Made by a program: the position numbers and the translations under genes. Shown here one piece after another: positions 1 through 64,000 of a DNA stretch of 64,000 bases. Below the pieces are notes generated by a model that worked only from the letters and a program-made list of their open reading frames with translations, was not told the DNA's origin and ran no database searches. Position 1 is the stretch's first letter. Every line of letters starts with the position of its first letter. This DNA comes from Smithella sp. (GTDB taxonomy: Bacteria; Desulfobacterota; Syntrophia; Syntrophales; Smithellaceae): positions 10,639 to 74,638 of the forward strand of contig DAOPVC010000002.1 in NCBI GenBank assembly GCA_035350895.1, given 5' to 3'.

Positions 1-102
1 AGTTCAGGCCAGCTCAAAGCGGGCCAGGAAATTATAACGGACAATTTGAACGGTAAAAAAGGAAGCAGCAGCGCCCAACACCCGCCCCCGAGGTTTATGT
101 AA
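1..102 (+). CDS. 3' end of an ORF running off the window (possibly the periplasmic adaptor of the adjacent MacB-type exporter)
   Basis: Frame 1 is open from base 1 to TAA at 100-102. The stop overlaps the next ATG (TAATG). Only 33 codons are visible, so the product is inferred from context only. Confidence 0.3.
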   Translation, partial: SSGQLKAGQEIITDNLNGKKGSSSAQHPPPRFM

Positions 103-794
103 TGACGCTCATTGAAACAAGAAAACTTGTGAAGACATACGACGTCGGCGATGAAGGTGTTCACGCTCTGGACGATGTGTCCGTCAAAATTGAACAGGGT
201 GAATTCGTCGCGATCATGGGACCTTCCGGTTCAGGGAAATCCACCTTCATGAATATCATCGGCTGTCTCGATCAACCGACGGCAGGCGAGTATATGCTGG
301 CCGGTCAAAAAATCAGCGGCTTGTCGCGGGATGACCTGGCGGCGATCCGCAATCGCCAGATCGGTTTTGTTTTTCAGGGATTCAATCTGTTATCACGGAC
401 ATCGGCTCTGGAAAATGTCGAACTGCCGCTACTTTATAATCACGTTCCGGCAAAGGAAAGAAAGCTGAAATCCACGGCGGCGTTAAAAATGCTGGGGCTG
501 GAGGGAAGGGAACAACACCATCCCAATCAACTTTCCGGCGGTCAACAGCAGAGAGTGGCCATTGCCCGCGCGCTGGTGAACAAAGCGCCGATCCTGATGG
601 CCGATGAACCGACGGGCAATCTGGATACAAAAACCAGCGTCGAAATTATGGAGCTTCTGGTTCAATTGAACCGGGATTCCGGAACAACCATTATTCTGGT
701 CACGCATGAGTCGGACATCGCCGCGTTCAGCAAACGCATTATCCGGTTTGTGGACGGACATGTGGTCAGCGATGAAGAGGTAAAAAAATCATGA
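102..794 (+). CDS. ABC transporter ATP-binding protein, MacB/LolD-like
   Basis: Walker A GPSGSGKST, ABC signature LSGGQQQR, Walker B ILMADEPT, H-loop VTHE. Confidence 0.93.
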   Translation: MTLIETRKLVKTYDVGDEGVHALDDVSVKIEQGEFVAIMGPSGSGKSTFMNIIGCLDQPTAGEYMLAGQKISGLSRDDLAAIRNRQIGFVFQGFNLLSRTSALENVELPLLYNHVPAKERKLKSTAALKMLGLEGREQHHPNQLSGGQQQRVAIARALVNKAPILMADEPTGNLDTKTSVEIMELLVQLNRDSGTTIILVTHESDIAAFSKRIIRFVDGHVVSDEEVKKS

Positions 795-2020
795 TCAGCA
801 TTGTGTCCACGCTCCGCATCGCTTTGCGGGCTTTATGGATCAACAAGATGCGTTCAGCACTGACCATGCTGGGCATCATTATCGGCGTCAGCGCCGTGAT
901 TATCATGCTGGCGGTGGGCACGGGCGTCAGCCGGAAAGTGTCATCGCAAATCTCCAGCATCGGCAGCAACTTGATCATCATCATGCCGGGCAGCTCCTCA
1001 CAGGGAGGTGTCCGGATGGGCGGGGGCAGCCAGTCCACATTAACCACCGCCGACGCGGATGCCATCCTGAAAGAATGTTTGGCCGTTTCCGCCGTGGCCC
1101 CCATGCAGCACGGTTCTGCGCAGGTGGTCTACGGAAATCAGAACTGGTCAACCAGCATTCAGGGAACCACGCCCGGTATTCTGGAGGTGAAGGATTGCGG
1201 CCTGACGGCGGGACGGAACATGAATGCGCAGGATGTCCGCAGCGCTACGAAGGTCTGTCTTCTGGGACAGACGGTTGTTGACAATCTTTTCGGCAGCATA
1301 GATCCCATCGGTCAAATCATCAGAATCAAGAAAATTCCATTTACGGTTATCGGCGTTCTGGAACCCAAGGGGCAATCCCTGGGCGGCCAGGATCAGGACG
1401 ACACCATCATCATTCCATTGAGCACGGCTCAGAAAAAAGTTTTCGGCAGGACCATCCCCGGAATGGTGCGGTCGATTATGGTCAAGGCGAGAAGCAGCGA
1501 GGATCTGACGATTGCGGAAAGACAGATTACGGATCTGCTGCGTCAGCGGCACCGCATCGGTCCGAACAAGGAAGATGATTTCACCGTCATGAACTTGACG
1601 CAGGTTCTGAATATGGCGGAACAGACCGCCAACACGTTTGCCCTGCTTCTGGGAGCGATCGCTTCCGTGTCGCTGCTGGTCGGCGGCATCGGCATCATGA
1701 ACATTATGCTGGTTTCCGTGACGGAACGCACACGGGAAATCGGCATTCGCATGGCCGTCGGCGCAAAAACCTGGGACATTCGCATTCAGTTTATTATTGA
1801 AGCTCTGACCCTTTCCATGATCGGAGGCATTGCCGGCATTATCATCGGAAGCAGCGGCTCCTTCATCCTGTCCACTGTTTTTGAGATTCCTTCCGTCGTA
1901 TCGCTTCTATCGGTGCTCCTTTCATTCAGCTTTTCCGGTTTGGTGGGAATTTTTTTCGGCTTTTATCCGGCCTACAAGGCATCGCTGTTGAATCCCATCG
2001 ACGCCTTGCGCTTTGAATAG
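791..2020 (+). CDS. ABC transporter permease, MacB/FtsX-type
   Basis: ATGA overlap with the ATPase gene. N-terminal TM, roughly 230-aa periplasmic domain, then a C-terminal 3-TM FtsX-like block (LLGAIASVSLLVGGIGIMNIMLVSVTERTREIGIR). Confidence 0.9.
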   Translation: MISIVSTLRIALRALWINKMRSALTMLGIIIGVSAVIIMLAVGTGVSRKVSSQISSIGSNLIIIMPGSSSQGGVRMGGGSQSTLTTADADAILKECLAVSAVAPMQHGSAQVVYGNQNWSTSIQGTTPGILEVKDCGLTAGRNMNAQDVRSATKVCLLGQTVVDNLFGSIDPIGQIIRIKKIPFTVIGVLEPKGQSLGGQDQDDTIIIPLSTAQKKVFGRTIPGMVRSIMVKARSSEDLTIAERQITDLLRQRHRIGPNKEDDFTVMNLTQVLNMAEQTANTFALLLGAIASVSLLVGGIGIMNIMLVSVTERTREIGIRMAVGAKTWDIRIQFIIEALTLSMIGGIAGIIIGSSGSFILSTVFEIPSVVSLLSVLLSFSFSGLVGIFFGFYPAYKASLLNPIDALRFE

Positions 2021-2106
2021 TCATCGGGGGAAATATTGCATTGACACATGCCGTAATTCTTTATATGATCACGCGCTGAAAAAATATTCAGGCAACGCGT
2101 GGTTCT

Positions 2107-2907
2107 ATGAAACAGCAACAAATCATCAATGCATCCATCACGACCATCTGGCAGAAATGGTCCGTTACGGTCAAGGTGATGCCCGTCATCATCCTGGTCG
2201 CCATCCTGAAATTTCTTTCTCATCAGTTCGGCTGGGAAATTATGGAGCTCAACGCTCTTTTTACCAGTCTGGTCGCCGGAACCATTTTTCTGATCGGATT
2301 TCTTATCACCGGCGTGCTTTCCGATTACAAAGAAAGCGAAAAAATTCCCAGCGAACTTGCCTCGTCGTTCAAAGCCTTATCGGACGACACCTGCACTATC
2401 TATCACGGCAGGAACTCGGCCGCGGCACGTCCGTTTATGGATTTTCAGAAGGCGTTCATTCATTCATTGCTGGACTGGTTCTACCGAAAGGAAAGAACAA
2501 AATCATTGCTGGATAAAATCAGCATGATGAATCAGTTCCTGATCGAGCTGGATAAGGAAGGCGTTCCGGCTCCTTATATTGTCAAGATGAAGAACGACCA
2601 GAACAACATCAGAAAAATGATCATGCGCATTGATACGGTCAGGGATACCAGTTTCATCAGTTCAGCCTATGCCATTGTGGAAGCGATGGGTTTTCTGGTC
2701 GCGATCGGGTTGATCGTTATGAAAATCGAGCCGTTCTATGCGTCATTATTTTTTACCTTGCTGGTGACCTTTCTGATTGCCTACATGGTTCTTTTAATCA
2801 AAGACCTGGATAATCCTTTTGACTACAGCGAGAAGGGAGAAAGCGGAACGGAGATTTCCTTAAAACCTCTTCGTGACCATATTTCTTCCATACAGGATTT
2901 AAATTAA
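2107..2907 (+). CDS. hypothetical membrane protein (2+2 TM, bestrophin/DUF4239-like topology)
   Basis: 266-aa ORF with two N-terminal and two C-terminal hydrophobic helices flanking a soluble core. No motif I can name with certainty. Confidence 0.6.
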   Translation: MKQQQIINASITTIWQKWSVTVKVMPVIILVAILKFLSHQFGWEIMELNALFTSLVAGTIFLIGFLITGVLSDYKESEKIPSELASSFKALSDDTCTIYHGRNSAAARPFMDFQKAFIHSLLDWFYRKERTKSLLDKISMMNQFLIELDKEGVPAPYIVKMKNDQNNIRKMIMRIDTVRDTSFISSAYAIVEAMGFLVAIGLIVMKIEPFYASLFFTLLVTFLIAYMVLLIKDLDNPFDYSEKGESGTEISLKPLRDHISSIQDLN

Positions 2908-3003
2908 ATTTTCTCAGTGTAACATCACGCAACACTCTTTTTCTCTATTCCATGTACGTTCAAGAGATCACGATTCAAATCGTAAAAAGAATATCGATTT
3001 GAG

Positions 3004-3054
3004 ATGTATAATATTTATGCAGTTGATTTGTTGAGTTGTATAAATATTATACAT
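3004..3054. promoter_or_regulatory. perfect 15-bp inverted repeat (ATGTATAATATTTAT / ATAAATATTATACAT, 21-nt spacer), candidate enhancer (UAS) for the sigma54 promoter downstream
   Basis: Arms at 3004-3018 and 3040-3054 are exact reverse complements. The centre lies about 110 nt upstream of the -24 element. Confidence 0.5.
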
Positions 3055-3098
3055 AATCTTCTGGTGAACTCTTCATTATTTTTCACAAAACAAAAATT

Positions 3099-3111
3099 AA
3101 TCAAATGATTA
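3099..3111 (+). promoter_or_regulatory. IHF-like site AATCAAATGATTA
   Basis: Matches WATCAANNNNTTR and lies between the inverted repeat and the -24/-12 promoter. Confidence 0.4.
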
Positions 3112-3138
3112 CAGCTAATTATATAATCGTTCGGTAAA

Positions 3139-3154
3139 TGGCACGAGCATTGCT
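3139..3154 (+). promoter_or_regulatory. sigma54 (-24/-12) promoter TGGCACGAGCATTGCT
   Basis: Fits TGGCACG-N4-TTGCW exactly. Located 45 nt upstream of the ATG at 3199. Confidence 0.75.
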
Positions 3155-3198
3155 ATTTATCAGAATAAATAAAAAAATAACTCATAAGGAGAAAAGTT

Positions 3199-3702
3199 AT
3201 GAAAAAATTAGCATTAGCGTTAACGGTGATCGGGCTGAGCATTTTTTTGACCATGCCGGCGTCTGCCTTCGGTCCTCGTGAAGGCCGAATGATCGGAAAT
3301 GGGTATCAGACGGGAGACCATTGTGACGGGTATTACGGATTGGCTGGTCTGAATAAATTAAACCTTTCCGATGAGCAAAAAGCCAGAATTGAATCGCTTC
3401 GTGAGGCTCATATCAAAGATATCCGTCCGTTAAGAGAAAAAATGTTCGACAAATCGGTGGAGTTACGCAGGTTCTGGCTGGAGGCAAATCCCGACAGAAA
3501 CAAAATCACAGCCAAACAAAAAGAAGTAAGGGCTTTGCGTAACCAGATGGAAGACAAGAAGACAGCTTATCGGTTTGAAATCAACAAGGTGCTGACGAAA
3601 GATCAGAAGGAAAAACTGGCAACCTACGGCTGGAACAAGAAAACAGGATTCGGCCCGCGCGGCGGGAAAAGAGGGCCTTATGGTCCGGGTGGTTGTTTCT
3701 AA
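3199..3702 (+). CDS. periplasmic Spy/CpxP/ZraP-family chaperone-like protein
   Basis: Signal peptide (ALTVIGLSIFLTMPASA). Helical LTxEQ-type repeats (LSDEQKARIESLREAH, LTKDQKEKL). AAGGAG RBS at 3187. Confidence 0.8.
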   Translation: MKKLALALTVIGLSIFLTMPASAFGPREGRMIGNGYQTGDHCDGYYGLAGLNKLNLSDEQKARIESLREAHIKDIRPLREKMFDKSVELRRFWLEANPDRNKITAKQKEVRALRNQMEDKKTAYRFEINKVLTKDQKEKLATYGWNKKTGFGPRGGKRGPYGPGGCF

Positions 3703-3796
3703 GTGCCTTTATAAAGATGAGAATGGTTTGTGTCGTTCAAGAAACATGGATTGAGTCAATTTTATTAATAAAATGAACGGAGGAGTAAAAAATAAA

Positions 3797-4402
3797 ATGA
3801 AAAAATTAATGGTTAAAACCTTTTTAGTGATCCTGGTGGCATGTATGCCGGTTTCGGCCATAGCCGATGTGAGGGTGCACGTGAATATTCCCTTGCCGCC
3901 GCCGATTTTCTTCCCGGCGCCGCCTCAACTGGTGGTGATACCGGAGACTGATGTGTATGTCGTTCCCGATGCCCGTGAAGACATATTTTTCTACGGGGGC
4001 TGGTGGTGGCGTCCGTGGAACAACCGCTGGTATCGTTCACAGCACTATGACAGAGGATGGGCTTATCATCCCAATCCCCCTTATTTCCACAGAAGCATTC
4101 CTTCGGATTGGAGGTATAGTTACAGAAATCATAGCTGGAAAGGGTATCGGTGGGAACCTCAGCGGACTCATCATCAGGACATTCAACGAAACTGGAATGT
4201 GTGGCAGAAAGACAGATACTGGGAAAAACAAAGGTATGGTGTGCGGGAAATGAAACATAAACGTTTCGCCCCGCAATACAGAAGCGAGACGCGGAAAACA
4301 GTGACGAAATCTGTTGTCCGGCACAGAGGGGAAGGTCCCGGTGATTCCAGATATTCCGGAAGAAACGACAGAAGGCCGTCGGGAGGCAGAGACAGACGTT
4401 AA
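3797..4402 (+). CDS. secreted Trp/Arg/Tyr-rich hypothetical protein
   Basis: GGAGGAG RBS at 3779-3785. Signal peptide MKKLMVKTFLVILVACMPVSAIA. Mature part is rich in W/R/Y (GGWWWRPWNNRWYR, WKGYRW). The track ORF starts at 3773; I prefer the ATG at 3797. Confidence 0.65.
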   Translation: MKKLMVKTFLVILVACMPVSAIADVRVHVNIPLPPPIFFPAPPQLVVIPETDVYVVPDAREDIFFYGGWWWRPWNNRWYRSQHYDRGWAYHPNPPYFHRSIPSDWRYSYRNHSWKGYRWEPQRTHHQDIQRNWNVWQKDRYWEKQRYGVREMKHKRFAPQYRSETRKTVTKSVVRHRGEGPGDSRYSGRNDRRPSGGRDRR

Positions 4403-4426
4403 AATCATAAGAGCATGATAGTTGTT

Positions 4427-4469
4427 CCCCCTGGCAAGGACCATTGCCGGGGGGATTATTTATTTTGTT
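4427..4469 (+). terminator. intrinsic terminator
   Basis: Stem CCCCCTGGCAA / TTGCCGGGGGG with one bulge, followed by ATTATTTATTTTGTT. Confidence 0.6.
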
Positions 4470-4643
4470 AAATTTGGCGATCATCCACGGAGGTCCCGGG
4501 AAAAGCCATGCATAGAAATTTCTGATTTAAACTTTTTATTTTGACACTTGACAAACCTTCCTGCGGCATATAGCTTGCGAGCGATACAAAGGCTTGGGAA
4601 ATGAAATCGGGTTCCTGAAGCGTTGAAAGGAGGTTTACCGTTG

Positions 4644-5135
4644 ATGAGAAAAGTATTTGCTGTTTTCGTTTCTATGCTTTTTGTTGTTTCGTTATCTTTT
4701 GCCGTTGCAGGCTGCAGTAAAATGGAAGAAGACTCTGCGAATTTACGAAAAGCTGCGGCTGAGTTGAAAGCACAAGCGGATGCGAAAAAGGCTGAGGCCG
4801 AATTGAAAGCCAAGACTGATGCGCAGCAGGTTGAGGCGGATTTAAAAGCCAAAGCCGAGGCGATGAAAGCCGAAGCGGAATTAAAAGCCAAAGAGATGGC
4901 AAAAAAGGCTGCCGTGAAAGTAAAGCAGGTTAAAAAAGACGTCGAAAAAGTTGCAAAAGAAGTTGCGACGGATGTCAAAAGCGCCGGCAAAGAAGTGAAG
5001 GAAGTTGCAAAAGAGACGGTCGTTGAAGTCAAGAGCGCCGGTACGGAAGTGAAAGAGACCGTAAAAGAGAAAGCCGTTGAAGTCAAAGACGCCGTAAAAG
5101 ACGCGACAACAGACGTCAAAAATGCCGGCCAGTAA
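4644..5135 (+). CDS. lipoprotein with Lys/Ala/Glu-rich amphipathic repeats (LEA/YtxH-like)
   Basis: AAGGAGG RBS at 4627-4633. Lipobox FAVAGC. Repeats AELKAKxDA... and (D/E)VKSAG...VKE. Confidence 0.7.
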   Translation: MRKVFAVFVSMLFVVSLSFAVAGCSKMEEDSANLRKAAAELKAQADAKKAEAELKAKTDAQQVEADLKAKAEAMKAEAELKAKEMAKKAAVKVKQVKKDVEKVAKEVATDVKSAGKEVKEVAKETVVEVKSAGTEVKETVKEKAVEVKDAVKDATTDVKNAGQ

Positions 5136-5165
5136 CCGGTGCAGGCGGAAGGATCAAACAGATGA

Positions 5166-5200
5166 ATCGGGCATTTTCTTAAAAAATGCCCGATTTTTTT
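5166..5200 (+). terminator. intrinsic terminator between convergent genes
   Basis: 12-bp perfect stem ATCGGGCATTTT / AAAATGCCCGAT with a 5-nt loop, then a T7 run. Confidence 0.8.
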
Positions 5201-5212
5201 GCGTCCGCAGGT

Positions 5213-6955
5213 TCAGGAGAGGCCCTTTTTACCGAATTTCAGTTCAAACCTTTTGCCGCTGACGATTTCCGGAGCCACCTCCGGTACAGGATGCTGCGGG
5301 ATAATAATCTGCGCACGACAGGTTCCCAGAATGTCTTTTTTAATATCCATGCCGGGCATGATTTGAATTAATGCCAGGCCTTTTTCCGTCAACTGAAGCA
5401 CACCGACGGATGTGACATAAAAAACCTTCTTGCCCGATTGAAGCGCTTTTCGGGCATTGAAGGTGATTTGATCCACCTGATCGACGAATTTTGGCGTTCC
5501 CGTTTTTTTAATACGGACCTGTCCATTCTTGAATTCATACCGGGCATTATCCATCCAGTTTCCTACAAAAATAATCGTCTGAGCATATTCGACAATATCC
5601 GTAAAACCGCCCGGTCCGACAAAGTCGATGATCTTCGGACCGCGATGCGAGACATTGACATTGCCCGCCGAATCGACCTGCAGAAAACCGAGCACGCTGG
5701 TCTGGAGCTTTTCTTCATAAAGATGAAACATTTCGGCAGTGGTCAGAATGCGTTGAGGACTGATGGCCGCGCCGAAGTAAACACCGGAAGCCGGAAGACC
5801 CCCGTAAGCGCCGCCTTCAGATGTAAAAATAATATCCTTATACAGCCCGGATTCGTAAAGCATGCGGGCAACTTCCTCACCAATGCCGATGCCGATGTTG
5901 ACGATTGCCCCGGGTCTAGTGGTCTTAACGAACATATCGGCGCACAGGCGGGCGAGAATATCAACCACCTTACCGCGATAAGGCGTAATTTCAATAAAGG
6001 TATTGATCAATCTCATGAGGTTGACCGCTTCATGGTCAACCTCGGACGAGCCGGCTGTAAAATACGGCATGAATTCTGTTTGAAAAATTCCACCGACCTG
6101 TTCGTTGCGCGGATTAACCACGATGGCGTCTATTGTGTCCGCCGGCATGGTAATTTGCGAGCTGTCTTTGGGAATAATTTTGGATACGGAGACAATCACT
6201 TTGCCGCCGTTCAGGCGTGCGGCGGCCGCTGCGTCTTTGTAATCCAGGATCAGAGCCGCGTCCTTAAAATAGATGTTGCCTTCCTGATCGGCATAAGGCG
6301 CCAGAAAAAGCGCCCGGTCGATTGGCGGAATATGATATTGCAGTTTTCCGTCTTTGATCTTGATGAAACTGTCCTGCGCCCCGGGAGATACGGCGGAGCC
6401 TTCTCCCACGGCGGGATCGAGAAAAGTGCCCATCCCGATCATGGTTTCAATGGAGGCAAGACCCCTGGCCTGAGCCTCTATCAGAAACGCCAGCGTTCCC
6501 TGCGACATGGTATGAAGCTCCAGTTGGCCGTCATCTGCAAGCTGCAGGAGCGCCTTGGCCGTTTCGCCATGTCCCACGATGTAACGGGTGATGATGCCCG
6601 GCGCATCAAGCTCCTCGATCATTCCGGGCGTTTTGCCGCGGCCGCCCTGCGGGCAGGCGCCGATCACGGTTAGATTGCGGGGATGTCCGGTGCGTTCGAA
6701 CGCATCGCGCAATGCCCAGTAAAAGATGGAAGCGCGTCCGGTTGCGGCGAACCCGCCAATCGTGAGTGTTGCTCCGTCGGGAATCAGTCCGGCAACATCG
6801 CGGGCGCGGATAAACTTCGGTCCCAAACCGGCGGGAAGATAATCCAGATTTCTTCGGGTCCACGTCAGACGGAAATACAAAAGTTTCGCTATCGTGATCG
6901 ATGTCTTGAACAGATTGACATCGCTGAGCGCCTTAAGCGTTCTTCTTACGTCCAT
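5213..6955 (-). CDS. acyl-CoA:acetate/3-ketoacid CoA-transferase (family I, fused alpha/beta, YdiF-like)
   Basis: 580 aa. N-terminal GATLTIGGFAATGR and a C-terminal SEGGAYGG-type block. N-terminal start uncertain. Confidence 0.8.
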   Translation of the reverse strand: MDVRRTLKALSDVNLFKTSITIAKLLYFRLTWTRRNLDYLPAGLGPKFIRARDVAGLIPDGATLTIGGFAATGRASIFYWALRDAFERTGHPRNLTVIGACPQGGRGKTPGMIEELDAPGIITRYIVGHGETAKALLQLADDGQLELHTMSQGTLAFLIEAQARGLASIETMIGMGTFLDPAVGEGSAVSPGAQDSFIKIKDGKLQYHIPPIDRALFLAPYADQEGNIYFKDAALILDYKDAAAAARLNGGKVIVSVSKIIPKDSSQITMPADTIDAIVVNPRNEQVGGIFQTEFMPYFTAGSSEVDHEAVNLMRLINTFIEITPYRGKVVDILARLCADMFVKTTRPGAIVNIGIGIGEEVARMLYESGLYKDIIFTSEGGAYGGLPASGVYFGAAISPQRILTTAEMFHLYEEKLQTSVLGFLQVDSAGNVNVSHRGPKIIDFVGPGGFTDIVEYAQTIIFVGNWMDNARYEFKNGQVRIKKTGTPKFVDQVDQITFNARKALQSGKKVFYVTSVGVLQLTEKGLALIQIMPGMDIKKDILGTCRAQIIIPQHPVPEVAPEIVSGKRFELKFGKKGLS

Positions 6956-6997
6956 TGCATTCCCGCTTCCTTGAGCACGTCTTCCGTTTGAATAAGG

Positions 6998-7285
6998 TTA
7001 AAGGTCTATCTCGGAACAATTTTTGATATCCATGCCCGGCTCCAGCAGGGGGAAAAGCGTTTCCATGTTTTTCATCAAATTGGCGGAATGCAGTTTCAGC
7101 GCATCCTTGTCGCTGTATTTTTCATAAAAGATAATAGTCTTTTCATCGCCGCGGACGGTGTGCGGAATATATTCCAGACAACCCGGTTCGCCGGCTTTGA
7201 CTTTCGGCACAATCTGTTTCAGAATATCGATGGCTTCCTGCATTTTTCCATCTTTGACTTTTAACGTCGCAATTAATGTAATCAT
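6998..7285 (-). CDS. antibiotic-biosynthesis-monooxygenase (ABM) domain protein
   Basis: 95 aa with ferredoxin-like ABM pattern (ITLIATLKVKDGK...FYEKYSDKDALKLH). Confidence 0.75.
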   Translation of the reverse strand: MITLIATLKVKDGKMQEAIDILKQIVPKVKAGEPGCLEYIPHTVRGDEKTIIFYEKYSDKDALKLHSANLMKNMETLFPLLEPGMDIKNCSEIDL

Positions 7286-7341
7286 TGTCTTCTCCTTCTT
7301 TAGATGTCATTCAAAACGATCCGTAATTTTTTACGCATTTT

Positions 7342-7812
7342 CTATAGATTTTTCAGAAAAGCGATGATTTCCTTCATGTCCGGCAACTCACCGATGGGAT
7401 AGACCTTCACAAAACAGACCTTTCCTGATTCGTCAATGATGACGTTGGCCCGTTGCGAAAAGCCGTTTTTCTCTCTAAAAAGACCGAGACGTCTGGCTAC
7501 GTTTCCGTGCGGCCAGAAATCAGCCAGCAGTCGGGTTTCTTTTATCTTGAGCGTTTTGGCCCAGGCCGCTTTGGAAGGAACGCTGTCCACACTCAGGCCG
7601 ACGGCAACCGTGTTCAGCTTATCGAATATCTTCTTGCTCTTTTCCAGGGACTGCATCTGCCGGGCGCAAACGGCAGTCCATGCCAGCGGATGAAAGGACA
7701 AAAGCACGCGGCGGCCTTTCATGTTGGAAAGCACAAAGTCCTGTCCGAACTGATCCGTCAGGGTAAAATTTTTAATAGACTTGCCCAGTTTAATTATTGT
7801 TTTTTCAGCCAT
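7342..7812 (-). CDS. peroxiredoxin (AhpC/TSA/Bcp-like)
   Basis: Peroxidatic motif FHPLAWTAVC and thioredoxin-fold length of 156 aa. Confidence 0.8.
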   Translation of the reverse strand: MAEKTIIKLGKSIKNFTLTDQFGQDFVLSNMKGRRVLLSFHPLAWTAVCARQMQSLEKSKKIFDKLNTVAVGLSVDSVPSKAAWAKTLKIKETRLLADFWPHGNVARRLGLFREKNGFSQRANVIIDESGKVCFVKVYPIGELPDMKEIIAFLKNL

Positions 7813-7873
7813 ACATTACCTCCCGGATAACATTGCGGATGAAAGCGCATCCTTTTTTTAGACCGTGAAACAT

Positions 7874-9262
7874 CTATCTGATAAACCTGAATAAAAATTG
7901 CAACAGCGATACTCTGTCACGATAAGGCGGATAACGCAAGGGTATATCCACCAGATTTGAACGAAATAAAACGCCGCGCCGGCGGGAGAACGTCTCGAAG
8001 CTTGCCTTGCCGTGATAGGCGCCCATGCCGCTTTCCCCGACTCCGCCGAACGGAAGTTCCTGGCTGCCGATATGAGAAATTGTGTCGTTGATGCAGCCGC
8101 CGCCAAAAGACGTTTCCCGCAGCACTTTGTCCTGAATCGTCCTGCTTTCCGAAAAACAATAAAGCGCCAGCGGCTTCGGCTTGCGATTGACGAAGGCGAT
8201 GGCTTCGTCAATATCGTCATATTCGATCACAGGGAGAAGCGGCCCGAAAATTTCCTCCTGCATCAGGGGCTCTTCCGGAGAAACCTGATCAATCATGGTA
8301 GGGGATATGTATAAATCCTTGCTGAGATATTTGCCGCCGTAAAGCATCCGTCCGTTTTTCATCAGAGCGACGAGACGGTTGAAATGCCGCTCGTTGACGA
8401 TTCTGGCATAGTCCGGGCTCTTCATCGGATCTTCGCCGTAAAATGAATAAATCGTCCTGATCATTTTTTCGATAAAGACATCTTTTCGTTTGCTGTGGAT
8501 CAGAACGTAATCCGGAGCGATGCACGTCTGTCCGGCATTGAAAAATTTCCCCCAGGCAATTCTTTTCATTCCGTACTTAAGGCTGGCATCCTCATGAACG
8601 ATACAGGGGCTCTTGCCTCCCAACTCGAGCGTCACCGGCGTAAGATGGCGGGCTGCCGCATTCATAATGCTCCGTCCGACGGTTGTACTGCCGGTAAAAA
8701 AGATATAATTAAACTTTTCTTCCAGAAGTTTTTGCGTAGCTTGGGCTTCTCCCTGAAAAACAGTGACGTAATCGGCTTCGAATAACTCCTCTGCCATGTT
8801 GGCAATGGTTTGAGACGTGGACGGAGAAAACTCGGAAGGTTTGATGAGCGCGCAATTGCCCGCGGCGATGGCGCCGATGAGGGGAGTAATGGCCAACAGG
8901 AAAGGATAATTCCAGGGGCTGATAATCAGAACGACTCCGTAAGGTTCCTGATCAATGCGGCTTCGCGACAGGAAATGAATAAGCGGTGTCGCCGCGCGCC
9001 GGGGACGTGACCATGACGCAAGATGCCGGATCATGTGATCGATTTCCGTGTAAAGAATCCCGATTTCACTCGCGTAGGATTCAAAGGGCGGTTTGCGCAA
9101 ATCGTCGTAAAGAGACGCCATAATGGCCGGTTCGTATTTGCGGATGCCTTCCTTGAGCTTCTTCAATTGGGCAATGCGAAAATCAATGTTTCGTGTTTTT
9201 CCCGAGTCGAAGAAAGTCCGAAGGTGAGCCATGGTTTGCGATACGGATTCGTGCGACATCAA
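7874..9262 (-). CDS. NAD(P)-dependent aldehyde dehydrogenase (ALDH3-like)
   Basis: Catalytic Glu motif LELGGKSP, catalytic Cys motif FNAGQTCIAPDY, and GSTTVG. Confidence 0.9.
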   Translation of the reverse strand: MMSHESVSQTMAHLRTFFDSGKTRNIDFRIAQLKKLKEGIRKYEPAIMASLYDDLRKPPFESYASEIGILYTEIDHMIRHLASWSRPRRAATPLIHFLSRSRIDQEPYGVVLIISPWNYPFLLAITPLIGAIAAGNCALIKPSEFSPSTSQTIANMAEELFEADYVTVFQGEAQATQKLLEEKFNYIFFTGSTTVGRSIMNAAARHLTPVTLELGGKSPCIVHEDASLKYGMKRIAWGKFFNAGQTCIAPDYVLIHSKRKDVFIEKMIRTIYSFYGEDPMKSPDYARIVNERHFNRLVALMKNGRMLYGGKYLSKDLYISPTMIDQVSPEEPLMQEEIFGPLLPVIEYDDIDEAIAFVNRKPKPLALYCFSESRTIQDKVLRETSFGGGCINDTISHIGSQELPFGGVGESGMGAYHGKASFETFSRRRGVLFRSNLVDIPLRYPPYRDRVSLLQFLFRFIR

Positions 9263-9454
9263 TATCCTCCATACACCCTATGGTCCTATGATAATCAAAG
9301 TATAAGGAGAAGATCACAAGGTGTCAAAGGAATATTTACAGACGGACGTCTAATGATATACGATACAACGACAGGATCAATAAATGTTTGAATTTCGTAA
9401 AAAATGAGCGTAAACAATAAGACATCGCATCTGAAAATTATCTTTTGAAAAATA

Positions 9455-10036
9455 ATGATGGAAAAACCATTAAACAAAAAACATGTCTGTCCCTGGTGGT
9501 TGTGTTTTACGTTTGACAATCCGTTGCGCAAACTTGTTCATGATCCGATTGAAATTCTAAGCCCCTATGTTCACGAAGGTGACACGGTGATTGATATCGG
9601 ACCGGGCATGGGCTATTTCACCATACCTTTGACCAGACTGGTCGGTCCAACAGGGAAGGTTATTGCTATTGATATTCAGCAGAAAATGCTCTCCGCCCTG
9701 ACTGTGCGCGCACAAAGGAAAGGTGTTGCCGATAGAATCAAAACCCATCTGGCCGGTCCGGACTCTATCGGTTTTAATCAGAAGGCTGATTTTGTTCTGG
9801 CTTTCTGGATGGCGCACGAAGTCCCTGAGCAAAATAAGTTTCTCTCGGAAATTCGTGATCTGATCAAACCGGATGGGCTTTTTCTTCTGGTCGAACCGCG
9901 AATCCATGTATCCAGGAAAAATTTTGCGCAGACAGTGGAAATGGCAAAGCAATTGGGGTTTGCCATCAAGGAGTCTCTCCCCATTCGCATGAGCCGGAGC
10001 GCTCTTTTTGCTCTGAGCAAAACAGGCAATCCGTAA
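9455..10036 (+). CDS. class I SAM-dependent methyltransferase
   Basis: Motif I VIDIGPGMGYF. 193 aa. Confidence 0.8.
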   Translation: MMEKPLNKKHVCPWWLCFTFDNPLRKLVHDPIEILSPYVHEGDTVIDIGPGMGYFTIPLTRLVGPTGKVIAIDIQQKMLSALTVRAQRKGVADRIKTHLAGPDSIGFNQKADFVLAFWMAHEVPEQNKFLSEIRDLIKPDGLFLLVEPRIHVSRKNFAQTVEMAKQLGFAIKESLPIRMSRSALFALSKTGNP

Positions 10037-11123
10037 AGAATCTCGCTTTTAAAATTCCTTCCGCCCATTCTCCCTCGGCCGTTGAATCCCAAACAATGCC
10101 GCCGCCGATGCCCATCTCGCCCCTTCCATTGGTTTTATTGATCAGGGCAGTGCGTATGGGTATATTAACGCACAAGTCTTTGTCGGGTGTAATGTACCCG
10201 ATGGCGCCTGTATAGATATTGCGTGGTTCGCGCTCCAGGTCATGAATGATTTCCATGGCCCGGATTTTTGGCGCGCCGGTCACCGACCCGGACGGGAAAA
10301 GGCTTTTGAACACATCATACAGCGGCACATCCGGCTCGATATCCGCCGCAACCGTCGAGGTCATCTGAAACAGTTTTTTATACGGAGTGACTTCGAACAG
10401 ACGCGGCACATGAATATTCTTCCCGATGCGTCCCAGATCATTGCGCAGCAAATCTGCAATCATCACGTTCTCGGCCCGGTTCTTTTCGTCATGATAAAAT
10501 TGATATCTGGCCGCGATATCGCTGAAAAAGTTTCTCCCCCTCGGCCATGTTCCTTTCATGGGTTTCGACAGGATTGAACTTCCTTTTTTATACAGGAATA
10601 ATTCCGGCGAAAGCGACGCAATGCTGTATGAGTCGGTTTCGATATATGCGGCATAGGGCACCGGCTGAATAGAGAACAGTTTTTTATACAAATCAAAAGC
10701 GTTGCCCTGAAAATCAAAAAGAATTTTCAAGCAATAAGTAATTTGATACACATCGCCGGATTGCAGATACGAACGAATAATATCGATATGTTCAAAATAT
10801 TTATCCCGGGAAATATTCCATCGCATATTTTTGACTGTGCCCGCGCGATGGTCGCCGGCAAACAGGTCTTTATCCGGATGAGGTTTTTCGTAACATCCCA
10901 CATAAATGAGCGGGAAACCGTTCAGGTTGTAAGAAGAAAACGTTTCCTCAAAGGCATAGCCCAGCTCGTATGAAAAGAATCCGGCAACATAGAATTTTCG
11001 GGTCAGCGCATCTTCGATTTTTTTAAAAGCGAGAGGAACATCCTGAAACGAAGAACAACGGATGATGGAAACAGGTTGATCAAAGCATAAAGAAGATTTT
11101 TCAAAATCAAAACGTATATTCAT
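9966..11123 (-). CDS. pabB: chorismate-binding enzyme, aminodeoxychorismate synthase component I-like
   Basis: SPELFL, SKPMKGTWPRG, NRAENVMIADLLRNDLGR, FPSGSVTGAPK and GGGIVWDS motifs. I start at MNIRFDF (11123) rather than the track start at 11225. Confidence 0.7.
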   Translation of the reverse strand: MNIRFDFEKSSLCFDQPVSIIRCSSFQDVPLAFKKIEDALTRKFYVAGFFSYELGYAFEETFSSYNLNGFPLIYVGCYEKPHPDKDLFAGDHRAGTVKNMRWNISRDKYFEHIDIIRSYLQSGDVYQITYCLKILFDFQGNAFDLYKKLFSIQPVPYAAYIETDSYSIASLSPELFLYKKGSSILSKPMKGTWPRGRNFFSDIAARYQFYHDEKNRAENVMIADLLRNDLGRIGKNIHVPRLFEVTPYKKLFQMTSTVAADIEPDVPLYDVFKSLFPSGSVTGAPKIRAMEIIHDLEREPRNIYTGAIGYITPDKDLCVNIPIRTALINKTNGRGEMGIGGGIVWDSTAEGEWAEGILKARFFTDCLFCSEQKERSGSCEWGETP

Positions 11124-11310
11124 ACGACATCCTTTTGCAGATCTGGATGCCGTATCGTTCCGGCTAGAGCATGATCTGATAATAAATTGCTGCAACCGTA
11201 TATAAATAAGATCCCCGTCTGTCAATGGGTTTAGACGGGATATTGTTTTTTTGTTCAGCAGAATATGTTAAAAGGATACTCGAAAAGAATACGGGAATGT
11301 TATTTTTCAG

Positions 11311-11997
11311 GTGAAACTTATCTTTGAAAAACAATGGCTGCATGTGTTTGCTCTTGTCCTCCTGCTTTTCGGAGCAAGGCAGGCTTTCACGCTGGAGGGT
11401 ATGGGTAGCGGAGAATTCTGCGGTATCGGCACGCCGCAGTGGTTTTGGACGGCGATCGGGTTCGCCGTTGCGCATCAGGTGTTCGTTTGGTTCTGCTGGC
11501 GGATTCAGCTTTACGGACGATGGCTGGACAACGTCTTCGGCAAATTAAGCTTTCCCGTGTATGCCTCTGTTTTTTTTATGCTGGGGTCTTTTAGAGTGGC
11601 GGCTGTTTTCGCTCTGGCAATATCAAACCGGGATACATTGCTCATGGACATCGCCGTTCTCCGGATGCTTGCCGTCGTTCTGCTGCTTCCTGCAATCTAT
11701 CTGCTCTACTCCGTGATAAGATATTTCGGTTTTACGCGCGCTCTGGGCGCCGATCATTTTGAGGAAAAATACCGAATGCTGCCGCTTGTGCGCAGGGGAA
11801 TTTTCCGTTTTACAGACAATGGAATGTACGCGTACGGATTTCTGTTTTTATGGGCAATCGCCTTGTGGTATGCCTCGACGGCAGCGCTGTGCGTCGCGCT
11901 GTTCAACCATCTCTATATCTGGGTTCACTATTATGCAACCGAGTTGCCGGACATGAAACGCATTTACGGTGATACCGGGCGGCTGAAGAGAACCTAA
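11311..11997 (+). CDS. membrane methyltransferase, ICMT/PEMT family
   Basis: Multi-TM protein with C-terminal RRGIFRFTDNGMYAYGF...HYYATELPDMKRIYG. GTG start. Confidence 0.7.
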   Translation: MKLIFEKQWLHVFALVLLLFGARQAFTLEGMGSGEFCGIGTPQWFWTAIGFAVAHQVFVWFCWRIQLYGRWLDNVFGKLSFPVYASVFFMLGSFRVAAVFALAISNRDTLLMDIAVLRMLAVVLLLPAIYLLYSVIRYFGFTRALGADHFEEKYRMLPLVRRGIFRFTDNGMYAYGFLFLWAIALWYASTAALCVALFNHLYIWVHYYATELPDMKRIYGDTGRLKRT

Positions 11998-14900
11998 TTG
12001 GAAGGATCTGCAAAGCAGAATCCGTTTTTGGTGGAGTTTTTAATCCGGTACATGGCTTTGTCGGACTCCTTAATCAGCTGATCCATATTGTCGCCGTGAG
12101 CGGGGAACAGCGCGATGCCGATGCTTGCACCGATGCTCGCTTTTTGTCCATTGAACATGAAAGGCCGGGCTATAATTTTAATTACTTTTTTGGCAATTTG
12201 CGCGGCATTCTCGGGAGCGTTGATTTCGGTGGCGATGATCAAAAATTCATCTCCGCCGATGCGGGCGACCGTATCGGTTTCGCGCACGCAGGAAAGCAGA
12301 CGCTGAGCAACCTGCTTGAGCACATAGTCGCCGGCATCGTGGCCGAGCGTGTCGTTGACCCCTTTGAAACCGTCGAGATCCACAAACATCAAAGCCACAA
12401 TTTTTTTATAACGGCGAGCCATATTGATTGCCGCGGACATGCGATCTCTGGCCAATCGCAAACTGGGCAGATCCGTTAATAGATCGTGCGTCGCCAGATG
12501 CTTGATCTGCTCTTCGGAATTTTTGCGTTCGGTGATATCGCGGGTGACCCCTAAAACACCGACGGGCTTCATGGACGCATCGCGAATAAACGTCAGAGAA
12601 CTTTCCAGCCAGACCCAATGTCCGTTCTTATGGCGGAGCTGGGATGGAAGGGTGCGGCTGCGGTTCGGATCGGCGTTCGGATCGTTTTCTCGTTCGAGTT
12701 CCTCCTCCAGCAATTTTTGTGCGTCAACCAGCGATTCGGGCGTGAAATACTCGTCAATGCTTTGCGCCATGAATTCGTCAGCCGTGTAGCCCAGTGTTTT
12801 GATCACCGAGGGGCTGGAATACGTAAAGCGCATGGACATGTCCATCGTCCAGATGTGGTCGGCGGTGTGATCGGCAATAAAATGATAATTTTCTTCGCTT
12901 TTACGAAGCGCCTCTTCCGCCTTTTTGCGTTCGGTGATGTCCTGCAAAATGCCGATGGCATGCCATGTTTCCTTAATTTTTGCCGCTGATAAAGATAACG
13001 CTACATCGATCTCAATGCCGTCTTTCCGGCGCGCCGCCAGTTCCAGTGTCTTGCCGATGGCGTTCCCCTGTCCCGTTTTCTGAAACTCCGGGAAGGCTGC
13101 AAGATGAGCAGAGAGAAATCTCTCCGGTGTGATTAATTGATGAAGATTCTTTCCCATGGCTTCTTCTTTGGTGTAGCCGAGAATGCGCTCAGCGGCCGGG
13201 TTCCAGTAAGATATGCTTCCATGGTTATCCATCATCATGATCGCTTCATGAGCGGAATTAGTAATGGAGAGGATCCGTTCCTCGCTTTCACGAAGTGCCT
13301 CGAGCGCAGCCTCCCTTTGGGACTCCAACTGTTTGTGTTCGGTAATGTCCAGAATTGCACCGATCAGTCCGTTGACGTTTCCCTGATTGTCGGTGAAAAC
13401 GGCCTTGTTGAAGATGACATCTCTTGTCATCCCCCGTATGTTTTTTACCTGAGCTTCGTAATGCTGTTCCACTCCACTTTCGAGAAGTTCATTATCTTTG
13501 GCATGATAGATTTTCGCAAGCTCCGGCGGATTAATGTCAAATACGGTTTTGCCGACCAACTGCTCCTTGGTAGCACCGAAAAATGTTTCAAACGCTCTAT
13601 TGAATCCCGTGTATCGCCCCTCTCTGTCCTTATAGAAAACAGGGATTGGTATCGAATTCAGCAGTGTGTTCAAAAAAGCCTCGTTATGTTTCAGCGCCTC
13701 TTCCGCCTGCTTGCGTTTGGTAATGTCCAGAATGAATCCGCGGATGCCGACCGGTGCGCCGTCTACCGTAATCGGCAACGATAAAGCCAGGGCGTAAAAG
13801 GGGCTGCCGTCTTTTTTCAGAGCCTGATATTCCAGATATCCCTTTTGGGTGCCCTGCATTCTGCGCTGTATTCTCTCCCGGGCCAATGGGCGATCATGCG
13901 GTGATACAAAATCGAAAATATTTACGCCGCTGGCAATATCCTGCTGGGTCAGGCCGAAGTGTTCGAGGCCGTGTTTATTGGCGTACGTGAGATTGCCTTT
14001 TGTGTCCGCCTCGAAAATCGTTTCGGGAAACACTTCGGCAAGTTGCTTGAATCGTTCTTCGCTTTTGCGCAATTTTTCCTCGCTCATTTTAATGTCCACC
14101 GATTTCCAGACGGCGTCCATAAACAGGGTGAGTTGCAGCACATCGGATTCGTCGTAGTCGCGGGCTTTGTTGGCGATTCCCACCACGGCGACGATTTGAT
14201 CCTCATTGAAAACCGGCACGGTCAAAAACCTGGAGAGCGGCGCATGACCTTCAGGATACCCTTTCTTGAGAGGATGATCGGCCGGGAAGTCGTTGACAAC
14301 GATCGGTTTGCGCTGGCGCACCGCTTCACCCCAGATTCCCGTTTTATCCAATTCATAACACGTCTGCGGATTCGCGATCGTGCACTCTTTCATGACATCC
14401 TTTGACCAGGTGTTCAGAATGAACTGCCGGCTTTCTTCATTGTAGAAATAAATATAACCGATCTTGCTTTCCGTGAGTCTGATAACTTCATCAAGCGCGT
14501 AATCCAGGAACTCCTGCGTTGTCCTGGTGCGGTGCTGCATGATATTTAAGAGGCCGGTTAAACGCGTTGCATTGCGTTGGATTTGTTCCTCGGCGCGTTT
14601 CTGCTCAATAAAATGGCCGAACCGTTCGGCGATGTCTTTAAGCAATTGCTGCTCGGAATCCAAAAACGGCTTTTCCTCCGCCTGAAACCGTTCCGCCGGA
14701 TAACAGACGTCAACCTGACCTTCCGGTTTGTCATTAACGATAATTTTTTCGGTAAGTATCCAGGGCGTTTCCCGGAAAAGATTTGTTCGGAAAACGGTTT
14801 CTTCCAGAATGATCCGGGCCTCTGCTATATCGGGAAACTGCATGGCCGGAGGCAGAATCCGGACCGCCTTATTCATGGTGTCGTTTAATGACATGCCGGG

Positions 14901-15617
14901 CTCATCCAGCAGAGCCGAAATGCCATAGAGGCAATTTAATTCCTTGATCCGTTCCTTCAGTGTCCACTCGACCTGCTTTTGATCCGTGATATCGTTAATG
15001 CTGGATAAAAGACAGGGCTCCTCGATGATGTTGACAACCTGAGACGAAAACAAACCGGTCAATATCTCTCCGTTCTTTTTGCGGAACCTGTACTCTTTTC
15101 GTACGACCGGCAATCCCTGCCGGAGAATGGAAACCATCTCTTCGCGATCTTCCTTATCCACCCAGAGATTCAATGCCATGGATGATTCCTGCATAATTTC
15201 TTCACGCGAGTAACCTGTAATGTCGACAAACGCGTCGTTAATATCCAGGAATTTGCCGTCTTTCATCTGCGTAATGGATATGGCATAGGGCGATGTCTGA
15301 AACGCTTTGGCAAATTTTTCCTGATTTTGACGTAATGCCTCTTCGGTCCGCATCCGCTGAGCCAGTTCTTTCTCCAGTTCTATGGCGAGATGCCGGCTGA
15401 TCAGCAGAAAGAGAGAAAATGTTAAGGCGACAAAGAGTGTTTCGTAAATCAGAACCGCAATGACGCCTGTAGAGCCGGATACAAAGATGTTGTCGGACGG
15501 TGTTTTAATCAAATTCATGACGATTTGGATGGCATTGACAATGCAAAATGCCGCAAAAACAACTCCCGTTGCTTTTGTAGCCTGACGCATAGAGGGGTCA
15601 ACCCTGCGCAGCATCAA
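11994..15617 (-). CDS. multi-PAS/GAF sensor diguanylate cyclase (GGDEF)
   Basis: C-terminal GGDEF domain (RIGGDEFLII), several PAS/PAC units (TERK / ITEHK / ITKRK junctions), a GAF-like segment and two N-terminal TM helices. First codon is TTG directly after an in-frame TAG. Confidence 0.85.
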   Translation of the reverse strand: MMLRRVDPSMRQATKATGVVFAAFCIVNAIQIVMNLIKTPSDNIFVSGSTGVIAVLIYETLFVALTFSLFLLISRHLAIELEKELAQRMRTEEALRQNQEKFAKAFQTSPYAISITQMKDGKFLDINDAFVDITGYSREEIMQESSMALNLWVDKEDREEMVSILRQGLPVVRKEYRFRKKNGEILTGLFSSQVVNIIEEPCLLSSINDITDQKQVEWTLKERIKELNCLYGISALLDEPGMSLNDTMNKAVRILPPAMQFPDIAEARIILEETVFRTNLFRETPWILTEKIIVNDKPEGQVDVCYPAERFQAEEKPFLDSEQQLLKDIAERFGHFIEQKRAEEQIQRNATRLTGLLNIMQHRTRTTQEFLDYALDEVIRLTESKIGYIYFYNEESRQFILNTWSKDVMKECTIANPQTCYELDKTGIWGEAVRQRKPIVVNDFPADHPLKKGYPEGHAPLSRFLTVPVFNEDQIVAVVGIANKARDYDESDVLQLTLFMDAVWKSVDIKMSEEKLRKSEERFKQLAEVFPETIFEADTKGNLTYANKHGLEHFGLTQQDIASGVNIFDFVSPHDRPLARERIQRRMQGTQKGYLEYQALKKDGSPFYALALSLPITVDGAPVGIRGFILDITKRKQAEEALKHNEAFLNTLLNSIPIPVFYKDREGRYTGFNRAFETFFGATKEQLVGKTVFDINPPELAKIYHAKDNELLESGVEQHYEAQVKNIRGMTRDVIFNKAVFTDNQGNVNGLIGAILDITEHKQLESQREAALEALRESEERILSITNSAHEAIMMMDNHGSISYWNPAAERILGYTKEEAMGKNLHQLITPERFLSAHLAAFPEFQKTGQGNAIGKTLELAARRKDGIEIDVALSLSAAKIKETWHAIGILQDITERKKAEEALRKSEENYHFIADHTADHIWTMDMSMRFTYSSPSVIKTLGYTADEFMAQSIDEYFTPESLVDAQKLLEEELERENDPNADPNRSRTLPSQLRHKNGHWVWLESSLTFIRDASMKPVGVLGVTRDITERKNSEEQIKHLATHDLLTDLPSLRLARDRMSAAINMARRYKKIVALMFVDLDGFKGVNDTLGHDAGDYVLKQVAQRLLSCVRETDTVARIGGDEFLIIATEINAPENAAQIAKKVIKIIARPFMFNGQKASIGASIGIALFPAHGDNMDQLIKESDKAMYRIKNSTKNGFCFADPSN

Positions 15618-16034
15618 CTAGGCGCCCTGGATGCAGATATAAAAAAGCGCGGCTGCGAAATTGATCGTGCGCAAACCCATATGGGGGTAAATAGATGTGA
15701 AGAAAACGTGAACCGCGATGAAAATGGCCAGCATGACATAATTGTGTTTCTGACGGCTTTCCTGTCCCACATACCGGCAAAGGCCTTCGTAAAGGATCAC
15801 CGTTCCGCCGACAATAAAGAGATTGGCGATGACGATTGTTGCGAAATCCGGCAGGATGCCCCGCAACATGATGAGCGTAATGGCTGCAAATTGAAGAATA
15901 TAATCGATAAGCCAAAGAATAATTTCCGGAGAACGTTTGCGGTTTTGCCACCAGAGCGAAACCATGACAATCAGGCAAAGCAATACAGACAATGCGTACT
16001 CGGCAAAAATGATCCTCATATCAATTTCAATCAT
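15618..16034 (-). CDS. 5-TM membrane module, same frame as and contiguous with the downstream sensor (separated only by TAG)
   Basis: 138 aa, almost entirely hydrophobic helices. Stop TAG at 15618-15620 is followed in frame by TTG ATG of the 1207-aa ORF. Confidence 0.6.
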   Translation of the reverse strand: MIEIDMRIIFAEYALSVLLCLIVMVSLWWQNRKRSPEIILWLIDYILQFAAITLIMLRGILPDFATIVIANLFIVGGTVILYEGLCRYVGQESRQKHNYVMLAIFIAVHVFFTSIYPHMGLRTINFAAALFYICIQGA

Positions 16035-16372
16035 GGCAACATCCTTTTGATGACAACAAACCGTCTGTGATTGAAAAATATTCTATCTGTCATCCTGTTT
16101 TTTGAGGGTGGAAAATGAGGGTCCCGATCCTTCAATTTTTCCGGATAAGTTGTTGGTAAACAATAAAGAAAAGACAAAATTACATGGCTCGCATGAAAGA
16201 CGGATTGTCATGGCATTGCCTCATTTGCAAATGCAAAGGATGACAAACGATTGCTTTTGCAGTTTTTCAAACATCGCTATTGAGTTATGATTTGAATTTT
16301 AAATCAGTATCTTGTGAAAAGCAAATGTTTCTTCACAAGATTTTCGGTGCGTTTAAATCGGAAAATTTTTTA

Positions 16373-17917
16373 TTAGCGACCGCGCGAACCGCCCAGGATT
16401 GAGCCGAGCACGCCGCGGATAATCTGGCGTCCCAAAGAAGAACCGATGCTGCGAGCCACGCTTTTGGCCGCGGCCTGCACCATGCCTTCTCGTTGTCCTC
16501 CGCGGGGGCCTTTGCTGCCGAAAATAATTTTGCTGAGCGCATCCCCCATGCCACCGCTGTCCTTCTCATCTTCACTCTTTGCCGGAGCAGCGGAACGTTC
16601 CACTTTAATGGCCGGTTTTTCTTCAGGCGTTTCCTCTTCCTGCGGTGCTTCCCGCAGTTTTTCGTAGGCGGATTCACGATCGACGGTTTTTTCATAATGC
16701 CCGTAAATTGTGGAAGCCTTGATAGCGGCCAGGCGCTCATCGGGCGTCATGGCGCCCATGCGTGAAAAGGGAACAATCACATTGCAGCGCTCTACGATGT
16801 TCGGTCGCCCTTTTTCGTCAAGGAAGGAAATCAGGGCTTCCCCGACACCCAGTTCGGTAATCGCCTTTTCGGCATCGAAGGCCGGATTCTGGCGCATGGT
16901 TGAGGCAGCCGTTTGAACCGCTTTCTGATCACGCGGTGTAAACGCGCGCAGGGCATGCTGAACACGATTGCCCAATTGTGCCAGAACCGTATCCGGGATA
17001 TCCAGCGGATTCTGGGTGACAAAATAAACACCGACTCCTTTGGAGCGAATCAGGCGCACCACCTGTTCGATTTTTTCCAAAAGCGCTTTGGGCGCGTCGT
17101 TGAACAAAAGATGCGCTTCGTCAAAAAAGAAAACCAGTTTGGGTTTTTCCGGATCGCCGATTTCCGGCAGTTGTTCAAAAAGTTCAGCCAGCATCCAGAG
17201 CAGGAAAGTCGAATACAGTTTGGGATTGTTGTAGAGCTGATCAGCCGCCAGAATGTTCATGACCCCGCGTCCCTCGCCGTCCGTCTGGATCAAATCCGAA
17301 ATGTCCAGCATCGGTTCGCCAAAGAATTTATCGCCGCCTTGCTCTTCGATGGTCAGAAGACCGCGTTGTATCGCGCCGATGGAAGCGGTCGAAATATTCC
17401 CGTATTCCGTCTTGAATTTTTTGGCGTTATCCCCCACGAATTGAACCATGGCCCGCAGATCTTTCAGGTCGATCAGCAGCAATCCGTTGTCGTCGGCGAT
17501 TTTGAAGACAATCTGCAGAACACCGGATTGCGTGTCGTTGAGGTTAAGCAGACGCGCCAGCAGCAGCGGTCCCATATCGGATATGGTTGCGCGAACCGGA
17601 TGACCGGATTTTCCGTATACATCCCAGAAAACCGTCATGTTGGCCCGCGGCTGGTAATCTTTCACGCCGATGCCTTCCAGACGTTTGAGCAGTTTTTCCG
17701 AGGCAACGCCCGCCGCGCCGATGCCGGAAAGGTCGCCCTTGACGTCAGCCATGAAAACGGGGACGCCGATGGAGGCGAAGGATTCGGCCATTTTCTGCAG
17801 CGTCACGGTTTTGCCGGTTCCCGTGGCTCCGGTAATCAAGCCGTGACGGTTGGCCATTTGCGGCAGTAATGTAATTTCCTTCCCCTGCGACATGGCAATA
17901 ACGAGCGGTGCGGTCAT
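16373..17917 (-). CDS. yjgR: HerA-like P-loop ATPase, DUF853/YjgR family
   Basis: Walker A GATGTGKT, Walker [10 protein letters not shown], Gly/Ser/Arg-rich C-terminal tail. Confidence 0.8.
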
Positions 17918-18219
17918 GGTTTTCTCCTTGGAGTATTTTTATTTAAGGCCTGGAAAGTATAGGTACAACGGGATTGCCTGTCAATGATGAAATCGTGATT
18001 CCTACAGCCGGAAATCTATTTCATCCTGAATGTTGAAAGGTCCCTCCTGAACTGTTTTATGGCATGGACGCCGGTTGCCTTAAGAATTTTGATCACTGAA
18101 AGGTTCCTGATTTTAAGCCGTTACAATTGTGTCCTATTTTCAGGCGAAGAGCACAAACGTGTAATTTTTCGTTCCTGCATCGAATATGTAACCCCTCGTG
18201 TTTTATAGAGAATATATCA

Positions 18220-18235
18220 TGGCAGGATTATTGCT
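18220..18235 (+). promoter_or_regulatory. sigma54 (-24/-12) promoter TGGCAGGATTATTGCT
   Basis: GG and GC elements at canonical spacing, 33 nt upstream of the amtB ATG. Confidence 0.7.
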
Positions 18236-18267
18236 ATTTATTAATCATTTTCATCGGGAGGAACATT

Positions 18268-19491
18268 ATGGATGTACAGATAAGCGCGGGCGATACAGGA
18301 TGGATACTGGTATGCTGTTCTCTGGTGCTCTTGATGACCCCCGCCCTGGCGTTTTTTTACGGCGGCATGGTTAGAAGAAAAAATGTTCTATCCACCTTAA
18401 CGTTAAGTTATATCTTTATGTCGCTGATCGGCGTGCAGTGGATTCTTTTCGGATACTCTCTCTCTTTCGGCCCGGATATCGGCGGACTGATCGGCGGATT
18501 GGATTACATCGGCTTTCAGGGCGTCGGCGCCGAACCGAACGCCGCTTACTCGAAAACCATTCCTCATGAACTTTTCGCCGCTTTCCAGATGATGTTTGCT
18601 GTCATTACGCCGGCGCTGATTACAGGGGCTTTTGTGGAACGTGTAAAATTCAAGAGCTTCCTGATGTTCAGCCTGCTCTGGGCAACATTGGTTTACAATC
18701 CTCTTTGTCACTGGGTCTGGGGGCAGGGCGGATGGCTGAAACAGATGGGCGTTCTGGATTTTGCCGGAGGAACAGTCGTTCATATTGCCGCCGGTTTTTC
18801 CGCCCTGGCGTTTGCATTGGTCATCGGTCCGCGCAAAGGTCACGGAAGCGTTCCGATGGAACCGAACAATATTCCGCTTACGGTTTTAGGAACCGGTTTG
18901 CTTTGGGTCGGCTGGTTCGGGTTTAACGCGGGCAGCGCCCTCGGGGCCAATGGTGTGGCGGTGAACGCCCTGGTGACGACCAATACGTCCGCGGCGGCTG
19001 CGGGTCTGGTCTGGATGCTGCTTTCCTGGCTGGACGGAAGACCGAGCACGCTGGGCATTGCTACGGGCATGGTTGTGGGACTCGCAGCCGTGACGCCGGC
19101 CAGCGGTTTTGTGACGCCTCTGGCCGCGATGGTGATCGGAGCCGTGTCTGCGCCTCTCGCTTATTATGCCATGCGTTTTCGGGAACGACGCAAACTGGAC
19201 GAGTCTCTGGATGTCTGGGCCTGCCACGGCATGGGCAGCACTTGGGGTACCGTTGCCACAGGATTATTCGCTACCGTGGCCGTTAACGCCGACGGCGCCA
19301 ACGGCATGTTTTTCGGCAACCCCAACCAGCTTGCAATTCAAATCATTGCCGTCATTGTTACCATACTTTTCTCTTTCGGCATGACCTATATTCTGGCCAA
19401 GGCTCTGCACATGAGCATCGGATTGCGCGTCAGCCCGATGGAGGAAGAGGTGGGACTGGATATCAGTTCACACGGAGAACGGTCCTACTGA
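18268..19491 (+). CDS. amtB: ammonium transporter
   Basis: MDVQISAGDTGWILV..LMTPALAFFYGGMVRRKN, DFAGGTVVHI and GFNAGSAL motifs. GGGAGG RBS at 18256. The track start at 18127 is rejected. Confidence 0.93.
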   Translation: MDVQISAGDTGWILVCCSLVLLMTPALAFFYGGMVRRKNVLSTLTLSYIFMSLIGVQWILFGYSLSFGPDIGGLIGGLDYIGFQGVGAEPNAAYSKTIPHELFAAFQMMFAVITPALITGAFVERVKFKSFLMFSLLWATLVYNPLCHWVWGQGGWLKQMGVLDFAGGTVVHIAAGFSALAFALVIGPRKGHGSVPMEPNNIPLTVLGTGLLWVGWFGFNAGSALGANGVAVNALVTTNTSAAAAGLVWMLLSWLDGRPSTLGIATGMVVGLAAVTPASGFVTPLAAMVIGAVSAPLAYYAMRFRERRKLDESLDVWACHGMGSTWGTVATGLFATVAVNADGANGMFFGNPNQLAIQIIAVIVTILFSFGMTYILAKALHMSIGLRVSPMEEEVGLDISSHGERSY

Positions 19492-19551
19492 CAGAACATG
19501 ATTGGACGGAAACAGCGATCAGTTTTTTATTTTTAAACCGGAGAGGTTACC

Positions 19552-19929
19552 ATGCTGAAAAAAATCGAAGCCATTATTCGCGAAGATAAAGTGAACGATG
19601 TCATGTGTGCCCTTAAAGAGATCGGCATTGTGGGCATGAATATGTTTGAAGTGAGGGGGCATGGCCGCCAGGGCGGCGTCCAACTGGTCGGACGCGCCGG
19701 AACCTATCAGGTCAATCTGCTACCCAAAATACAGATCAACATTGTTTTAAACGAACGCAACCTGGAAGCGGCTCTGGAGACGATTCTTAAAGCGGCCTAC
19801 ACCGGCGAGACGGGCGACGGTATCATTTTTGTCACGCCGGTGGAGGATGTCATTCGCGTTCGGACACGTGAGCGCGGAGAAGGTGCGATGAGTTATCCGG
19901 GAGACATTGACGAAAGAAGAAATAAATAA
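19552..19929 (+). CDS. glnK: P-II nitrogen regulatory protein
   Basis: P-II fold signature (KIEAIIR..., T-loop GHGRQGG...GTY, TGETGDGIIFV). Located directly downstream of amtB. Confidence 0.9.
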   Translation: MLKKIEAIIREDKVNDVMCALKEIGIVGMNMFEVRGHGRQGGVQLVGRAGTYQVNLLPKIQINIVLNERNLEAALETILKAAYTGETGDGIIFVTPVEDVIRVRTRERGEGAMSYPGDIDERRNK

Positions 19930-20064
19930 ATTCGGTGATTTGATTTCCTGTCGCTCAAGAAACCGGGAAGACTAAAATAAAAACAAGATACTGATTAATC
20001 AAAACATCGGCACATCAAACGCTTTCCAATTTTTATCTTATTTTTTTTGATTACAAAAAAATCC

Positions 20065-20106
20065 TTGACAACCAATGCTGAGTAGATTAATCACTAGTTA
20101 ATCGAT
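20065..20106 (+). promoter_or_regulatory. candidate promoter (TTGACA at 20065-20070) overlapped by palindrome GATTAA-N7-TTAATC (20085-20103)
   Basis: Consensus -35 hexamer. An AT-rich inverted repeat sits where the -10 should be. Lies 35-75 nt upstream of the Rrf2 gene. Confidence 0.45.
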
Positions 20107-20139
20107 AGTGTTTGTAGTAATTAATGCAGGAGTGACGAT

Positions 20140-20577
20140 ATGAAGCTTTCCACGCGATCCCGCTACGGGCTGAGATTAATGCTGGTTTTGGCCAGAAATT
20201 ACGGGAAAGGCAATACTTTTCTTAAGGATATTGCCCGTGAAGAGGATATTTCCGAGAAATATCTCAGTCTTATAATAATCCCTCTCAAAGGAGTCGGACT
20301 GGTTAACTCTGTAAGGGGGGCGTCCGGAGGTTATACACTGGCCCGGGACCCATCACAGATAACGCTCAAGGATATTGTGGATGTTCTAGAAGGGGATTGT
20401 CTGGTTGATTGTCTGAAAGATCCCAAGTCCTGCTCCAGGGTCAGCACCTGCGCCAGTCATGATATTTGGGCCATGCTGGGTGGTAAGATATCAGAGACCT
20501 TGAGCGGGATAACGCTGGAACAGCTTGTCAGGATGAATCAAGATAAATGGGAAAAGTCAGTCAGTCCTTCCATATAA
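20140..20577 (+). CDS. Rrf2-family transcriptional regulator (IscR/CymR-like, Cys-containing)
   Basis: MKLSTRSRYGLRLM, wHTH GGYTLARDP, and a Cys cluster (CLVDCLKDPKSCSRVSTC). Confidence 0.9.
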   Translation: MKLSTRSRYGLRLMLVLARNYGKGNTFLKDIAREEDISEKYLSLIIIPLKGVGLVNSVRGASGGYTLARDPSQITLKDIVDVLEGDCLVDCLKDPKSCSRVSTCASHDIWAMLGGKISETLSGITLEQLVRMNQDKWEKSVSPSI

Positions 20578-20601
20578 TTTTTTAGGGAGCGAGCAGAACG
20601 A

Positions 20602-21651
20602 ATGAATAAAAAAGTTTTAATGGCCATGAGCGGCGGTGTGGATTCCTCCGTTGCCGCTCTGCTGCTCAAAAATGAAGGTTATGATGTTTCCGGCGTGACG
20701 ATGTGTCTGGGTATTTCGACTGAAGATGACGCTAAGTGCTGCGGCGCTTCGGCGATTGAGGACGCCAAAAGAGTCTGTGACCGGCTTCGGATTCCTCATT
20801 ATGTTTTCGATTACGCTTCCCAGCTGGAAGAAAAGGTCATCGCCCATTTCATCAGCGAATATCAAAAAGGAAGAACGCCCAATCCCTGTGTAGAATGCAA
20901 CCGTCATCTGAAATTTGGCACGCTTCTGGAGAAAGCGCTGGCGCTGGGCTTTGATTTTCTTGCGACGGGTCATTACGCGGCCATTGAAAAAAATGAAAAC
21001 GGTTCTTTTCTGAAAAGACCAAAAGATAAAAAGAAGGATCAGACCTATTTTCTCTATGCGATCCCTTATCAGAGGTTGGACAATATATTATTTCCTCTCG
21101 CTCAATTTACAAAGGATGAGGTGAGAAATTTAGCAAAACAGCATTCCCTTCCCGTGGCGGCAAAACAGGAGAGTCAGGATATTTGTTTTGTCACGCAGAA
21201 AAATTCTCAGGCATTTCTTCTGGAACGAATACGGGAAAGCAAGCCGGGACCGATCATGGATGTGCACGGGAAAGTTCTCGGCAATCATCGCGGAATTATC
21301 TTTCACACGATCGGACAACGGGGAGGCCTGGGCATCAGCCATCCCACGCCGCTGTATGTTGTGTCCATTGATCCGGTGAAGAACCGCATCGTTGTCGGTG
21401 AAAAAAAAGATTTAATGGGGAAAGGTCTTGTCGCCGCGGATGTGAACAATCTGGCTGAAAAGTGGCCCATACCGGTACACGCGAAAATCAGATACCGGAA
21501 AAAAGAAGCGCTTTGCGAAGTCCGGGAAGAAAACGGAAAATTGAAAGTCGTATTTGTCGAAGAACAGGAGGCCATTACTCCCGGACAGTCCGTGGTTTTT
21601 TACGATCACGACCGGGTTCTGGGCGGCGGAATCATCGATGAGGTCTTATAG
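20602..21651 (+). CDS. mnmA: tRNA 2-thiouridine(34) synthase
   Basis: PP-loop MSGGVDSSVAA, catalytic Cys region NPCVECN, GHYA and DQTYFL motifs. Confidence 0.93.
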   Translation: MNKKVLMAMSGGVDSSVAALLLKNEGYDVSGVTMCLGISTEDDAKCCGASAIEDAKRVCDRLRIPHYVFDYASQLEEKVIAHFISEYQKGRTPNPCVECNRHLKFGTLLEKALALGFDFLATGHYAAIEKNENGSFLKRPKDKKKDQTYFLYAIPYQRLDNILFPLAQFTKDEVRNLAKQHSLPVAAKQESQDICFVTQKNSQAFLLERIRESKPGPIMDVHGKVLGNHRGIIFHTIGQRGGLGISHPTPLYVVSIDPVKNRIVVGEKKDLMGKGLVAADVNNLAEKWPIPVHAKIRYRKKEALCEVREENGKLKVVFVEEQEAITPGQSVVFYDHDRVLGGGIIDEVL

Positions 21652-21746
21652 CAAGTTGCTGTCAAAAGAATTTTTGAAAACTTACTTCGTATTGTACCCG
21701 ATAAACCAACCACATTATTTTTTATACTTTGTTTAGTAGGCATTGC

Positions 21747-23974
<2,228 letters not shown>

Positions 23975-23989
23975 TGGAAGGAGGCTTTT

Positions 23990-24925
23990 ATGTCCAGAAT
24001 ATTTGAAGATATTACCAAAACCGTCGGGAACACGCCGCTGGTGCGTCTCCGCAGACTGAACCAGGGATTGAATGCGGAAATTCTTGTCAAGATGGAATCC
24101 TTCAATCCGCTTTCCAGCGTCAAGGACAGAATCGGTGTTGCCATGATCGAGGCCGCGGAAAAAGACGGTCTGATCAAGCAGGACAGCGTGATCATTGAAC
24201 CGACCAGCGGCAATACGGGAATCGCATTGGCCTTTGTCTGCGCTGCCAGGGGGTATCGCCTGATCCTCACGATGCCGGAAACGATGAGCATGGAGCGGCG
24301 GCAACTGCTTTCAATTCTGGGTGCGGAACTTGTGCTGACTGAAGGCGCAAAAGGCATGAAGGGGGCTATTGAGAAGGCGGAAGAACTGGCGGCAAGCCAT
24401 AAAAACAGTTTCATGCCTCAGCAGTTTAAAAATCCGGCCAATCCGGAAATGCACCGCCGGACGACAGCGCTGGAAATCTGGAACGATACGGACGGCAACG
24501 TTGATTATCTTGTTGCCGGCGTCGGCACGGGCGGAACGATTACCGGTATCGGAGAGATTTTGAAACAGAAAAAGCCTTCCATAAAAATCATCGCCGTGGA
24601 ACCGGTCGATTCTCCGGTGCTCTCCGGCGGCAAGCCCGGTCCGCACAAAATTCAGGGGATTGGCGCCGGTTTCGTGCCGGAGGTGCTTAACCGAAGTCTG
24701 ATTGATGAAATTATCCCGGTGGCTCATGAAAACGCCGGAGAAACGGCTCGGAGCATCGCTAAGGAAGAGGGGATTCTTGTGGGAATATCCAGCGGCGCCG
24801 CTTTGTGGGCCGCGCTGGAAGTGGCCCGAAGAAAGGAAGCAGAGGGAAAAACAATCGTGGCCGTTTTGCCGGACAGCGGAGAACGGTACTTATCAACCTG
24901 GTTATTTCAGAAGCAACATGGATAA
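23990..24925 (+). CDS. cysK: cysteine synthase A (O-acetylserine sulfhydrylase)
   Basis: [11 protein letters not shown] lysine motif [27 protein letters not shown]. Confidence 0.93.
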
Positions 24926-24938
24926 AGGTCATTGAACA

Positions 24939-26111
24939 GTGAAGAAGGCCATACGCGAAAGAACGAATAATAATTCAATCGGAGTTGTGGAACCGCAGTA
25001 TTACACGTTCGCCGGACCGGGCAATGAATTGAATCTCGAAAGCGGAGAAAAATTGAGTCCGTTCACCCTTGCTTACGAGACATACGGCGCGTTGAATGCT
25101 GATCAATCCAATGCGATTCTTGTCCTTCACGCTCTTTCCGGAGATGCTCATGCGGCCGGAATATCTCTGGATGATCACAGCGTGGGCTGGTGGAATGATA
25201 TGATCGGCCCGGATAAGGCCTTTGATACGAATCGCTATTTTGTTGTCTGCTCCAATGTGATTGGCGGCTGTAAAGGGTCTACAGGCCCATCGTCCGTCAA
25301 TCCGGCTACGGGCAAACATTATGCACTGGATTTCCCTTTTATCACCGTGGCCGATATGGTCCATGCCCAGCGGCATCTGATCGATCATTTAGGCATTGAC
25401 AAACTGTTGTGCGTCGCCGGCGGTTCGATGGGGGGCATGCAGGCGCTTCAATGGGTCGCCTCGTATTCGAATCGTGTCCGCTCGGCAATTGTGATTGCTT
25501 CGACGTTGAAGCACTCTCCCCAGCAGATTGCCTTTAATGAAGTTGTCAGACAATCCATTATGGCGGATCCGTCCTGGCATGAAGGAGATTACTACGGGTG
25601 CGGACAACCCGAAAAAGGGCTTTCGGTGGCCCGTATGATCGGTCATATCACTTTCATGAGCGATAAATCCATGGAGGATAAATTTTCCCGGCGGCTGAAA
25701 AGCGATCGTTTCAGCTTCGGATTTGACCCTGATTTTGAGGTGGAGCGATATCTGCATTACCGGGGGCTGAATTTCGTAAAGCGCTTTGACGCCAATTCCT
25801 ATCTTTATATTACCAAGGCGATAGATTATTTCGATCTGTCGGGAATGAAGCTTATTCCGTTTCGGAAGTCAATCAACACACGATTTTTGATTATTTCCTT
25901 TAAGTCCGACTGGCTCTATCCTTCGCATCAATCGCAGGAAATTGTCCGTTTGCTTAAAAACAGACATGCGGACGCGACCTATTGCGAGTTGAGTTCCACA
26001 TACGGTCACGACGCTTTTCTGGTGGAAATAAAGGAACAAACAACGCTGATAAAACATTTTCTGGATAAAACGTTCAACGGTTATATGGTGACGGGGAAAC
26101 ATGACATCTGA
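24939..26111 (+). CDS. metX: homoserine O-acetyltransferase
   Basis: Alpha/beta hydrolase with nucleophile motif GGSMGGMQALQW and characteristic HALSGDAH. Confidence 0.9.
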   Translation: MKKAIRERTNNNSIGVVEPQYYTFAGPGNELNLESGEKLSPFTLAYETYGALNADQSNAILVLHALSGDAHAAGISLDDHSVGWWNDMIGPDKAFDTNRYFVVCSNVIGGCKGSTGPSSVNPATGKHYALDFPFITVADMVHAQRHLIDHLGIDKLLCVAGGSMGGMQALQWVASYSNRVRSAIVIASTLKHSPQQIAFNEVVRQSIMADPSWHEGDYYGCGQPEKGLSVARMIGHITFMSDKSMEDKFSRRLKSDRFSFGFDPDFEVERYLHYRGLNFVKRFDANSYLYITKAIDYFDLSGMKLIPFRKSINTRFLIISFKSDWLYPSHQSQEIVRLLKNRHADATYCELSSTYGHDAFLVEIKEQTTLIKHFLDKTFNGYMVTGKHDI

Positions 26112-26814
26112 CAATATTCATCTGGATCACAAGGTTATTTGTTCAATCATCGAACCGTATTCGCGCGTGCTGGATCTGGGATGCGGAGAAGGCGAGCTTT
26201 TGTATCCACTCGTCCGGGACAAGCACGTGCGGGCACAGGGAATCGAGCTTGATGATCAGGCTATTCAGGAATGTGTTAAAAAAGGCTTGAGTGTTTTTCA
26301 TGACGATATTGAAAGCGGCTTGCGGGAATATCCCGATGCATCATTCGATTATGTCATTTTGAATCAAAGTATGCAGGAAGTTAAAAAAGTGGACTGTGTC
26401 ATTCAGGAGGCGCTGCGCATCGGCACGAAGGTCGTGATCGGATTCCCCAATTTTGCCTATATTAAATCGAGGGTCGCCCTGTTTTTTCAGGGCAAGTCGC
26501 CGATTACGGCATCACTGCCGTATTTGTGGTATGATACACCCAACGTCCGTTTTCTAAGCATTAAGGATTTTGAAGTTTTTTGTGCGGGGAAAAAAATCCG
26601 GATTGTGGAAGCTCATTACCTTGGGGAAAAAACAAGGGTGCGGTTTCTGCCGAATCTTTTTGCCCTTAACGCCGTCTTTGTTCTCACAAATCACGGGTAT
26701 GAACCTCAAAGTAAAATGCAGGGTGTTATACCCTCCGCTACGCGGGATTGTTCAACTAACCAATGCCGATGCACTGCACTTTCGGAACTGGAGTTTCACA
26801 ATAAAAAAAGATGA
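26101..26814 (+). CDS. metW: methionine biosynthesis protein MetW, with an approximately 40-aa C-terminal extension read through a repeat element
   Basis: VLDLGCGEGELL SAM motif and an 11-nt overlap with metX. The last roughly 125 nt of the ORF are the repeat copy at 26689-26802. Confidence 0.85.
   Translation: MTSDNIHLDHKVICSIIEPYSRVLDLGCGEGELLYPLVRDKHVRAQGIELDDQAIQECVKKGLSVFHDDIESGLREYPDASFDYVILNQSMQEVKKVDCVIQEALRIGTKVVIGFPNFAYIKSRVALFFQGKSPITASLPYLWYDTPNVRFLSIKDFEVFCAGKKIRIVEAHYLGEKTRVRFLPNLFALNAVFVLTNHGYEPQSKMQGVIPSATRDCSTNQCRCTALSELEFHNKKR
26689..26802 (+). repeat. B-family modular repeat copy (head AATCACGGGTATGAAC ... GATTGTTCAACTAAC ... GAGTTTCACAAT)
   Basis: Shares head, unit and tail motifs with copies at 34.7, 43.3, 45.3, 52.2 and 52.6 kb. 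Confidence 0.7.
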
Positions 26815-26821
26815 GGCGCGG

Positions 26822-26850
26822 TTGAAATTTTATCAAGCGGTGCATACTAT
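26822..26850 (+). promoter_or_regulatory. sigma70-type promoter TTGAAA-N17-TACTAT
   Basis: Hexamers at 26822-26827 and 26845-26850, 72 nt upstream of the nifU ATG. Confidence 0.55.
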
Positions 26851-26921
26851 ACGTTATAGGGTTTGCTAAAACGGGACAGATTGATCTAACCATCACAACA
26901 AATCAGATTTAAGGAGTGTTT

Positions 26922-27746
26922 ATGTGGGAATACACAGATAAAGTGAAAGAGCACTTTCTTAATCCGCGTAATGTGGGCGAAATCGAGAATCCGGACGGCG
27001 TGGCCGAGGTCGGGTCGCTGGCCTGCGGAGACGCTTTGAAATTGACCTTCAAACTGGATGAGAACAAACGCATCCGGGATGCGAAGTTTAAAACATTCGG
27101 CTGCGCCAGTGCAATTGCTTCATCCTCGGCTCTGACGGAAATGATCAAGGGCATGACGGTGGATGAAGCGCTCAAGGTCACCAATCAGGACATCGCTCAA
27201 TATCTGGGCGGTCTGCCGGATGAAAAAATGCACTGTTCCGTGATGGGCAAGCAGGCGCTGGAAAAAGCGATTGAAAATTATCGCGGCGCTCCGGCGCTGG
27301 AGCCGGGAGCAAAAATCATCTGCGAATGCTTTGGCGTTACCGACAAGGAAATTGAACGGGCGATCCGCGAAAACAATCTGGCCACCGTGGAAGAGGTGAC
27401 CAATTATACCAAAGCCGGCGGCGGGTGCGGCAACTGCCAGGACGCCATTGCCCAGATTCTGGAGCGGGTGAAGGCGGACGGGAAATCCGACGTCAGGCCA
27501 AAACTGACAAACCTTCAAAGAATAAGACTGATTGAAGAAACCATTGAACGCGAAATTCGCCCCTCGCTCAAACATGACGGCGGCGATATTGAAATTATCG
27601 ATATTATCGGCAATCGCGTGATCGTGGCCCTGCGCGGCGCCTGCGCAACCTGCAAGGCGTCGAATATCACCCTGAAGGATTTTGTCGAGCACCGGCTCAG
27701 GGAACTGGTTGTGCCGGACATTACCGTTGAGGAGGCGTCAAAATGA
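26922..27746 (+). CDS. nifU: Fe-S cluster assembly scaffold NifU (IscU-like N-domain, central 2Fe-2S domain, Nfu C-domain)
   Basis: GSLACGDA, FGCASAIASS and HCSV IscU motifs; CECFGV...GGGCGNC central domain; C-terminal GACATC. AAGGAG RBS at 26911. Confidence 0.92.
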   Translation: MWEYTDKVKEHFLNPRNVGEIENPDGVAEVGSLACGDALKLTFKLDENKRIRDAKFKTFGCASAIASSSALTEMIKGMTVDEALKVTNQDIAQYLGGLPDEKMHCSVMGKQALEKAIENYRGAPALEPGAKIICECFGVTDKEIERAIRENNLATVEEVTNYTKAGGGCGNCQDAIAQILERVKADGKSDVRPKLTNLQRIRLIEETIEREIRPSLKHDGGDIEIIDIIGNRVIVALRGACATCKASNITLKDFVEHRLRELVVPDITVEEASK

Positions 27747-28924
27747 AGACCGTTTATCTGGACAATAATGCGACGACAAAAGTCGCCGACGAAGTTCTGG
27801 AAGCGATGCTTCCTTATTTTGCCGAATTATACGGCAATCCATCCAGCATGCATACCTTCGGCGGTCAGGTCGGCCAGAGGATCCGTGACGCTCGCGAACA
27901 CGTAGCGGCGCTGTTGGGAGCTCTGCCCGATGAAATCGTTTTTACCAGTTGCGGAACGGAAAGCGACAACGCCGCCATTCGCTCGGCCTTACTGACCAAA
28001 CCGGATAAAAAACACATCGTGATCAGCCGCGTGGAGCATCCTGCAATCCGCGCTCTGTGCTCGCATCTGGGAGCACAGGGTTATAAAATAACCGAACTGC
28101 CTGTGGATAAGAACGGGATGCTTGATCTGGAAAACCTGGAAAAAACCCTGACACCCGACACCGCGATTGTCAGTCTCATGTGGGGAAATAATGAAACGGG
28201 CGTTCTCTTCCCCGTAGAAGAAGCCGCCGGCTTGGCTCATGAAAAAGGCATTCTCTTTCACACCGATGCGGTTCAGGCCGCCGGTAAAATACCCATCAAT
28301 ATGAAAAACAACAGGATCGACATGCTGTCCATTTCCGGACACAAGCTGCACGCGCCGAAGGGAATCGGCGTTCTTTATATCCGGCGCGGAACAAAATTTT
28401 CACCTTTCCTGATCGGCGGCCATCAGGAAAAGGGGCGTCGCGGTGGAACGGAAAACTCAGCGAGCATCATCGGATTGGGCAAGGCCTGCGAACTGGCTGC
28501 AAACAATATGGAGACGGAAAACATCCGGGTAAGGCGCCTGCGGGATAAACTGGAACGGGAACTCTTGAAGAAGATTCCGCAAAGCCGTGTCAACGGCGAT
28601 ATCCAGACCCGCCTGCCCAACACGACCAACATCAGTTTTGAATATGTGGAGGGGGAAGCTATTTTGCTTCTGATGAATGAACTGGGCATTTGCGCGTCGT
28701 CCGGCTCGGCCTGCACATCGGGCTCACTGCAACCCTCGCATGTTTTGCGGGCGATGGGCGTGCCGTTTACGATGGCGCATGGCTCCATCCGTTTCAGCCT
28801 GAGCGTCTACAATACGGAAGAGGAAGTGGATTTTGTCATTGAGAAAATGCCCGCCATTATTGAGCGGCTGCGGGGCATGTCACCCTTCTGGAATCAGGCG
28901 GGGCAGGCCTGCGCCAATCAATAG
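27743..28924 (+). CDS. nifS: cysteine desulfurase
   Basis: PLP lysine motif SGHKLHAPKGIG, active-site loop SSGSACTSG, ATGA overlap with nifU. Confidence 0.93.
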   Translation: MKTVYLDNNATTKVADEVLEAMLPYFAELYGNPSSMHTFGGQVGQRIRDAREHVAALLGALPDEIVFTSCGTESDNAAIRSALLTKPDKKHIVISRVEHPAIRALCSHLGAQGYKITELPVDKNGMLDLENLEKTLTPDTAIVSLMWGNNETGVLFPVEEAAGLAHEKGILFHTDAVQAAGKIPINMKNNRIDMLSISGHKLHAPKGIGVLYIRRGTKFSPFLIGGHQEKGRRGGTENSASIIGLGKACELAANNMETENIRVRRLRDKLERELLKKIPQSRVNGDIQTRLPNTTNISFEYVEGEAILLLMNELGICASSGSACTSGSLQPSHVLRAMGVPFTMAHGSIRFSLSVYNTEEEVDFVIEKMPAIIERLRGMSPFWNQAGQACANQ

Positions 28925-28933
28925 GAGCAAGGA

Positions 28934-29923
28934 ATGATGAAGCGTTTGAGAAACGGCGATAAATGCAAAAATGAAATCAAGAAGGAAAAAAGTTTTCGCA
29001 ATGAGGTCCCCGCAATTGTTGACGCGCTTGTCTCTTCGTGCAGTCGAGGCGGATGTTTTGATCACGTCAGCGCCGAACCGATCCCGCACCGCGAAGCGAT
29101 TATTGACATTCTCCACCGTTTGGCGCTGATTCTGTATCCGGGATATTTTATCCGCACACGTTTGGATTCGGTCAATCTGGAGTATTATCTAGGACAACAG
29201 ATGACCGCATTGTATGAAAACCTTTCCGAACAGATGATCCTGGCCATTCGACATGACTGCATCCGCCACGGGAAACCCTGTGTTCACTGCGAATCGCTGG
29301 GTCATCAGTTGACGGTGGAATTTCTTCGCAAGCTGCCGGCGTTGCGGACGATGCTCGCCGGAGATATCCGCGCCTCTCTGGAAGGCGACCCGGCGGCGAA
29401 GGGGTACGATGAAATCATCTTCAGCTATCCGGGCATCCGCGCCATCACAGTTTACCGGATCGCGCATGAGCTTTATCATTTGAATATTCCGCTGATACCG
29501 AGAATCATGACGGAATACGCGCACAGCCGAACCGGGATTGATATTCATCCCGGCGCGCACATCGGCGAGAGTTTTTTCATTGATCACGGCACCGGCGTCG
29601 TTATCGGCGAAACCTGCGTGATCGGCAATCGCGTGCGCATCTATCAGGGTGTCACGCTGGGCGCGATTTCTTTATCCAAGTCGGAGGTCAGGAAGCTACG
29701 ATCTAAAAAGCGACATCCGTCCATTGAAGATGATGTAATCATCTATGCCAATGCCACGATTCTGGGCGGCGATACCGTTGTCGGAGCGCGTTCAATCATC
29801 GGCGGCAACGTCTGGCTGACGCATTCCGTCCCGCCGGACACAGAAGTATTCATTAAGAAGCAGGATCTGATTTTCGGAGCAAAACAGTATAAGAAACAGG
29901 CGTCTAAACAAAAGTTGCTCTAA
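28934..29923 (+). CDS. cysE: serine O-acetyltransferase (long form)
   Basis: Left-handed beta-helix hexapeptide block IDIHPGAHIGESFFIDHGTGVVIGETCVIGNRVRIYQGVTLG. Confidence 0.85.
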   Translation: MMKRLRNGDKCKNEIKKEKSFRNEVPAIVDALVSSCSRGGCFDHVSAEPIPHREAIIDILHRLALILYPGYFIRTRLDSVNLEYYLGQQMTALYENLSEQMILAIRHDCIRHGKPCVHCESLGHQLTVEFLRKLPALRTMLAGDIRASLEGDPAAKGYDEIIFSYPGIRAITVYRIAHELYHLNIPLIPRIMTEYAHSRTGIDIHPGAHIGESFFIDHGTGVVIGETCVIGNRVRIYQGVTLGAISLSKSEVRKLRSKKRHPSIEDDVIIYANATILGGDTVVGARSIIGGNVWLTHSVPPDTEVFIKKQDLIFGAKQYKKQASKQKLL

Positions 29924-29965
29924 ATGGATGAGCTACGCTGATTATTGAATTACCGATGAAAAAAT

Positions 29966-30763
29966 ATGGATGAACGATTGTTTGCTGTTTTTGACATCAA
30001 AGAAATTGTTGACGATAACGGCGTACCTCGCCTGCGCGATGGTGAGAAAGACGTTATCGGCGAGATATCGCTGAAAATTTATATCAACGGAACGGAATAC
30101 GCCTCTCTGCTGTGCCTCAATCAACTGACGGAGGAACTGGCTATCGGATTCCTTTACAGCGAGGGCGTCATTGACTCCTTCCGGGACATCGCATCGATCA
30201 ATTACAATGAACGTCTTTTTGCCGTCATGATTGATCTTGCCGCCGGAAAATCAGTTGATAAGTGTGAAAGTCTGCGCAGTGTCACGTCGGGATGCGGAAA
30301 ATGCTTTACCTACATCAATCCCCTCAAACATGATAAATTTCTGCCGGTGCCGGATGTGGATAAATTCTCCCTTGCCGATATCCTGCGGGCCATGCGGGAG
30401 TTCGAACAGAGCTCCGAACTATACCGGTCCGTCGGCGGCGTTCATAGCGTTCTGTTTCACCAGGATAAATTTTCCGTTTTTAATGAGGATATCGGGCGGC
30501 ACAACTGTTTCGACAAAATCGCAGGCGTCCTCATTAGAAACGATCAAATGCATCTTATCAACACAGGGATGATGTTCGTGAGCGGCAGAGTGTCTTCGGA
30601 AATCATTACGAAGGTGATCAGGATGGGCGTTCCGGTTCTCGTTTCCAGATCAACACCCACGGCCGCAGCAGTTAACCTGGCCAGAGAATACAATGTCACG
30701 CTGCTAGGGTATGTGAGAAGCAATTCAGGATATGTCTATTCGGGAGAAAAGCGTTTAATATAA
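29966..30763 (+). CDS. fdhD: formate dehydrogenase accessory sulfurtransferase
   Basis: TSGCGKC persulfide loop, GGVHS, GRHNCFDK. Confidence 0.88.
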   Translation: MDERLFAVFDIKEIVDDNGVPRLRDGEKDVIGEISLKIYINGTEYASLLCLNQLTEELAIGFLYSEGVIDSFRDIASINYNERLFAVMIDLAAGKSVDKCESLRSVTSGCGKCFTYINPLKHDKFLPVPDVDKFSLADILRAMREFEQSSELYRSVGGVHSVLFHQDKFSVFNEDIGRHNCFDKIAGVLIRNDQMHLINTGMMFVSGRVSSEIITKVIRMGVPVLVSRSTPTAAAVNLAREYNVTLLGYVRSNSGYVYSGEKRLI

Positions 30764-30778
30764 ATATGGGAGTTTTTT

Positions 30779-31237
30779 ATGAAAAAAATATGCGGGAAAA
30801 TTCTGGCCGTCAGTATCTCTGACAAAAAAGGCGAGAAAAAGAATAATATCAATTGCGGTCTGTTTCTGGAAAATCTAGGTCTCGAAAACGACGCCCACGC
30901 CGAAGCCAATATCCTCAGGCAGGTCAGCCTTCTGGCGAAGGAAAGCATTGAAAAAATCAGGGCCAAAGGCCTTGCTGTGCAGTATGGAGATTTCGCGGAA
31001 AATCTGACTACAGAGGGAATTGATCTGCCCTCCCTGCCTGTCGGTACCCGGCTGAAAATAGGGGACAAAGTCATCATGGAAGTCACGCAAATCGGCAAGG
31101 TCTGCCATAATCGATGCAATATTTTTTATACCGTGGGCGATTGCGTCATGCCCCGGGAAGGAATCTTCGCCAAAGTTTTGACGGGAGGTAGAATAAAAGT
31201 CAATGATCGAATAGAAATAGCAAATGAGGCCATATAG
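30779..31237 (+). CDS. MOSC domain-containing protein
   Basis: 152-aa beta-barrel MOSC pattern (GLENDAH..., GDFAENLTTEGIDL, conserved Cys in QIGKVCH). Confidence 0.8.
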   Translation: MKKICGKILAVSISDKKGEKKNNINCGLFLENLGLENDAHAEANILRQVSLLAKESIEKIRAKGLAVQYGDFAENLTTEGIDLPSLPVGTRLKIGDKVIMEVTQIGKVCHNRCNIFYTVGDCVMPREGIFAKVLTGGRIKVNDRIEIANEAI

Positions 31238-31403
31238 CTTTTTTGAAACATTTTCCAAAGTTACTTTATAATAATTAAACTGCTGAGTAACCACGATAGT
31301 GGCAAGTGAAGCTTTTTATCATGCGACAAGCTACCACAGTGAACTTAATGTTACCGAGACAGTTAAATCTTTTTTGATCCCATTTTAAGTATATCATTTT
31401 TGA

Positions 31404-31485
31404 ACAGTGGTAGGCATTACCTACTATTCCCCTTACAATTAATCAGTATTGTTTTCATTCCTCCCTTTTATTAATTTGTAGTCAA
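31404..31485 (+). promoter_or_regulatory. A-family cassette, strong copy A1
   Basis: GGTAGGCATTACCTAC (31409-31424), ATTAATCAGTATTGTTTTC (31438-31456), 17-nt spacer, TAATTT. Upstream of wrbA. Confidence 0.7.
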
Positions 31486-31574
31486 TAATTAAATCTATAA
31501 GGAAGAATGACATTAAAAATAATCACCGTATAATGAAAACAAATGATTATAAAAAAGAAAAGGAGAACAGGAAT

Positions 31575-32186
31575 ATGAAAGTTCTAATAGTTTATTACTC
31601 AATGTATGGTCATGTATACAAAATGGCTGAAGCTGTGGCGGAAGGTGTTAAAAAGGTTAAAGGCGCTGAAGTGAAAATATGCCGTGTGCCGGAGACTTTG
31701 TCCGATGACATTTTGAAGAAAATGGGAGCTTTGGATTTTCAGAAAAAGACCGCTCATATCAATATTTGTACCACGGATGATCTGGTTTCCGCTGATGCAA
31801 TTATCTTCGGGACACCGACACGTTTCGGTAATATGTGCGGTCAGATGCGGCAATTTCTCGATTCTACCGGATCGATTTGGGCCAAAGGACTCCTTGTCGG
31901 CAAAGTAGGAAGTGTTTTTACCAGTTCGGCAACACAACACGGCGGACAAGAATCAACTATCCTCAGCTTCCATAATACACTGCTCCATCATGGAATGATC
32001 ATCGTAGGCCTGCCTTATGCTTTTGAAGGACAAATGCGTATTGATGAAATTACCGGTTCATCTCCTTACGGCGCTTCGACCATTGTTGGCGGTAAGGGTG
32101 AAAGAATGCCTAGCGAAAATGAACTGGAGGCTGCAAGATATCAAGGCAAGCATGTTGCTCAAATTGCAGAAAAACTGGCTCATTAA
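31575..32186 (+). CDS. wrbA: NAD(P)H:quinone oxidoreductase, flavodoxin-like
   Basis: [14 protein letters not shown]..., [17 protein letters not shown]. Confidence 0.9.
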
Positions 32187-32208
32187 TATCATTTCAAGGA
32201 GGTCTTTT

Positions 32209-32382
32209 ATGAAACAGAACACGAAGGATCAGGAGTGGCAGCAGATGCAGTATCGTATAAATAAATTTGTAGGCCATTTTCTGAAAAATGATATCCCTGC
32301 TATTGAACACAAAACACTCATAGCCGGTCTTTTGCAATCACCCCCGGAATACAATGAGCAAAATATAGAAGAAACTGTGTGA
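32209..32382 (+). CDS. small hypothetical protein (57 aa)
   Basis: AGGAGG RBS at 32197-32202 with 6-nt spacing. Sits immediately downstream of wrbA. No recognisable motif. Confidence 0.45.
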   Translation: MKQNTKDQEWQQMQYRINKFVGHFLKNDIPAIEHKTLIAGLLQSPPEYNEQNIEETV

Positions 32383-32466
32383 ATAATATTTGCAGAATAT
32401 TATCGGCCTAAATGGCAGGGGACAAAATTACATAAATTTAAATAATTGCACTTAAGTCAAGAAAGG

Positions 32467-33015
32467 ATGGCGGACAAAATGATTGGAGAAAAAATAAGAA
32501 ACGCGATGAATGAACAAATCAAACATGAAATGGAATCTTTTTATGTCTATTTATCAATGGCTGCATACTTTCATGCGCAGAATCTGGACGGCATGGCGCA
32601 CTGGATGCGTTGCCAGGCGCATGAGGAAATGATCCACGCCATGAAGTTCTACGATCACATCCTTGACCGGGGCGGTATCGTGACACTTTTGGATTTGAAG
32701 CAAATCAAAACCATATGGAAAAAACCGCTGGAACCCTGGCTGGATGCCTATGAACATGAAAAGTTCATTACAGGTAAGATTAAGGATATAACGAAAATAT
32801 CCCGTGAAGAAAACGACTACACATCCGAACCCCTTCTTTCCTGGTTTTTAAAGGAACAGATCGAAGAAGAAAAAAGCACGGAAAAAGTATCCCGCGAACT
32901 GGCCATGGTAGAAAACTCCAAAGAAGGTATTTTGATGTTGGACAGGGAATTGGCCACACGTGTTTTTACGGCCGGATCACCGCTGGATCCGGCAGCCTAC
33001 AATTTGGCGACATAA
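32467..33015 (+). CDS. ferritin (non-haem, Ftn-like)
   Basis: Di-iron ligand pattern NEQIKHEMESFYVY...AHEEMIHAM...EQIEEE. The start could be 32479. Confidence 0.85.
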   Translation: MADKMIGEKIRNAMNEQIKHEMESFYVYLSMAAYFHAQNLDGMAHWMRCQAHEEMIHAMKFYDHILDRGGIVTLLDLKQIKTIWKKPLEPWLDAYEHEKFITGKIKDITKISREENDYTSEPLLSWFLKEQIEEEKSTEKVSRELAMVENSKEGILMLDRELATRVFTAGSPLDPAAYNLAT

Positions 33016-33131
33016 AAAAGCAGTATGAATCATACGACAATCTCCGTCATCAACCCCAGCGGGAGAAATAAGAAAGCGATATGTCACCATAATAAAATCA
33101 AAATAACTCAGGCCGATGGAGAGACATTACG

Positions 33132-33782
33132 ATGGAAAAGAAATCAATATTATTTCCGGGTCTTTTATTCGTTGTCATCGTCACCGCACTAACGCTGGGA
33201 CTTTATGGCTTTGCTGTTGCTCACTGCGATACGCTGGATGGACCTGTCATTCAGGATGCCCGGAAGGCGCTGGATACCCAAGATGTCACACCTGTTCTCA
33301 AGTGGGTAAAGCAGAAGGATGAAAAGGCAGTGCGCGCAACTTTTGTAAGGGCGCTGAGAGCCAAAGGGAAAAAAGACGCTGCCTCATCAGAGAATCAGTT
33401 TTTTTCGACTCTCGTCAAGATTCATCGCGCCGGCGAAGGCGCACATTTTGCCGGACTTAAACCGGCAGGTGAAGTTGAGCCCGTCATTACAGAAGCGGAT
33501 AAAGCCCTGACGCGGGGTTCCTCGGATTCGCTGGTAAAAATGGTTACCAGCGATGTTGCTGCCGGCATTCAGAAGCGTTTCGAACGTGCATCCGCTACCT
33601 ACAAACACAAGGATGAGAGTGTTGAGCAGGGTCGTGAGTTTGTTGAGGCGTATGTAGAATATACACACTACGTGGAAAGACTGCATCTCGACGCAACCGG
33701 TAAAGGATTGCATGATGAACACCAAAAAGAATCCAAACATCCAGCTGCGAAGCATGGTGCGACAACAGAGCACGGACATTAA
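33132..33782 (+). CDS. secreted hypothetical protein (resembles DUF6448-type proteins)
   Basis: Signal/TM segment, then AHCDTLDGPV, and a His-rich C-terminus. Confidence 0.6.
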   Translation: MEKKSILFPGLLFVVIVTALTLGLYGFAVAHCDTLDGPVIQDARKALDTQDVTPVLKWVKQKDEKAVRATFVRALRAKGKKDAASSENQFFSTLVKIHRAGEGAHFAGLKPAGEVEPVITEADKALTRGSSDSLVKMVTSDVAAGIQKRFERASATYKHKDESVEQGREFVEAYVEYTHYVERLHLDATGKGLHDEHQKESKHPAAKHGATTEHGH

Positions 33783-33810
33783 CATTGCGCAGAACAAAAG
33801 GAGAAAGAAC

Positions 33811-34146
33811 ATGACAGAGAACTCTAAACCGACAGGACATATAGCCGATATATTGAATATTAAAAACCTGGCTGACTATCAGGATCACTCCATCGTCAGC
33901 CGGGAGATCATACAAAAACCATCGGGGACAATAACCGTTTTCGCTTTCGATAAGGGAGAGGGGCTCAGCGAACACGTGGCGCCTTTTGCCGCTGCCGTTT
34001 ATGTGCTGGAAGGCGAGGCGGAAATTCACATTGAAGGGAAGCCGTATTCAGTCAAAGAAGGAGAAATGATTATTATGCCGGCCGACAAGCCCCACGCGCT
34101 CAAAGCTATAAATCGCTTTAAAATGTTGCTGGTGATGATCAAATAA
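33811..34146 (+). CDS. cupin domain protein
   Basis: GGAG RBS at 33800. Cupin motifs FDKGEGLSEH and GEMIIMPADKPHAL. Confidence 0.8.
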   Translation: MTENSKPTGHIADILNIKNLADYQDHSIVSREIIQKPSGTITVFAFDKGEGLSEHVAPFAAAVYVLEGEAEIHIEGKPYSVKEGEMIIMPADKPHALKAINRFKMLLVMIK

Positions 34147-34168
34147 TCGAAAGCATGAGAGGTGACCT

Positions 34169-34678
34169 ATGAAGAAAAAAGATTATCTGCGATTAATTTT
34201 GATTCTAGCCATTTTTTCCCTGGCATTAGGTGGCTGTCTGCTTCATTTGAGAATCCATCCGGTTGCCCAAGACGCGGAGCATTGGATACCGGCCGTCGCC
34301 GGATTCATCAGCGTGGTTATCATTCCTGGTCTCTTTATTTTCCGGTCAACAATCCCTTTTGCCTATCTTCTTAACGGCATGACGGTAATCATCGGCACCA
34401 TTGCCATGACTCGTTTTTCCATTGAAAATCCACCGCAGGTGTGGACGCTGGAGACTTTCTTATTTGGAACGCTGTTTGCCGACATCATGATTCTTTGGGG
34501 AAAATTTGCATTAGGCAAAGCTCTTTATGAAATGGATTCAGTGGTGAGTCAGCCGGATGGGTTAAGACGTACAGGAAGATTTTTCCGTTTTCCGAACATG
34601 GGATTTTGGTTTGTGCATGTGGTGATGTTAACCGCCGTTTATATGATCGGTATTTACTTCTGGAAATCACAGGGATAA
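34169..34678 (+). CDS. hypothetical integral membrane protein (about 5 TM)
   Basis: 169 aa, hydrophobic throughout. GAGAGG RBS. Confidence 0.6.
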   Translation: MKKKDYLRLILILAIFSLALGGCLLHLRIHPVAQDAEHWIPAVAGFISVVIIPGLFIFRSTIPFAYLLNGMTVIIGTIAMTRFSIENPPQVWTLETFLFGTLFADIMILWGKFALGKALYEMDSVVSQPDGLRRTGRFFRFPNMGFWFVHVVMLTAVYMIGIYFWKSQG

Positions 34679-34680
34679 AC

Positions 34681-34886
34681 TCCTCAGCAAGCTGAGAAGT
34701 ATATCCCTTCCGCTGAGCGGGATTGTTCTAGTGTCCCGCTGAGCTTCGCTCGCGGGATAATTCGACCTACAAGTTTCAGTGCACTTTCCCGCTTTGCGGG
34801 ATAGTTCGACTGACGCTTCACTATAGTTCAGCGAGTCTCACTATGCTTCTGAAACCTGGGTCTCATTAAAATTTGAGTTTCACAAT
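34681..34886 (+). repeat. B-family modular repeat copy (three hairpin+GATARTTCGAC units, tail GGGTCTCATTAAAATTTGAGTTTCACAAT)
   Basis: Units end at 34730, 34770 and 34814. The tail is nearly identical to 43473-43503. Confidence 0.75.
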
Positions 34887-34900
34887 AAGAGGAGGATATC

Positions 34901-34990
34901 ATGATGAAGTATTTTTTATTATTCAAGCCGGGTTGGTGGCTATTACATGTTCTGGCGATTTTACTTCTGCTTTTGATGGGTCATCTATAA
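34901..34990 (+). CDS. candidate 29-aa hydrophobic peptide MMKYFLLFKPGWWLLHVLAILLLLLMGHL
   Basis: GAGGAGG RBS at 34889-34895, 5 nt before the ATG. Single predicted TM. Below the ORF-track length cutoff. Confidence 0.4.
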   Translation: MMKYFLLFKPGWWLLHVLAILLLLLMGHL

Positions 34991-35063
34991 CACCCTTGAA
35001 TTGAACAGGACGGTAAAATAGTTTTTGAAATAAAAGAAAATATTTTCATCAGGGTATATGATC

Positions 35064-35600
35064 ATGAGCATCGTTTATACCATTGGTCACTCCAATCGGC
35101 CCATTGAAAAATTTATTCAAATCCTTCAATTCTATAAAATTGAAACCGTTGCCGACGTACGAAGCATTGCAGCGTCCGGACATAACCCGCAGTATAATGA
35201 AGATGATCTGCGCAATAGTTTAAGCCGGGAAGATATTGGCTATATCCATTTGAAGGGACTTGGCGGACTCCGGCATACCACCAAAGCCTCAATCAATACC
35301 GCCTGGGAAAATGCCTCCTTTCGCGGCTATGCCGATTACATGCAGACAACCCAATTTAAGGAGAATCTTGACCAGCTCATCCACATGCTCAAGGATAAAC
35401 CAACAGTGATCATGTGCGCTGAAGTCCTTCCATGGCGCTGTCACAGGTCTCTGATCGGCGATGCCCTCCTGATCCTGAACATTACAGTCATAGACATCAT
35501 AAATGAAAAAAACAGCAAACATCATCTTCTGACGTCGTTTGCCAAAGTTGAAGGGCAAAGAATTATTTACCCCAAAGACAGCTTAACAGGAGGCCTGTAG
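35064..35600 (+). CDS. DUF488 domain protein
   Basis: VYTIGHSNRPIEKF...VADVR...WRCHR pattern typical of DUF488. Confidence 0.8.
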   Translation: MSIVYTIGHSNRPIEKFIQILQFYKIETVADVRSIAASGHNPQYNEDDLRNSLSREDIGYIHLKGLGGLRHTTKASINTAWENASFRGYADYMQTTQFKENLDQLIHMLKDKPTVIMCAEVLPWRCHRSLIGDALLILNITVIDIINEKNSKHHLLTSFAKVEGQRIIYPKDSLTGGL

Positions 35601-36401
35601 GTGAATATCATTATTTGCATTAAGCAAGTGCCGGACACGACGAATGTTAAAATTAATCCGGAGACCAACACATTGATCCGTGAAGGCATCTCCAGCATTA
35701 TTAATCCATTTGACCTGTACGCCATTGAAGAAGGTCTTCGTCTTAAGGAAAAATTCGGAGGGAAAGTTACCGTTATTTCACTCGGGCCGCCGCAAGCGAT
35801 TAACGCGCTTAAAGAAGCCGTCGGAATGGGAGCGGATGAGGCCATCCAGCTTTCCGACCGCGCTTTTGCGGGTTCGGACTCCTGGGCTACAGCCTACACT
35901 CTGTCCCTGGCAATTAAAAAATTGGGCGCATTCGATATAATTTTATGTGGTAAACAGGCCATCGACGGCGACACCGGACAGGTAGGACCCGGCATAGCAA
36001 GTCAACTCGGCATTACCCAACTCACCTACGTTTTTAAAATTATCCGGGTGGATCCAGAAACCGGTGCTCTCACAGTAGAAAGACTGCTGGAAGAAGGTCG
36101 GGAGGTCGTGGAAGCTAAATTGCCTGCCCTCCTTACCGTGGTCAAGGATATCAACCAACCTCGCCCGACTTCTCTTTTTCACATTCGCCGCGCTTCCAAA
36201 CTCATCATTCCCACATGGACGGTTGCCGATTTACCCGGTGCAGACCCTTCAAACCTGGGACTGACAGGCAGTCCGACACAGGTGATAAAAATATTCAGCC
36301 CGCCAAAACATGAGGGCGTTCTGGAATTGATTAAAGCCGATAGCGTCGAAGAATCTGCGGCAATACTCGCCGATAAAATCATTGCGAAAAAAGTTCTATA
36401 A
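35601..36401 (+). CDS. etfB: electron transfer flavoprotein beta subunit
   Basis: GTG start after a GGAGG RBS. IIICIKQVPDT..., NPFDLYAIEEGLRLKE, GKQAIDGDTGQVGP. Confidence 0.92.
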   Translation: MNIIICIKQVPDTTNVKINPETNTLIREGISSIINPFDLYAIEEGLRLKEKFGGKVTVISLGPPQAINALKEAVGMGADEAIQLSDRAFAGSDSWATAYTLSLAIKKLGAFDIILCGKQAIDGDTGQVGPGIASQLGITQLTYVFKIIRVDPETGALTVERLLEEGREVVEAKLPALLTVVKDINQPRPTSLFHIRRASKLIIPTWTVADLPGADPSNLGLTGSPTQVIKIFSPPKHEGVLELIKADSVEESAAILADKIIAKKVL

Positions 36402-36410
36402 GGAGAAAGC

Positions 36411-37610
36411 ATGCCCCTTTTGGATATCGATAAAGATAAATGCATTGGTTGCGGAGCGTGTATCGATGCCTGCCCGTTCGGAGCGCTAAGCCTTGTGGAC
36501 GATATGGTGGTGGTCAACGATAAATGCACAGGATGCGGCGCCTGCCTGCTTGCATGTCCGATGCATGCGCTCAGTCTTCCTGAGAAACTCCCGCTGAAAA
36601 TGGCGGGGAATCTTGCCTCATACAGCGGCGTGTGGGTCTGGGTGGAACAGTTCCATGGACAGACAGACGGTATTTCCGTGGAAATGCTGGGTCAGGGCCG
36701 GAAATTGGCTGACCAGCGTAACGTTGCCCTCACCGCTTGCGTGTTGGGTCACCATGTGGAACACATTGCCAAGGAAGCCATTTCTTTTGGAGCGGATCGT
36801 GTTTTTTTGGTGGATGACGAAAGCCTTTCTTTCTATACTACCGCTCCCTATGCGAGCACGCTGATTAATCTGGCTAGCGAGTATAAGCCGGAGATATTCC
36901 TGTTGGGTGCAAGTGCTCGTGGCCGCGATCTTGCCGGTTCGGTCGCTTCTCTTCTCCACACCGGTCTTACTGCCGATTGCACCGGTTTTGATATTGAGCC
37001 GGAGAATGGCTTATTGCTGCAAACGCGTCCGGCTTTTGGCGGCAACATCATGGCTACCATCATTTGCCCCAATCATCGTCCGCAGATGGCCACAGTGCGA
37101 TATCGTGTTTTCGAAAAGCCCATTGCCGATTATCAACGTCAGGGACAAGTAATTCCCATCAAAGCCGCCATGAGCGTGGACCGGATTACAGCGCATGTCG
37201 TGGAGTCTATCCTAGAAAAAGATGAAGTGAATCTGGCTGATGCGCGCGTCATCGTGGCCGGCGGACACGGCGTGGGCGGTCCGGCTGGTTTCGAGACAAT
37301 CCGTAAATTAGCTGATGTATTAGACGGTGCGGTAGGATCATCGCGCTCCGCAGTAGATGCAGGATGGATATCTTATGCCCATCAGATAGGGCAAACCGGA
37401 CGCACGGTGCGTCCCGATCTGTATATTGCCTGCGGAATTTCCGGACAAATACAACATCTGGCGGGCATGAAGACATCCAAGGTCATTGTCGCTATCAATA
37501 CAAATCCGGATGCGCCTATTTTTAATATTGCTAATTACGGCATTGTGGGTGATTTATTCGAGATTGTTCCGGCATTGACCAAACAATTCAAAAAGAAACT
37601 GCATAAGTAG
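36411..37610 (+). CDS. etfA: electron transfer flavoprotein alpha subunit with N-terminal 2x[4Fe-4S] ferredoxin domain
   Basis: CIGCGACIDACP and CTGCGACLLACP, then an EtfA core with FAD motif ISGQIQHLAGM. Confidence 0.92.
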   Translation: MPLLDIDKDKCIGCGACIDACPFGALSLVDDMVVVNDKCTGCGACLLACPMHALSLPEKLPLKMAGNLASYSGVWVWVEQFHGQTDGISVEMLGQGRKLADQRNVALTACVLGHHVEHIAKEAISFGADRVFLVDDESLSFYTTAPYASTLINLASEYKPEIFLLGASARGRDLAGSVASLLHTGLTADCTGFDIEPENGLLLQTRPAFGGNIMATIICPNHRPQMATVRYRVFEKPIADYQRQGQVIPIKAAMSVDRITAHVVESILEKDEVNLADARVIVAGGHGVGGPAGFETIRKLADVLDGAVGSSRSAVDAGWISYAHQIGQTGRTVRPDLYIACGISGQIQHLAGMKTSKVIVAINTNPDAPIFNIANYGIVGDLFEIVPALTKQFKKKLHK

Positions 37611-37835
37611 CGGGCGCTGCAGCAAAATATCGTGGACAATAAGACATTGATGACCGCTTACAAACACAGCATGAAAAAGAGAAATGATTTATTGCATTGT
37701 TACGAAGAGCTCGTTAAAAAGGAATAAGATTGTGATACGGCGCAGGCGCTGAATGTCATCTTTAGCAAAAAGCTTGCATAACCTGTTTTGTCGACACCAC
37801 CGAGACGCACCTCCCAACGAATTTTCAGAAGAAAT

Positions 37836-37910
37836 AGTAGTAGCATATGCCTACCATTATTCACTTGTTTAACTATCATTGCTTTTCGTTATAAGTGCAT
37901 TAATAATATT
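37836..37910 (+). promoter_or_regulatory. A-family cassette, degenerate copy
   Basis: GTAGCATATGCCTACCATT...CATTGCTTTTC...GTGCATTAATAAT in the same order and spacing as the strong copies. Upstream of the gene at 38053. Confidence 0.45.
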
Positions 37911-38052
37911 ACAAACTTATAATAAACGAAAATGTTACGGAGTGGGTTCGAGAAAACTGGCTATGCAATTTGATTTTTTATCTTCTTCATAAGAATGCCA
38001 GTGTAACCTGATTAAAAATTAACATGACTAACTTCAAGGAAGGAGTAAAAAG

Positions 38053-38469
38053 ATGATTAAGCTAAAAGATTGTGACAGTAAACGGTTGTTGTTAATAGTT
38101 TTAATAACATTAGGACTTTTTACGCTGGCCTCCTGTGCGACAACTTCATGTCAAAAATATTCTACGGGCGGCGGCGGTATTGCCATAAAAGGCAGCGTCG
38201 TTAAGGTAGCCGATAGAGGTGTTTATTTATGCGTGGGCAGTCTGGATGGTGCCTCGATTGGTCAGGAACTGGAAGTCTGGAGGACAATCTATGGAGTAGG
38301 ATCTAAAGCAAATACAAGCATTACGAGTGGATCTATTTCCAGTGGAGAGATTAGTGAAAATATGGTCGGGAAAGTCAAAATTACAAAAATTCTAGATGAA
38401 CATTATTCTTTTGCTGAGGTTATATCAGGCGAGGCAAGACTTCACGATATTGTCGAAGCAAAATATTAA
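38053..38469 (+). CDS. hypothetical lipoprotein
   Basis: AAGGAGT RBS, lipobox LASC. 138 aa. Confidence 0.65.
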   Translation: MIKLKDCDSKRLLLIVLITLGLFTLASCATTSCQKYSTGGGGIAIKGSVVKVADRGVYLCVGSLDGASIGQELEVWRTIYGVGSKANTSITSGSISSGEISENMVGKVKITKILDEHYSFAEVISGEARLHDIVEAKY

Positions 38470-38544
38470 AAGAATGTGCTATACATATCATTGTATTTGA
38501 AAAGAGCGGGCTACCCCTACTATTTTGGCGGTAGCTCGTTCTTT

Positions 38545-38669
38545 TGTCTGGATAATCCCCCAACACCTTTGGATATCTTTAAAAAGCGTTATGCCAAAAA
38601 GAAATCACAAAGCAAGAATATGAAAGAATGAAACACGATATTAAACTGGTAGGTTTATCCTACCGCTAA
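38545..38669 (+). pseudogene. frameshifted remnant of a SHOCT-domain C-terminus
   Basis: Frame 1 reads PLDIFKKRYAK. After the A-run at 38596-38600 the motif continues in another frame as EITKQEYERMKHDIKL. No credible N-terminal part. Confidence 0.35.
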
Positions 38670-38710
38670 CCTACAGATCAACCCTCATTGTTAATTTAAT
38701 TTAAAGATAT
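38648..38710 (+). promoter_or_regulatory. A-family cassette, degenerate copy with intact palindrome GGTAGGTTTATCCTACC
   Basis: Palindrome at 38648-38664, followed by ACCTACAGATCAACCCTCATTGTTAATTT. Upstream of the uspA-like gene. Confidence 0.5.
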
Positions 38711-38740
38711 ATTCTAAAACAAAAAAAGGAGGACATCATT

Positions 38741-39193
38741 ATGTTCGCGCCAAAGAAGATTTTAGTACCCACGGATTTTTCAGTTTATGCCGATAACGCT
38801 TTAAAACAGGCAATAGACATTGCCAAACAAAATAAAGCCAAGATTTATCTTTTGCATGTCATTGATGACAGCTTTCAGCAGTGTGCCGTTGATTATTGTC
38901 TGAATGAAGGGACTGTGCAAAGTATTCTCAAAGACAGTATAAAAAACGCAAAAGACAAATTGCAGCAGGAAGTCAAGAAAGTTACTGACAGCAACTCCAG
39001 TGTTGAAATTATTTATGATGCGAGAAGAGGAATTCCCTATGAAGAAATACTCAAAGATCAGGAAGAAAAAGGCATTGATTTGATCGTCATTGCTTCACAT
39101 GGGAAAACAGGCATTTTGAAAAATCTGTTGGGTGGCGTTGTCGATAAAGTCGTGAAAAGAGCTAAGTGTCAGGTATTGCTGGTCAGAAGCTAA
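38741..39193 (+). CDS. universal stress protein (UspA family)
   Basis: KKILVPTDFS..., LHV, and ATP-binding motif ASHGKTGILKNLLGGV. Confidence 0.9.
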   Translation: MFAPKKILVPTDFSVYADNALKQAIDIAKQNKAKIYLLHVIDDSFQQCAVDYCLNEGTVQSILKDSIKNAKDKLQQEVKKVTDSNSSVEIIYDARRGIPYEEILKDQEEKGIDLIVIASHGKTGILKNLLGGVVDKVVKRAKCQVLLVRS

Positions 39194-39284
39194 AATTGGG
39201 TATGTCAATCTAGAGCTCAAGACAAATGATGAAACCATCAAAGAAAAGTCCTACTCTCATTTCTTGTAAAGCAGAAATAACGAA

Positions 39285-39689
39285 ATGTCCATATCCTTGG
39301 GCTTAATATATATTCTGTTGGGAATATTGTCCGGTATATTAAGCGGATTAATCGGCATAGGGGGCGGGACTATTATTGTGCCGGTTTTAATTTTTATTTG
39401 CGGTCTTTCCCAGAAAACAGCCCGAGAAACCACTCTGGCTTTATTAGTTCCGCCAATAGGCATCCTTGCCGCATGGACATACTATAAACAGGGATATGTT
39501 GATTTTCCCATTGCCGGATTAATCTGTATTGGATTCATATTTAGCGGTCTGATTGGTGCTAAGCTGGCAACCAGTATATCCAATCAAACGCTGGAAAGAA
39601 TTTTCGGTATTGCATTGATTGCTCATTTCAATAAAAATGATTTTCTCAAAGTAAAATTAATTAAGAGGCTTGTTTTGAAATTGATTTGA
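39285..39689 (+). CDS. half-size TauE/SafE (DUF81) family membrane protein
   Basis: GILSGLIGIGGGTIIVPVL motif with 4 TM, about half the usual length. Confidence 0.7.
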   Translation: MSISLGLIYILLGILSGILSGLIGIGGGTIIVPVLIFICGLSQKTARETTLALLVPPIGILAAWTYYKQGYVDFPIAGLICIGFIFSGLIGAKLATSISNQTLERIFGIALIAHFNKNDFLKVKLIKRLVLKLI

Positions 39690-39745
39690 CTTTATAATTA
39701 ATTAAAACAAGAAAAAATGACTCTTAATGAAGAAGTAAGGTCGGT

Positions 39746-41968
39746 ATGACAAATCCTCCGCCCAAGAAAAATAATAATATTCTCTTCGCGGCATTAATCA
39801 TATTTTTCTCATTGTCCGCATTAATTATTATCCTAGGTTATTTTATTTATCAAAACCAAAAAAAAGACATTGCTAATGCCGCCAGTCAACAGCTTACAGC
39901 GATTGCTGAACTTAAAGTATGGGAAATCAATAATTGGCGTAGTGAGCGCATCGGTGACGCAGGCGTAATCTATAAAAATAATGAATTTGCGTCCGATGTA
40001 ATGCAATATTTCAACAATCCTTCATCGCTGGAAGCAAGAAAAAATATTTTGTCGTTACTTTCTGCAACACAAAAATCATATCAATATAAAAACATATTAC
40101 TACTCGATACAAATAAAAAAGTTCAATTGGCCTTAAAGGACTATAACAGCGGTTTTGGCAAGGGTCATTTCGATGATATCGATGAAGCAGTCAAAAAAAA
40201 CGACATCATCATTAGTGATTTATACGGAAATAATAAAACAGGGGCTATTCATCTGTCTGTGGTTATTCCCATTATGATCATGCAAAAGGCTAATACGAAA
40301 CATGTTGGTTCGGTCATGATTATTATCGATCCCCATGTGCGCTTATATCCGGCGATAAAATTATGGCCTGTGCCCAGTGAGACGGGTGAGGCACTGCTTG
40401 TACATCGTGAAGGTAACGACGTCGTTTATCTTAACGAATTGCGTCACATCAAGAACATGCCTTTAATGATGAAATATCCCTTAACGGCATCATCATTACC
40501 TGCCGTTAAGGCGGTGCTTGGCTGGAAAGGTGTCGTTTACGGGACAGATTATCGTAAAAAAAGTGTTCTGGCGGCAATCAAGGCCGTGCCGGATACTGCA
40601 TGGTTTCTTGTCGCTAAGGTTGATACGGAGGAAATACACGCACCCTTAAGAGCGCGTTTTTGGACGACTGTTTTTTTCATCATAGTCAATATATTGGTTC
40701 TTGGAATTATTGTCGCTTATATCTGGCGTTATCAGCAGGCAAAATATTATCGTAAACAATATGAGCTGGAAGATAAAAGGGCTTTTCTATATGCCCGAAG
40801 TTTGATTGAAGCGAGTATCGATCCTCTGGTGACCATCAGCAATGAAGGAAAAATTATGGATGTCAACGAATCGACGGAATCGATCACAGGTCGATCCAGA
40901 AAAGAATTGATCGGCAGTAATTTTTCCAATTATTTTACCGAACCGGAAAAAGCCGAGGAGGGATATAAACTGGTATTTGAAAATGGCATTGTCCGGGATT
41001 ATCCCCTGTCTATAAGAAATGTTTCCGGTAAGATTACTGAAGTATTATACAATGCCACCGTATATAAAAACGAAGCCGGAGAGGTGCAGGGTGTTTTTGC
41101 AGCGGCCCGTGATATAACGGTATTAAGACGTATAGAAAAAGAGTTGAAGACTGCGCATGACGAATTAGAAATCAGAGTAAAGGAAAGAACAAAAGAATTA
41201 CAAATAGCGAATGAGGCTCTGCACTGCGAAATAACAGAACGTAAAGAAGTCGAAAGACTTATTGAACTGCGGACAAAATTGCTGGAAGTGACGAATAAAG
41301 AATTGGAAAGTTTCAGCTACTCCGTTTCTCACGATTTGCGTGCTCCGCTGCGCGCCATTGACGGATATACGAGGATGATTCTAAGGGATCAAAGAGACAA
41401 GCTCGATGATGATGCCAAACGTAAATTCGATTTGATTAGAATCAATACTCAAATGATGGGCAAGCTGATTGACGATTTGCTTTCCTTTTCTCGTTTAGGA
41501 CGTTTGGAACTTAATATGACAAAGCTTGATATTGAAAGTTTAGTCAATGATATATGGATGGAGTTGCAGATTATTAATCCCGGTAGAAAGATTGACTTGA
41601 AAATTGAAAATATTCCGCCGGGATGGGGTGACCGCACATTAATCAAGCAAGTGTATTCTAATCTTTTAGCGAATGCTGTAAAATATACAAAATTGATAGA
41701 TAAAGCGTATGTGGAAACCGGTGGATACACGGAAGGGAATGAAAATATCTACTATGTTAAGGATAATGGAGTTGGCTTTGATATGGAGTATTATGATAAG
41801 TTGTTCGGCGTATTTCAACGTTTGCACAGCTCTGATGATTATGAAGGAACCGGTGTAGGTTTGGCTATCGTTCAGCGAATAATTCACCGCCACGGAGGCC
41901 GTGTCTGGGCTAATGGAAAGGTAGATAAAGGCGCCACTTTTTATTTTACATTGCTTCAAAAGGATTGA
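39746..41968 (+). CDS. sensor histidine kinase (TM, ~270-aa extracytoplasmic domain, TM, PAS, HisKA, HATPase)
   Basis: H-box FSYSVSHDLRAPLRAIDGY, N-box LLANAVKYT, G-boxes DNGVGFD and GTGVGLAIV. Confidence 0.92.
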   Translation: MTNPPPKKNNNILFAALIIFFSLSALIIILGYFIYQNQKKDIANAASQQLTAIAELKVWEINNWRSERIGDAGVIYKNNEFASDVMQYFNNPSSLEARKNILSLLSATQKSYQYKNILLLDTNKKVQLALKDYNSGFGKGHFDDIDEAVKKNDIIISDLYGNNKTGAIHLSVVIPIMIMQKANTKHVGSVMIIIDPHVRLYPAIKLWPVPSETGEALLVHREGNDVVYLNELRHIKNMPLMMKYPLTASSLPAVKAVLGWKGVVYGTDYRKKSVLAAIKAVPDTAWFLVAKVDTEEIHAPLRARFWTTVFFIIVNILVLGIIVAYIWRYQQAKYYRKQYELEDKRAFLYARSLIEASIDPLVTISNEGKIMDVNESTESITGRSRKELIGSNFSNYFTEPEKAEEGYKLVFENGIVRDYPLSIRNVSGKITEVLYNATVYKNEAGEVQGVFAAARDITVLRRIEKELKTAHDELEIRVKERTKELQIANEALHCEITERKEVERLIELRTKLLEVTNKELESFSYSVSHDLRAPLRAIDGYTRMILRDQRDKLDDDAKRKFDLIRINTQMMGKLIDDLLSFSRLGRLELNMTKLDIESLVNDIWMELQIINPGRKIDLKIENIPPGWGDRTLIKQVYSNLLANAVKYTKLIDKAYVETGGYTEGNENIYYVKDNGVGFDMEYYDKLFGVFQRLHSSDDYEGTGVGLAIVQRIIHRHGGRVWANGKVDKGATFYFTLLQKD

Positions 41969-41972
41969 TAAT

Positions 41973-42407
41973 ATGAATAATCCGGAGATAGTACTTGTTG
42001 AAGATAATCAGCATGATTTAGAGATGATTATAGATGCTCTTAATGAATTGAGAATCTACAAAAACGTATGTATTCTGCGAGATGGCGTCGAGGCGACAAA
42101 ATACTTTTTTAATTCCGCAGGCGGATTAAATTTTAATATCAGTGCTTTGCCAAAACTGATTCTGTTGGATCTAAAATTACCCAAGATCAATGGTCTGGAA
42201 GTATTAAAGGCGTTAAAAATGAATGAAGAAACCAGGTCTCTGCCGGTAGTTATTTTTACTTCATCGGATGAATCGAGTGATCGGATTAGCAGTTACAATC
42301 TTGGCGCTAACAGCTATCTGGTAAAGCCATTGGATGCTGATGAATATTTTTCCTACATAAGAGATATTATTAATTACTGGATCGGGATGAATGCCACAGC
42401 GCAGTGA
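41973..42407 (+). CDS. single-domain response regulator (receiver only)
   Basis: EDNQHD acidic pocket, phospho-acceptor LILLDLKLP, conserved Lys in YLVKP. Confidence 0.9.
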   Translation: MNNPEIVLVEDNQHDLEMIIDALNELRIYKNVCILRDGVEATKYFFNSAGGLNFNISALPKLILLDLKLPKINGLEVLKALKMNEETRSLPVVIFTSSDESSDRISSYNLGANSYLVKPLDADEYFSYIRDIINYWIGMNATAQ

Positions 42408-42433
42408 AGAGTTATTCACGGAGGTATTTGGCA

Positions 42434-43291
42434 ATGAGTGACAAATTACATATTTTAATTCTGGAAGATATGGCCGCCGATGCTGAATTAATGGAAGATG
42501 AATTAAAGCAAGACGGATTTAAATTTGATGCCAAACGCGTTGCCGGCAGGTCTGCGTTTATCAAAGAACTGGAAGAATTTTCACCGGACTTGATTCTTGC
42601 CGATTATTCTCTTCCCGGCTTTGGTGGTCAAGCGGCTCTGAAAATCGTTATGGATAAATCCGTTGATATACCCTTTATCTTTGTTTCCGGAGCGTTGGGC
42701 GAGGAATTGGCTATAGAATTGCTGAAAAAAGGGGCAACAGATTATGTATTAAAAAATAAACTCTCCCGGCTTGTTCCTTCGGTTAAGCGCGCGCTTAACG
42801 AATTGGCCGAGCGTAATGAGCGTAAAAAAGCGGAAAATGAATTGCGGCTGAAATCAAAGAGTCTGGAAGAGGCTAATACCGCCTTGAAGGTTTTATTACA
42901 GCACAGGGACGAAGACAGGACGGCGTTGGAAGAAAAGGTTATTACTAATGTTAAAAAACTTGCGCTACCCTATATAGAAAAACTAAAGACGCTTCAATTA
43001 AACGAGAGCCAGATGTCTTGTGTAAAGATTATGGAAGATCATCTTAAAGACATCATCTCGCCTTTTCTGCGCAATCTAACGATAGAACATCTGGATTTCA
43101 CGCCGCGAGAGATTCAAATTACATCATTGGTAAAAGAAGGCAAAACGACGAAAGAGATTACCGAATTATTAAATATATCGGCAACGGCTGTGGATTTTCA
43201 CAGAAAAAATATCCGGCTGAAACTCGGCATCAAAAATAAAAAGACCAATCTTCGCTCGTTTCTTCTTTCCATGCCGTCAAAAATTGATTAA
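42434..43291 (+). CDS. response regulator with receiver, coiled-coil linker and LuxR/GerE-type HTH
   Basis: ILILEDM..., LILADYSLPG, C-terminal LTPREIQITSLVKEGKTTKEITELLNISATAVDFHRKNIRLKLG. The track start at 42404 is possible. Confidence 0.88.
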   Translation: MSDKLHILILEDMAADAELMEDELKQDGFKFDAKRVAGRSAFIKELEEFSPDLILADYSLPGFGGQAALKIVMDKSVDIPFIFVSGALGEELAIELLKKGATDYVLKNKLSRLVPSVKRALNELAERNERKKAENELRLKSKSLEEANTALKVLLQHRDEDRTALEEKVITNVKKLALPYIEKLKTLQLNESQMSCVKIMEDHLKDIISPFLRNLTIEHLDFTPREIQITSLVKEGKTTKEITELLNISATAVDFHRKNIRLKLGIKNKKTNLRSFLLSMPSKID

Positions 43292-43503
43292 TCACGGTTA
43301 TGAACCCAGGGCAATCCCGATTGCTATCGGGACTGGACCCTGATTCCGCCCCTTGGGGCGGAATATCATATCCATGCTTATACAGGATAATTCGATCTGC
43401 AATATAGTCCCACATGGCTTCGCATGTGGGATAATTCGACTAACCAATCTGACTGCGCTTCGTTTGTCATATTGGAGTCTCATTAAAATTTGAGTCTCAC
43501 AAT
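43290..43503 (+). repeat. B-family modular repeat copy (head AATCACGGTTATGAAC overlapping the TAA stop, several hairpins, two GATAATTCGA units, tail GGAGTCTCATTAAAATTTGAGTCTCACAAT)
   Basis: Perfect 8-bp hairpin CCCACATG/CATGTGGG at 43409-43430. Units end at 43400 and 43444. Confidence 0.75.
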
Positions 43504-43557
43504 CATGTCGTAAAAAGCACTATATAGTGATCCCTTCTACGAACGGATGTGATTCCT

Positions 43558-43625
43558 CCATTGGTAGTATTCACCTGCCAATCTGCATTGAGTTAACCAC
43601 CATTGTTTCTGAAATTGAAATCTAT
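43558..43625 (+). promoter_or_regulatory. A-family cassette, degenerate copy
   Basis: 32 of 53 ungapped matches to the strong copies (CCATTGGTAG...CCT.C...TTAA.CA..ATTGTTT). Upstream of the gene at 43693. Confidence 0.4.
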
Positions 43626-43692
43626 AAAATAAACATTAGAAAATACATTGCCATCACACAGACACACTAATTACAAGGGGGGGGAGTAAGTT

Positions 43693-44061
43693 ATGAAAAA
43701 AATAATCTTTCGGTCAACATTTTTGCAGGCTGTTCTTCTGGTCTTTTTGCTTTTGTGTTTCAGTCCACAGATTACTTACGCGACTGCGCCGAAATCTGTA
43801 AATCTGATCTACGATATGAAAGCGAAATCACTTTCTGTATCAATAGATCATTACACATTATCCGCCGGTATGCATCATATTGAATTCGTTGAAATCAAGA
43901 AAAACGGGACATTCATTAGCAAAAGTATGTACAAAACTCAGCCCACGGGTTCGATTTTCACCTATACTTATGTAATACCTGCTAAAAAGGGAGATGTGTT
44001 TGAAGTTACAGCGACCTGCAATCTCTGGGGCCATACAACGTCAACATTCACTGTTCCATAA
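43693..44061 (+). CDS. exported SOR-fold (desulfoferrodoxin Fe-domain-like) protein with an incomplete ligand set
   Basis: Sec-type signal peptide. DHYTLSAGMHHIEFVEI and CNLWGH resemble the HPxxxxHHIxxIE and CNxHGxW blocks of superoxide reductase. The first His motif is absent. Confidence 0.5.
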   Translation: MKKIIFRSTFLQAVLLVFLLLCFSPQITYATAPKSVNLIYDMKAKSLSVSIDHYTLSAGMHHIEFVEIKKNGTFISKSMYKTQPTGSIFTYTYVIPAKKGDVFEVTATCNLWGHTTSTFTVP

Positions 44062-44169
44062 TCAGACTTTCACTCTTTAGATCAGACGTTAGGCATTGTC
44101 GTCAATTTTCCTATGTATGACGCGTGATTTTTTTATCGACAAACATCAAAGCAATGAGGATAAACGTGA

Positions 44170-45252
44170 ATGAATACGTGTAACGGCCCCAATCCGCCAC
44201 CGGTGCTTATCCGGCGCACGAAAGCGGCTCTTCATCTTATTCTCAATCGCCCGGAAACGATTAACAGCCTGACAATGGAAATGTTGCGGATTATTGCCGA
44301 CGAAATTGCCAGGGCAGCATCTGAGAAGGCTGTAAAACTTGTCATTTTCAGCGGAAACGGTGCAAAAGGTTTTTGCGCGGGCGGGGACATAAAAATTATG
44401 GCAAAGGCTGTTACAAACAATAATATCGAGCCGGTCATGAGTTTTTTAAAGGTTGAAAACAAGCTTGATCTGGCCATTCATAATTTCCATAAACCGGTTG
44501 TGGTGTTTGCGCACGGTGTAACCATGGGCGGAGGTCTCGGGCTGTCTGCCGGCGCGGATATCGTGGCGGCAAACGAAACCACTCGCATGGCCATGCCGGA
44601 AACCAGAATTGGTTTTTTCCCGGATGTCGGAGCCACCGGTTGGCTATTCAAAAAGTGCAGGAAGGGTTATCCTGAATTTCTGGGACTTACCGGATATGAG
44701 CTTTTGGGCCCGGAATGTGTGCGCATCGGCCTGGCTCATTGTTTCATTCCTTCCACGCGCTTTGATGAGGCTCTTGATGTCGTAATCGAACATTCATCCG
44801 ATTTGCCTTCCGACCGCAAGGCCGCAGCAGCAGCATTAAAAGGCATCCTCGCTCCTGTCATTCAGCCCGACATCCCGGACAGAAAGGATATGGATCGCTG
44901 GGTCGAAACATATTTTGGCGGTAAGACCTCGGTGCTCGATCTGCTGAAGGACTTGAAAGCTTGCAGTGACCAAAACGATTTGTGCGAAGGAGTATTCGTC
45001 AGGCTTTCGGAACGATCTCCCCTGGCAGTAGTAACCACTTTGAAATGCCTGCGTCGCGATGAACACCAAAGTCTGGAAGAAGTCTACGAATCGGACCTGT
45101 TGGTTGCCCGTTTTCTCATGACGCAACACGATTTTCGCGAAGGCGTTCGCGCCCGGCTTATCGACAAGGATGACCAACCGCACTGGGATCCCGAAAGTTT
45201 TGAGGAAGCCAATCAGATACTCGAACTTCAAACTACCATGAGTCAATCATAA
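44170..45252 (+). CDS. enoyl-CoA hydratase/isomerase superfamily protein (3-hydroxyisobutyryl-CoA hydrolase-like)
   Basis: Crotonase oxyanion motifs FCAGGDIK and GVTMGGGLGLS. 360 aa with a C-terminal helical extension. Confidence 0.85.
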   Translation: MNTCNGPNPPPVLIRRTKAALHLILNRPETINSLTMEMLRIIADEIARAASEKAVKLVIFSGNGAKGFCAGGDIKIMAKAVTNNNIEPVMSFLKVENKLDLAIHNFHKPVVVFAHGVTMGGGLGLSAGADIVAANETTRMAMPETRIGFFPDVGATGWLFKKCRKGYPEFLGLTGYELLGPECVRIGLAHCFIPSTRFDEALDVVIEHSSDLPSDRKAAAAALKGILAPVIQPDIPDRKDMDRWVETYFGGKTSVLDLLKDLKACSDQNDLCEGVFVRLSERSPLAVVTTLKCLRRDEHQSLEEVYESDLLVARFLMTQHDFREGVRARLIDKDDQPHWDPESFEEANQILELQTTMSQS

Positions 45253-45314
45253 TAATTTACCATAAGCCACCATGTGAAATTACTTATTAATTCCATTTGT
45301 AAGTTTTTTATCCT

Positions 45315-45478
45315 ATGTCGCTGCGCTCCTAGTGTCGTGTTTCAATGAAACCGTGTCATATCGACCAACGGGAGATATCTTGTATATTCTTATTACACAA
45401 GGTATAATTCGTCCAGCAAGCTTCGGCACACTTCGTTTCTGAAGTTTGGGACTCATTATCAGCTTGGCTCACTATCTT
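45315..45478 (+). repeat. B-family modular repeat copy (degenerate)
   Basis: CTCCTAGTGTCG, GTATAATTCGTCCAGC, GCTTCGGCACACTTCG, tail GGGACTCATTATCAGCTTGGCTCACTATC. Confidence 0.55.
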
Positions 45479-45483
45479 TTAAA

Positions 45484-45565
45484 GCAATGGTAGGCATTGC
45501 CTACTATTCCCCTTACAATTAATCAGTATTGTTTTCCCGCACCCCTTGCATTAATTTGCAGTTAA
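45484..45565 (+). promoter_or_regulatory. A-family cassette, strong copy A2
   Basis: 45489-45536 differs from 31409-31456 at 1 of 48 positions. TTGTTT-N17-TAATTT. Upstream of the ytxH-like gene. Confidence 0.7.
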
Positions 45566-45612
45566 TAAAAAAATGAGCATGAACTTTAAACAATTCATTT
45601 TGGAGGTACTTT

Positions 45613-45861
45613 ATGTCAGACAATAACAGAGATTTATTGGCGGGGTTACTGATTGGCGGGTTGATTGGTGCGGTTTTAGGGATTTTGTATGCACCCAAAA
45701 GCGGTAAAGAAACGCGTGACGAAATTGTCGGCAAAGCAAAGAGCCTTGTTGGCAAAGCAAAAGAGGAATATGATAAAGCCATAGAAAAAAGCAAATCGGC
45801 TTATGACGCAGCAGTGAAACAATTGAAAGGCTCGGAAATATCAGAAAAAGAAAAAACGTGA
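45613..45861 (+). CDS. YtxH domain protein (general-stress-type)
   Basis: GLLIGGLIGAVLGILYAPKSGKETRDE, the typical YtxH N-terminus. Confidence 0.85.
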   Translation: MSDNNRDLLAGLLIGGLIGAVLGILYAPKSGKETRDEIVGKAKSLVGKAKEEYDKAIEKSKSAYDAAVKQLKGSEISEKEKT

Positions 45862-45876
45862 ACGGAGGACATAACA

Positions 45877-46263
45877 ATGGAGGATCACTTCAAACACGGA
45901 CAGTTCAATTGGTGTGAGCTGATGACAACCGATGTCGATTCGGCAAAAAATTTCTACACGAAGTTGTTCGGCTGGAAAACGGAAGAGATGTCAATGCCCG
46001 GCATGACCTACACCGTGGTCAAGGTCGGAGGTGAAGGAATTGGCGGAATCATGGGGATGCCGGATAAGGCCAAAGGGATGTCACCGGTGTGGACGACCTA
46101 CGTCACGGTTGATGACGTCGATAAAATAGCCAAAAACGTGGAGAAACTTGGCGGAAAACTTCATATGCCGCCGACCGACATACCTACTGTCGGACGATTT
46201 TGTGTCATTCAGGATCCGCAAGGCGCCTTTGTTAACGCCATTACGTATCTGAAAAGAAAATAA
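45877..46263 (+). CDS. VOC (glyoxalase/bleomycin-resistance) family protein
   Basis: FNWCELMTTD..AKNFYTKLFGW and GRFCVIQDPQGA patterns. Confidence 0.85.
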   Translation: MEDHFKHGQFNWCELMTTDVDSAKNFYTKLFGWKTEEMSMPGMTYTVVKVGGEGIGGIMGMPDKAKGMSPVWTTYVTVDDVDKIAKNVEKLGGKLHMPPTDIPTVGRFCVIQDPQGAFVNAITYLKRK

Positions 46264-46287
46264 TGACCTCAAAAGAAAAAGTGTAAA

Positions 46288-47826
46288 ATGAACGGAGCTG
46301 AATGCATCATAAAAGCCGCAAAGGACGCCGGGATAGAAGTATGTTTTGCCAATCCCGGTACGACCGAACTTCCGCTTGCGGTTGCCCTCGATACAGTGGG
46401 GGGCATACGACCGGTTCTGGGTTTGTTTGAAGGTGTATGTACCGGAGCCGCGGATGGTTATGCCAGGATGCTCCAGAAGTCGGCCATGGTGCTGCTCCAT
46501 CTCGGACCCGGCCTGGCCAACGGCTTGGCGAATCTGCATAATGCCAAAAGGGCGCACAGCGGGATTGTAAACGTGGTGGGCGAGCATTCCACCTGGCATC
46601 GCGCATCCGACCCGCCTCTGGCCATGGATATCGAGCCTTTGGCGCAGACCGTTTCCGGATGGCAGCGCACCTGTGGCTCTTCCGAGCGTCTCGGGCAGGA
46701 TATGGCAGATGCAATCGGGGCCGCGCAATCCGGGCAGATCGCCACCCTCATCGTCCCGTTTGATCTCCAGACGAAAAAGTGCGCCAGCAGCGGCGCTGTC
46801 ATTCATTACAAAAAAGAGAAACTGTCCATCAGCAAAGCTGCGGTCAAAGCGGCAGTCTTGTTGGGTGCTGGCAAAAAAGCCGCTCTTGTTCTTGGCAACA
46901 GATATATCGGGAGAAAAGAGTTGATGGCCGCGGCAAGGATAAAACAGGCCTGCGGATGCAATCTCATCACTGAGAATTTCCCGGCGCGTATCGAGCGGGG
47001 CGCCGGACTGCCCGATGTGAAGCGCGTACCCTACCTTCCCGAGATGGCCATCGACATGTTATCGAAGTACGAAGTGTTTGTCTTTGCCGGAGCAAAAGAG
47101 CCCGTATCCTTCTTCGGCTATGAAGGCATTCCGGCAAACTTTTTAAAAGAAGAGCAGAGGAAGTTTCACCTCTCCACGCCTGATCAGGACTTGCTGGAAG
47201 TCCTGGAAATCCTCGCGGATGAACTCGACGCGCCCAGAATTATTAATCCGGACATGCTTACCTCGTTAAAAAAAACTGAAATCTCTGCGGGCGCTCTCAA
47301 CCCGGAAAAGATTTGCCAGGTCATCGCGGCTCTTCAACCGGAGGGAGCAATTGTAGTTGAGGAGGCAATCACAAGCGGTTTTATGTACTATCCCATCACT
47401 TCCGGCGTTGCGCCTTTCAGCCTGCTTACACTCACGGGAGGAGCGATTGGCCAGGGCGCGCCATGCGCAGTGGGCGCCGCCATCGCCTGCCCCGACAGGC
47501 CTGTGATTAACTTCCAGGCGGACGGCGCGAGCATGTACACATTGCAGGCACTGTGGACCCAGGCAAGAGAAGGGCTTAATATCACCACGCTTATCTGCTC
47601 CAACCAAAGCTATGACATCCTGAAACTCGAGTATGGCCGGCTGGGAGTGACGCCGGGCAAGTGCGCGTCACATCTCACCGACCTTGCCGGCATTGACTGG
47701 GTAAACTTAGGCAAAGGAATGGGCGTACCGTCCGTTAACGTCACCACTGCGGAGGAGCTGGCCAGCGAACTCGGCAAGGCGCTCCACGAGCCAGGTCCCC
47801 ACCTGATTCAAATGGTGATAGGGTAA
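46288..47826 (+). CDS. thiamine-diphosphate-dependent enzyme (acetolactate synthase large-subunit-like)
   Basis: N-terminal GIEVCFANPGTTELP and HLGPGLANGLANL. C-terminal ThDP motif QADGASMYT...NQSY. Confidence 0.85.
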   Translation: MNGAECIIKAAKDAGIEVCFANPGTTELPLAVALDTVGGIRPVLGLFEGVCTGAADGYARMLQKSAMVLLHLGPGLANGLANLHNAKRAHSGIVNVVGEHSTWHRASDPPLAMDIEPLAQTVSGWQRTCGSSERLGQDMADAIGAAQSGQIATLIVPFDLQTKKCASSGAVIHYKKEKLSISKAAVKAAVLLGAGKKAALVLGNRYIGRKELMAAARIKQACGCNLITENFPARIERGAGLPDVKRVPYLPEMAIDMLSKYEVFVFAGAKEPVSFFGYEGIPANFLKEEQRKFHLSTPDQDLLEVLEILADELDAPRIINPDMLTSLKKTEISAGALNPEKICQVIAALQPEGAIVVEEAITSGFMYYPITSGVAPFSLLTLTGGAIGQGAPCAVGAAIACPDRPVINFQADGASMYTLQALWTQAREGLNITTLICSNQSYDILKLEYGRLGVTPGKCASHLTDLAGIDWVNLGKGMGVPSVNVTTAEELASELGKALHEPGPHLIQMVIG

Positions 47827-48198
47827 ATCCATTCGTTCTTCACCATCCACTATTAACCCTTAACATTTATTGTCCCCTTTTTTTTCTTACATTGTTTTCA
47901 ATAGAGACAAAGTAGACAAAAGGGTCAAGTCTCTTCTTGGCTCAGGTGAATATCTTATTTTGAATTCCGACTTCAACCAGCTTTCTACTTATTTTCTTTG
48001 CCTTTATTTTGAACACTCTTTCTCTCTGAAACGCTTACCATTTGAATCTGCGCCGCTTAAAAATATCGCAGTAAAACCAAATAATACCGTTTCTAAATCA
48101 AAGATGATATTGAGGCGGCAGGCGGAGGCGACGAGGCTGTTCATACGTTGAGGATGCCGACAACGACGCCAACAAAAATAGCGCTTTGATTTAGAATT

Positions 48199-48295
48199 GG
48201 TATAAGATATATGTCGTTTCCCTACTACTATACTCCTTTAAAACTATTATTGTATTTAATAAAAAATCATCTTAATTTGTATTCAGGTCATATAA
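48199..48295 (+). promoter_or_regulatory. A-family cassette, degenerate copy
   Basis: CCTACTACTATACTCCTTTAAAACTATTATTGTATTT, then TTAATTTGTA 22 nt after TTGT exactly as in copy A1. Upstream of the gene at 48335. Confidence 0.45.
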
Positions 48296-48334
48296 AAAAT
48301 CACGATCCTTAATTACAAATAAAGGAGTAGAATT

Positions 48335-49057
48335 ATGTGCAAGGTGATTAAGGTTGTGCCCGAGAACCACGACATCAATTCGTTGTATCTCGAAGTGACC
48401 GATGAGAAGTTCAATTGCAGAAAGGCGGGCCAATTCGCATCCCTCATGATTATGAGACCGGACGGATGGAGCGAACCGCATTCATTTTCCATCTCCGGCG
48501 CTCCCGAAGAATCCAATTTACGTCTGACAATTAAGAAAGTGGGCAAGTTCACCTCCGCTATCCCTGATTTGAAACAGGGAACTTCGCTGATATGTAAAGG
48601 TCCTTTCGGCGCCTTTTGTAAGGATATTGACATCGAGCCTTCCATTGTATTGCTGGCCGGCGGCGTAGGCGTTGCGCCTTTTTTAAGCGTGCTCCGGCAT
48701 TTTAGAAATATTAAGGCAGGCAATAAAGTTGTTCTTTTCTGGATAAACAGGGTCATAGAGGATGTCTTCTCCTCAGACGAGATTGACGCAATGACCAATG
48801 AATTATCCCTTAAAGTTGTTTACTGCCTGAGCCGTGAAGATGATGTGCAAAGATACTTCCGGAGCAATTACCCGGAAGTATCTTACGAAAAGAGCCGCTT
48901 AAGCGGTGATATTCTGGTAAAGTTCGGAATAACCAAGAACGCCTCCTTTTATCTCTGCGGCCCGGTTCCCATGATGGAGTCTGTGCTTGTGGAGTTTGGC
49001 AAACTTGATGTGGATCGATCGGCCGTGCAACAGGAAAGGTTCACCTGGGATAAGTAA
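48335..49057 (+). CDS. ferredoxin-NADP reductase-like FAD/NAD(P)-binding oxidoreductase
   Basis: FAD motif EPHSFSIS, GKFTS, NAD motif LLAGGVGVAPF, C-terminal YLCGP. Confidence 0.8.
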   Translation: MCKVIKVVPENHDINSLYLEVTDEKFNCRKAGQFASLMIMRPDGWSEPHSFSISGAPEESNLRLTIKKVGKFTSAIPDLKQGTSLICKGPFGAFCKDIDIEPSIVLLAGGVGVAPFLSVLRHFRNIKAGNKVVLFWINRVIEDVFSSDEIDAMTNELSLKVVYCLSREDDVQRYFRSNYPEVSYEKSRLSGDILVKFGITKNASFYLCGPVPMMESVLVEFGKLDVDRSAVQQERFTWDK

Positions 49058-49213
49058 ATAAAATCAAATTTCTCCTGAGTTGATTCTATGCGGCGATTCC
49101 CTCTATAGAGGTGTCCAGGTCTTGGGAATTCCGGGGACCCATAATAATTTTCAAAAATCTCCTCTCACCCCTCTTTACAAAAGAAGGGAATAGGCGTCAT
49201 CAACTGATAGCAT

Positions 49214-49282
49214 CTACCTACCATTATACTTACTATTTTCCAATATTGCTTTTGATGATGGATTCATCCATTTTGTCTCACA
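49214..49282 (+). promoter_or_regulatory. A-family cassette, degenerate copy
   Basis: CCTACCATT-ATA-CTTACTATT-TTC-CAATATTGCTTTT aligns with copy A4 in blocks. Confidence 0.5.
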
Positions 49283-49321
49283 AAAATATCAAATCACAAG
49301 GCGTTATCAAAGGAGGTCGTT

Positions 49322-49498
49322 ATGGAATATGAAGATGGTGATATAATAAAACCGCTGGACAGGCTTTTTGAAGATCATCGCAAGGAATTTGAAAGTGGAA
49401 GTGATAGGGAATCCGACAAGGAGTTGAAAAAAAAGATTCTGGAACTGGGCGGTTTTGAAATGGGGTGTCGAACCGGAAGCCGAAGAAACCCGGAATAA
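49322..49498 (+). CDS. candidate small acidic protein (58 aa)
   Basis: AAGGAGG RBS at 49311-49317, 4 nt before the ATG. Below the ORF-track cutoff. No motif. Confidence 0.4.
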   Translation: MEYEDGDIIKPLDRLFEDHRKEFESGSDRESDKELKKKILELGGFEMGCRTGSRRNPE

Positions 49499-49553
49499 GA
49501 AACCGATCGAAGAAAATCTCAGGAAAGAAAATATTTTAGCGGAGGCAGCTGGC

Positions 49554-50060
49554 GTGAATGATGAAAAAGGCATTGTAATTGAGAAGGTCTTTGACGCATC
49601 GCGCGATGCCGTATGGAGGGCATGGACAGAGCCGAAGTTCATTTCGAAGTGGTGGGGTCCCGAAGGATTCAGCGCACCAAGCATTAAAGTGGATTTAAAA
49701 GTGGGCGGTAAATATATATTTGCCATGCATGGGCCGAAAGGCTCTCAGTGGGATAAAGACATGTACAGTGCAGGAATCTATAAAGAAATCGTGCCAAATA
49801 AGAAACTGGTCGTAACAGATTACTTTTCCAATGAGAAGGGAGAAATGATGGAACCTGCCGATTTTGGGCAGGATCCTAACTTCCCGAAAGAATCGACAGT
49901 CATAGTGCTTTTTGAAGAAACGGAGCGAGGCAAAACAAAACTTTCGATCATCTATCCAAAACCGGAAACAAATGAGCAGATGGACGCTATGCTTAAGAGC
50001 GGCATGAAAGAAGGCTGGAATTCCAGCCTCGAAAAGTTGAAAAGGGCTTTGAAGGCGTAA
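49554..50060 (+). CDS. SRPBCC/AHSA1 (activator of Hsp90 ATPase homologue 1-like) domain protein
   Basis: IVIEKVFDASRDAVWRAWTEPKFISKWWGPEGF. GTG at 49554 has a GGAGG RBS 8 nt upstream. The track ORF opens at TTG 49455. Confidence 0.75.
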   Translation: MNDEKGIVIEKVFDASRDAVWRAWTEPKFISKWWGPEGFSAPSIKVDLKVGGKYIFAMHGPKGSQWDKDMYSAGIYKEIVPNKKLVVTDYFSNEKGEMMEPADFGQDPNFPKESTVIVLFEETERGKTKLSIIYPKPETNEQMDAMLKSGMKEGWNSSLEKLKRALKA

Positions 50061-50091
50061 TCACGGGTATGAACCGAGGAGGATTTCAACT

Positions 50092-50574
50092 ATGTTTAAA
50101 TTTAAAAATTTTCCCGATGTTCTTGAGGTGGCAGTGCGCATTGAACGGCATGGCGCTGATTTTTACAACAAATTATCTTCCAGACTGGAAACACCACCGG
50201 CAAAGGACGTATTTTCCTTCCTGGCAGCTCAAGAAGAAAAACATGCAGGTGTTCTCAGGCAGATACTGGAGAAAGTTGCAGATTATGCCCCTCGTTTTAA
50301 TTATCCCGGAGAATACGGATTATTTATTGAAGGGGTTGCCTCCAGCCTCTTAGATAAAATAGAAAAAGCAATGGTTTCATTACCCACGGGAAATGAGAAT
50401 GAAATATTGGATATCGGCATTGAATTTGAAAAAGAAACAATTCTCTTTTATCAGGAGATAAAATCTGAAAGTAAGTTAAGCCAGAAAGAGGATAAGGTGC
50501 TGCAAAAAGTTATTGACGGGGAAAGATCGCATTGGCAGAAACTTATTTCTCTGAAAAACAAGTTAAAGTTTTAA
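50092..50574 (+). CDS. ferritin-like di-iron protein (rubrerythrin-type four-helix bundle without a rubredoxin domain)
   Basis: VAVRIERHGADFY, AAQEEKHAG, IGIEFEKETILFY and DGERSHW ExxH-type pairs. Confidence 0.75.
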   Translation: MFKFKNFPDVLEVAVRIERHGADFYNKLSSRLETPPAKDVFSFLAAQEEKHAGVLRQILEKVADYAPRFNYPGEYGLFIEGVASSLLDKIEKAMVSLPTGNENEILDIGIEFEKETILFYQEIKSESKLSQKEDKVLQKVIDGERSHWQKLISLKNKLKF

Positions 50575-50735
50575 CCTTAAATAGACAAAGACGATTGCCT
50601 TGCCTGAAAAAAAGTGCGACAGCGGAGTGGTGTGTGCTAAAGTTCTCACGCGAACCGAACCGCCATGAAATATTCAGATTTTTTTCGCTGTTAACTGTGT
50701 ATTTGAAAGATGGTGCAAAATTTTTATCTTTTCGA

Positions 50736-50815
50736 GCAATGGTAGTCATTACCTACCATTTCCCTTACTATTAATCAGTATTGTTTTCCTTTATCCCTTG
50801 CATTAATTTTTGGTC
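50736..50815 (+). promoter_or_regulatory. A-family cassette, strong copy A3
   Basis: GGTAGTCATTACCTACC (50741-50757), ATTAATCAGTATTGTTTTC, 17-nt spacer, TAATTT. Confidence 0.7.
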
Positions 50816-50869
50816 AAAAGACGCGATCATTAATTTGTTTAAAACCATTATGATTGAAGGAGTTTGCCT

Positions 50870-52216
50870 GTGTTGAATTTTACATTAACGCCGGAACAAC
50901 TTTCATTGCAGGAAAGAGCTCGCGAATTCGCCTTGAAAGAGATACTCCCGCTGGCATGGTTTTATGATGAAGCCAATGAAATCCCGATGCATATCATCAA
51001 TAAGGCTGCCGGGCTTGGATTTATGACTGGCGACATGCCGGAAAAGTACGGCGGCCTGGGTTATGGTTCTGTAGAAGGCGCTATCGTTACTGAAGAGATC
51101 GCTGCAGCGTGCTCCGGCCTGGCTACCTCTGTGTTTATCAATTCCCTTGGTTATGCGCCGCTTGTCCTTAGCGATAATGAGGCTCTCAAGCAAAAGTATT
51201 TACCAAAAGTTTCCAAAGAAAATAAACGCATATGCTTTGCCACGTCTGAACCCACTATGGGCTCTGATGTTGCCGGTATTATGTGCCATGCCAAAGAAGA
51301 CGGGGATTCATATATACTCAACGGCATCAAATACTGGATAACAAACGGCGGCATAGCTGATTACATGACGGTCTTTGCGACAGTCGATCAGAAACTGCAA
51401 CACCAGGGTATATGCGCGTTCCTCATTGAAAGAGACTGGAAAGGCGTTTCAACCGGTCGACATATTCCGAAAATGGGCCAGCGGGCATCCAATACGGCAG
51501 GGCTCCACTTTAAGGATGTGCGTGTGCCGAAGGAAAATGTAATCGCCAAACCGGGAGAAGGATTTGTGTTGGCCATGAAGGCTTTTGCCTGGTCAAGACC
51601 GATGATCGGCGCTTTTGCGGTTGGTGTTGCGCGATCGTCAATGGACTATGCCATACACTATGCGAAATCGCGGCGTGCCTTTGGCCACCATCTCCAGTTC
51701 TATGAAGCGATCCAGTTTAAAATTGCTGAGATGTATCAGAAAGTGGAAACATCACGCCTGCTGGTAATGAAAGCCGCGTGGGAAACTGATAATGGAATTG
51801 ACCCTACCTTGAACGCATCGATCAGCAAATTTTACTGCACCGAAGCGGCCAACGAAGTTGTCAGCTCCGCCCTGCAGATAGCCGGGGGATATGGTTACAC
51901 AACGATGTATCCTTTTGAAAAGCTTTTACGGGATGTCCGGCTTCTGATGATTTATGAAGGCACGAGCGAGATACAGCGTATGATTGTTTCCGGCTACGCT
52001 CTTGGCGCTTATCAACCCATTATGCCGCCCATTGAAGATCTTCCCATGCTTAAGAGCGAAACGGGCGGGAAGGATTTTGAAAAGGAGATGTCCGGCAAAA
52101 CGGCCTGGCGCTGCAAGATGTGCGGACATATTCATTATGGTAATGAGCCACCGGAAGAGTGCCCGTATTGCTTCTTCCCCGGCAACGCATTTAAAAAAGT
52201 CTGGCCGCGTGAATAA
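50870..52216 (+). CDS. acyl-CoA dehydrogenase fused to a C-terminal rubrerythrin-type rubredoxin module
   Basis: ACAD motifs (CFATSEPTMGSDVAG, YWITNGG, GGYGYT, IYEGTSEIQR), then AWRCKMCGHIHYGNEPPEECPYC. GTG at 50870 is 7 nt after the GAAGGAG RBS. Confidence 0.85.
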   Translation: MLNFTLTPEQLSLQERAREFALKEILPLAWFYDEANEIPMHIINKAAGLGFMTGDMPEKYGGLGYGSVEGAIVTEEIAAACSGLATSVFINSLGYAPLVLSDNEALKQKYLPKVSKENKRICFATSEPTMGSDVAGIMCHAKEDGDSYILNGIKYWITNGGIADYMTVFATVDQKLQHQGICAFLIERDWKGVSTGRHIPKMGQRASNTAGLHFKDVRVPKENVIAKPGEGFVLAMKAFAWSRPMIGAFAVGVARSSMDYAIHYAKSRRAFGHHLQFYEAIQFKIAEMYQKVETSRLLVMKAAWETDNGIDPTLNASISKFYCTEAANEVVSSALQIAGGYGYTTMYPFEKLLRDVRLLMIYEGTSEIQRMIVSGYALGAYQPIMPPIEDLPMLKSETGGKDFEKEMSGKTAWRCKMCGHIHYGNEPPEECPYCFFPGNAFKKVWPRE

Positions 52217-52239
52217 GACGTGCATAAAGTTTGGCAACA

Positions 52240-52370
52240 GTCCCCTTAGCTTCGAACTTTGTCCCGACTTGTCGGGACTCGTTCTACGCAAGGCATAGTT
52301 CGACTAACGTTTCGAACGGCACTTCGTGTGTGCTCTCAACGAGTTTCACTCTCAGCGAGTGTCATTAAAA
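52240..52370 (+). repeat. B-family modular repeat copy
   Basis: Hairpin GTCCCGACTTGTCGGGAC (52261-52278), unit CATAGTTCGACTAAC, tail GAGTTTCACTCTCAGCGAGTGTCATTAAAA. Confidence 0.65.
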
Positions 52371-52381
52371 GGAGATTTAAA

Positions 52382-52561
52382 ATGAAACAAAAAAATTCTT
52401 CAGTAGGTAAAGGCGGGAAAACTGATAAGGGGAAGTCCGGCAAAACGGCTTGGCGCTGTGATAAGTGCGGAGAGATTCATTATGCTGATGCACCGCCGGA
52501 CGAGTGCCCGTATTGTCTTTTTCCTAATCAGCCATTTAAGAAAGTCGAACCGGAAGAGTAA
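52382..52561 (+). CDS. stand-alone rubredoxin-like protein (59 aa), paralogue of the ACAD C-terminal module
   Basis: AAGGAG RBS at 52369-52374. AWRCDKCGEIHYADAPPDECPYC. 52436-52561 aligns without gaps to 52091-52216. Confidence 0.75.
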   Translation: MKQKNSSVGKGGKTDKGKSGKTAWRCDKCGEIHYADAPPDECPYCLFPNQPFKKVEPEE

Positions 52562-52584
52562 TAAATCAACATTGCTTTATACGT

Positions 52585-52730
52585 GAAAGCGGGCTGATGC
52601 ATTCGACAGCTAAAAAAATCACGGGTATGAACTCCAAAACATATTTGGGGTTATCATATAGTCCCGCGTGCAGGCTTCAGTGCACTCCCGCCGCTCTATA
52701 ATCCGGGTCTCTGATCCCACTCCGATTAGA
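52585..52730 (+). repeat. B-family modular repeat copy (contains head AATCACGGGTATGAAC at 52617-52632)
   Basis: GCGGGCTGATGCATTCGACAGC unit, head motif, hairpin CCAAAACATATTTGGGG, tail CGGGTCTCTGATCCCAC. Directly abuts cassette A4. Confidence 0.6.
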
Positions 52731-52810
52731 GCAATGGTAGGCTATACCTACCATTCCCCTTACTATTAATCAGTATTGTTTTACCTCATCTCTTCCATTA
52801 ATTTGCAGTT
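52731..52810 (+). promoter_or_regulatory. A-family cassette, strong copy A4
   Basis: GGTAGGCTATACCTACC (52736-52752), ATTAATCAGTATTGTTTTA, 17-nt spacer, TAATTT. Confidence 0.7.
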
Positions 52811-52855
52811 AAAGAAGTAAATTTATTAAAATAAAAGAAAGACAGGGAGGTACGT

Positions 52856-53287
52856 ATGAAAATCTATATTTGCCAGGTTTGCGGACATCTTGCATTCAAT
52901 AATCTGCCGGATACATGTCCGGTCTGCAGTGCGGGGAAAAATAAATTTTTACAAAATGACGCCATTTTTAAAGAATCCAGTCAAAAGAGCCCTGAGGCTG
53001 AGGTTAAACACGTTCCTGCGGTGACTGTTAACAAAAGTTCCAACCTTATCCCGGAATCCGGCTGTAGGGAAGTAATGGTAAGAATCGGCAAGGTCATGCA
53101 CCCGATGGAAGAGAAGCACTACATTCGTTTCATAGACGCTTATCAGAATGATAAATTTATTGCCCGAACGCAGCTTACACCATGGGGTGTATATCCGGCA
53201 GCATGTTTTTATTTGAAAGAAGCGGGAGGCAAAATTACGATAGTCGAGAATTGTAATATCCACGGCTATTGGATGTCGGAGCTATAG
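52856..53287 (+). CDS. superoxide reductase-like protein with an N-terminal rubredoxin-type (CxxC...CxxC) module
   Basis: N-terminus CQVCGH...CPVC. SOR centre II ligands all present (EVKHVP, HPMEEKHYIRFI, CNIHGYW). Confidence 0.8.
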   Translation: MKIYICQVCGHLAFNNLPDTCPVCSAGKNKFLQNDAIFKESSQKSPEAEVKHVPAVTVNKSSNLIPESGCREVMVRIGKVMHPMEEKHYIRFIDAYQNDKFIARTQLTPWGVYPAACFYLKEAGGKITIVENCNIHGYWMSEL

Positions 53288-53341
53288 AGGAGAATCGCGG
53301 ATAATTCAAATCTACGAATCAAAAATATACACAAGGAGGCA

Positions 53342-53818
53342 ATGATGGACAACAAGGAAATAGTGAAACAGATGGTTGATTTGCACAAGACATCTTTTGG
53401 GAACATCTTTTCAACAATGGTAACGCTTCAGGACCAGGCGGAAAAAATCATGAAGACTTTTGTCGACCATATTCCGGGAATAACCGATGAAGGCAAAAAG
53501 ATCATGGACGAGTTAAGCAGTGTGTACAAGAAAAACCGTGACGATTTCAAGAAAGCTGTCGACGAGGGATACGAAAAGGTTGAGGTATCCTTCGATGGCA
53601 ATACAATGGCCATGTTTCAAGACCAAGCCAAGCAGATGTTCGATCTCTTTTCATACAAGAAAAACTGGATGCCCTTTGATTTTATGAAACACATGGAAGA
53701 ATTGTCTGCAATGTATAAGAAGGGTTATGACGAATTCAATAAGCAAATAAACGAGAACATGCAACATATGGGGGAATTTTCGTCTGTTGCGAAAAAACCA
53801 CAGACAAAGGCCAAGTAG
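53342..53818 (+). CDS. hypothetical helical protein (phasin-like composition)
   Basis: AAGGAGG RBS. 158 aa, Lys/Glu/Asp/Met-rich helices with two similar halves. Product uncertain. Confidence 0.55.
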   Translation: MMDNKEIVKQMVDLHKTSFGNIFSTMVTLQDQAEKIMKTFVDHIPGITDEGKKIMDELSSVYKKNRDDFKKAVDEGYEKVEVSFDGNTMAMFQDQAKQMFDLFSYKKNWMPFDFMKHMEELSAMYKKGYDEFNKQINENMQHMGEFSSVAKKPQTKAK

Positions 53819-53949
53819 CAGAAATGAGTCTCTGCAACCTTATGATGCGGAGTAGTGTTGTACGAAAATTATTGTTGACTGACCGTTGAAGAAATTAACC
53901 CTTAATGTTACATTCCGTTTAAATTGAAAAAAGTAATGAAAGGAGACCG

Positions 53950-54342
53950 ATGATGAAGAGATTTGTTACGGCGATAATTATATTATTGCTTGCCGTGGGG
54001 CTGGTTTATGCAAAGGATTACACGGTTATGAAAAAAGCAGGCGGCTACTCAGTTGAGGTGAAACTGGACAAGAATCCGCCCATTACCGGTCCCAACAAAA
54101 TGGAAATAAACATCAAGGATGTCAAAGGGGCCAATGTAACCGACGCCACGGTTGTGGTAGAATATGGGATGCCCGCTATGCCGGGGATGCCGGCCATGAA
54201 TTACAAGGCAAAAGCCGAATTCAGCGGCAGCCGGTATCTGGCAATTGTCAATTTTTCCATGTCGGGAGCTTGGGGAGTTAATATCAAAATTACGCGAGCC
54301 GGAAAGACACAGTCGGTAAAACTAAATGTGGATGTCAGCTAG
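53950..54342 (+). CDS. FixH/YtkA-like periplasmic protein with a Met-rich motif
   Basis: Signal peptide, Ig-like length, GMPAMPGMPAM. Sits immediately upstream of cusCBA. Confidence 0.65.
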   Translation: MMKRFVTAIIILLLAVGLVYAKDYTVMKKAGGYSVEVKLDKNPPITGPNKMEINIKDVKGANVTDATVVVEYGMPAMPGMPAMNYKAKAEFSGSRYLAIVNFSMSGAWGVNIKITRAGKTQSVKLNVDVS

Positions 54343-55606
54343 GGCTATACACAAGCTTATCTTTGTCCTGGTGTTCTTTCTTCCGGGAACGTCTGCCTTC
54401 GCTCAGGCGTTGAATCTTTTCGACCTTACACAAGAGGCCTTGCACAACAGCCCTGAAATTCAGGCCTCGCTCTCGAAGATAGAGGCCGCCAGATATCGGG
54501 TTCCTCAGGCGAAAAGTCTTCCTGACCCTATGCTCATGTTCGGCTATCAGAATGAGGGATTCGACAGATACACCTACGGCGAAGAACAGGGTGCCCAGTG
54601 GATGTTTTCAGCATCGCAGCAGTTTCTTTTTCCCGGCAAGCGTGCGCTGAAAGGAGAAATGGTCCAGCGGGATGTTGACAGCATGGAAGCCATGCACGAG
54701 TTGCTGAAACTGAAAACCGTAGCACGAGTCAAGGAACTCTATTATGATCTTTTCCTGTCTTACAAGAATATTGATCTGCTCAATGATAAAAAAAATCTGT
54801 TCCTGAAAGTAGAAGATCTGACGCTGTCCCGCTACGCATCAGGTAAAGCCATACAGCAAGAGGTGCTCATGGCGCAGACGGAAAAATACATGCTTCTGGA
54901 AAAAGAAGAGATGTTCAGGCAGAAGATACAGTCTCTGGAAGCCATGTTGCGGGCTGCGATAGGAAGAGAAAATGGACCACCTCTGGGAAGACCGGATGAA
55001 CCGGTACCGCAACCCTTCTTTCTCGATGCGGATGAAGCTGTGAAAACAGCACTCAGCAATTCTCCTGAAATAAAAGCACGGAATAAAATCATAGAAGCAG
55101 CCGACGCTAAAATACGGATGGCGCAAAGGGAATATTATCCTGACTTCGGTATTAACGCCTCCTATTTTAACCGCTCCGGTGATTTTATGGATATGTGGAG
55201 CGCAACAGCGACGATAAACATCCCTCTGTTCTTCAAAACGAAGCAGGAACCGGCGGTCCGCGAGGCGAAGGCGTCTTCTTCGCAGGCGAAACAGGAGCGG
55301 GATGCCGTAAAACTGATGATTGCAGCGGCCATACAGGATAATTTTTCCATGCTCAAATCATCGGAGAAGCTTATGGATCTTTATACAAACGGTTTGATTC
55401 CCAAGAATACACGGGATGTAGATCTCGCTCTTACGGACTACACCAATGGAAGAACGGATTTAATTGTCGTGATTTCCCGTCTCAAGACTTTGTTGGATTA
55501 TCAAATCCTATACTGGACTCAATTTGTGGAAAGAGAAAAAGCCATTGCCAGACTTCAGGCGATTACGGAAGGCTTGGCTTCAGTGCAGGGAGAGGAAAAG
55601 AAATGA
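54326..55606 (+). CDS. cusC: TolC-family outer membrane efflux protein
   Basis: Signal peptide and two repeated alpha/beta halves typical of OMF proteins. Overlaps both neighbours. Confidence 0.8.
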   Translation: MWMSARAIHKLIFVLVFFLPGTSAFAQALNLFDLTQEALHNSPEIQASLSKIEAARYRVPQAKSLPDPMLMFGYQNEGFDRYTYGEEQGAQWMFSASQQFLFPGKRALKGEMVQRDVDSMEAMHELLKLKTVARVKELYYDLFLSYKNIDLLNDKKNLFLKVEDLTLSRYASGKAIQQEVLMAQTEKYMLLEKEEMFRQKIQSLEAMLRAAIGRENGPPLGRPDEPVPQPFFLDADEAVKTALSNSPEIKARNKIIEAADAKIRMAQREYYPDFGINASYFNRSGDFMDMWSATATINIPLFFKTKQEPAVREAKASSSQAKQERDAVKLMIAAAIQDNFSMLKSSEKLMDLYTNGLIPKNTRDVDLALTDYTNGRTDLIVVISRLKTLLDYQILYWTQFVEREKAIARLQAITEGLASVQGEEKK

Positions 55607-56973
55607 ATAATAAAAAAATGAGGCAATTGATAAACGCTCATTTGCTGTGTTGCACTGCAAACCGCACCGCTCAACGTATATCTTTATCCGCCTTGCCGTT
55701 CGGCTTTTTGCGCGCCTTGCATCTGAGCATTTCTGAACAGCCCCTAAATTTGGGGTCTTTGAAAAATCCCAAAATCTCCGCTGTGTCGGCTATTTGCTTG
55801 TTATTTTTATTGAGCTTCATGACAGCAAATGCTGTTTTCGCTCAGGGACACGCAGGACATACTGCGCAACCTGCGGCGGCGATGGAGAAGCCCAAGGCCG
55901 CAAAGCCTCAACCGCCGCAACCGGCTCCGCCAGAAAAGATGACAGAAGAAACTCCTCAGGTGGATATTTCTCCAGAACAACAGCAGCTCATCGGGGTAAA
56001 GACCGTCAAGGTTTCCCTGAAAACCATCCAGAAAGTCATTCGCACCGTGGGACGGATTGAGGCTGATGAGCGAAAGCAGGCAACGATCAATACGAAAATC
56101 GAGGGCTGGATTGAGAAGCTCCACGTAGACTATACAGGCCGTTATATTAAAAAAGGAGAACCGCTGGTGGAAATTTACAGCCCGGAGCTTCTGGCAACGC
56201 AACAGGAATTTCTGGCCCTCATAAAATGGGCAAAACAGCCGGGCGACAAGAAAAAAGATGATACGCTCAGCCTTATGCTTAGCAAGGATGCCGAAGTCTC
56301 GCTGGATGCGGCAAGGCAACGTCTGCGGCTCTGGGATATATCGGAAGACCAGATCAAACAAATCGAACAGACGGGAAAACCTTTTCGCACATTGACTTTA
56401 TACAGTCCCGTCAGCGGATTTGTAACGCAGAAGATGGCCGTTCAAGGCATGAAAGTCCTGCCGGGAGAGAAGCTTTTTGACATTGCCGATCTCTCTGTCA
56501 TCTGGATCATTGCCGATATTTACGAATACGAAATGCCTTTGGTGAAAGTCGGCCAACAGGCCAAGATTACCCTCAGTTATTTTCCGGGGAAAGAACTATC
56601 GTCGAAGATTGATTATATTTATCCCACAATGTCCGCGGATACCAGGACAGCGAAGATCCGCCTGACGCTTCCCAATCCGCAAGGCCTGTTGAAACCCCAG
56701 ATGTTTACGAACGTGGAAATCAGAATAAGCCTTGGTCAAAAGCTTGTCGTTCCGGAATCAGCGGTCATCGATACCGGCACGTCGCAGGTAGTCTATGTGG
56801 ATAAAGGAGAAGGCGCTTTTGAACCCCGCGAAGTAGAACTGGGCCTGAGGGCGGATGGCTCGGTGGAAGTGTTACGTGGAGTCAAGGCCGGTGAAAAGGT
56901 GGCCGCTTCGGCCAATTTCCTGATTGATTCCGAAGCTCAGCTGAAAGGAGTAAAGCCGCTGCCGCTGAAATAA
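55603..56973 (+). CDS. cusB: efflux RND periplasmic adaptor (HlyD/CusB-like)
   Basis: ATGA overlap with the OMF gene. His/Met/Pro-rich segment, then lipoyl/beta-barrel motifs (GWIEKLHVDYTGRYIKKGEPL, PVSGFV). The unusual ~70-aa N-terminal leader makes the start uncertain. Confidence 0.8.
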   Translation: MNNKKMRQLINAHLLCCTANRTAQRISLSALPFGFLRALHLSISEQPLNLGSLKNPKISAVSAICLLFLLSFMTANAVFAQGHAGHTAQPAAAMEKPKAAKPQPPQPAPPEKMTEETPQVDISPEQQQLIGVKTVKVSLKTIQKVIRTVGRIEADERKQATINTKIEGWIEKLHVDYTGRYIKKGEPLVEIYSPELLATQQEFLALIKWAKQPGDKKKDDTLSLMLSKDAEVSLDAARQRLRLWDISEDQIKQIEQTGKPFRTLTLYSPVSGFVTQKMAVQGMKVLPGEKLFDIADLSVIWIIADIYEYEMPLVKVGQQAKITLSYFPGKELSSKIDYIYPTMSADTRTAKIRLTLPNPQGLLKPQMFTNVEIRISLGQKLVVPESAVIDTGTSQVVYVDKGEGAFEPREVELGLRADGSVEVLRGVKAGEKVAASANFLIDSEAQLKGVKPLPLK

Positions 56974-56985
56974 TAAGAGAAAGCT

Positions 56986-57062
56986 GTCATTCCGAAGCGG
57001 AGCGAGGAATCTTTTATAATTCATCAAGATTTCTCTCCCGATAAATCGGGGTTCGAAGTGAC
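56986..57062 (+). repeat. intercistronic imperfect inverted repeat (GTCATTCCGAAGCGGAGCGAGGAATC ... GATTTCTCTCCCGATAAATCGGGGTTCGAAGTGAC)
   Basis: The two arms are partially complementary. Occupies most of the 125-nt cusB-cusA gap. Confidence 0.55.
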
Positions 57063-57098
57063 ATGAGTAGTGTCGCTATTCCGGAAAGAGATTGAATT

Positions 57099-60000
57099 AT
57101 GATCGCCAAAATAATTGAATTCAGCGTCCGCAATAAATTCGCAGTCTTTCTCCTGATGGCTCTGGCCATTATGTGGGGTTACTGGGCCGTGAAAAACACG
57201 CCCCTCGATGCCCTTCCGGATTTGAGTGACACGCAGGTTATTATTTACACCGAATGGACAGGCCGCAGTCCTGATCTGGTGGAAGATCAGATCACCTACC
57301 CTATTTCTTCCACCTTGCTGGCCGCTCCGAAGGTTCAGGCGGTGCGCGGCTTTTCATTTTTAGGCAGTTCCTTTATCTACGTTATTTTTGAAGAAGGGAC
57401 GGATATCTATTGGGCCAGAAGCCGCATCCTGGAGTATCTCCAGGCCGTGAAGAACAAAATTCCTTCCGATGTCAATCCTGTTCTGGGTCCCGATGCGACG
57501 AGTCTTGGCTGGGGTTTTTCTTACGCCGTCGTCGATGAAACAGGCGGCCATGACCTTTCCGATCTGCGTTCCATGCAGGATTATAACATTAAGCTGGGAC
57601 TGGAAAGCGTCCCCGGTGTTTCACAGGTCGCGAGTATCGGCGGTTTTGTAAAGCAGTACCAGATAACCGTCGATCCAAACCGCCTTCTTGTCTACAATAT
57701 TCCCATTACGAAGGTCATGGAAGCTGTCAGAAAGAGCAACCAGGATGTGGAAGGACGCGTCTTGGAACTATCCGGCGTTGAATACATGATCCGGGGGCGG
57801 GGATACATCAAGGGGCTTCAGGATCTGGAGAGTATCGCCGTGGGCGCAAACCCCGGCGGAACGCCAATCTATCTAAAGGATGTGGCCCGTATCCAACTTG
57901 GACCGGAAATCCGCAGGGGGCTTGCAGATCTGGACGGCCGGGGAGAAGTTGCTGGCGGGATTGTGATTGTCCGGACAGGTGAAAATGTATTGAATGTGAT
58001 CGAGCGGGTTAAGGCAAAGATCAACCGAGACCTTGCCCCTAGTCTTCCTCAAGGCGTAAAAATTGTTACGACCTATGACCGTTCAGACCTGATCAAGCGA
58101 TCCATGTCTACCCTTAAAGAGGAGATTATCAAACTGATCATAGCGGTGAGCGTGGTTTGTCTGGTCTTTCTCTTTCACTTGCCCAGCGCTCTGGTGGTGA
58201 TCATCACACTGCCCATCGCCATTCTTATGGCCTTTATCAGCATGTATTATCTGGGTGTCACCTCCAATGTGATGAGTCTCTCCGGCATCGCTATCGCCAT
58301 CGGCGCCATGGTGGATGCTGCCATCATCATGGTGGAAAATTCTCACAAGAAGCTCGAAGAGTGGGAACATCAGGGGAAACCGGGAAACCGCGTGAATGTC
58401 ATTGTCGAAGCGGCCAAAGAAGTCGGTCCTTCTCTTTTCTTCTCTCTGCTGGTCATCACGGTGGGATTCCTTCCCGTGTTCACGCTCCAGGCGCAGGCAG
58501 GGAGGCTATTCAAGCCATTAGCCTATACCAAGACGTTCGCTATGCTCTTTTCATCCTTTCTTGCTATCACCCTGACGCCGGTTTTGATGACTCTTTTCAT
58601 TCGGGGTAAAGTTCGACCGGAAGAAAAAAACCCCATCAGCACTGTCCTGCACAAAATTTATGAACCCGTCGCCCGGCTTGCTTTGAGATTCAAAAAGACG
58701 GTTATCGTTGCCGCCGTCATCATTATGATCCTGACTATTTACCCGTTTATGAAACTCGGTGCGGAATTTATGCCTCCTCTTTACGAAGGGTCGCTCTTTT
58801 ATATGCCGGTGACCATGCCCGGAGCATCTATTTCCGAAGTATCTTCTTTGCTGCAGATTCAGGATAAAATCCTGAAAAAAATCCCGGAAGTCGCCCAGGT
58901 TTTCGGCAAGGCGGGACGGGCGGAGACGGCCACAGACCCGGCTCCCCTGGAAATGTTCGAGACGGTAATCAACCTGAAGCCGGAATCCCAGTGGCGGCCG
59001 GGAATGACGGTGGAAAAACTAAAAGACGAGATGAACGATGCGTTATCCATTCCGGGCGTGGCCAATTCCTTCACGATGCCGATCAAGGCGCGCATTGACA
59101 TGCTGGCTACAGGAATAAGAACGCCTGTCGGGATCAAGGTGCTTGGGCCAAACCTCGAAGAAGTTGAAAAGATCGGCTTGGCCCTGGAGCATCATTTAAA
59201 AGATATCCCCGGTACACGAAGCGTCTATGCGGAGCGCGTGACAACGGGTTACTTTCTGGATATCGCCATAAAGCGTGATGAGGCGGCAAGATATGGTCTT
59301 ACCGTGGACGACGTGAGCGAGGTGATTCAGACGGCCATCGGTGGCATGAATCTGACGGTGACCGTTGAAGGACGGGCTCGCTATCCTGTCAACATCCGCT
59401 ATCCCCGAAATTTGCGCAACGATGTGGAGCAGCTCAAACGGGTTCTGATTCCGGTCATGATGTCCAATAATGCTAATCCGGCTTTGCCTGTTACAGGAGA
59501 AATGGCGGCAACGCCGCAGGTTACGCAGATCCCCCTGGGCGAGGTGGCGGATTTAAAGATCGTTAAGGGGCCAACAGCCATCAAAAGCGAAGAAGGACTT
59601 CTTAGCGCTTATGTCTTCATTGACTTTGCCGGACGTGATATGGGTGGCTATGTGGCGGAGGCCAGGCAAAAAGCATCGACGCTGAAAATCCCCGAAGGCT
59701 ATCGGCTTATCTGGAGCGGGGAATATGAGAATCTGACAAAGACCCATGAACGTCTGAAGATGGTCATTCCGCTGACCCTTTTCATCATCTTTATTCTTCT
59801 TTACCTGAATACGAGATCAACGGTCAAAACAATGATTGTGCTTCTTGCTGTTCCCTTTTCTCTCGTCGGTTCTTTCTGGCTTCTCTACATTCTCAATTAC
59901 AACATGAGCATTGCCGTATGGGTGGGCATCATCGCCCTTGCGGGGCTCGATGCGGAGACCGGTGTGGTGATGCTTCTCTATCTTGACCTTGCCTATGAGA

Positions 60001-60275
60001 AGTGGAAAAAAGTTGGAAAAATGGCAACTGCTTCCGATTTGAAGGAGGCCATCACGTATGGCGCCGTGAAGAGAATCCGTCCCAAGATCATGACGGTGAG
60101 TGTTATTCTGGCGGGTCTGATTCCGATTATGTTCAGCCACGGCACCGGCGCCGACGTCATGAAGCGGATTGCCGCCCCCATGGTTGGCGGTGTTATTACT
60201 TCCACTATTTTAGAGTTGATAATTTATCCGGCTATATATATGATCTGGCGCGGTCGGGGCTTAGCGAAAGATTAA
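57099..60275 (+). CDS. cusA: CusA/CzcA-family heavy-metal efflux RND transporter
   Basis: 1058 aa, 12-TM RND architecture. AIGGMNLTVTVEGRARYPVNIRYPR is a CusA-like block. Confidence 0.9.
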   Translation: MIAKIIEFSVRNKFAVFLLMALAIMWGYWAVKNTPLDALPDLSDTQVIIYTEWTGRSPDLVEDQITYPISSTLLAAPKVQAVRGFSFLGSSFIYVIFEEGTDIYWARSRILEYLQAVKNKIPSDVNPVLGPDATSLGWGFSYAVVDETGGHDLSDLRSMQDYNIKLGLESVPGVSQVASIGGFVKQYQITVDPNRLLVYNIPITKVMEAVRKSNQDVEGRVLELSGVEYMIRGRGYIKGLQDLESIAVGANPGGTPIYLKDVARIQLGPEIRRGLADLDGRGEVAGGIVIVRTGENVLNVIERVKAKINRDLAPSLPQGVKIVTTYDRSDLIKRSMSTLKEEIIKLIIAVSVVCLVFLFHLPSALVVIITLPIAILMAFISMYYLGVTSNVMSLSGIAIAIGAMVDAAIIMVENSHKKLEEWEHQGKPGNRVNVIVEAAKEVGPSLFFSLLVITVGFLPVFTLQAQAGRLFKPLAYTKTFAMLFSSFLAITLTPVLMTLFIRGKVRPEEKNPISTVLHKIYEPVARLALRFKKTVIVAAVIIMILTIYPFMKLGAEFMPPLYEGSLFYMPVTMPGASISEVSSLLQIQDKILKKIPEVAQVFGKAGRAETATDPAPLEMFETVINLKPESQWRPGMTVEKLKDEMNDALSIPGVANSFTMPIKARIDMLATGIRTPVGIKVLGPNLEEVEKIGLALEHHLKDIPGTRSVYAERVTTGYFLDIAIKRDEAARYGLTVDDVSEVIQTAIGGMNLTVTVEGRARYPVNIRYPRNLRNDVEQLKRVLIPVMMSNNANPALPVTGEMAATPQVTQIPLGEVADLKIVKGPTAIKSEEGLLSAYVFIDFAGRDMGGYVAEARQKASTLKIPEGYRLIWSGEYENLTKTHERLKMVIPLTLFIIFILLYLNTRSTVKTMIVLLAVPFSLVGSFWLLYILNYNMSIAVWVGIIALAGLDAETGVVMLLYLDLAYEKWKKVGKMATASDLKEAITYGAVKRIRPKIMTVSVILAGLIPIMFSHGTGADVMKRIAAPMVGGVITSTILELIIYPAIYMIWRGRGLAKD

Positions 60276-60330
60276 AAATTTATACGACTAATTATTTTCA
60301 TTAATACAATAAGGGATTAAAATCATTTTC

Positions 60331-61383
60331 ATGAAATCATGCCCCATAAGTAAATTCGCGTTTGTCCTTAATCCGTTCAATATCGAGAACATTCATGATT
60401 ATTGCCGTATATCAAACCTTGCGCCTCAATCGTTGATAAAAGTAGTTCTAAGGGGCCTGCCGCCTTTTAAAATTCACAGGGCAAAAAACCTGCGTTCCGC
60501 CGCAGGCGCTGAAACGGAAGGATCCTTCATTGTCTGCCCGCTGCTGTCCAAACAGGTGCTGACCATGAATGAAGACGCCGTTTTAAATAAAATTCTGAAA
60601 GCGGTGCGGATCGGGGAACGAAGTGGAGCGAAGGTTGTCGGGCTGGGAGCCTTGATGGGTGTTGCCGGAAAAGGAGGGCAAAGGATTGCGGAGCAAACGC
60701 CCGTGGCGATCACGACGGGTTCGAGCCTGGCCTCGGCAGCCATTCTGGAGACGCTGGACAGAGCGGCCGATTTACGTCACGTTGACCTCTCCAAGGCAAA
60801 AGTAGCCATCGTCGGCGCGACCAACGCCATCGGTCAGAATTGCGCACTGGGATTTCTCAACAGGGTGGATACGGTTTTTCTGCTGGCCAGGAATGCCGAC
60901 CGACTCGCGGAGCTGAAGGAATTTCTCAACGCTCAAAAATCAACAACAAACATTATTGATCAAAGCCCTGCGTTGGAGGATGTTATCACGGAAGCCGATC
61001 TTATCATTTTCACCACGTCCGCCATCGAGGTGCCTTCCGTAGCAACAGCCAAGAATCTTAAAAAAGGGGCGATTATCTGTGACATCCCCTCTCCGCGTAA
61101 CATCGCCCGAGAAATCTGCGATCAGCGTAAAGACATTCTTGTTATTGACGGCGCCGTGATCGAACCGCCGCCGACCGCGCAACTTGGCTTAAAACTGCCG
61201 ATCCAAGACGGATATATTTACGCCTGCATGGCGGAAACCATGATCCTCGCTTTTGAAGGCCAGACGCAGGATGATTTTTCCACAGGCTTCAAACCGGATT
61301 TGCATAAGGTTGCCCGGATCAAAGCGCTTGCTGCAAAGCACGGCTTCAAAATCAAATTCACCAGCTTCGGCGTGCCGGTTTAA
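60331..61383 (+). CDS. acyl-ACP reductase (AAR)-like / shikimate-dehydrogenase-like NAD(P)-binding oxidoreductase
   Basis: VAIVGATNAIGQ Rossmann motif. YACMAETMILAFEG resembles the Cys-containing FACFAEAMLLEFEG block of cyanobacterial AAR. C-terminal KHGF. Confidence 0.6.
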   Translation: MKSCPISKFAFVLNPFNIENIHDYCRISNLAPQSLIKVVLRGLPPFKIHRAKNLRSAAGAETEGSFIVCPLLSKQVLTMNEDAVLNKILKAVRIGERSGAKVVGLGALMGVAGKGGQRIAEQTPVAITTGSSLASAAILETLDRAADLRHVDLSKAKVAIVGATNAIGQNCALGFLNRVDTVFLLARNADRLAELKEFLNAQKSTTNIIDQSPALEDVITEADLIIFTTSAIEVPSVATAKNLKKGAIICDIPSPRNIAREICDQRKDILVIDGAVIEPPPTAQLGLKLPIQDGYIYACMAETMILAFEGQTQDDFSTGFKPDLHKVARIKALAAKHGFKIKFTSFGVPV

Positions 61384-61427
61384 AATATTGATAAACATTT
61401 ATTTTCACATTCATATGCGATATTTCA

Positions 61428-61456
61428 TTGACATACCATATTGCAATACCTATAAT
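61428..61456 (+). promoter_or_regulatory. full-consensus sigma70 promoter TTGACA-N17-TATAAT
   Basis: Hexamers at 61428-61433 and 61451-61456 with exactly 17 nt between them. Upstream of the V-ATPase genes. Confidence 0.7.
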
Positions 61457-61590
61457 ATAAATAAGTAAAAATCATTGATTATCAAGCAAGCATAAGGGCA
61501 TGCTCCATCACGGGAGTTTTGTCTTCAAATGTTTTCAACCTGTACGTAAAAACTTTTAACAACCAATATATCAAGACATGGGTGGCCAGT

Positions 61591-61899
61591 ATGGATGATG
61601 TAATCACCCGGATTGTCGATATTGAAAAGCAGTGTGCTGCTGATGTAGAAGCAACACAGCTTGAGTACGGGAAAAACATTGAAGCACACAAACGCTTTCT
61701 CGAAGCAAGAAAGACCGGAGAACGCGCCGAGATTTTATCCGCAGAAAACACCAGACAGTCTCAAGCCGTAGAAGACGCAAAACGAAACATAGAGGCCTTA
61801 TCTGCAGATTTTATTACGGATATTGAAAATCATTTCCGAGATCAGGACCTGAACGAGGCGATAAAAAAAGAAATAGTTTCCATCTTACTTGGAGGCTAG
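61591..61899 (+). CDS. V/A-type ATPase small coiled-coil stalk subunit (G/H-like)
   Basis: 102-aa charged helical protein directly preceding the subunit C and I genes. Start uncertain: the track ORF opens at TTG 61519. Confidence 0.55.
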   Translation: MDDVITRIVDIEKQCAADVEATQLEYGKNIEAHKRFLEARKTGERAEILSAENTRQSQAVEDAKRNIEALSADFITDIENHFRDQDLNEAIKKEIVSILLGG

Positions 61900-61905
61900 G
61901 CGGTC

Positions 61906-62856
61906 ATGAGAAATTACGCCGATCAGGCTAATCTTCACGCCCGTATTTATGCCATGAAGGGGCGGCTCCTCTCCCTGCGGGACTATGCCGTAATGGCCAG
62001 AGAACAACGGACGTTCGCACCAAAGTCATCAAGCGTTCAGGATCTGATTGATGCAAAAGAGAATCTTTTTAGGGAACAGATAGCACCCGTTATTGCACTG
62101 GTTGAAGCATACGACAAATACACTCCGGTATTTCTTGCTTATCTCCGTCAATTTGAAACGCATAACGCAAAGGTTCTTCTGGCAAAGGCGGCAGGAAAGG
62201 ACATCCTGGAACAATGGTATGATATCAGCCCTTTCGCTTCCCTGGATAGAAGTCTGTTGACCAAGAATCTATCAACGGATGATGTCACGTCACTTCTTAC
62301 AAATACCTATCTTGGAAACGACTTCAAGCCCGCTTCCAGTTACCGGCGAATGCAGATGAATTTAGATATCAGTTCCGCGAGAAATATCTATAACGCCTCA
62401 TCTTTAATTTCCGACCAGGCCAGAAAAGAATTTCAGGAAATGATCCTGAAAAGAATTGCGGTACAAATGGTGATCTGGTCATACCGGCTTCGCGTTTACT
62501 ATCACTGGAGCGAGAAGGATACCCGGCTTTATTTTGAAAAAATAAACGACCGCTTAAACATCCGTGCGGAATCGCAAATCCATTCCATCGAAGAGGATTT
62601 AAATCAGCATATTGAAACGTTGCGTAAAAGCAGCGGGCAGGAGCCGTCTGTTGTTGATATTGAACAGCATCTTGAGCAGATTTATTACCTGTGGCTTTCA
62701 TCAATATTTTATCGAGACTTTCACTCGATTTACTGTGTCATTGCTTATTTATGGTTACTCCTTATTCAGATAAAAAATCTGTTTCGTATTATCGACGGCC
62801 GGCGTTTCGGTTTTTCAGCCGATGCGATACTCAGTAAAATACTATGTAAAGAGTAA
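61906..62856 (+). CDS. V/A-type ATPase subunit C (V0 d-like)
   Basis: N-terminus ANLHARIYAMKGRLLSLRDY and C-terminus IKNLFRIIDGRRFGFSADAIL are characteristic. 316 aa. Confidence 0.75.
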   Translation: MRNYADQANLHARIYAMKGRLLSLRDYAVMAREQRTFAPKSSSVQDLIDAKENLFREQIAPVIALVEAYDKYTPVFLAYLRQFETHNAKVLLAKAAGKDILEQWYDISPFASLDRSLLTKNLSTDDVTSLLTNTYLGNDFKPASSYRRMQMNLDISSARNIYNASSLISDQARKEFQEMILKRIAVQMVIWSYRLRVYYHWSEKDTRLYFEKINDRLNIRAESQIHSIEEDLNQHIETLRKSSGQEPSVVDIEQHLEQIYYLWLSSIFYRDFHSIYCVIAYLWLLLIQIKNLFRIIDGRRFGFSADAILSKILCKE

Positions 62857-62865
62857 TTAAAAGAA

Positions 62866-64000
62866 ATGTTTCTCAAATCTGACATACGTCGCATTACAAT
62901 CGCTTTGGAAAAAGCCTATTATTCGGACGTATACCTTGCATTGGGTCAGGCAGGCATTATTCATCTGGCGCGTTTTTCAGAGAAGGATTCCGGGGCGGAC
63001 ACCGGACTTCAGAAAGAAGAAGCATTAACCAGAGAAATTATTTCGAACACCGAATACGCGTTGACTACACTCATGATTGCCCCGGAGGAATCCGGGATAT
63101 TTATGCCGGCTGTCGATAAGAGCGGGGATTTGATTTTTGTTTCCCGGACAAAAAAAATCATTGAACGGTCCGTGCGACTCAGGGCGAAGATCCGAGAAAA
63201 GGAAAACGTTATCATTCGACAGATGGAGTACGCTGAAGCATTGAGTAAGATGGCCATCGATCCTGTCGCGATAAAAAAGGCCAGGCTCGTTAAAATTCTT
63301 TTCGGCACGGTGGAAAATATGATGGGTGATGTTCCACCGAACAGTCGTTTTATATTAAGCAAGATTAACAATTATATTTTCGGTATTTGCTTACCTGATG
63401 ATTATCCTGCCCTGCTCCGTTTTTTAAAAAACTATGGGTTTACAGATTTATCAGATGATGTAACTCCTGTTTCTTTGGAAAGCTTAAAAAAGCGGCGGGA
63501 AAGTCTGACACGGCGTCGCGACATGATTGATGCATATCTTGATCGACTGAAGAAAGAACAAGGCTGCCGGCTTCAAGATCTGAATAAATCTTATCATAAC
63601 TACGCGGAAATACTCCAAGCGATGCGGATGTCGCTATTTTCAGCGAAGGCAATGTTTATCACCGGTTGGATGGACATAAGAAACAGACAGCAACTTTTAA
63701 AAATTATGGAAAAGATTTGCGGCAATAGATTTATTTTCTCCGAGCGTAAAGATCCGGATGCGCCTGTTCAACTGATGAATATGAAACTTTTTAAGCCGTT
63801 CGAACTGATAGTGAAAACAATGGGTATTCCGTCTAATAAAGAAATTGATCCGACGCCGCTGACCGCCATAACTTTTGTGCTGATGTTCGGCCTGATGTTT
63901 GGTGATCTGGGTCAGGGATTCGTGCTCATGCTTTTCGGTATAATGCTGAAAAAGTATGGTCAAAGAAAAATAAAAGAAAATCTGAAACAAGCTGGAGGCA
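62866..64000 (+). CDS. V/A-type ATPase subunit I (a-like), 5' partial, runs off the window
   Basis: My own translation from the ATG at 62866 stays open to the window end. FKPFELIVKTMGIPSNKEIDPTPLTAITFVLMFGLMFGDLGQG is the hallmark cytoplasmic-to-membrane junction. Absent from the ORF track because no stop is reached. Confidence 0.8.
   Translation, partial: MFLKSDIRRITIALEKAYYSDVYLALGQAGIIHLARFSEKDSGADTGLQKEEALTREIISNTEYALTTLMIAPEESGIFMPAVDKSGDLIFVSRTKKIIERSVRLRAKIREKENVIIRQMEYAEALSKMAIDPVAIKKARLVKILFGTVENMMGDVPPNSRFILSKINNYIFGICLPDDYPALLRFLKNYGFTDLSDDVTPVSLESLKKRRESLTRRRDMIDAYLDRLKKEQGCRLQDLNKSYHNYAEILQAMRMSLFSAKAMFITGWMDIRNRQQLLKIMEKICGNRFIFSERKDPDAPVQLMNMKLFKPFELIVKTMGIPSNKEIDPTPLTAITFVLMFGLMFGDLGQGFVLMLFGIMLKKYGQRKIKENLKQAGG

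Follow-up and report, generated by a model that had tools for sequence, protein, structure and literature searches.

The stretch of Smithella sp. DNA analysed here (64 kb, referred to as the window) contains eight plus-strand copies of a cassette of 70-110 nt, starting at 31408, 37838, 38647, 43562, 45488, 49205, 50740 and 52735. All are intergenic and each is oriented towards the gene that follows. A weight matrix built solely from copies outside the window assigned these sites 42-62 bits, the next best site on either strand reaching 8.9 bits and the maximum in 30 shuffles being 7.3 bits. The nhmmer profile likewise returned eight significant plus-strand copies, and the pattern TRRTAG-N6-CCTACYATT-N19-ATTGYTTT matched the window six times, always on the plus strand, and never matched 100 shuffles.

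Four strong copies, termed type I, form a single repeat family of 98 nt with 76-84% identity, as revealed by a repeat search of the window. Copy 1 (31408-31477, 60.5 bits) precedes wrbA and a 57-aa ORF, copy 2 (45488-45557, 61.4 bits) the ytxH-VOC-ThDP enzyme unit, copy 3 (50740-50809, 61.6 bits) an ACAD-rubredoxin fusion with a rubredoxin-like gene, and copy 4 (52735-52804, 59.3 bits) Rd-SOR and a 158-aa gene. The initial annotation had located these copies correctly, and direct reading bore out its statements of a single mismatch in 48 positions between 31409-31456 and 45489-45536 and of a gap of exactly 17 nt between TTGTTT and TAATTT in all four. In copy 1, the predicted operator array occupies 31408-31455, the -35 hexamer TTGTTT 31449-31454 and the -10 hexamer TAATTT 31472-31477, followed by the wrbA ATG at 31575. 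The corresponding -35 and -10 hexamers lie at 45529-45534 and 45552-45557 (copy 2), 50781-50786 and 50804-50809 (copy 3), and 52776-52781 and 52799-52804 (copy 4).

The other four copies are divergent. One (37838-37907; nhmmer E 8e-8, 48.0 bits; core promoter TTGCTT, 17 nt, AATAAT) lies before a lipoprotein gene (38053-38469), and the same variant is kept before the lipoprotein orthologue in L002. Another (38647-38716; E 2e-3, 42.4 bits; TTGTTA, 16 nt, TATTCT) heads the usp-tauE-kinase-RR-RR operon, its type being found before usp in L034, L037 and L070 too. The copy at 43562-43631 (E 9e-5, 44.7 bits; TTGTTT, 16 nt, TAAAAT), with orthologous cassettes in L038, L066 and L070, stands before the gene of an exported 122-aa protein, 270 nt past the stop codon of the regulator gene 42434-43291. 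The last (49205-49274; E 2e-8, 45.7 bits; TTGCTT, 17 nt, CATTTT) precedes a 58-aa ORF and the SRPBCC and rubrerythrin-like genes, and its variant is present in L023 and L029. These four were among six degenerate copies proposed at first and proved solid. A fifth, given as 48199-48295 before an FNR-like reductase, is marginal; the plus-strand site (48209-48278, 8.9 bits, rank 9 in the window) has lost its left arm, retains the CCTAC-N23-ATTG register and TTGTAT-17-TAATTT, and is absent from the nhmmer matches in the window. The sixth, 44089-44125, was missed by both profile and matrix and is rejected. We read the ORF map between 31.4 and 53.3 kb as about 13 units, of which eight or nine bear a cassette, so that its placement before nearly every transcription unit was an overstatement; none precedes the units of ferritin, DUF6448-cupin, DUF488-etfBA and enoyl-CoA hydratase.

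The module is built from an inverted repeat, AaTGGTAG-N7-CTACCAtT, at positions -1 to 21 (position 1 being the T of TGGTAG), followed by two more direct (C)CATT half-sites that recur every 11 nt, one at 28-32 and one at 39-43. The second of these shares bases with an invariant ATTG, whose TTG serves as the -35 and which is conserved at 96-100% when 87 unique copies are aligned with weights. A spacer of 16-17 nt, free to vary, then leads to a TAnnnT -10 box. In the same alignment, the 17 nt that follow TTGTyT carry almost no information and T-A-a-n-t-t comes back exactly 17 nt downstream, and among 26 type I copies the spacer is the sole fast-evolving stretch. This order of conserved block, variable spacer of fixed length and TAnnnT, together with the intergenic placement, lends comparative support to the original description of the cassette as promoter-like, with a palindrome and -35/-10 geometry. 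The core promoter TTGTTT/TAATTT agrees with the consensus at 6 of 12 positions and falls under the consensus-scan threshold. TGCAT-TAATTT is not an extended -10, as had been suggested, since its TG sits 3 nt, not 1 nt, ahead of the hexamer. In the type II subgroup (L016, L017, L025, L030, L032 and L086), where the cassettes lie before REC-PAS-kinase genes, no -10 box is recognisable at the canonical distance. A second, near-consensus promoter (ATGACA-16-TATAAT, 31507-31534) lies between cassette and wrbA, so transcription of that gene need not start from the cassette promoter alone.

The original view of a conserved module of some 80 nt was right as to the conservation, but too short for Smithella, where about 30 nt further upstream, reading CATTTGTAAGTtTTTTATCTTTTAAAGCAA, are conserved as well (approximately 31380-31407 in copy 1). 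Near-identity of type I copies over at least 49 nt exceeds what a single dimer site needs, and a second, Smithella-specific factor may be involved.

Exact search with a degenerate pattern of about 42 bits gave 27 matches among 185,579 species genomes, where about 0.3 would be expected by chance (an estimate assuming uniform base composition). All fell in Smithella, Syntrophaceae, Syntrophales or unnamed delta-proteobacterial MAGs, and nowhere else; the viral contigs searched with this pattern gave none. The motif is kept in the genomes of 22 Syntrophales species, and on many contigs from metagenomes, at orthologous positions ahead of the same stress genes. What had been taken for a private island of 22 kb is, as judged from genome comparison, a regulon cluster shared lineage-wide within the order Syntrophales, and the orthologous positions speak for the oxygen, redox or dormancy stress regulon that had been proposed. 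Among unique cassettes, the targets are wrbA (14), usp (7), ACAD-Rd/Rd (7), Rd-SOR (3), ytxH (3) and cydA (2), with single cassettes before, among others, osmC, ferritin, cytochrome c, an HtrA-like protease, a DnaJ-domain protein and dienelactone hydrolase. Four cassettes stand before a starch-synthase-like gene. The gene set brings together oxygen and ROS defence, iron storage, storage polymers and protein quality control with dormancy proteins of the USP and YtxH types, which points to a response to oxygen or to general stress in syntrophs that are strict anaerobes. We found no description of the regulon marked by this cassette in a limited literature search.

The cassette is very probably a cis-regulatory promoter module of this conserved stress regulon. 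A dispersed mobile or recombinogenic repeat, a MITE- or REP-like portable promoter placed by insertion bias and serving no dedicated regulon, would account for type I copies that are near-identical over about 110 nt before unrelated genes, for several short-read assemblies ending within a cassette, for the gene remnants next to window cassettes, and for strains L002 and L033, in which a non-homologous gene is joined to the usp-type variant. We regard it nevertheless as very unlikely. All eight significant window copies face the following gene, and 125 of all 131 cassettes (95%) are intergenic although non-coding sequence makes up about 17% of the examined DNA. For 103 of the 131, an ORF of 100 aa or more opens on the same strand within the next 450 nt. 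Start codons lie a median of 105 nt beyond the end of ATTGYTTT. Variants tied to a particular gene have been inherited with their orthologous positions in different species and genera, the viral contigs are devoid of matches, and neither terminal inverted repeats nor target duplications were noticed on reading the copies. A spacer that diverges between fixed flanking blocks indicates selection on function.

Even less probable, indeed extremely so, is a structured RNA leader (riboswitch, thermosensor or attenuator), for instance a hairpin with a C/U-rich stretch masking the Shine-Dalgarno sequence. The palindrome does fold into a hairpin of 7-9 bp (z -1.4 to -2.2), and the spacer is pyrimidine-rich, with CCUCC in copy 1, but conservation is lowest in this pyrimidine stretch. 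No covariation was seen in the palindrome, the four R/Y combinations at pair 2/18 occurring at frequencies as if independent and 445 of 500 shuffles reaching the observed value. This absence of compensatory change favours a DNA operator over an RNA hairpin, the two models raised in the initial annotation. The cassette has no match in Rfam even at E up to 5, the regions from -10 to start codon are unstructured (z 0.2, 0.0 and +1.9), and no conserved promoter lies upstream of the cassette.

The operon headed by the 38647 cassette encodes, on the plus strand, a sensor histidine kinase (39746-41968) with PAS, HisKA and HATPase domains, a weak dCache match below the Pfam cut-off and an LvrA-like core; a receiver-only response regulator of 144 aa (41973-42407), which is a conserved partner upstream of the DNA-binding regulator; and that regulator itself (42434-43291, 285 aa with the gene-caller start). 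The latter comprises an LvrB-like receiver, a helix of about 79 residues, a second helix and a GerE/LuxR HTH, and its AF2 model (pLDDT 80) shows the same succession, with a 79-residue first helix. Foldseek placed LvrB first among its structural neighbours, followed by StyR, LiaR, RcsB and FixJ. The HTH, NISATAVDFHRKN, is almost invariant among orthologues that are 63-88% identical overall.

Regulator and cassette are physically linked whichever of them is used to choose the loci, in agreement with the earlier nomination of this LuxR-type protein as a candidate. Orthologues of 42434-43291 (61-92% identity) occur within 8-kb loci selected by cassette alone, and unbiased clustering of all ORFs from 28 such loci made LvrB-type receiver proteins the most recurrent family (12 loci), no other regulator family being recurrent. 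Conversely, 41 of 80 metagenome loci selected by the regulator hold 71 cassettes of at least 14 bits (shuffles, 0), 66 of them on the regulator's strand. In 20 of 40 HTH-containing loci a cassette lies 0-160 nt past the end of the regulator match, which itself ends about 10-45 nt ahead of the stop codon where ORFs were read. The arrangement recurs on a distant 4.77-Mb contig. In other genera, cassettes precede true LvrB-like REC-PAS-kinase genes as well as operons of a REC-PAS-HisKA_3 kinase and a NarL-type RR. This linkage establishes the two-component genes as part of the cluster and, probably, as regulon members.

We think it reasonably probable that the product of 42434-43291 is the cognate factor of the cassette. 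The same promoter module might instead be read by another protein, either a transcription factor whose gene lies elsewhere or an alternative sigma factor recognising ATTGTnTT / TAnnnT, in which case the two-component genes would be members of the regulon and not its master. The regulator is tied to the motif by co-localisation alone, about half of the regulator-selected loci contain no cassette (L045 among them, despite 10 kb on each side), ATTG is conserved above the level usual for a housekeeping -35, and the type I block extends beyond a single dimer site. Comparison of recognition-helix variants with cassette presence (12/23 versus 0/3, p = 0.22) involved few contrasting cases. This reading deserves serious attention but is doubtful. 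The cassette-selected loci offer no second recurrent regulator family, whereas the motif heads three different operon types encoding the LvrB-type receiver family of 42434-43291. Across subtypes the -10 is kept merely as TAnnnT, which resembles a housekeeping rather than a specialised box, and by direct reading the sigma-54 (GG-N10-GC) and RpoH spacings do not fit; the special sigma factor once suggested is not needed for reading the cassette promoter.

Taken together, the best explanation, to which we give somewhat better than even credence, is an autoregulated two-component stress/oxygen regulon with a site array and a weak promoter, activated by the 42434-43291 product. Each cassette would be a complete regulated promoter, in which an array of transcription-factor sites, reaching from about -76 to -33 as counted from the inferred start, is joined to a weak sigma-70-type core. 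The adjacent LvrA-like kinase would phosphorylate the regulator, whose dimer would occupy the inverted repeat, spread across the proximal half-sites to the -35 and activate RNA polymerase at a promoter too weak alone; through the 38647 cassette it would activate its own operon too. Repression by the same protein, occluding the -35 until a signal de-represses the regulon, is compatible with the overlap of the promoter-proximal half-site and the -35 TTG, yet we consider it unlikely. A core promoter this weak is the usual sign of activator dependence, and NarL/FixJ-type regulators with an upstream inverted repeat and proximal sites, such as BvgA and UhpA, are activators.

The activated regulon would, on the best reading, be of a conventional kind, and several known systems resemble it in part. 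At weak promoters of the BvgA, UhpA and NarL type, a high-affinity inverted repeat lies far upstream and weaker half-sites, filled cooperatively by the phosphorylated regulator, continue down to the -35. The cassette has the same layout, but its half-site sequences are unrelated and occupancy of its proximal sites is suggested by conservation. The targets, namely rubrerythrin-like proteins, SOR, rubredoxins and ferritin/Dps, recall the PerR and OxyR peroxide regulons of anaerobes; by direct reading, however, the cassette is neither a Fur-family 7-1-7 box nor an OxyR tetranucleotide array, and clustering of ORFs from cassette-selected loci found no recurrent Fur- or LysR-family gene near cassettes.

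The low-oxygen-activated lxa locus of Burkholderia cenocepacia comprises about 50 genes, including USPs, two-component genes and storage-polymer and electron-transfer functions; a shared regulatory motif recurs in it at 17 intergenic points, and further motif-bearing loci occur elsewhere in that genome (PMC3721108). Both systems are chromosomal clusters of such genes with a common intergenic motif. The lxa motif, TGA-N6-TCA, is of the Anr/FNR type and points to a CRP-family regulator, whereas the cassette combines TGGTAG-N7-CTACCA with direct repeats and is linked to a LuxR-type response regulator.

DosR/DevR, a NarL/FixJ-family response regulator served by the kinases DosS and DosT, governs a redox/hypoxia-type survival (dormancy) regulon, and its palindromic boxes lie upstream of many units including its own operon. 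The Syntrophales regulon shares with it a candidate two-component regulator with LuxR-type HTH, a USP-rich stress gene set and palindromes before many units and the regulator's own operon; for Mycobacterium tuberculosis, PMC2914252 places USPs in the DosR regulon. The DosR box is a 20-bp GGGACT..AGTCCC palindrome unrelated to the cassette motif, DosR has a short linker where 42434-43291 is predicted to carry a coiled-coil/helical module of about 110 residues, and the cassette regulon, predicted from sequence, belongs to another phylum and contains SOR, rubredoxin fusions, WrbA and cytochrome bd.

Closest in sequence and structure to the receiver and following long helix of 42434-43291 is the Lvr system of pathogenic Leptospira, composed of the hybrid kinase LvrA and the receiver-controlled kinase LvrB (PMC5863495, PMC13269768). 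The regulator matched 8vc9 by phmmer at E 2.5e-25, LvrB ranked first in Foldseek with 29-31% identity, and the kinase core of 39746-41968 resembles LvrA. Since NCBIfam scores were all far under the family cut-offs, these proteins are relatives and not orthologues of the Lvr pair. LvrB terminates in a kinase domain and lacks any DNA-binding domain, whereas 42434-43291 fuses the same input module to a LuxR HTH.

In the initial annotation, a promoter-like cassette of approximately 80 nt was described, with four near-identical plus-strand copies at 31409-31481, 45489-45562, 50741-50812 and 52736-52808. Direct reading confirmed these coordinates, the difference between the first two copies at 1 of 48 positions and the gap of exactly 17 nt from TTGTTT to TAATTT in all four. 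By find_repeats, the four were grouped as a single family, 98 nt long and 76-84% identical. The pattern TRRTAG-N6-CCTACYATT-N19-ATTGYTTT has six matches in the window, all on the plus strand, and none in 100 shuffles. By nhmmer profile search, eight significant copies were found, again all on the plus strand: the four strong ones (31404, 45484, 50736 and 52731; E about 1e-16 each) and those at 49203 (E 2e-8), 37835 (8e-8), 43559 (9e-5) and 38645 (2e-3). The weight-matrix scan that had been suggested was run on the window and on the DNA fetched from other Syntrophales, with the window copies excluded from the building of the matrix. It recovered the same eight copies at 42-62 bits, the maximum of 30 shuffles being 7.3. 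Another proposed copy, 48199-48295, is only the ninth-best window site on either strand (48209, 8.9 bits), barely over that maximum; it keeps the right arm, the CCTAC-N23-ATTG register and a TAATTT 17 nt past TTGTAT, and its left arm is gone. A possible copy at 44089-44125 was undetected in the window scans. Cassettes are confined to 31.4-52.8 kb, the remaining 42 kb of the window having none. According to our reading of the ORF map, they precede eight or nine of about 13 transcription units there, so that the wording "nearly every transcription unit" was too strong; the element itself is real and conserved, and its interpretation as the promoter module of a stress regulon was right in outline.

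An exact pattern scan of one genome per species (185,579 species) yielded 27 loci in 22 genomes, all labelled Smithella, Syntrophaceae, Syntrophus, Syntrophales or unnamed delta-proteobacterial MAG. About 0.3 matches would be expected by chance (estimated for a pattern of about 42 bits and 1.2e12 positions). Smithella itself is placed in Thermodesulfobacteriota, Syntrophia, Syntrophales; the window WrbA is 95-96% identical to WrbA of Smithella sp. SCADC and D17, and close homologues of the LuxR-type response regulator encoded at 42434-43291 carry the labels Smithella or Smithellaceae. Several wrbA-bearing short-read contigs start within the cassette, at model positions 25 or 29, as is expected of assemblers meeting a repeat.

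The copies form subtypes which share a common core and differ elsewhere. Type I, of Smithella, stands before wrbA, Rd-SOR, ACAD-Rd, osmC, genes of small rubredoxin-like proteins and a 58-aa ORF followed by ferritin. Type II precedes operons of a REC-PAS-PAS-HisKA_3 kinase and a NarL-type regulator, type III usp and a starch-synthase-like gene, and type IV cydA. Variants are gene-specific and inherited: those of the window before usp, the lipoprotein gene, the 58-aa ORF and the gene of the exported 122-aa protein recur before orthologues in other genomes.

It had been considered that the cassette might be only a mobile repeat, distributed independently of gene starts. In all fetched DNA (928 kb), 125 of the 131 sites scoring at least 14 bits are intergenic, against a non-coding share of 17%, and at 103 of the 131 a same-strand ORF of at least 100 aa begins within 450 nt. 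ATTGYTTT and the start codon are separated by a median of 105 nt. The distribution in this DNA is thus tied to gene starts. The cassette has no terminal inverted repeats, its sole inverted repeat being internal and on the 5' side, and no duplicated flanks were noticed on reading 26 aligned type I copies with 30-nt flanks. The common orientation of the eight window copies also speaks against orientation-free insertion. A MITE- or REP-type repeat, such as the Correia elements, was rejected on these grounds. An integron attC array was rejected as well: as we read the island, the units are multi-gene operons of 0.6-5 kb and the element is sequence-conserved and lies 5' of genes, and none of the 30 island ORFs scanned contains an integrase domain. 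Neither does the anatomy fit a phage origin, and the same pattern has no match in 2.9 million viral contigs.

A second dispersed repeat of about 100-150 nt, which we call the B family, was examined as a possible part of the cassette and turned out to be separate. In the window it lies at 26725-26830, 34719-34890, 43386-43505, 45318-45475, 52292-52331 and 52658-52725. It is built of at least one hairpin (CCCGC..GCGGG), each followed by ATAATTCGAC, next by ..GCACTTCGTTTCTGAAA.. and then by GGGTCTCATTAAAATTTGAGTCTCACAAT; it is often found directly upstream of the A-family cassettes, occurs also in other Smithella loci and is probably a REP/MITE-like element. At 45318-45470, a B repeat was apparently inserted between the halves of an extended type I cassette (CATTTGTAAGTTTTTTATC / CTTTTAAAGCAATGG), with TATC on either side. 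Rearrangement scars were observed at cassette borders in the window (37630-37760 and 38562-38645) and in two fetched loci, L002 (17078-18485) and L033 (5800-7239). In both of these loci, a usp-type cassette precedes the gene of a 288-301-aa periplasmic protein, followed by a SHOCT gene and then a copper ATPase. All that the window retains is a 130-nt piece of the periplasmic protein gene, following etfA, and the terminal 85 nt of the SHOCT gene, which directly adjoin the usp cassette on its upstream side. Far from the cassettes, 4749-5078 holds in-frame tandem repeats (39 nt four times, 54 nt twice) of lysine/alanine/glutamate-rich codons, probably of a repetitive coiled-coil protein.

All 88 unique cassette copies can be aligned without gaps. 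A logo was built from the 87 full-length ones, similar copies being down-weighted (effective N about 48). With position 1 at the T of TGGTAG, it reads A-1 a0 T1 G2 G3 T4 A5 G6 n T8 w T T n C13 C14 T15 A16 C17 C18 A19 t20 T21 and continues a n n C25 T26.. C29 A30 w T32 t A34 A35 T36 C37 C38 n Y40 A41 T42 T43 G44 T45 y T47 T48. A5, G6, C14, T15, T21, C25 and A41 to G44 are conserved at 95% or more. About 17 positions of near-zero information follow, then T A a n t t. The logo contains an inverted repeat, AaTGGTAG / CTACCAtT, with 8-bp arms and a 7-nt gap. This dyad, AaTGGTAG-N7-CTACCAtT, is kept at the sequence level, A5, G6, C14 and T15 reaching 98-100%. Two further direct repeats of (C)CATT follow at 11-nt steps (positions 17-21, 28-32 and 39-43, the first of these being part of the right arm), the third overlapping the invariant TTG, and a -10-like TAnnnT lies exactly 17 nt past the TTGTyT hexamer. 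If the transcription start is set 7 nt past the -10, the array would span about -76 to -33. Among the 26 unique type I sequences, hardly any change is seen between about -105 and -29 or in the CATTAATTT box, and the pyrimidine-rich spacer drifts between paralogues and also between orthologues. Purifying selection on the flanking blocks explains this better than gene conversion, since the latter would be expected to homogenise the spacer too. In the ACAD cassette, the CATTAATTT(G) box is present twice (50801-50813 and 50828-50840, 27 nt apart), and both boxes are kept in a fetched locus, L026.

The palindrome could act as a DNA operator or as an RNA hairpin, and the covariation test proposed in the initial annotation separates the two. 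For pair 2/18 we counted GC 52, GT 15, AC 15 and AT 4 times, 4.1 AT being expected under independence; in a 30-sequence alignment, both sides change in 1 of 210 cells, and the observed covariation was reached by 445 of 500 shuffles. The arms thus vary independently, which favours the operator over an RNA structure. Rfam gave no match for the whole window at the gathering threshold and, up to E = 5, only two chance-level matches in the island; one of them, SNORD5 (26 bits, where the gathering score is 55; E 2.5), overlaps copy 4 and lies on the minus strand at 52765-52835. In RNA folding, the palindrome alone folds (z -1.4 to -2.2), and the stretches from the -10 to the start codon are unstructured. 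A structured leader or riboswitch was rejected for lack of covariation, of an Rfam family and of leader structure, and for the same reasons the palindrome is predicted to be a protein-binding DNA site.

The proximal part of the cassette resembles a sigma-70 promoter: TTGTTT-17-TAATTT in the four strong copies is a -35/-10-like pair of suitable spacing, with A at -11 and T at -7. As we read them, the divergent window copies keep TTG, 16-17 nt and TAnnnT, an arrangement which holds in types I, III and IV. A simple consensus scan leaves TTGTTT-17-TAATTT unlisted because its -35 matches at three of six positions only, and picks TAGGCA-17-TACAAT within the cassette instead. On our reading this second pair occurs in type I only and is absent from types II-IV; because it lacks conservation there, we prefer the TTG/TAnnnT pair. 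The core promoter matches 6 of 12 consensus positions, and such a weak predicted core is the usual mark of activator dependence. One type II subgroup, before REC-PAS-HisKA_3 kinase genes (L016, L017, L025, L030, L032 and L086), has no recognisable -10 at 16-18 nt past TTGTTT and carries in its place a conserved 110-nt leader (..TCAATGATGTCA..AAGT.TAAGTAATTAAA..GACGTCCGAC..). Between the cassette and the start codon of wrbA there is also a near-consensus sigma-70 promoter, ATGACA-16-TATAAT (31507-31534; 11 of 12 matches). Since its ATGACA is kept in other Smithella species, wrbA may have a second, cassette-independent promoter.

Other assignments were tried and rejected. TAATTTG resembles the Bacteroidota -7 box TAnnTTTG, and all related genomes turned out to be Syntrophales. 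For a sigma-54 promoter (TGGCAC-N5-TTGC), no conserved GG/GC pair 10 nt apart is seen in the logo, and copy 1 has neither element; our reading agrees here with the annotation, in which no sigma-54 consensus had been recognised. The spacings do not suit RpoH or ECF promoters on direct reading. An IHF site in AATCAGTATTG and CRP/FNR-like palindromes (ACAAT-N8-ATTGT, CAAT-N4-ATTG) are each found in some subtypes only.

Genes directly following unique cassettes were counted. WrbA-type quinone reductases (14) and REC-PAS kinases (11) lead, followed by ACAD-rubredoxin and rubredoxin-like proteins (7), USP (7), a starch-synthase-like protein (4), an exported 122-aa protein (4), Rd-SOR (3), YtxH (3), two kinds of 58-aa ORFs (3 each), a 121-aa zinc-ribbon protein (3) and CydA (2). 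OsmC, cytochrome c, dienelactone hydrolase, ferritin, an HtrA-like protease and a DnaJ-domain protein occur once each. In another Smithella genome, cassettes also precede Fe-SOD with a rubrerythrin fragment, and the etfBA operon. The set combines O2/ROS detoxification, iron storage, dormancy-type proteins, protein quality control and storage-polymer synthesis; judged by this content, the regulon looks like an oxygen or general-stress response.

Some genes of the island deserve separate mention. A conserved 57-aa ORF without Pfam family lies directly after wrbA (32209-32382); in three fetched loci (L014, L043 and L046), a homologue stands behind a type I or related cassette of its own and ahead of ferritin. 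The 158-aa protein of 53342-53818, also without Pfam family, is the recurrent next gene after Rd-SOR in six cassette-selected loci. A 139-nt direct repeat (52078-52216 / 52423-52561, 75% identity) reflects a duplication: the rubredoxin-like domain that ends the ACAD fusion recurs as the C-terminus of the protein encoded next (100 aa).

The LuxR-type protein of 42434-43291, named in the initial annotation as a candidate regulator, proved to be linked to cassettes in both directions of locus selection. Loci chosen by cassette only contain its orthologues (L011, L015, L021, L027 and L028; 61-92% identity). When 226 ORFs from cassette-chosen loci were clustered without bias, this receiver type was the most recurrent one (12 of 28 loci; WrbA 11, ferritin 8), and no other recurrent regulator family appeared among them. 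Conversely, of 80 metagenome loci chosen by regulator similarity alone, 41 have cassettes that reach 14 bits; these number 71 in all, shuffles giving 0, and 66 of the 71 share the strand of the regulator. Where the match includes the HTH, a cassette lies within 0-160 nt past its end in 20 of 40 loci, this end lying about 10-45 nt before the stop codon in the ORFs read; where the similarity is confined to the receiver of a REC-PAS kinase, the cassette is found 67-114 nt ahead of the kinase gene (seven loci). A distant 4.77-Mb contig has the same order, a receiver-only gene, then a REC-PAS-LuxR gene and a cassette 103 nt later. No cassette is seen in about half of the loci selected by regulator, among them L045 with 10 kb per side. 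An association of recognition-helix variant with cassette presence, running in the expected direction, was set aside because only three loci are contrasting (p = 0.22). The linkage gives solid circumstantial support to the 42434-43291 product as the regulator and is no proof of binding. The REC-PAS-LuxR genes of two fetched loci, L080 (10001-10906) and L103 (10001-11067), are apparently truncated or frameshifted, with cassettes still adjoining.

The regulator consists of a receiver and a C-terminal LuxR-type HTH (Pfam Response_reg and GerE); the alignment shows conservation of the acidic pair, the DYSLP aspartate, S/T and K. In the AF2 model (pLDDT 80), the receiver (1-106) is followed by a continuous helix (107-185), a second helix (191-218) and the HTH (224-279), which makes a helical linker of about 110 residues, an atypical feature. 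The best match in both structure and sequence is the receiver-plus-helix module of the Leptospira kinase LvrB, the next Foldseek matches being StyR, LiaR, RcsB and FixJ, and the core of the window kinase (39746-41968) is LvrA-like. NCBIfam scores of kinase and regulator are all far under the family cut-offs, so the Lvr proteins are relatives, not orthologues. The HTH (NISATAVDFHRKN..) is almost invariant among orthologues 63-88% identical overall, which matches the invariance of the motif core, its putative target. Paralogues of 411-416 aa that carry an inserted PAS domain are common. Database names are generic ("NarL/FixJ family response regulator", "PAS domain S-box protein"), and our search of the literature on oxidative-stress regulation in Smithella or Syntrophus found nothing on motif or regulator. 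In the window, the cassette at 38647 stands upstream of the usp-tauE-kinase-RR-RR operon, which includes the regulator itself, and elsewhere type II cassettes stand upstream of kinase and NarL-type regulator operons; because of this placement, the two-component system appears to be autoregulated.

We propose that an oxygen/redox or starvation-related signal would lead the kinase to phosphorylate the regulator, kept dimeric through its coiled coil. The dimer would bind the inverted repeat centred near -67, counted from the predicted start, then fill the two proximal half-sites down to the -35 and, as an activator, recruit or stabilise RNA polymerase at the weak sigma-70 promoter. The system would induce its own operon and, in some genera, also a downstream LvrB-like kinase / NarL-type pair; the receiver-only protein (41973-42407) may serve as phosphate sink or connector. 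A wider reading, which we offer only tentatively and hold to be rather improbable, is that this two-component system with its multi-half-site promoter module is the master general-stress/oxygen response of Syntrophales and fills, by means of a receiver / coiled-coil / LuxR regulator, the role of sigma-S, sigma-B or EcfG. The 110-nt type I cassette, as an optimised version copied before at least eight unrelated units in Smithella, would then be a "portable promoter" which recruits genes into the regulon by duplication or by recombination at cassette borders.

Smithella and its relatives, syntrophs that are uncultured or barely in culture, degrade propionate and alkanes in methanogenic digesters, peat and oil reservoirs. 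To our knowledge, essentially nothing is established on how such strict anaerobes sense and survive oxygen or starvation. The motif is precise enough for scanning any Syntrophales genome and comes with a defined gene set (WrbA, SOR, rubredoxin fusions, cytochrome bd, OsmC, ferritin, USP, YtxH and glycogen-type synthase) and a named candidate regulator, which together with its kinase is a target for biochemistry. Metatranscriptomes can now be read at the regulon level.

As far as we have searched, the regulon lies outside all described ones, its motif, lineage and regulator architecture being new. In general kind it is an ordinary two-component regulon. Its regulatory logic is closest to that of the DosR dormancy regulon, and its promoter architecture to BvgA/UhpA-type promoters. 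In layout, the closest system is the lxa low-oxygen locus of Burkholderia, where the lxa motif occurs at 17 intergenic points of one locus (PMC3721108). The regulator is of interest in itself: in LvrB the receiver-plus-helix module controls a kinase, whereas in the window protein the same kind of input module is joined directly to a DNA-binding domain.
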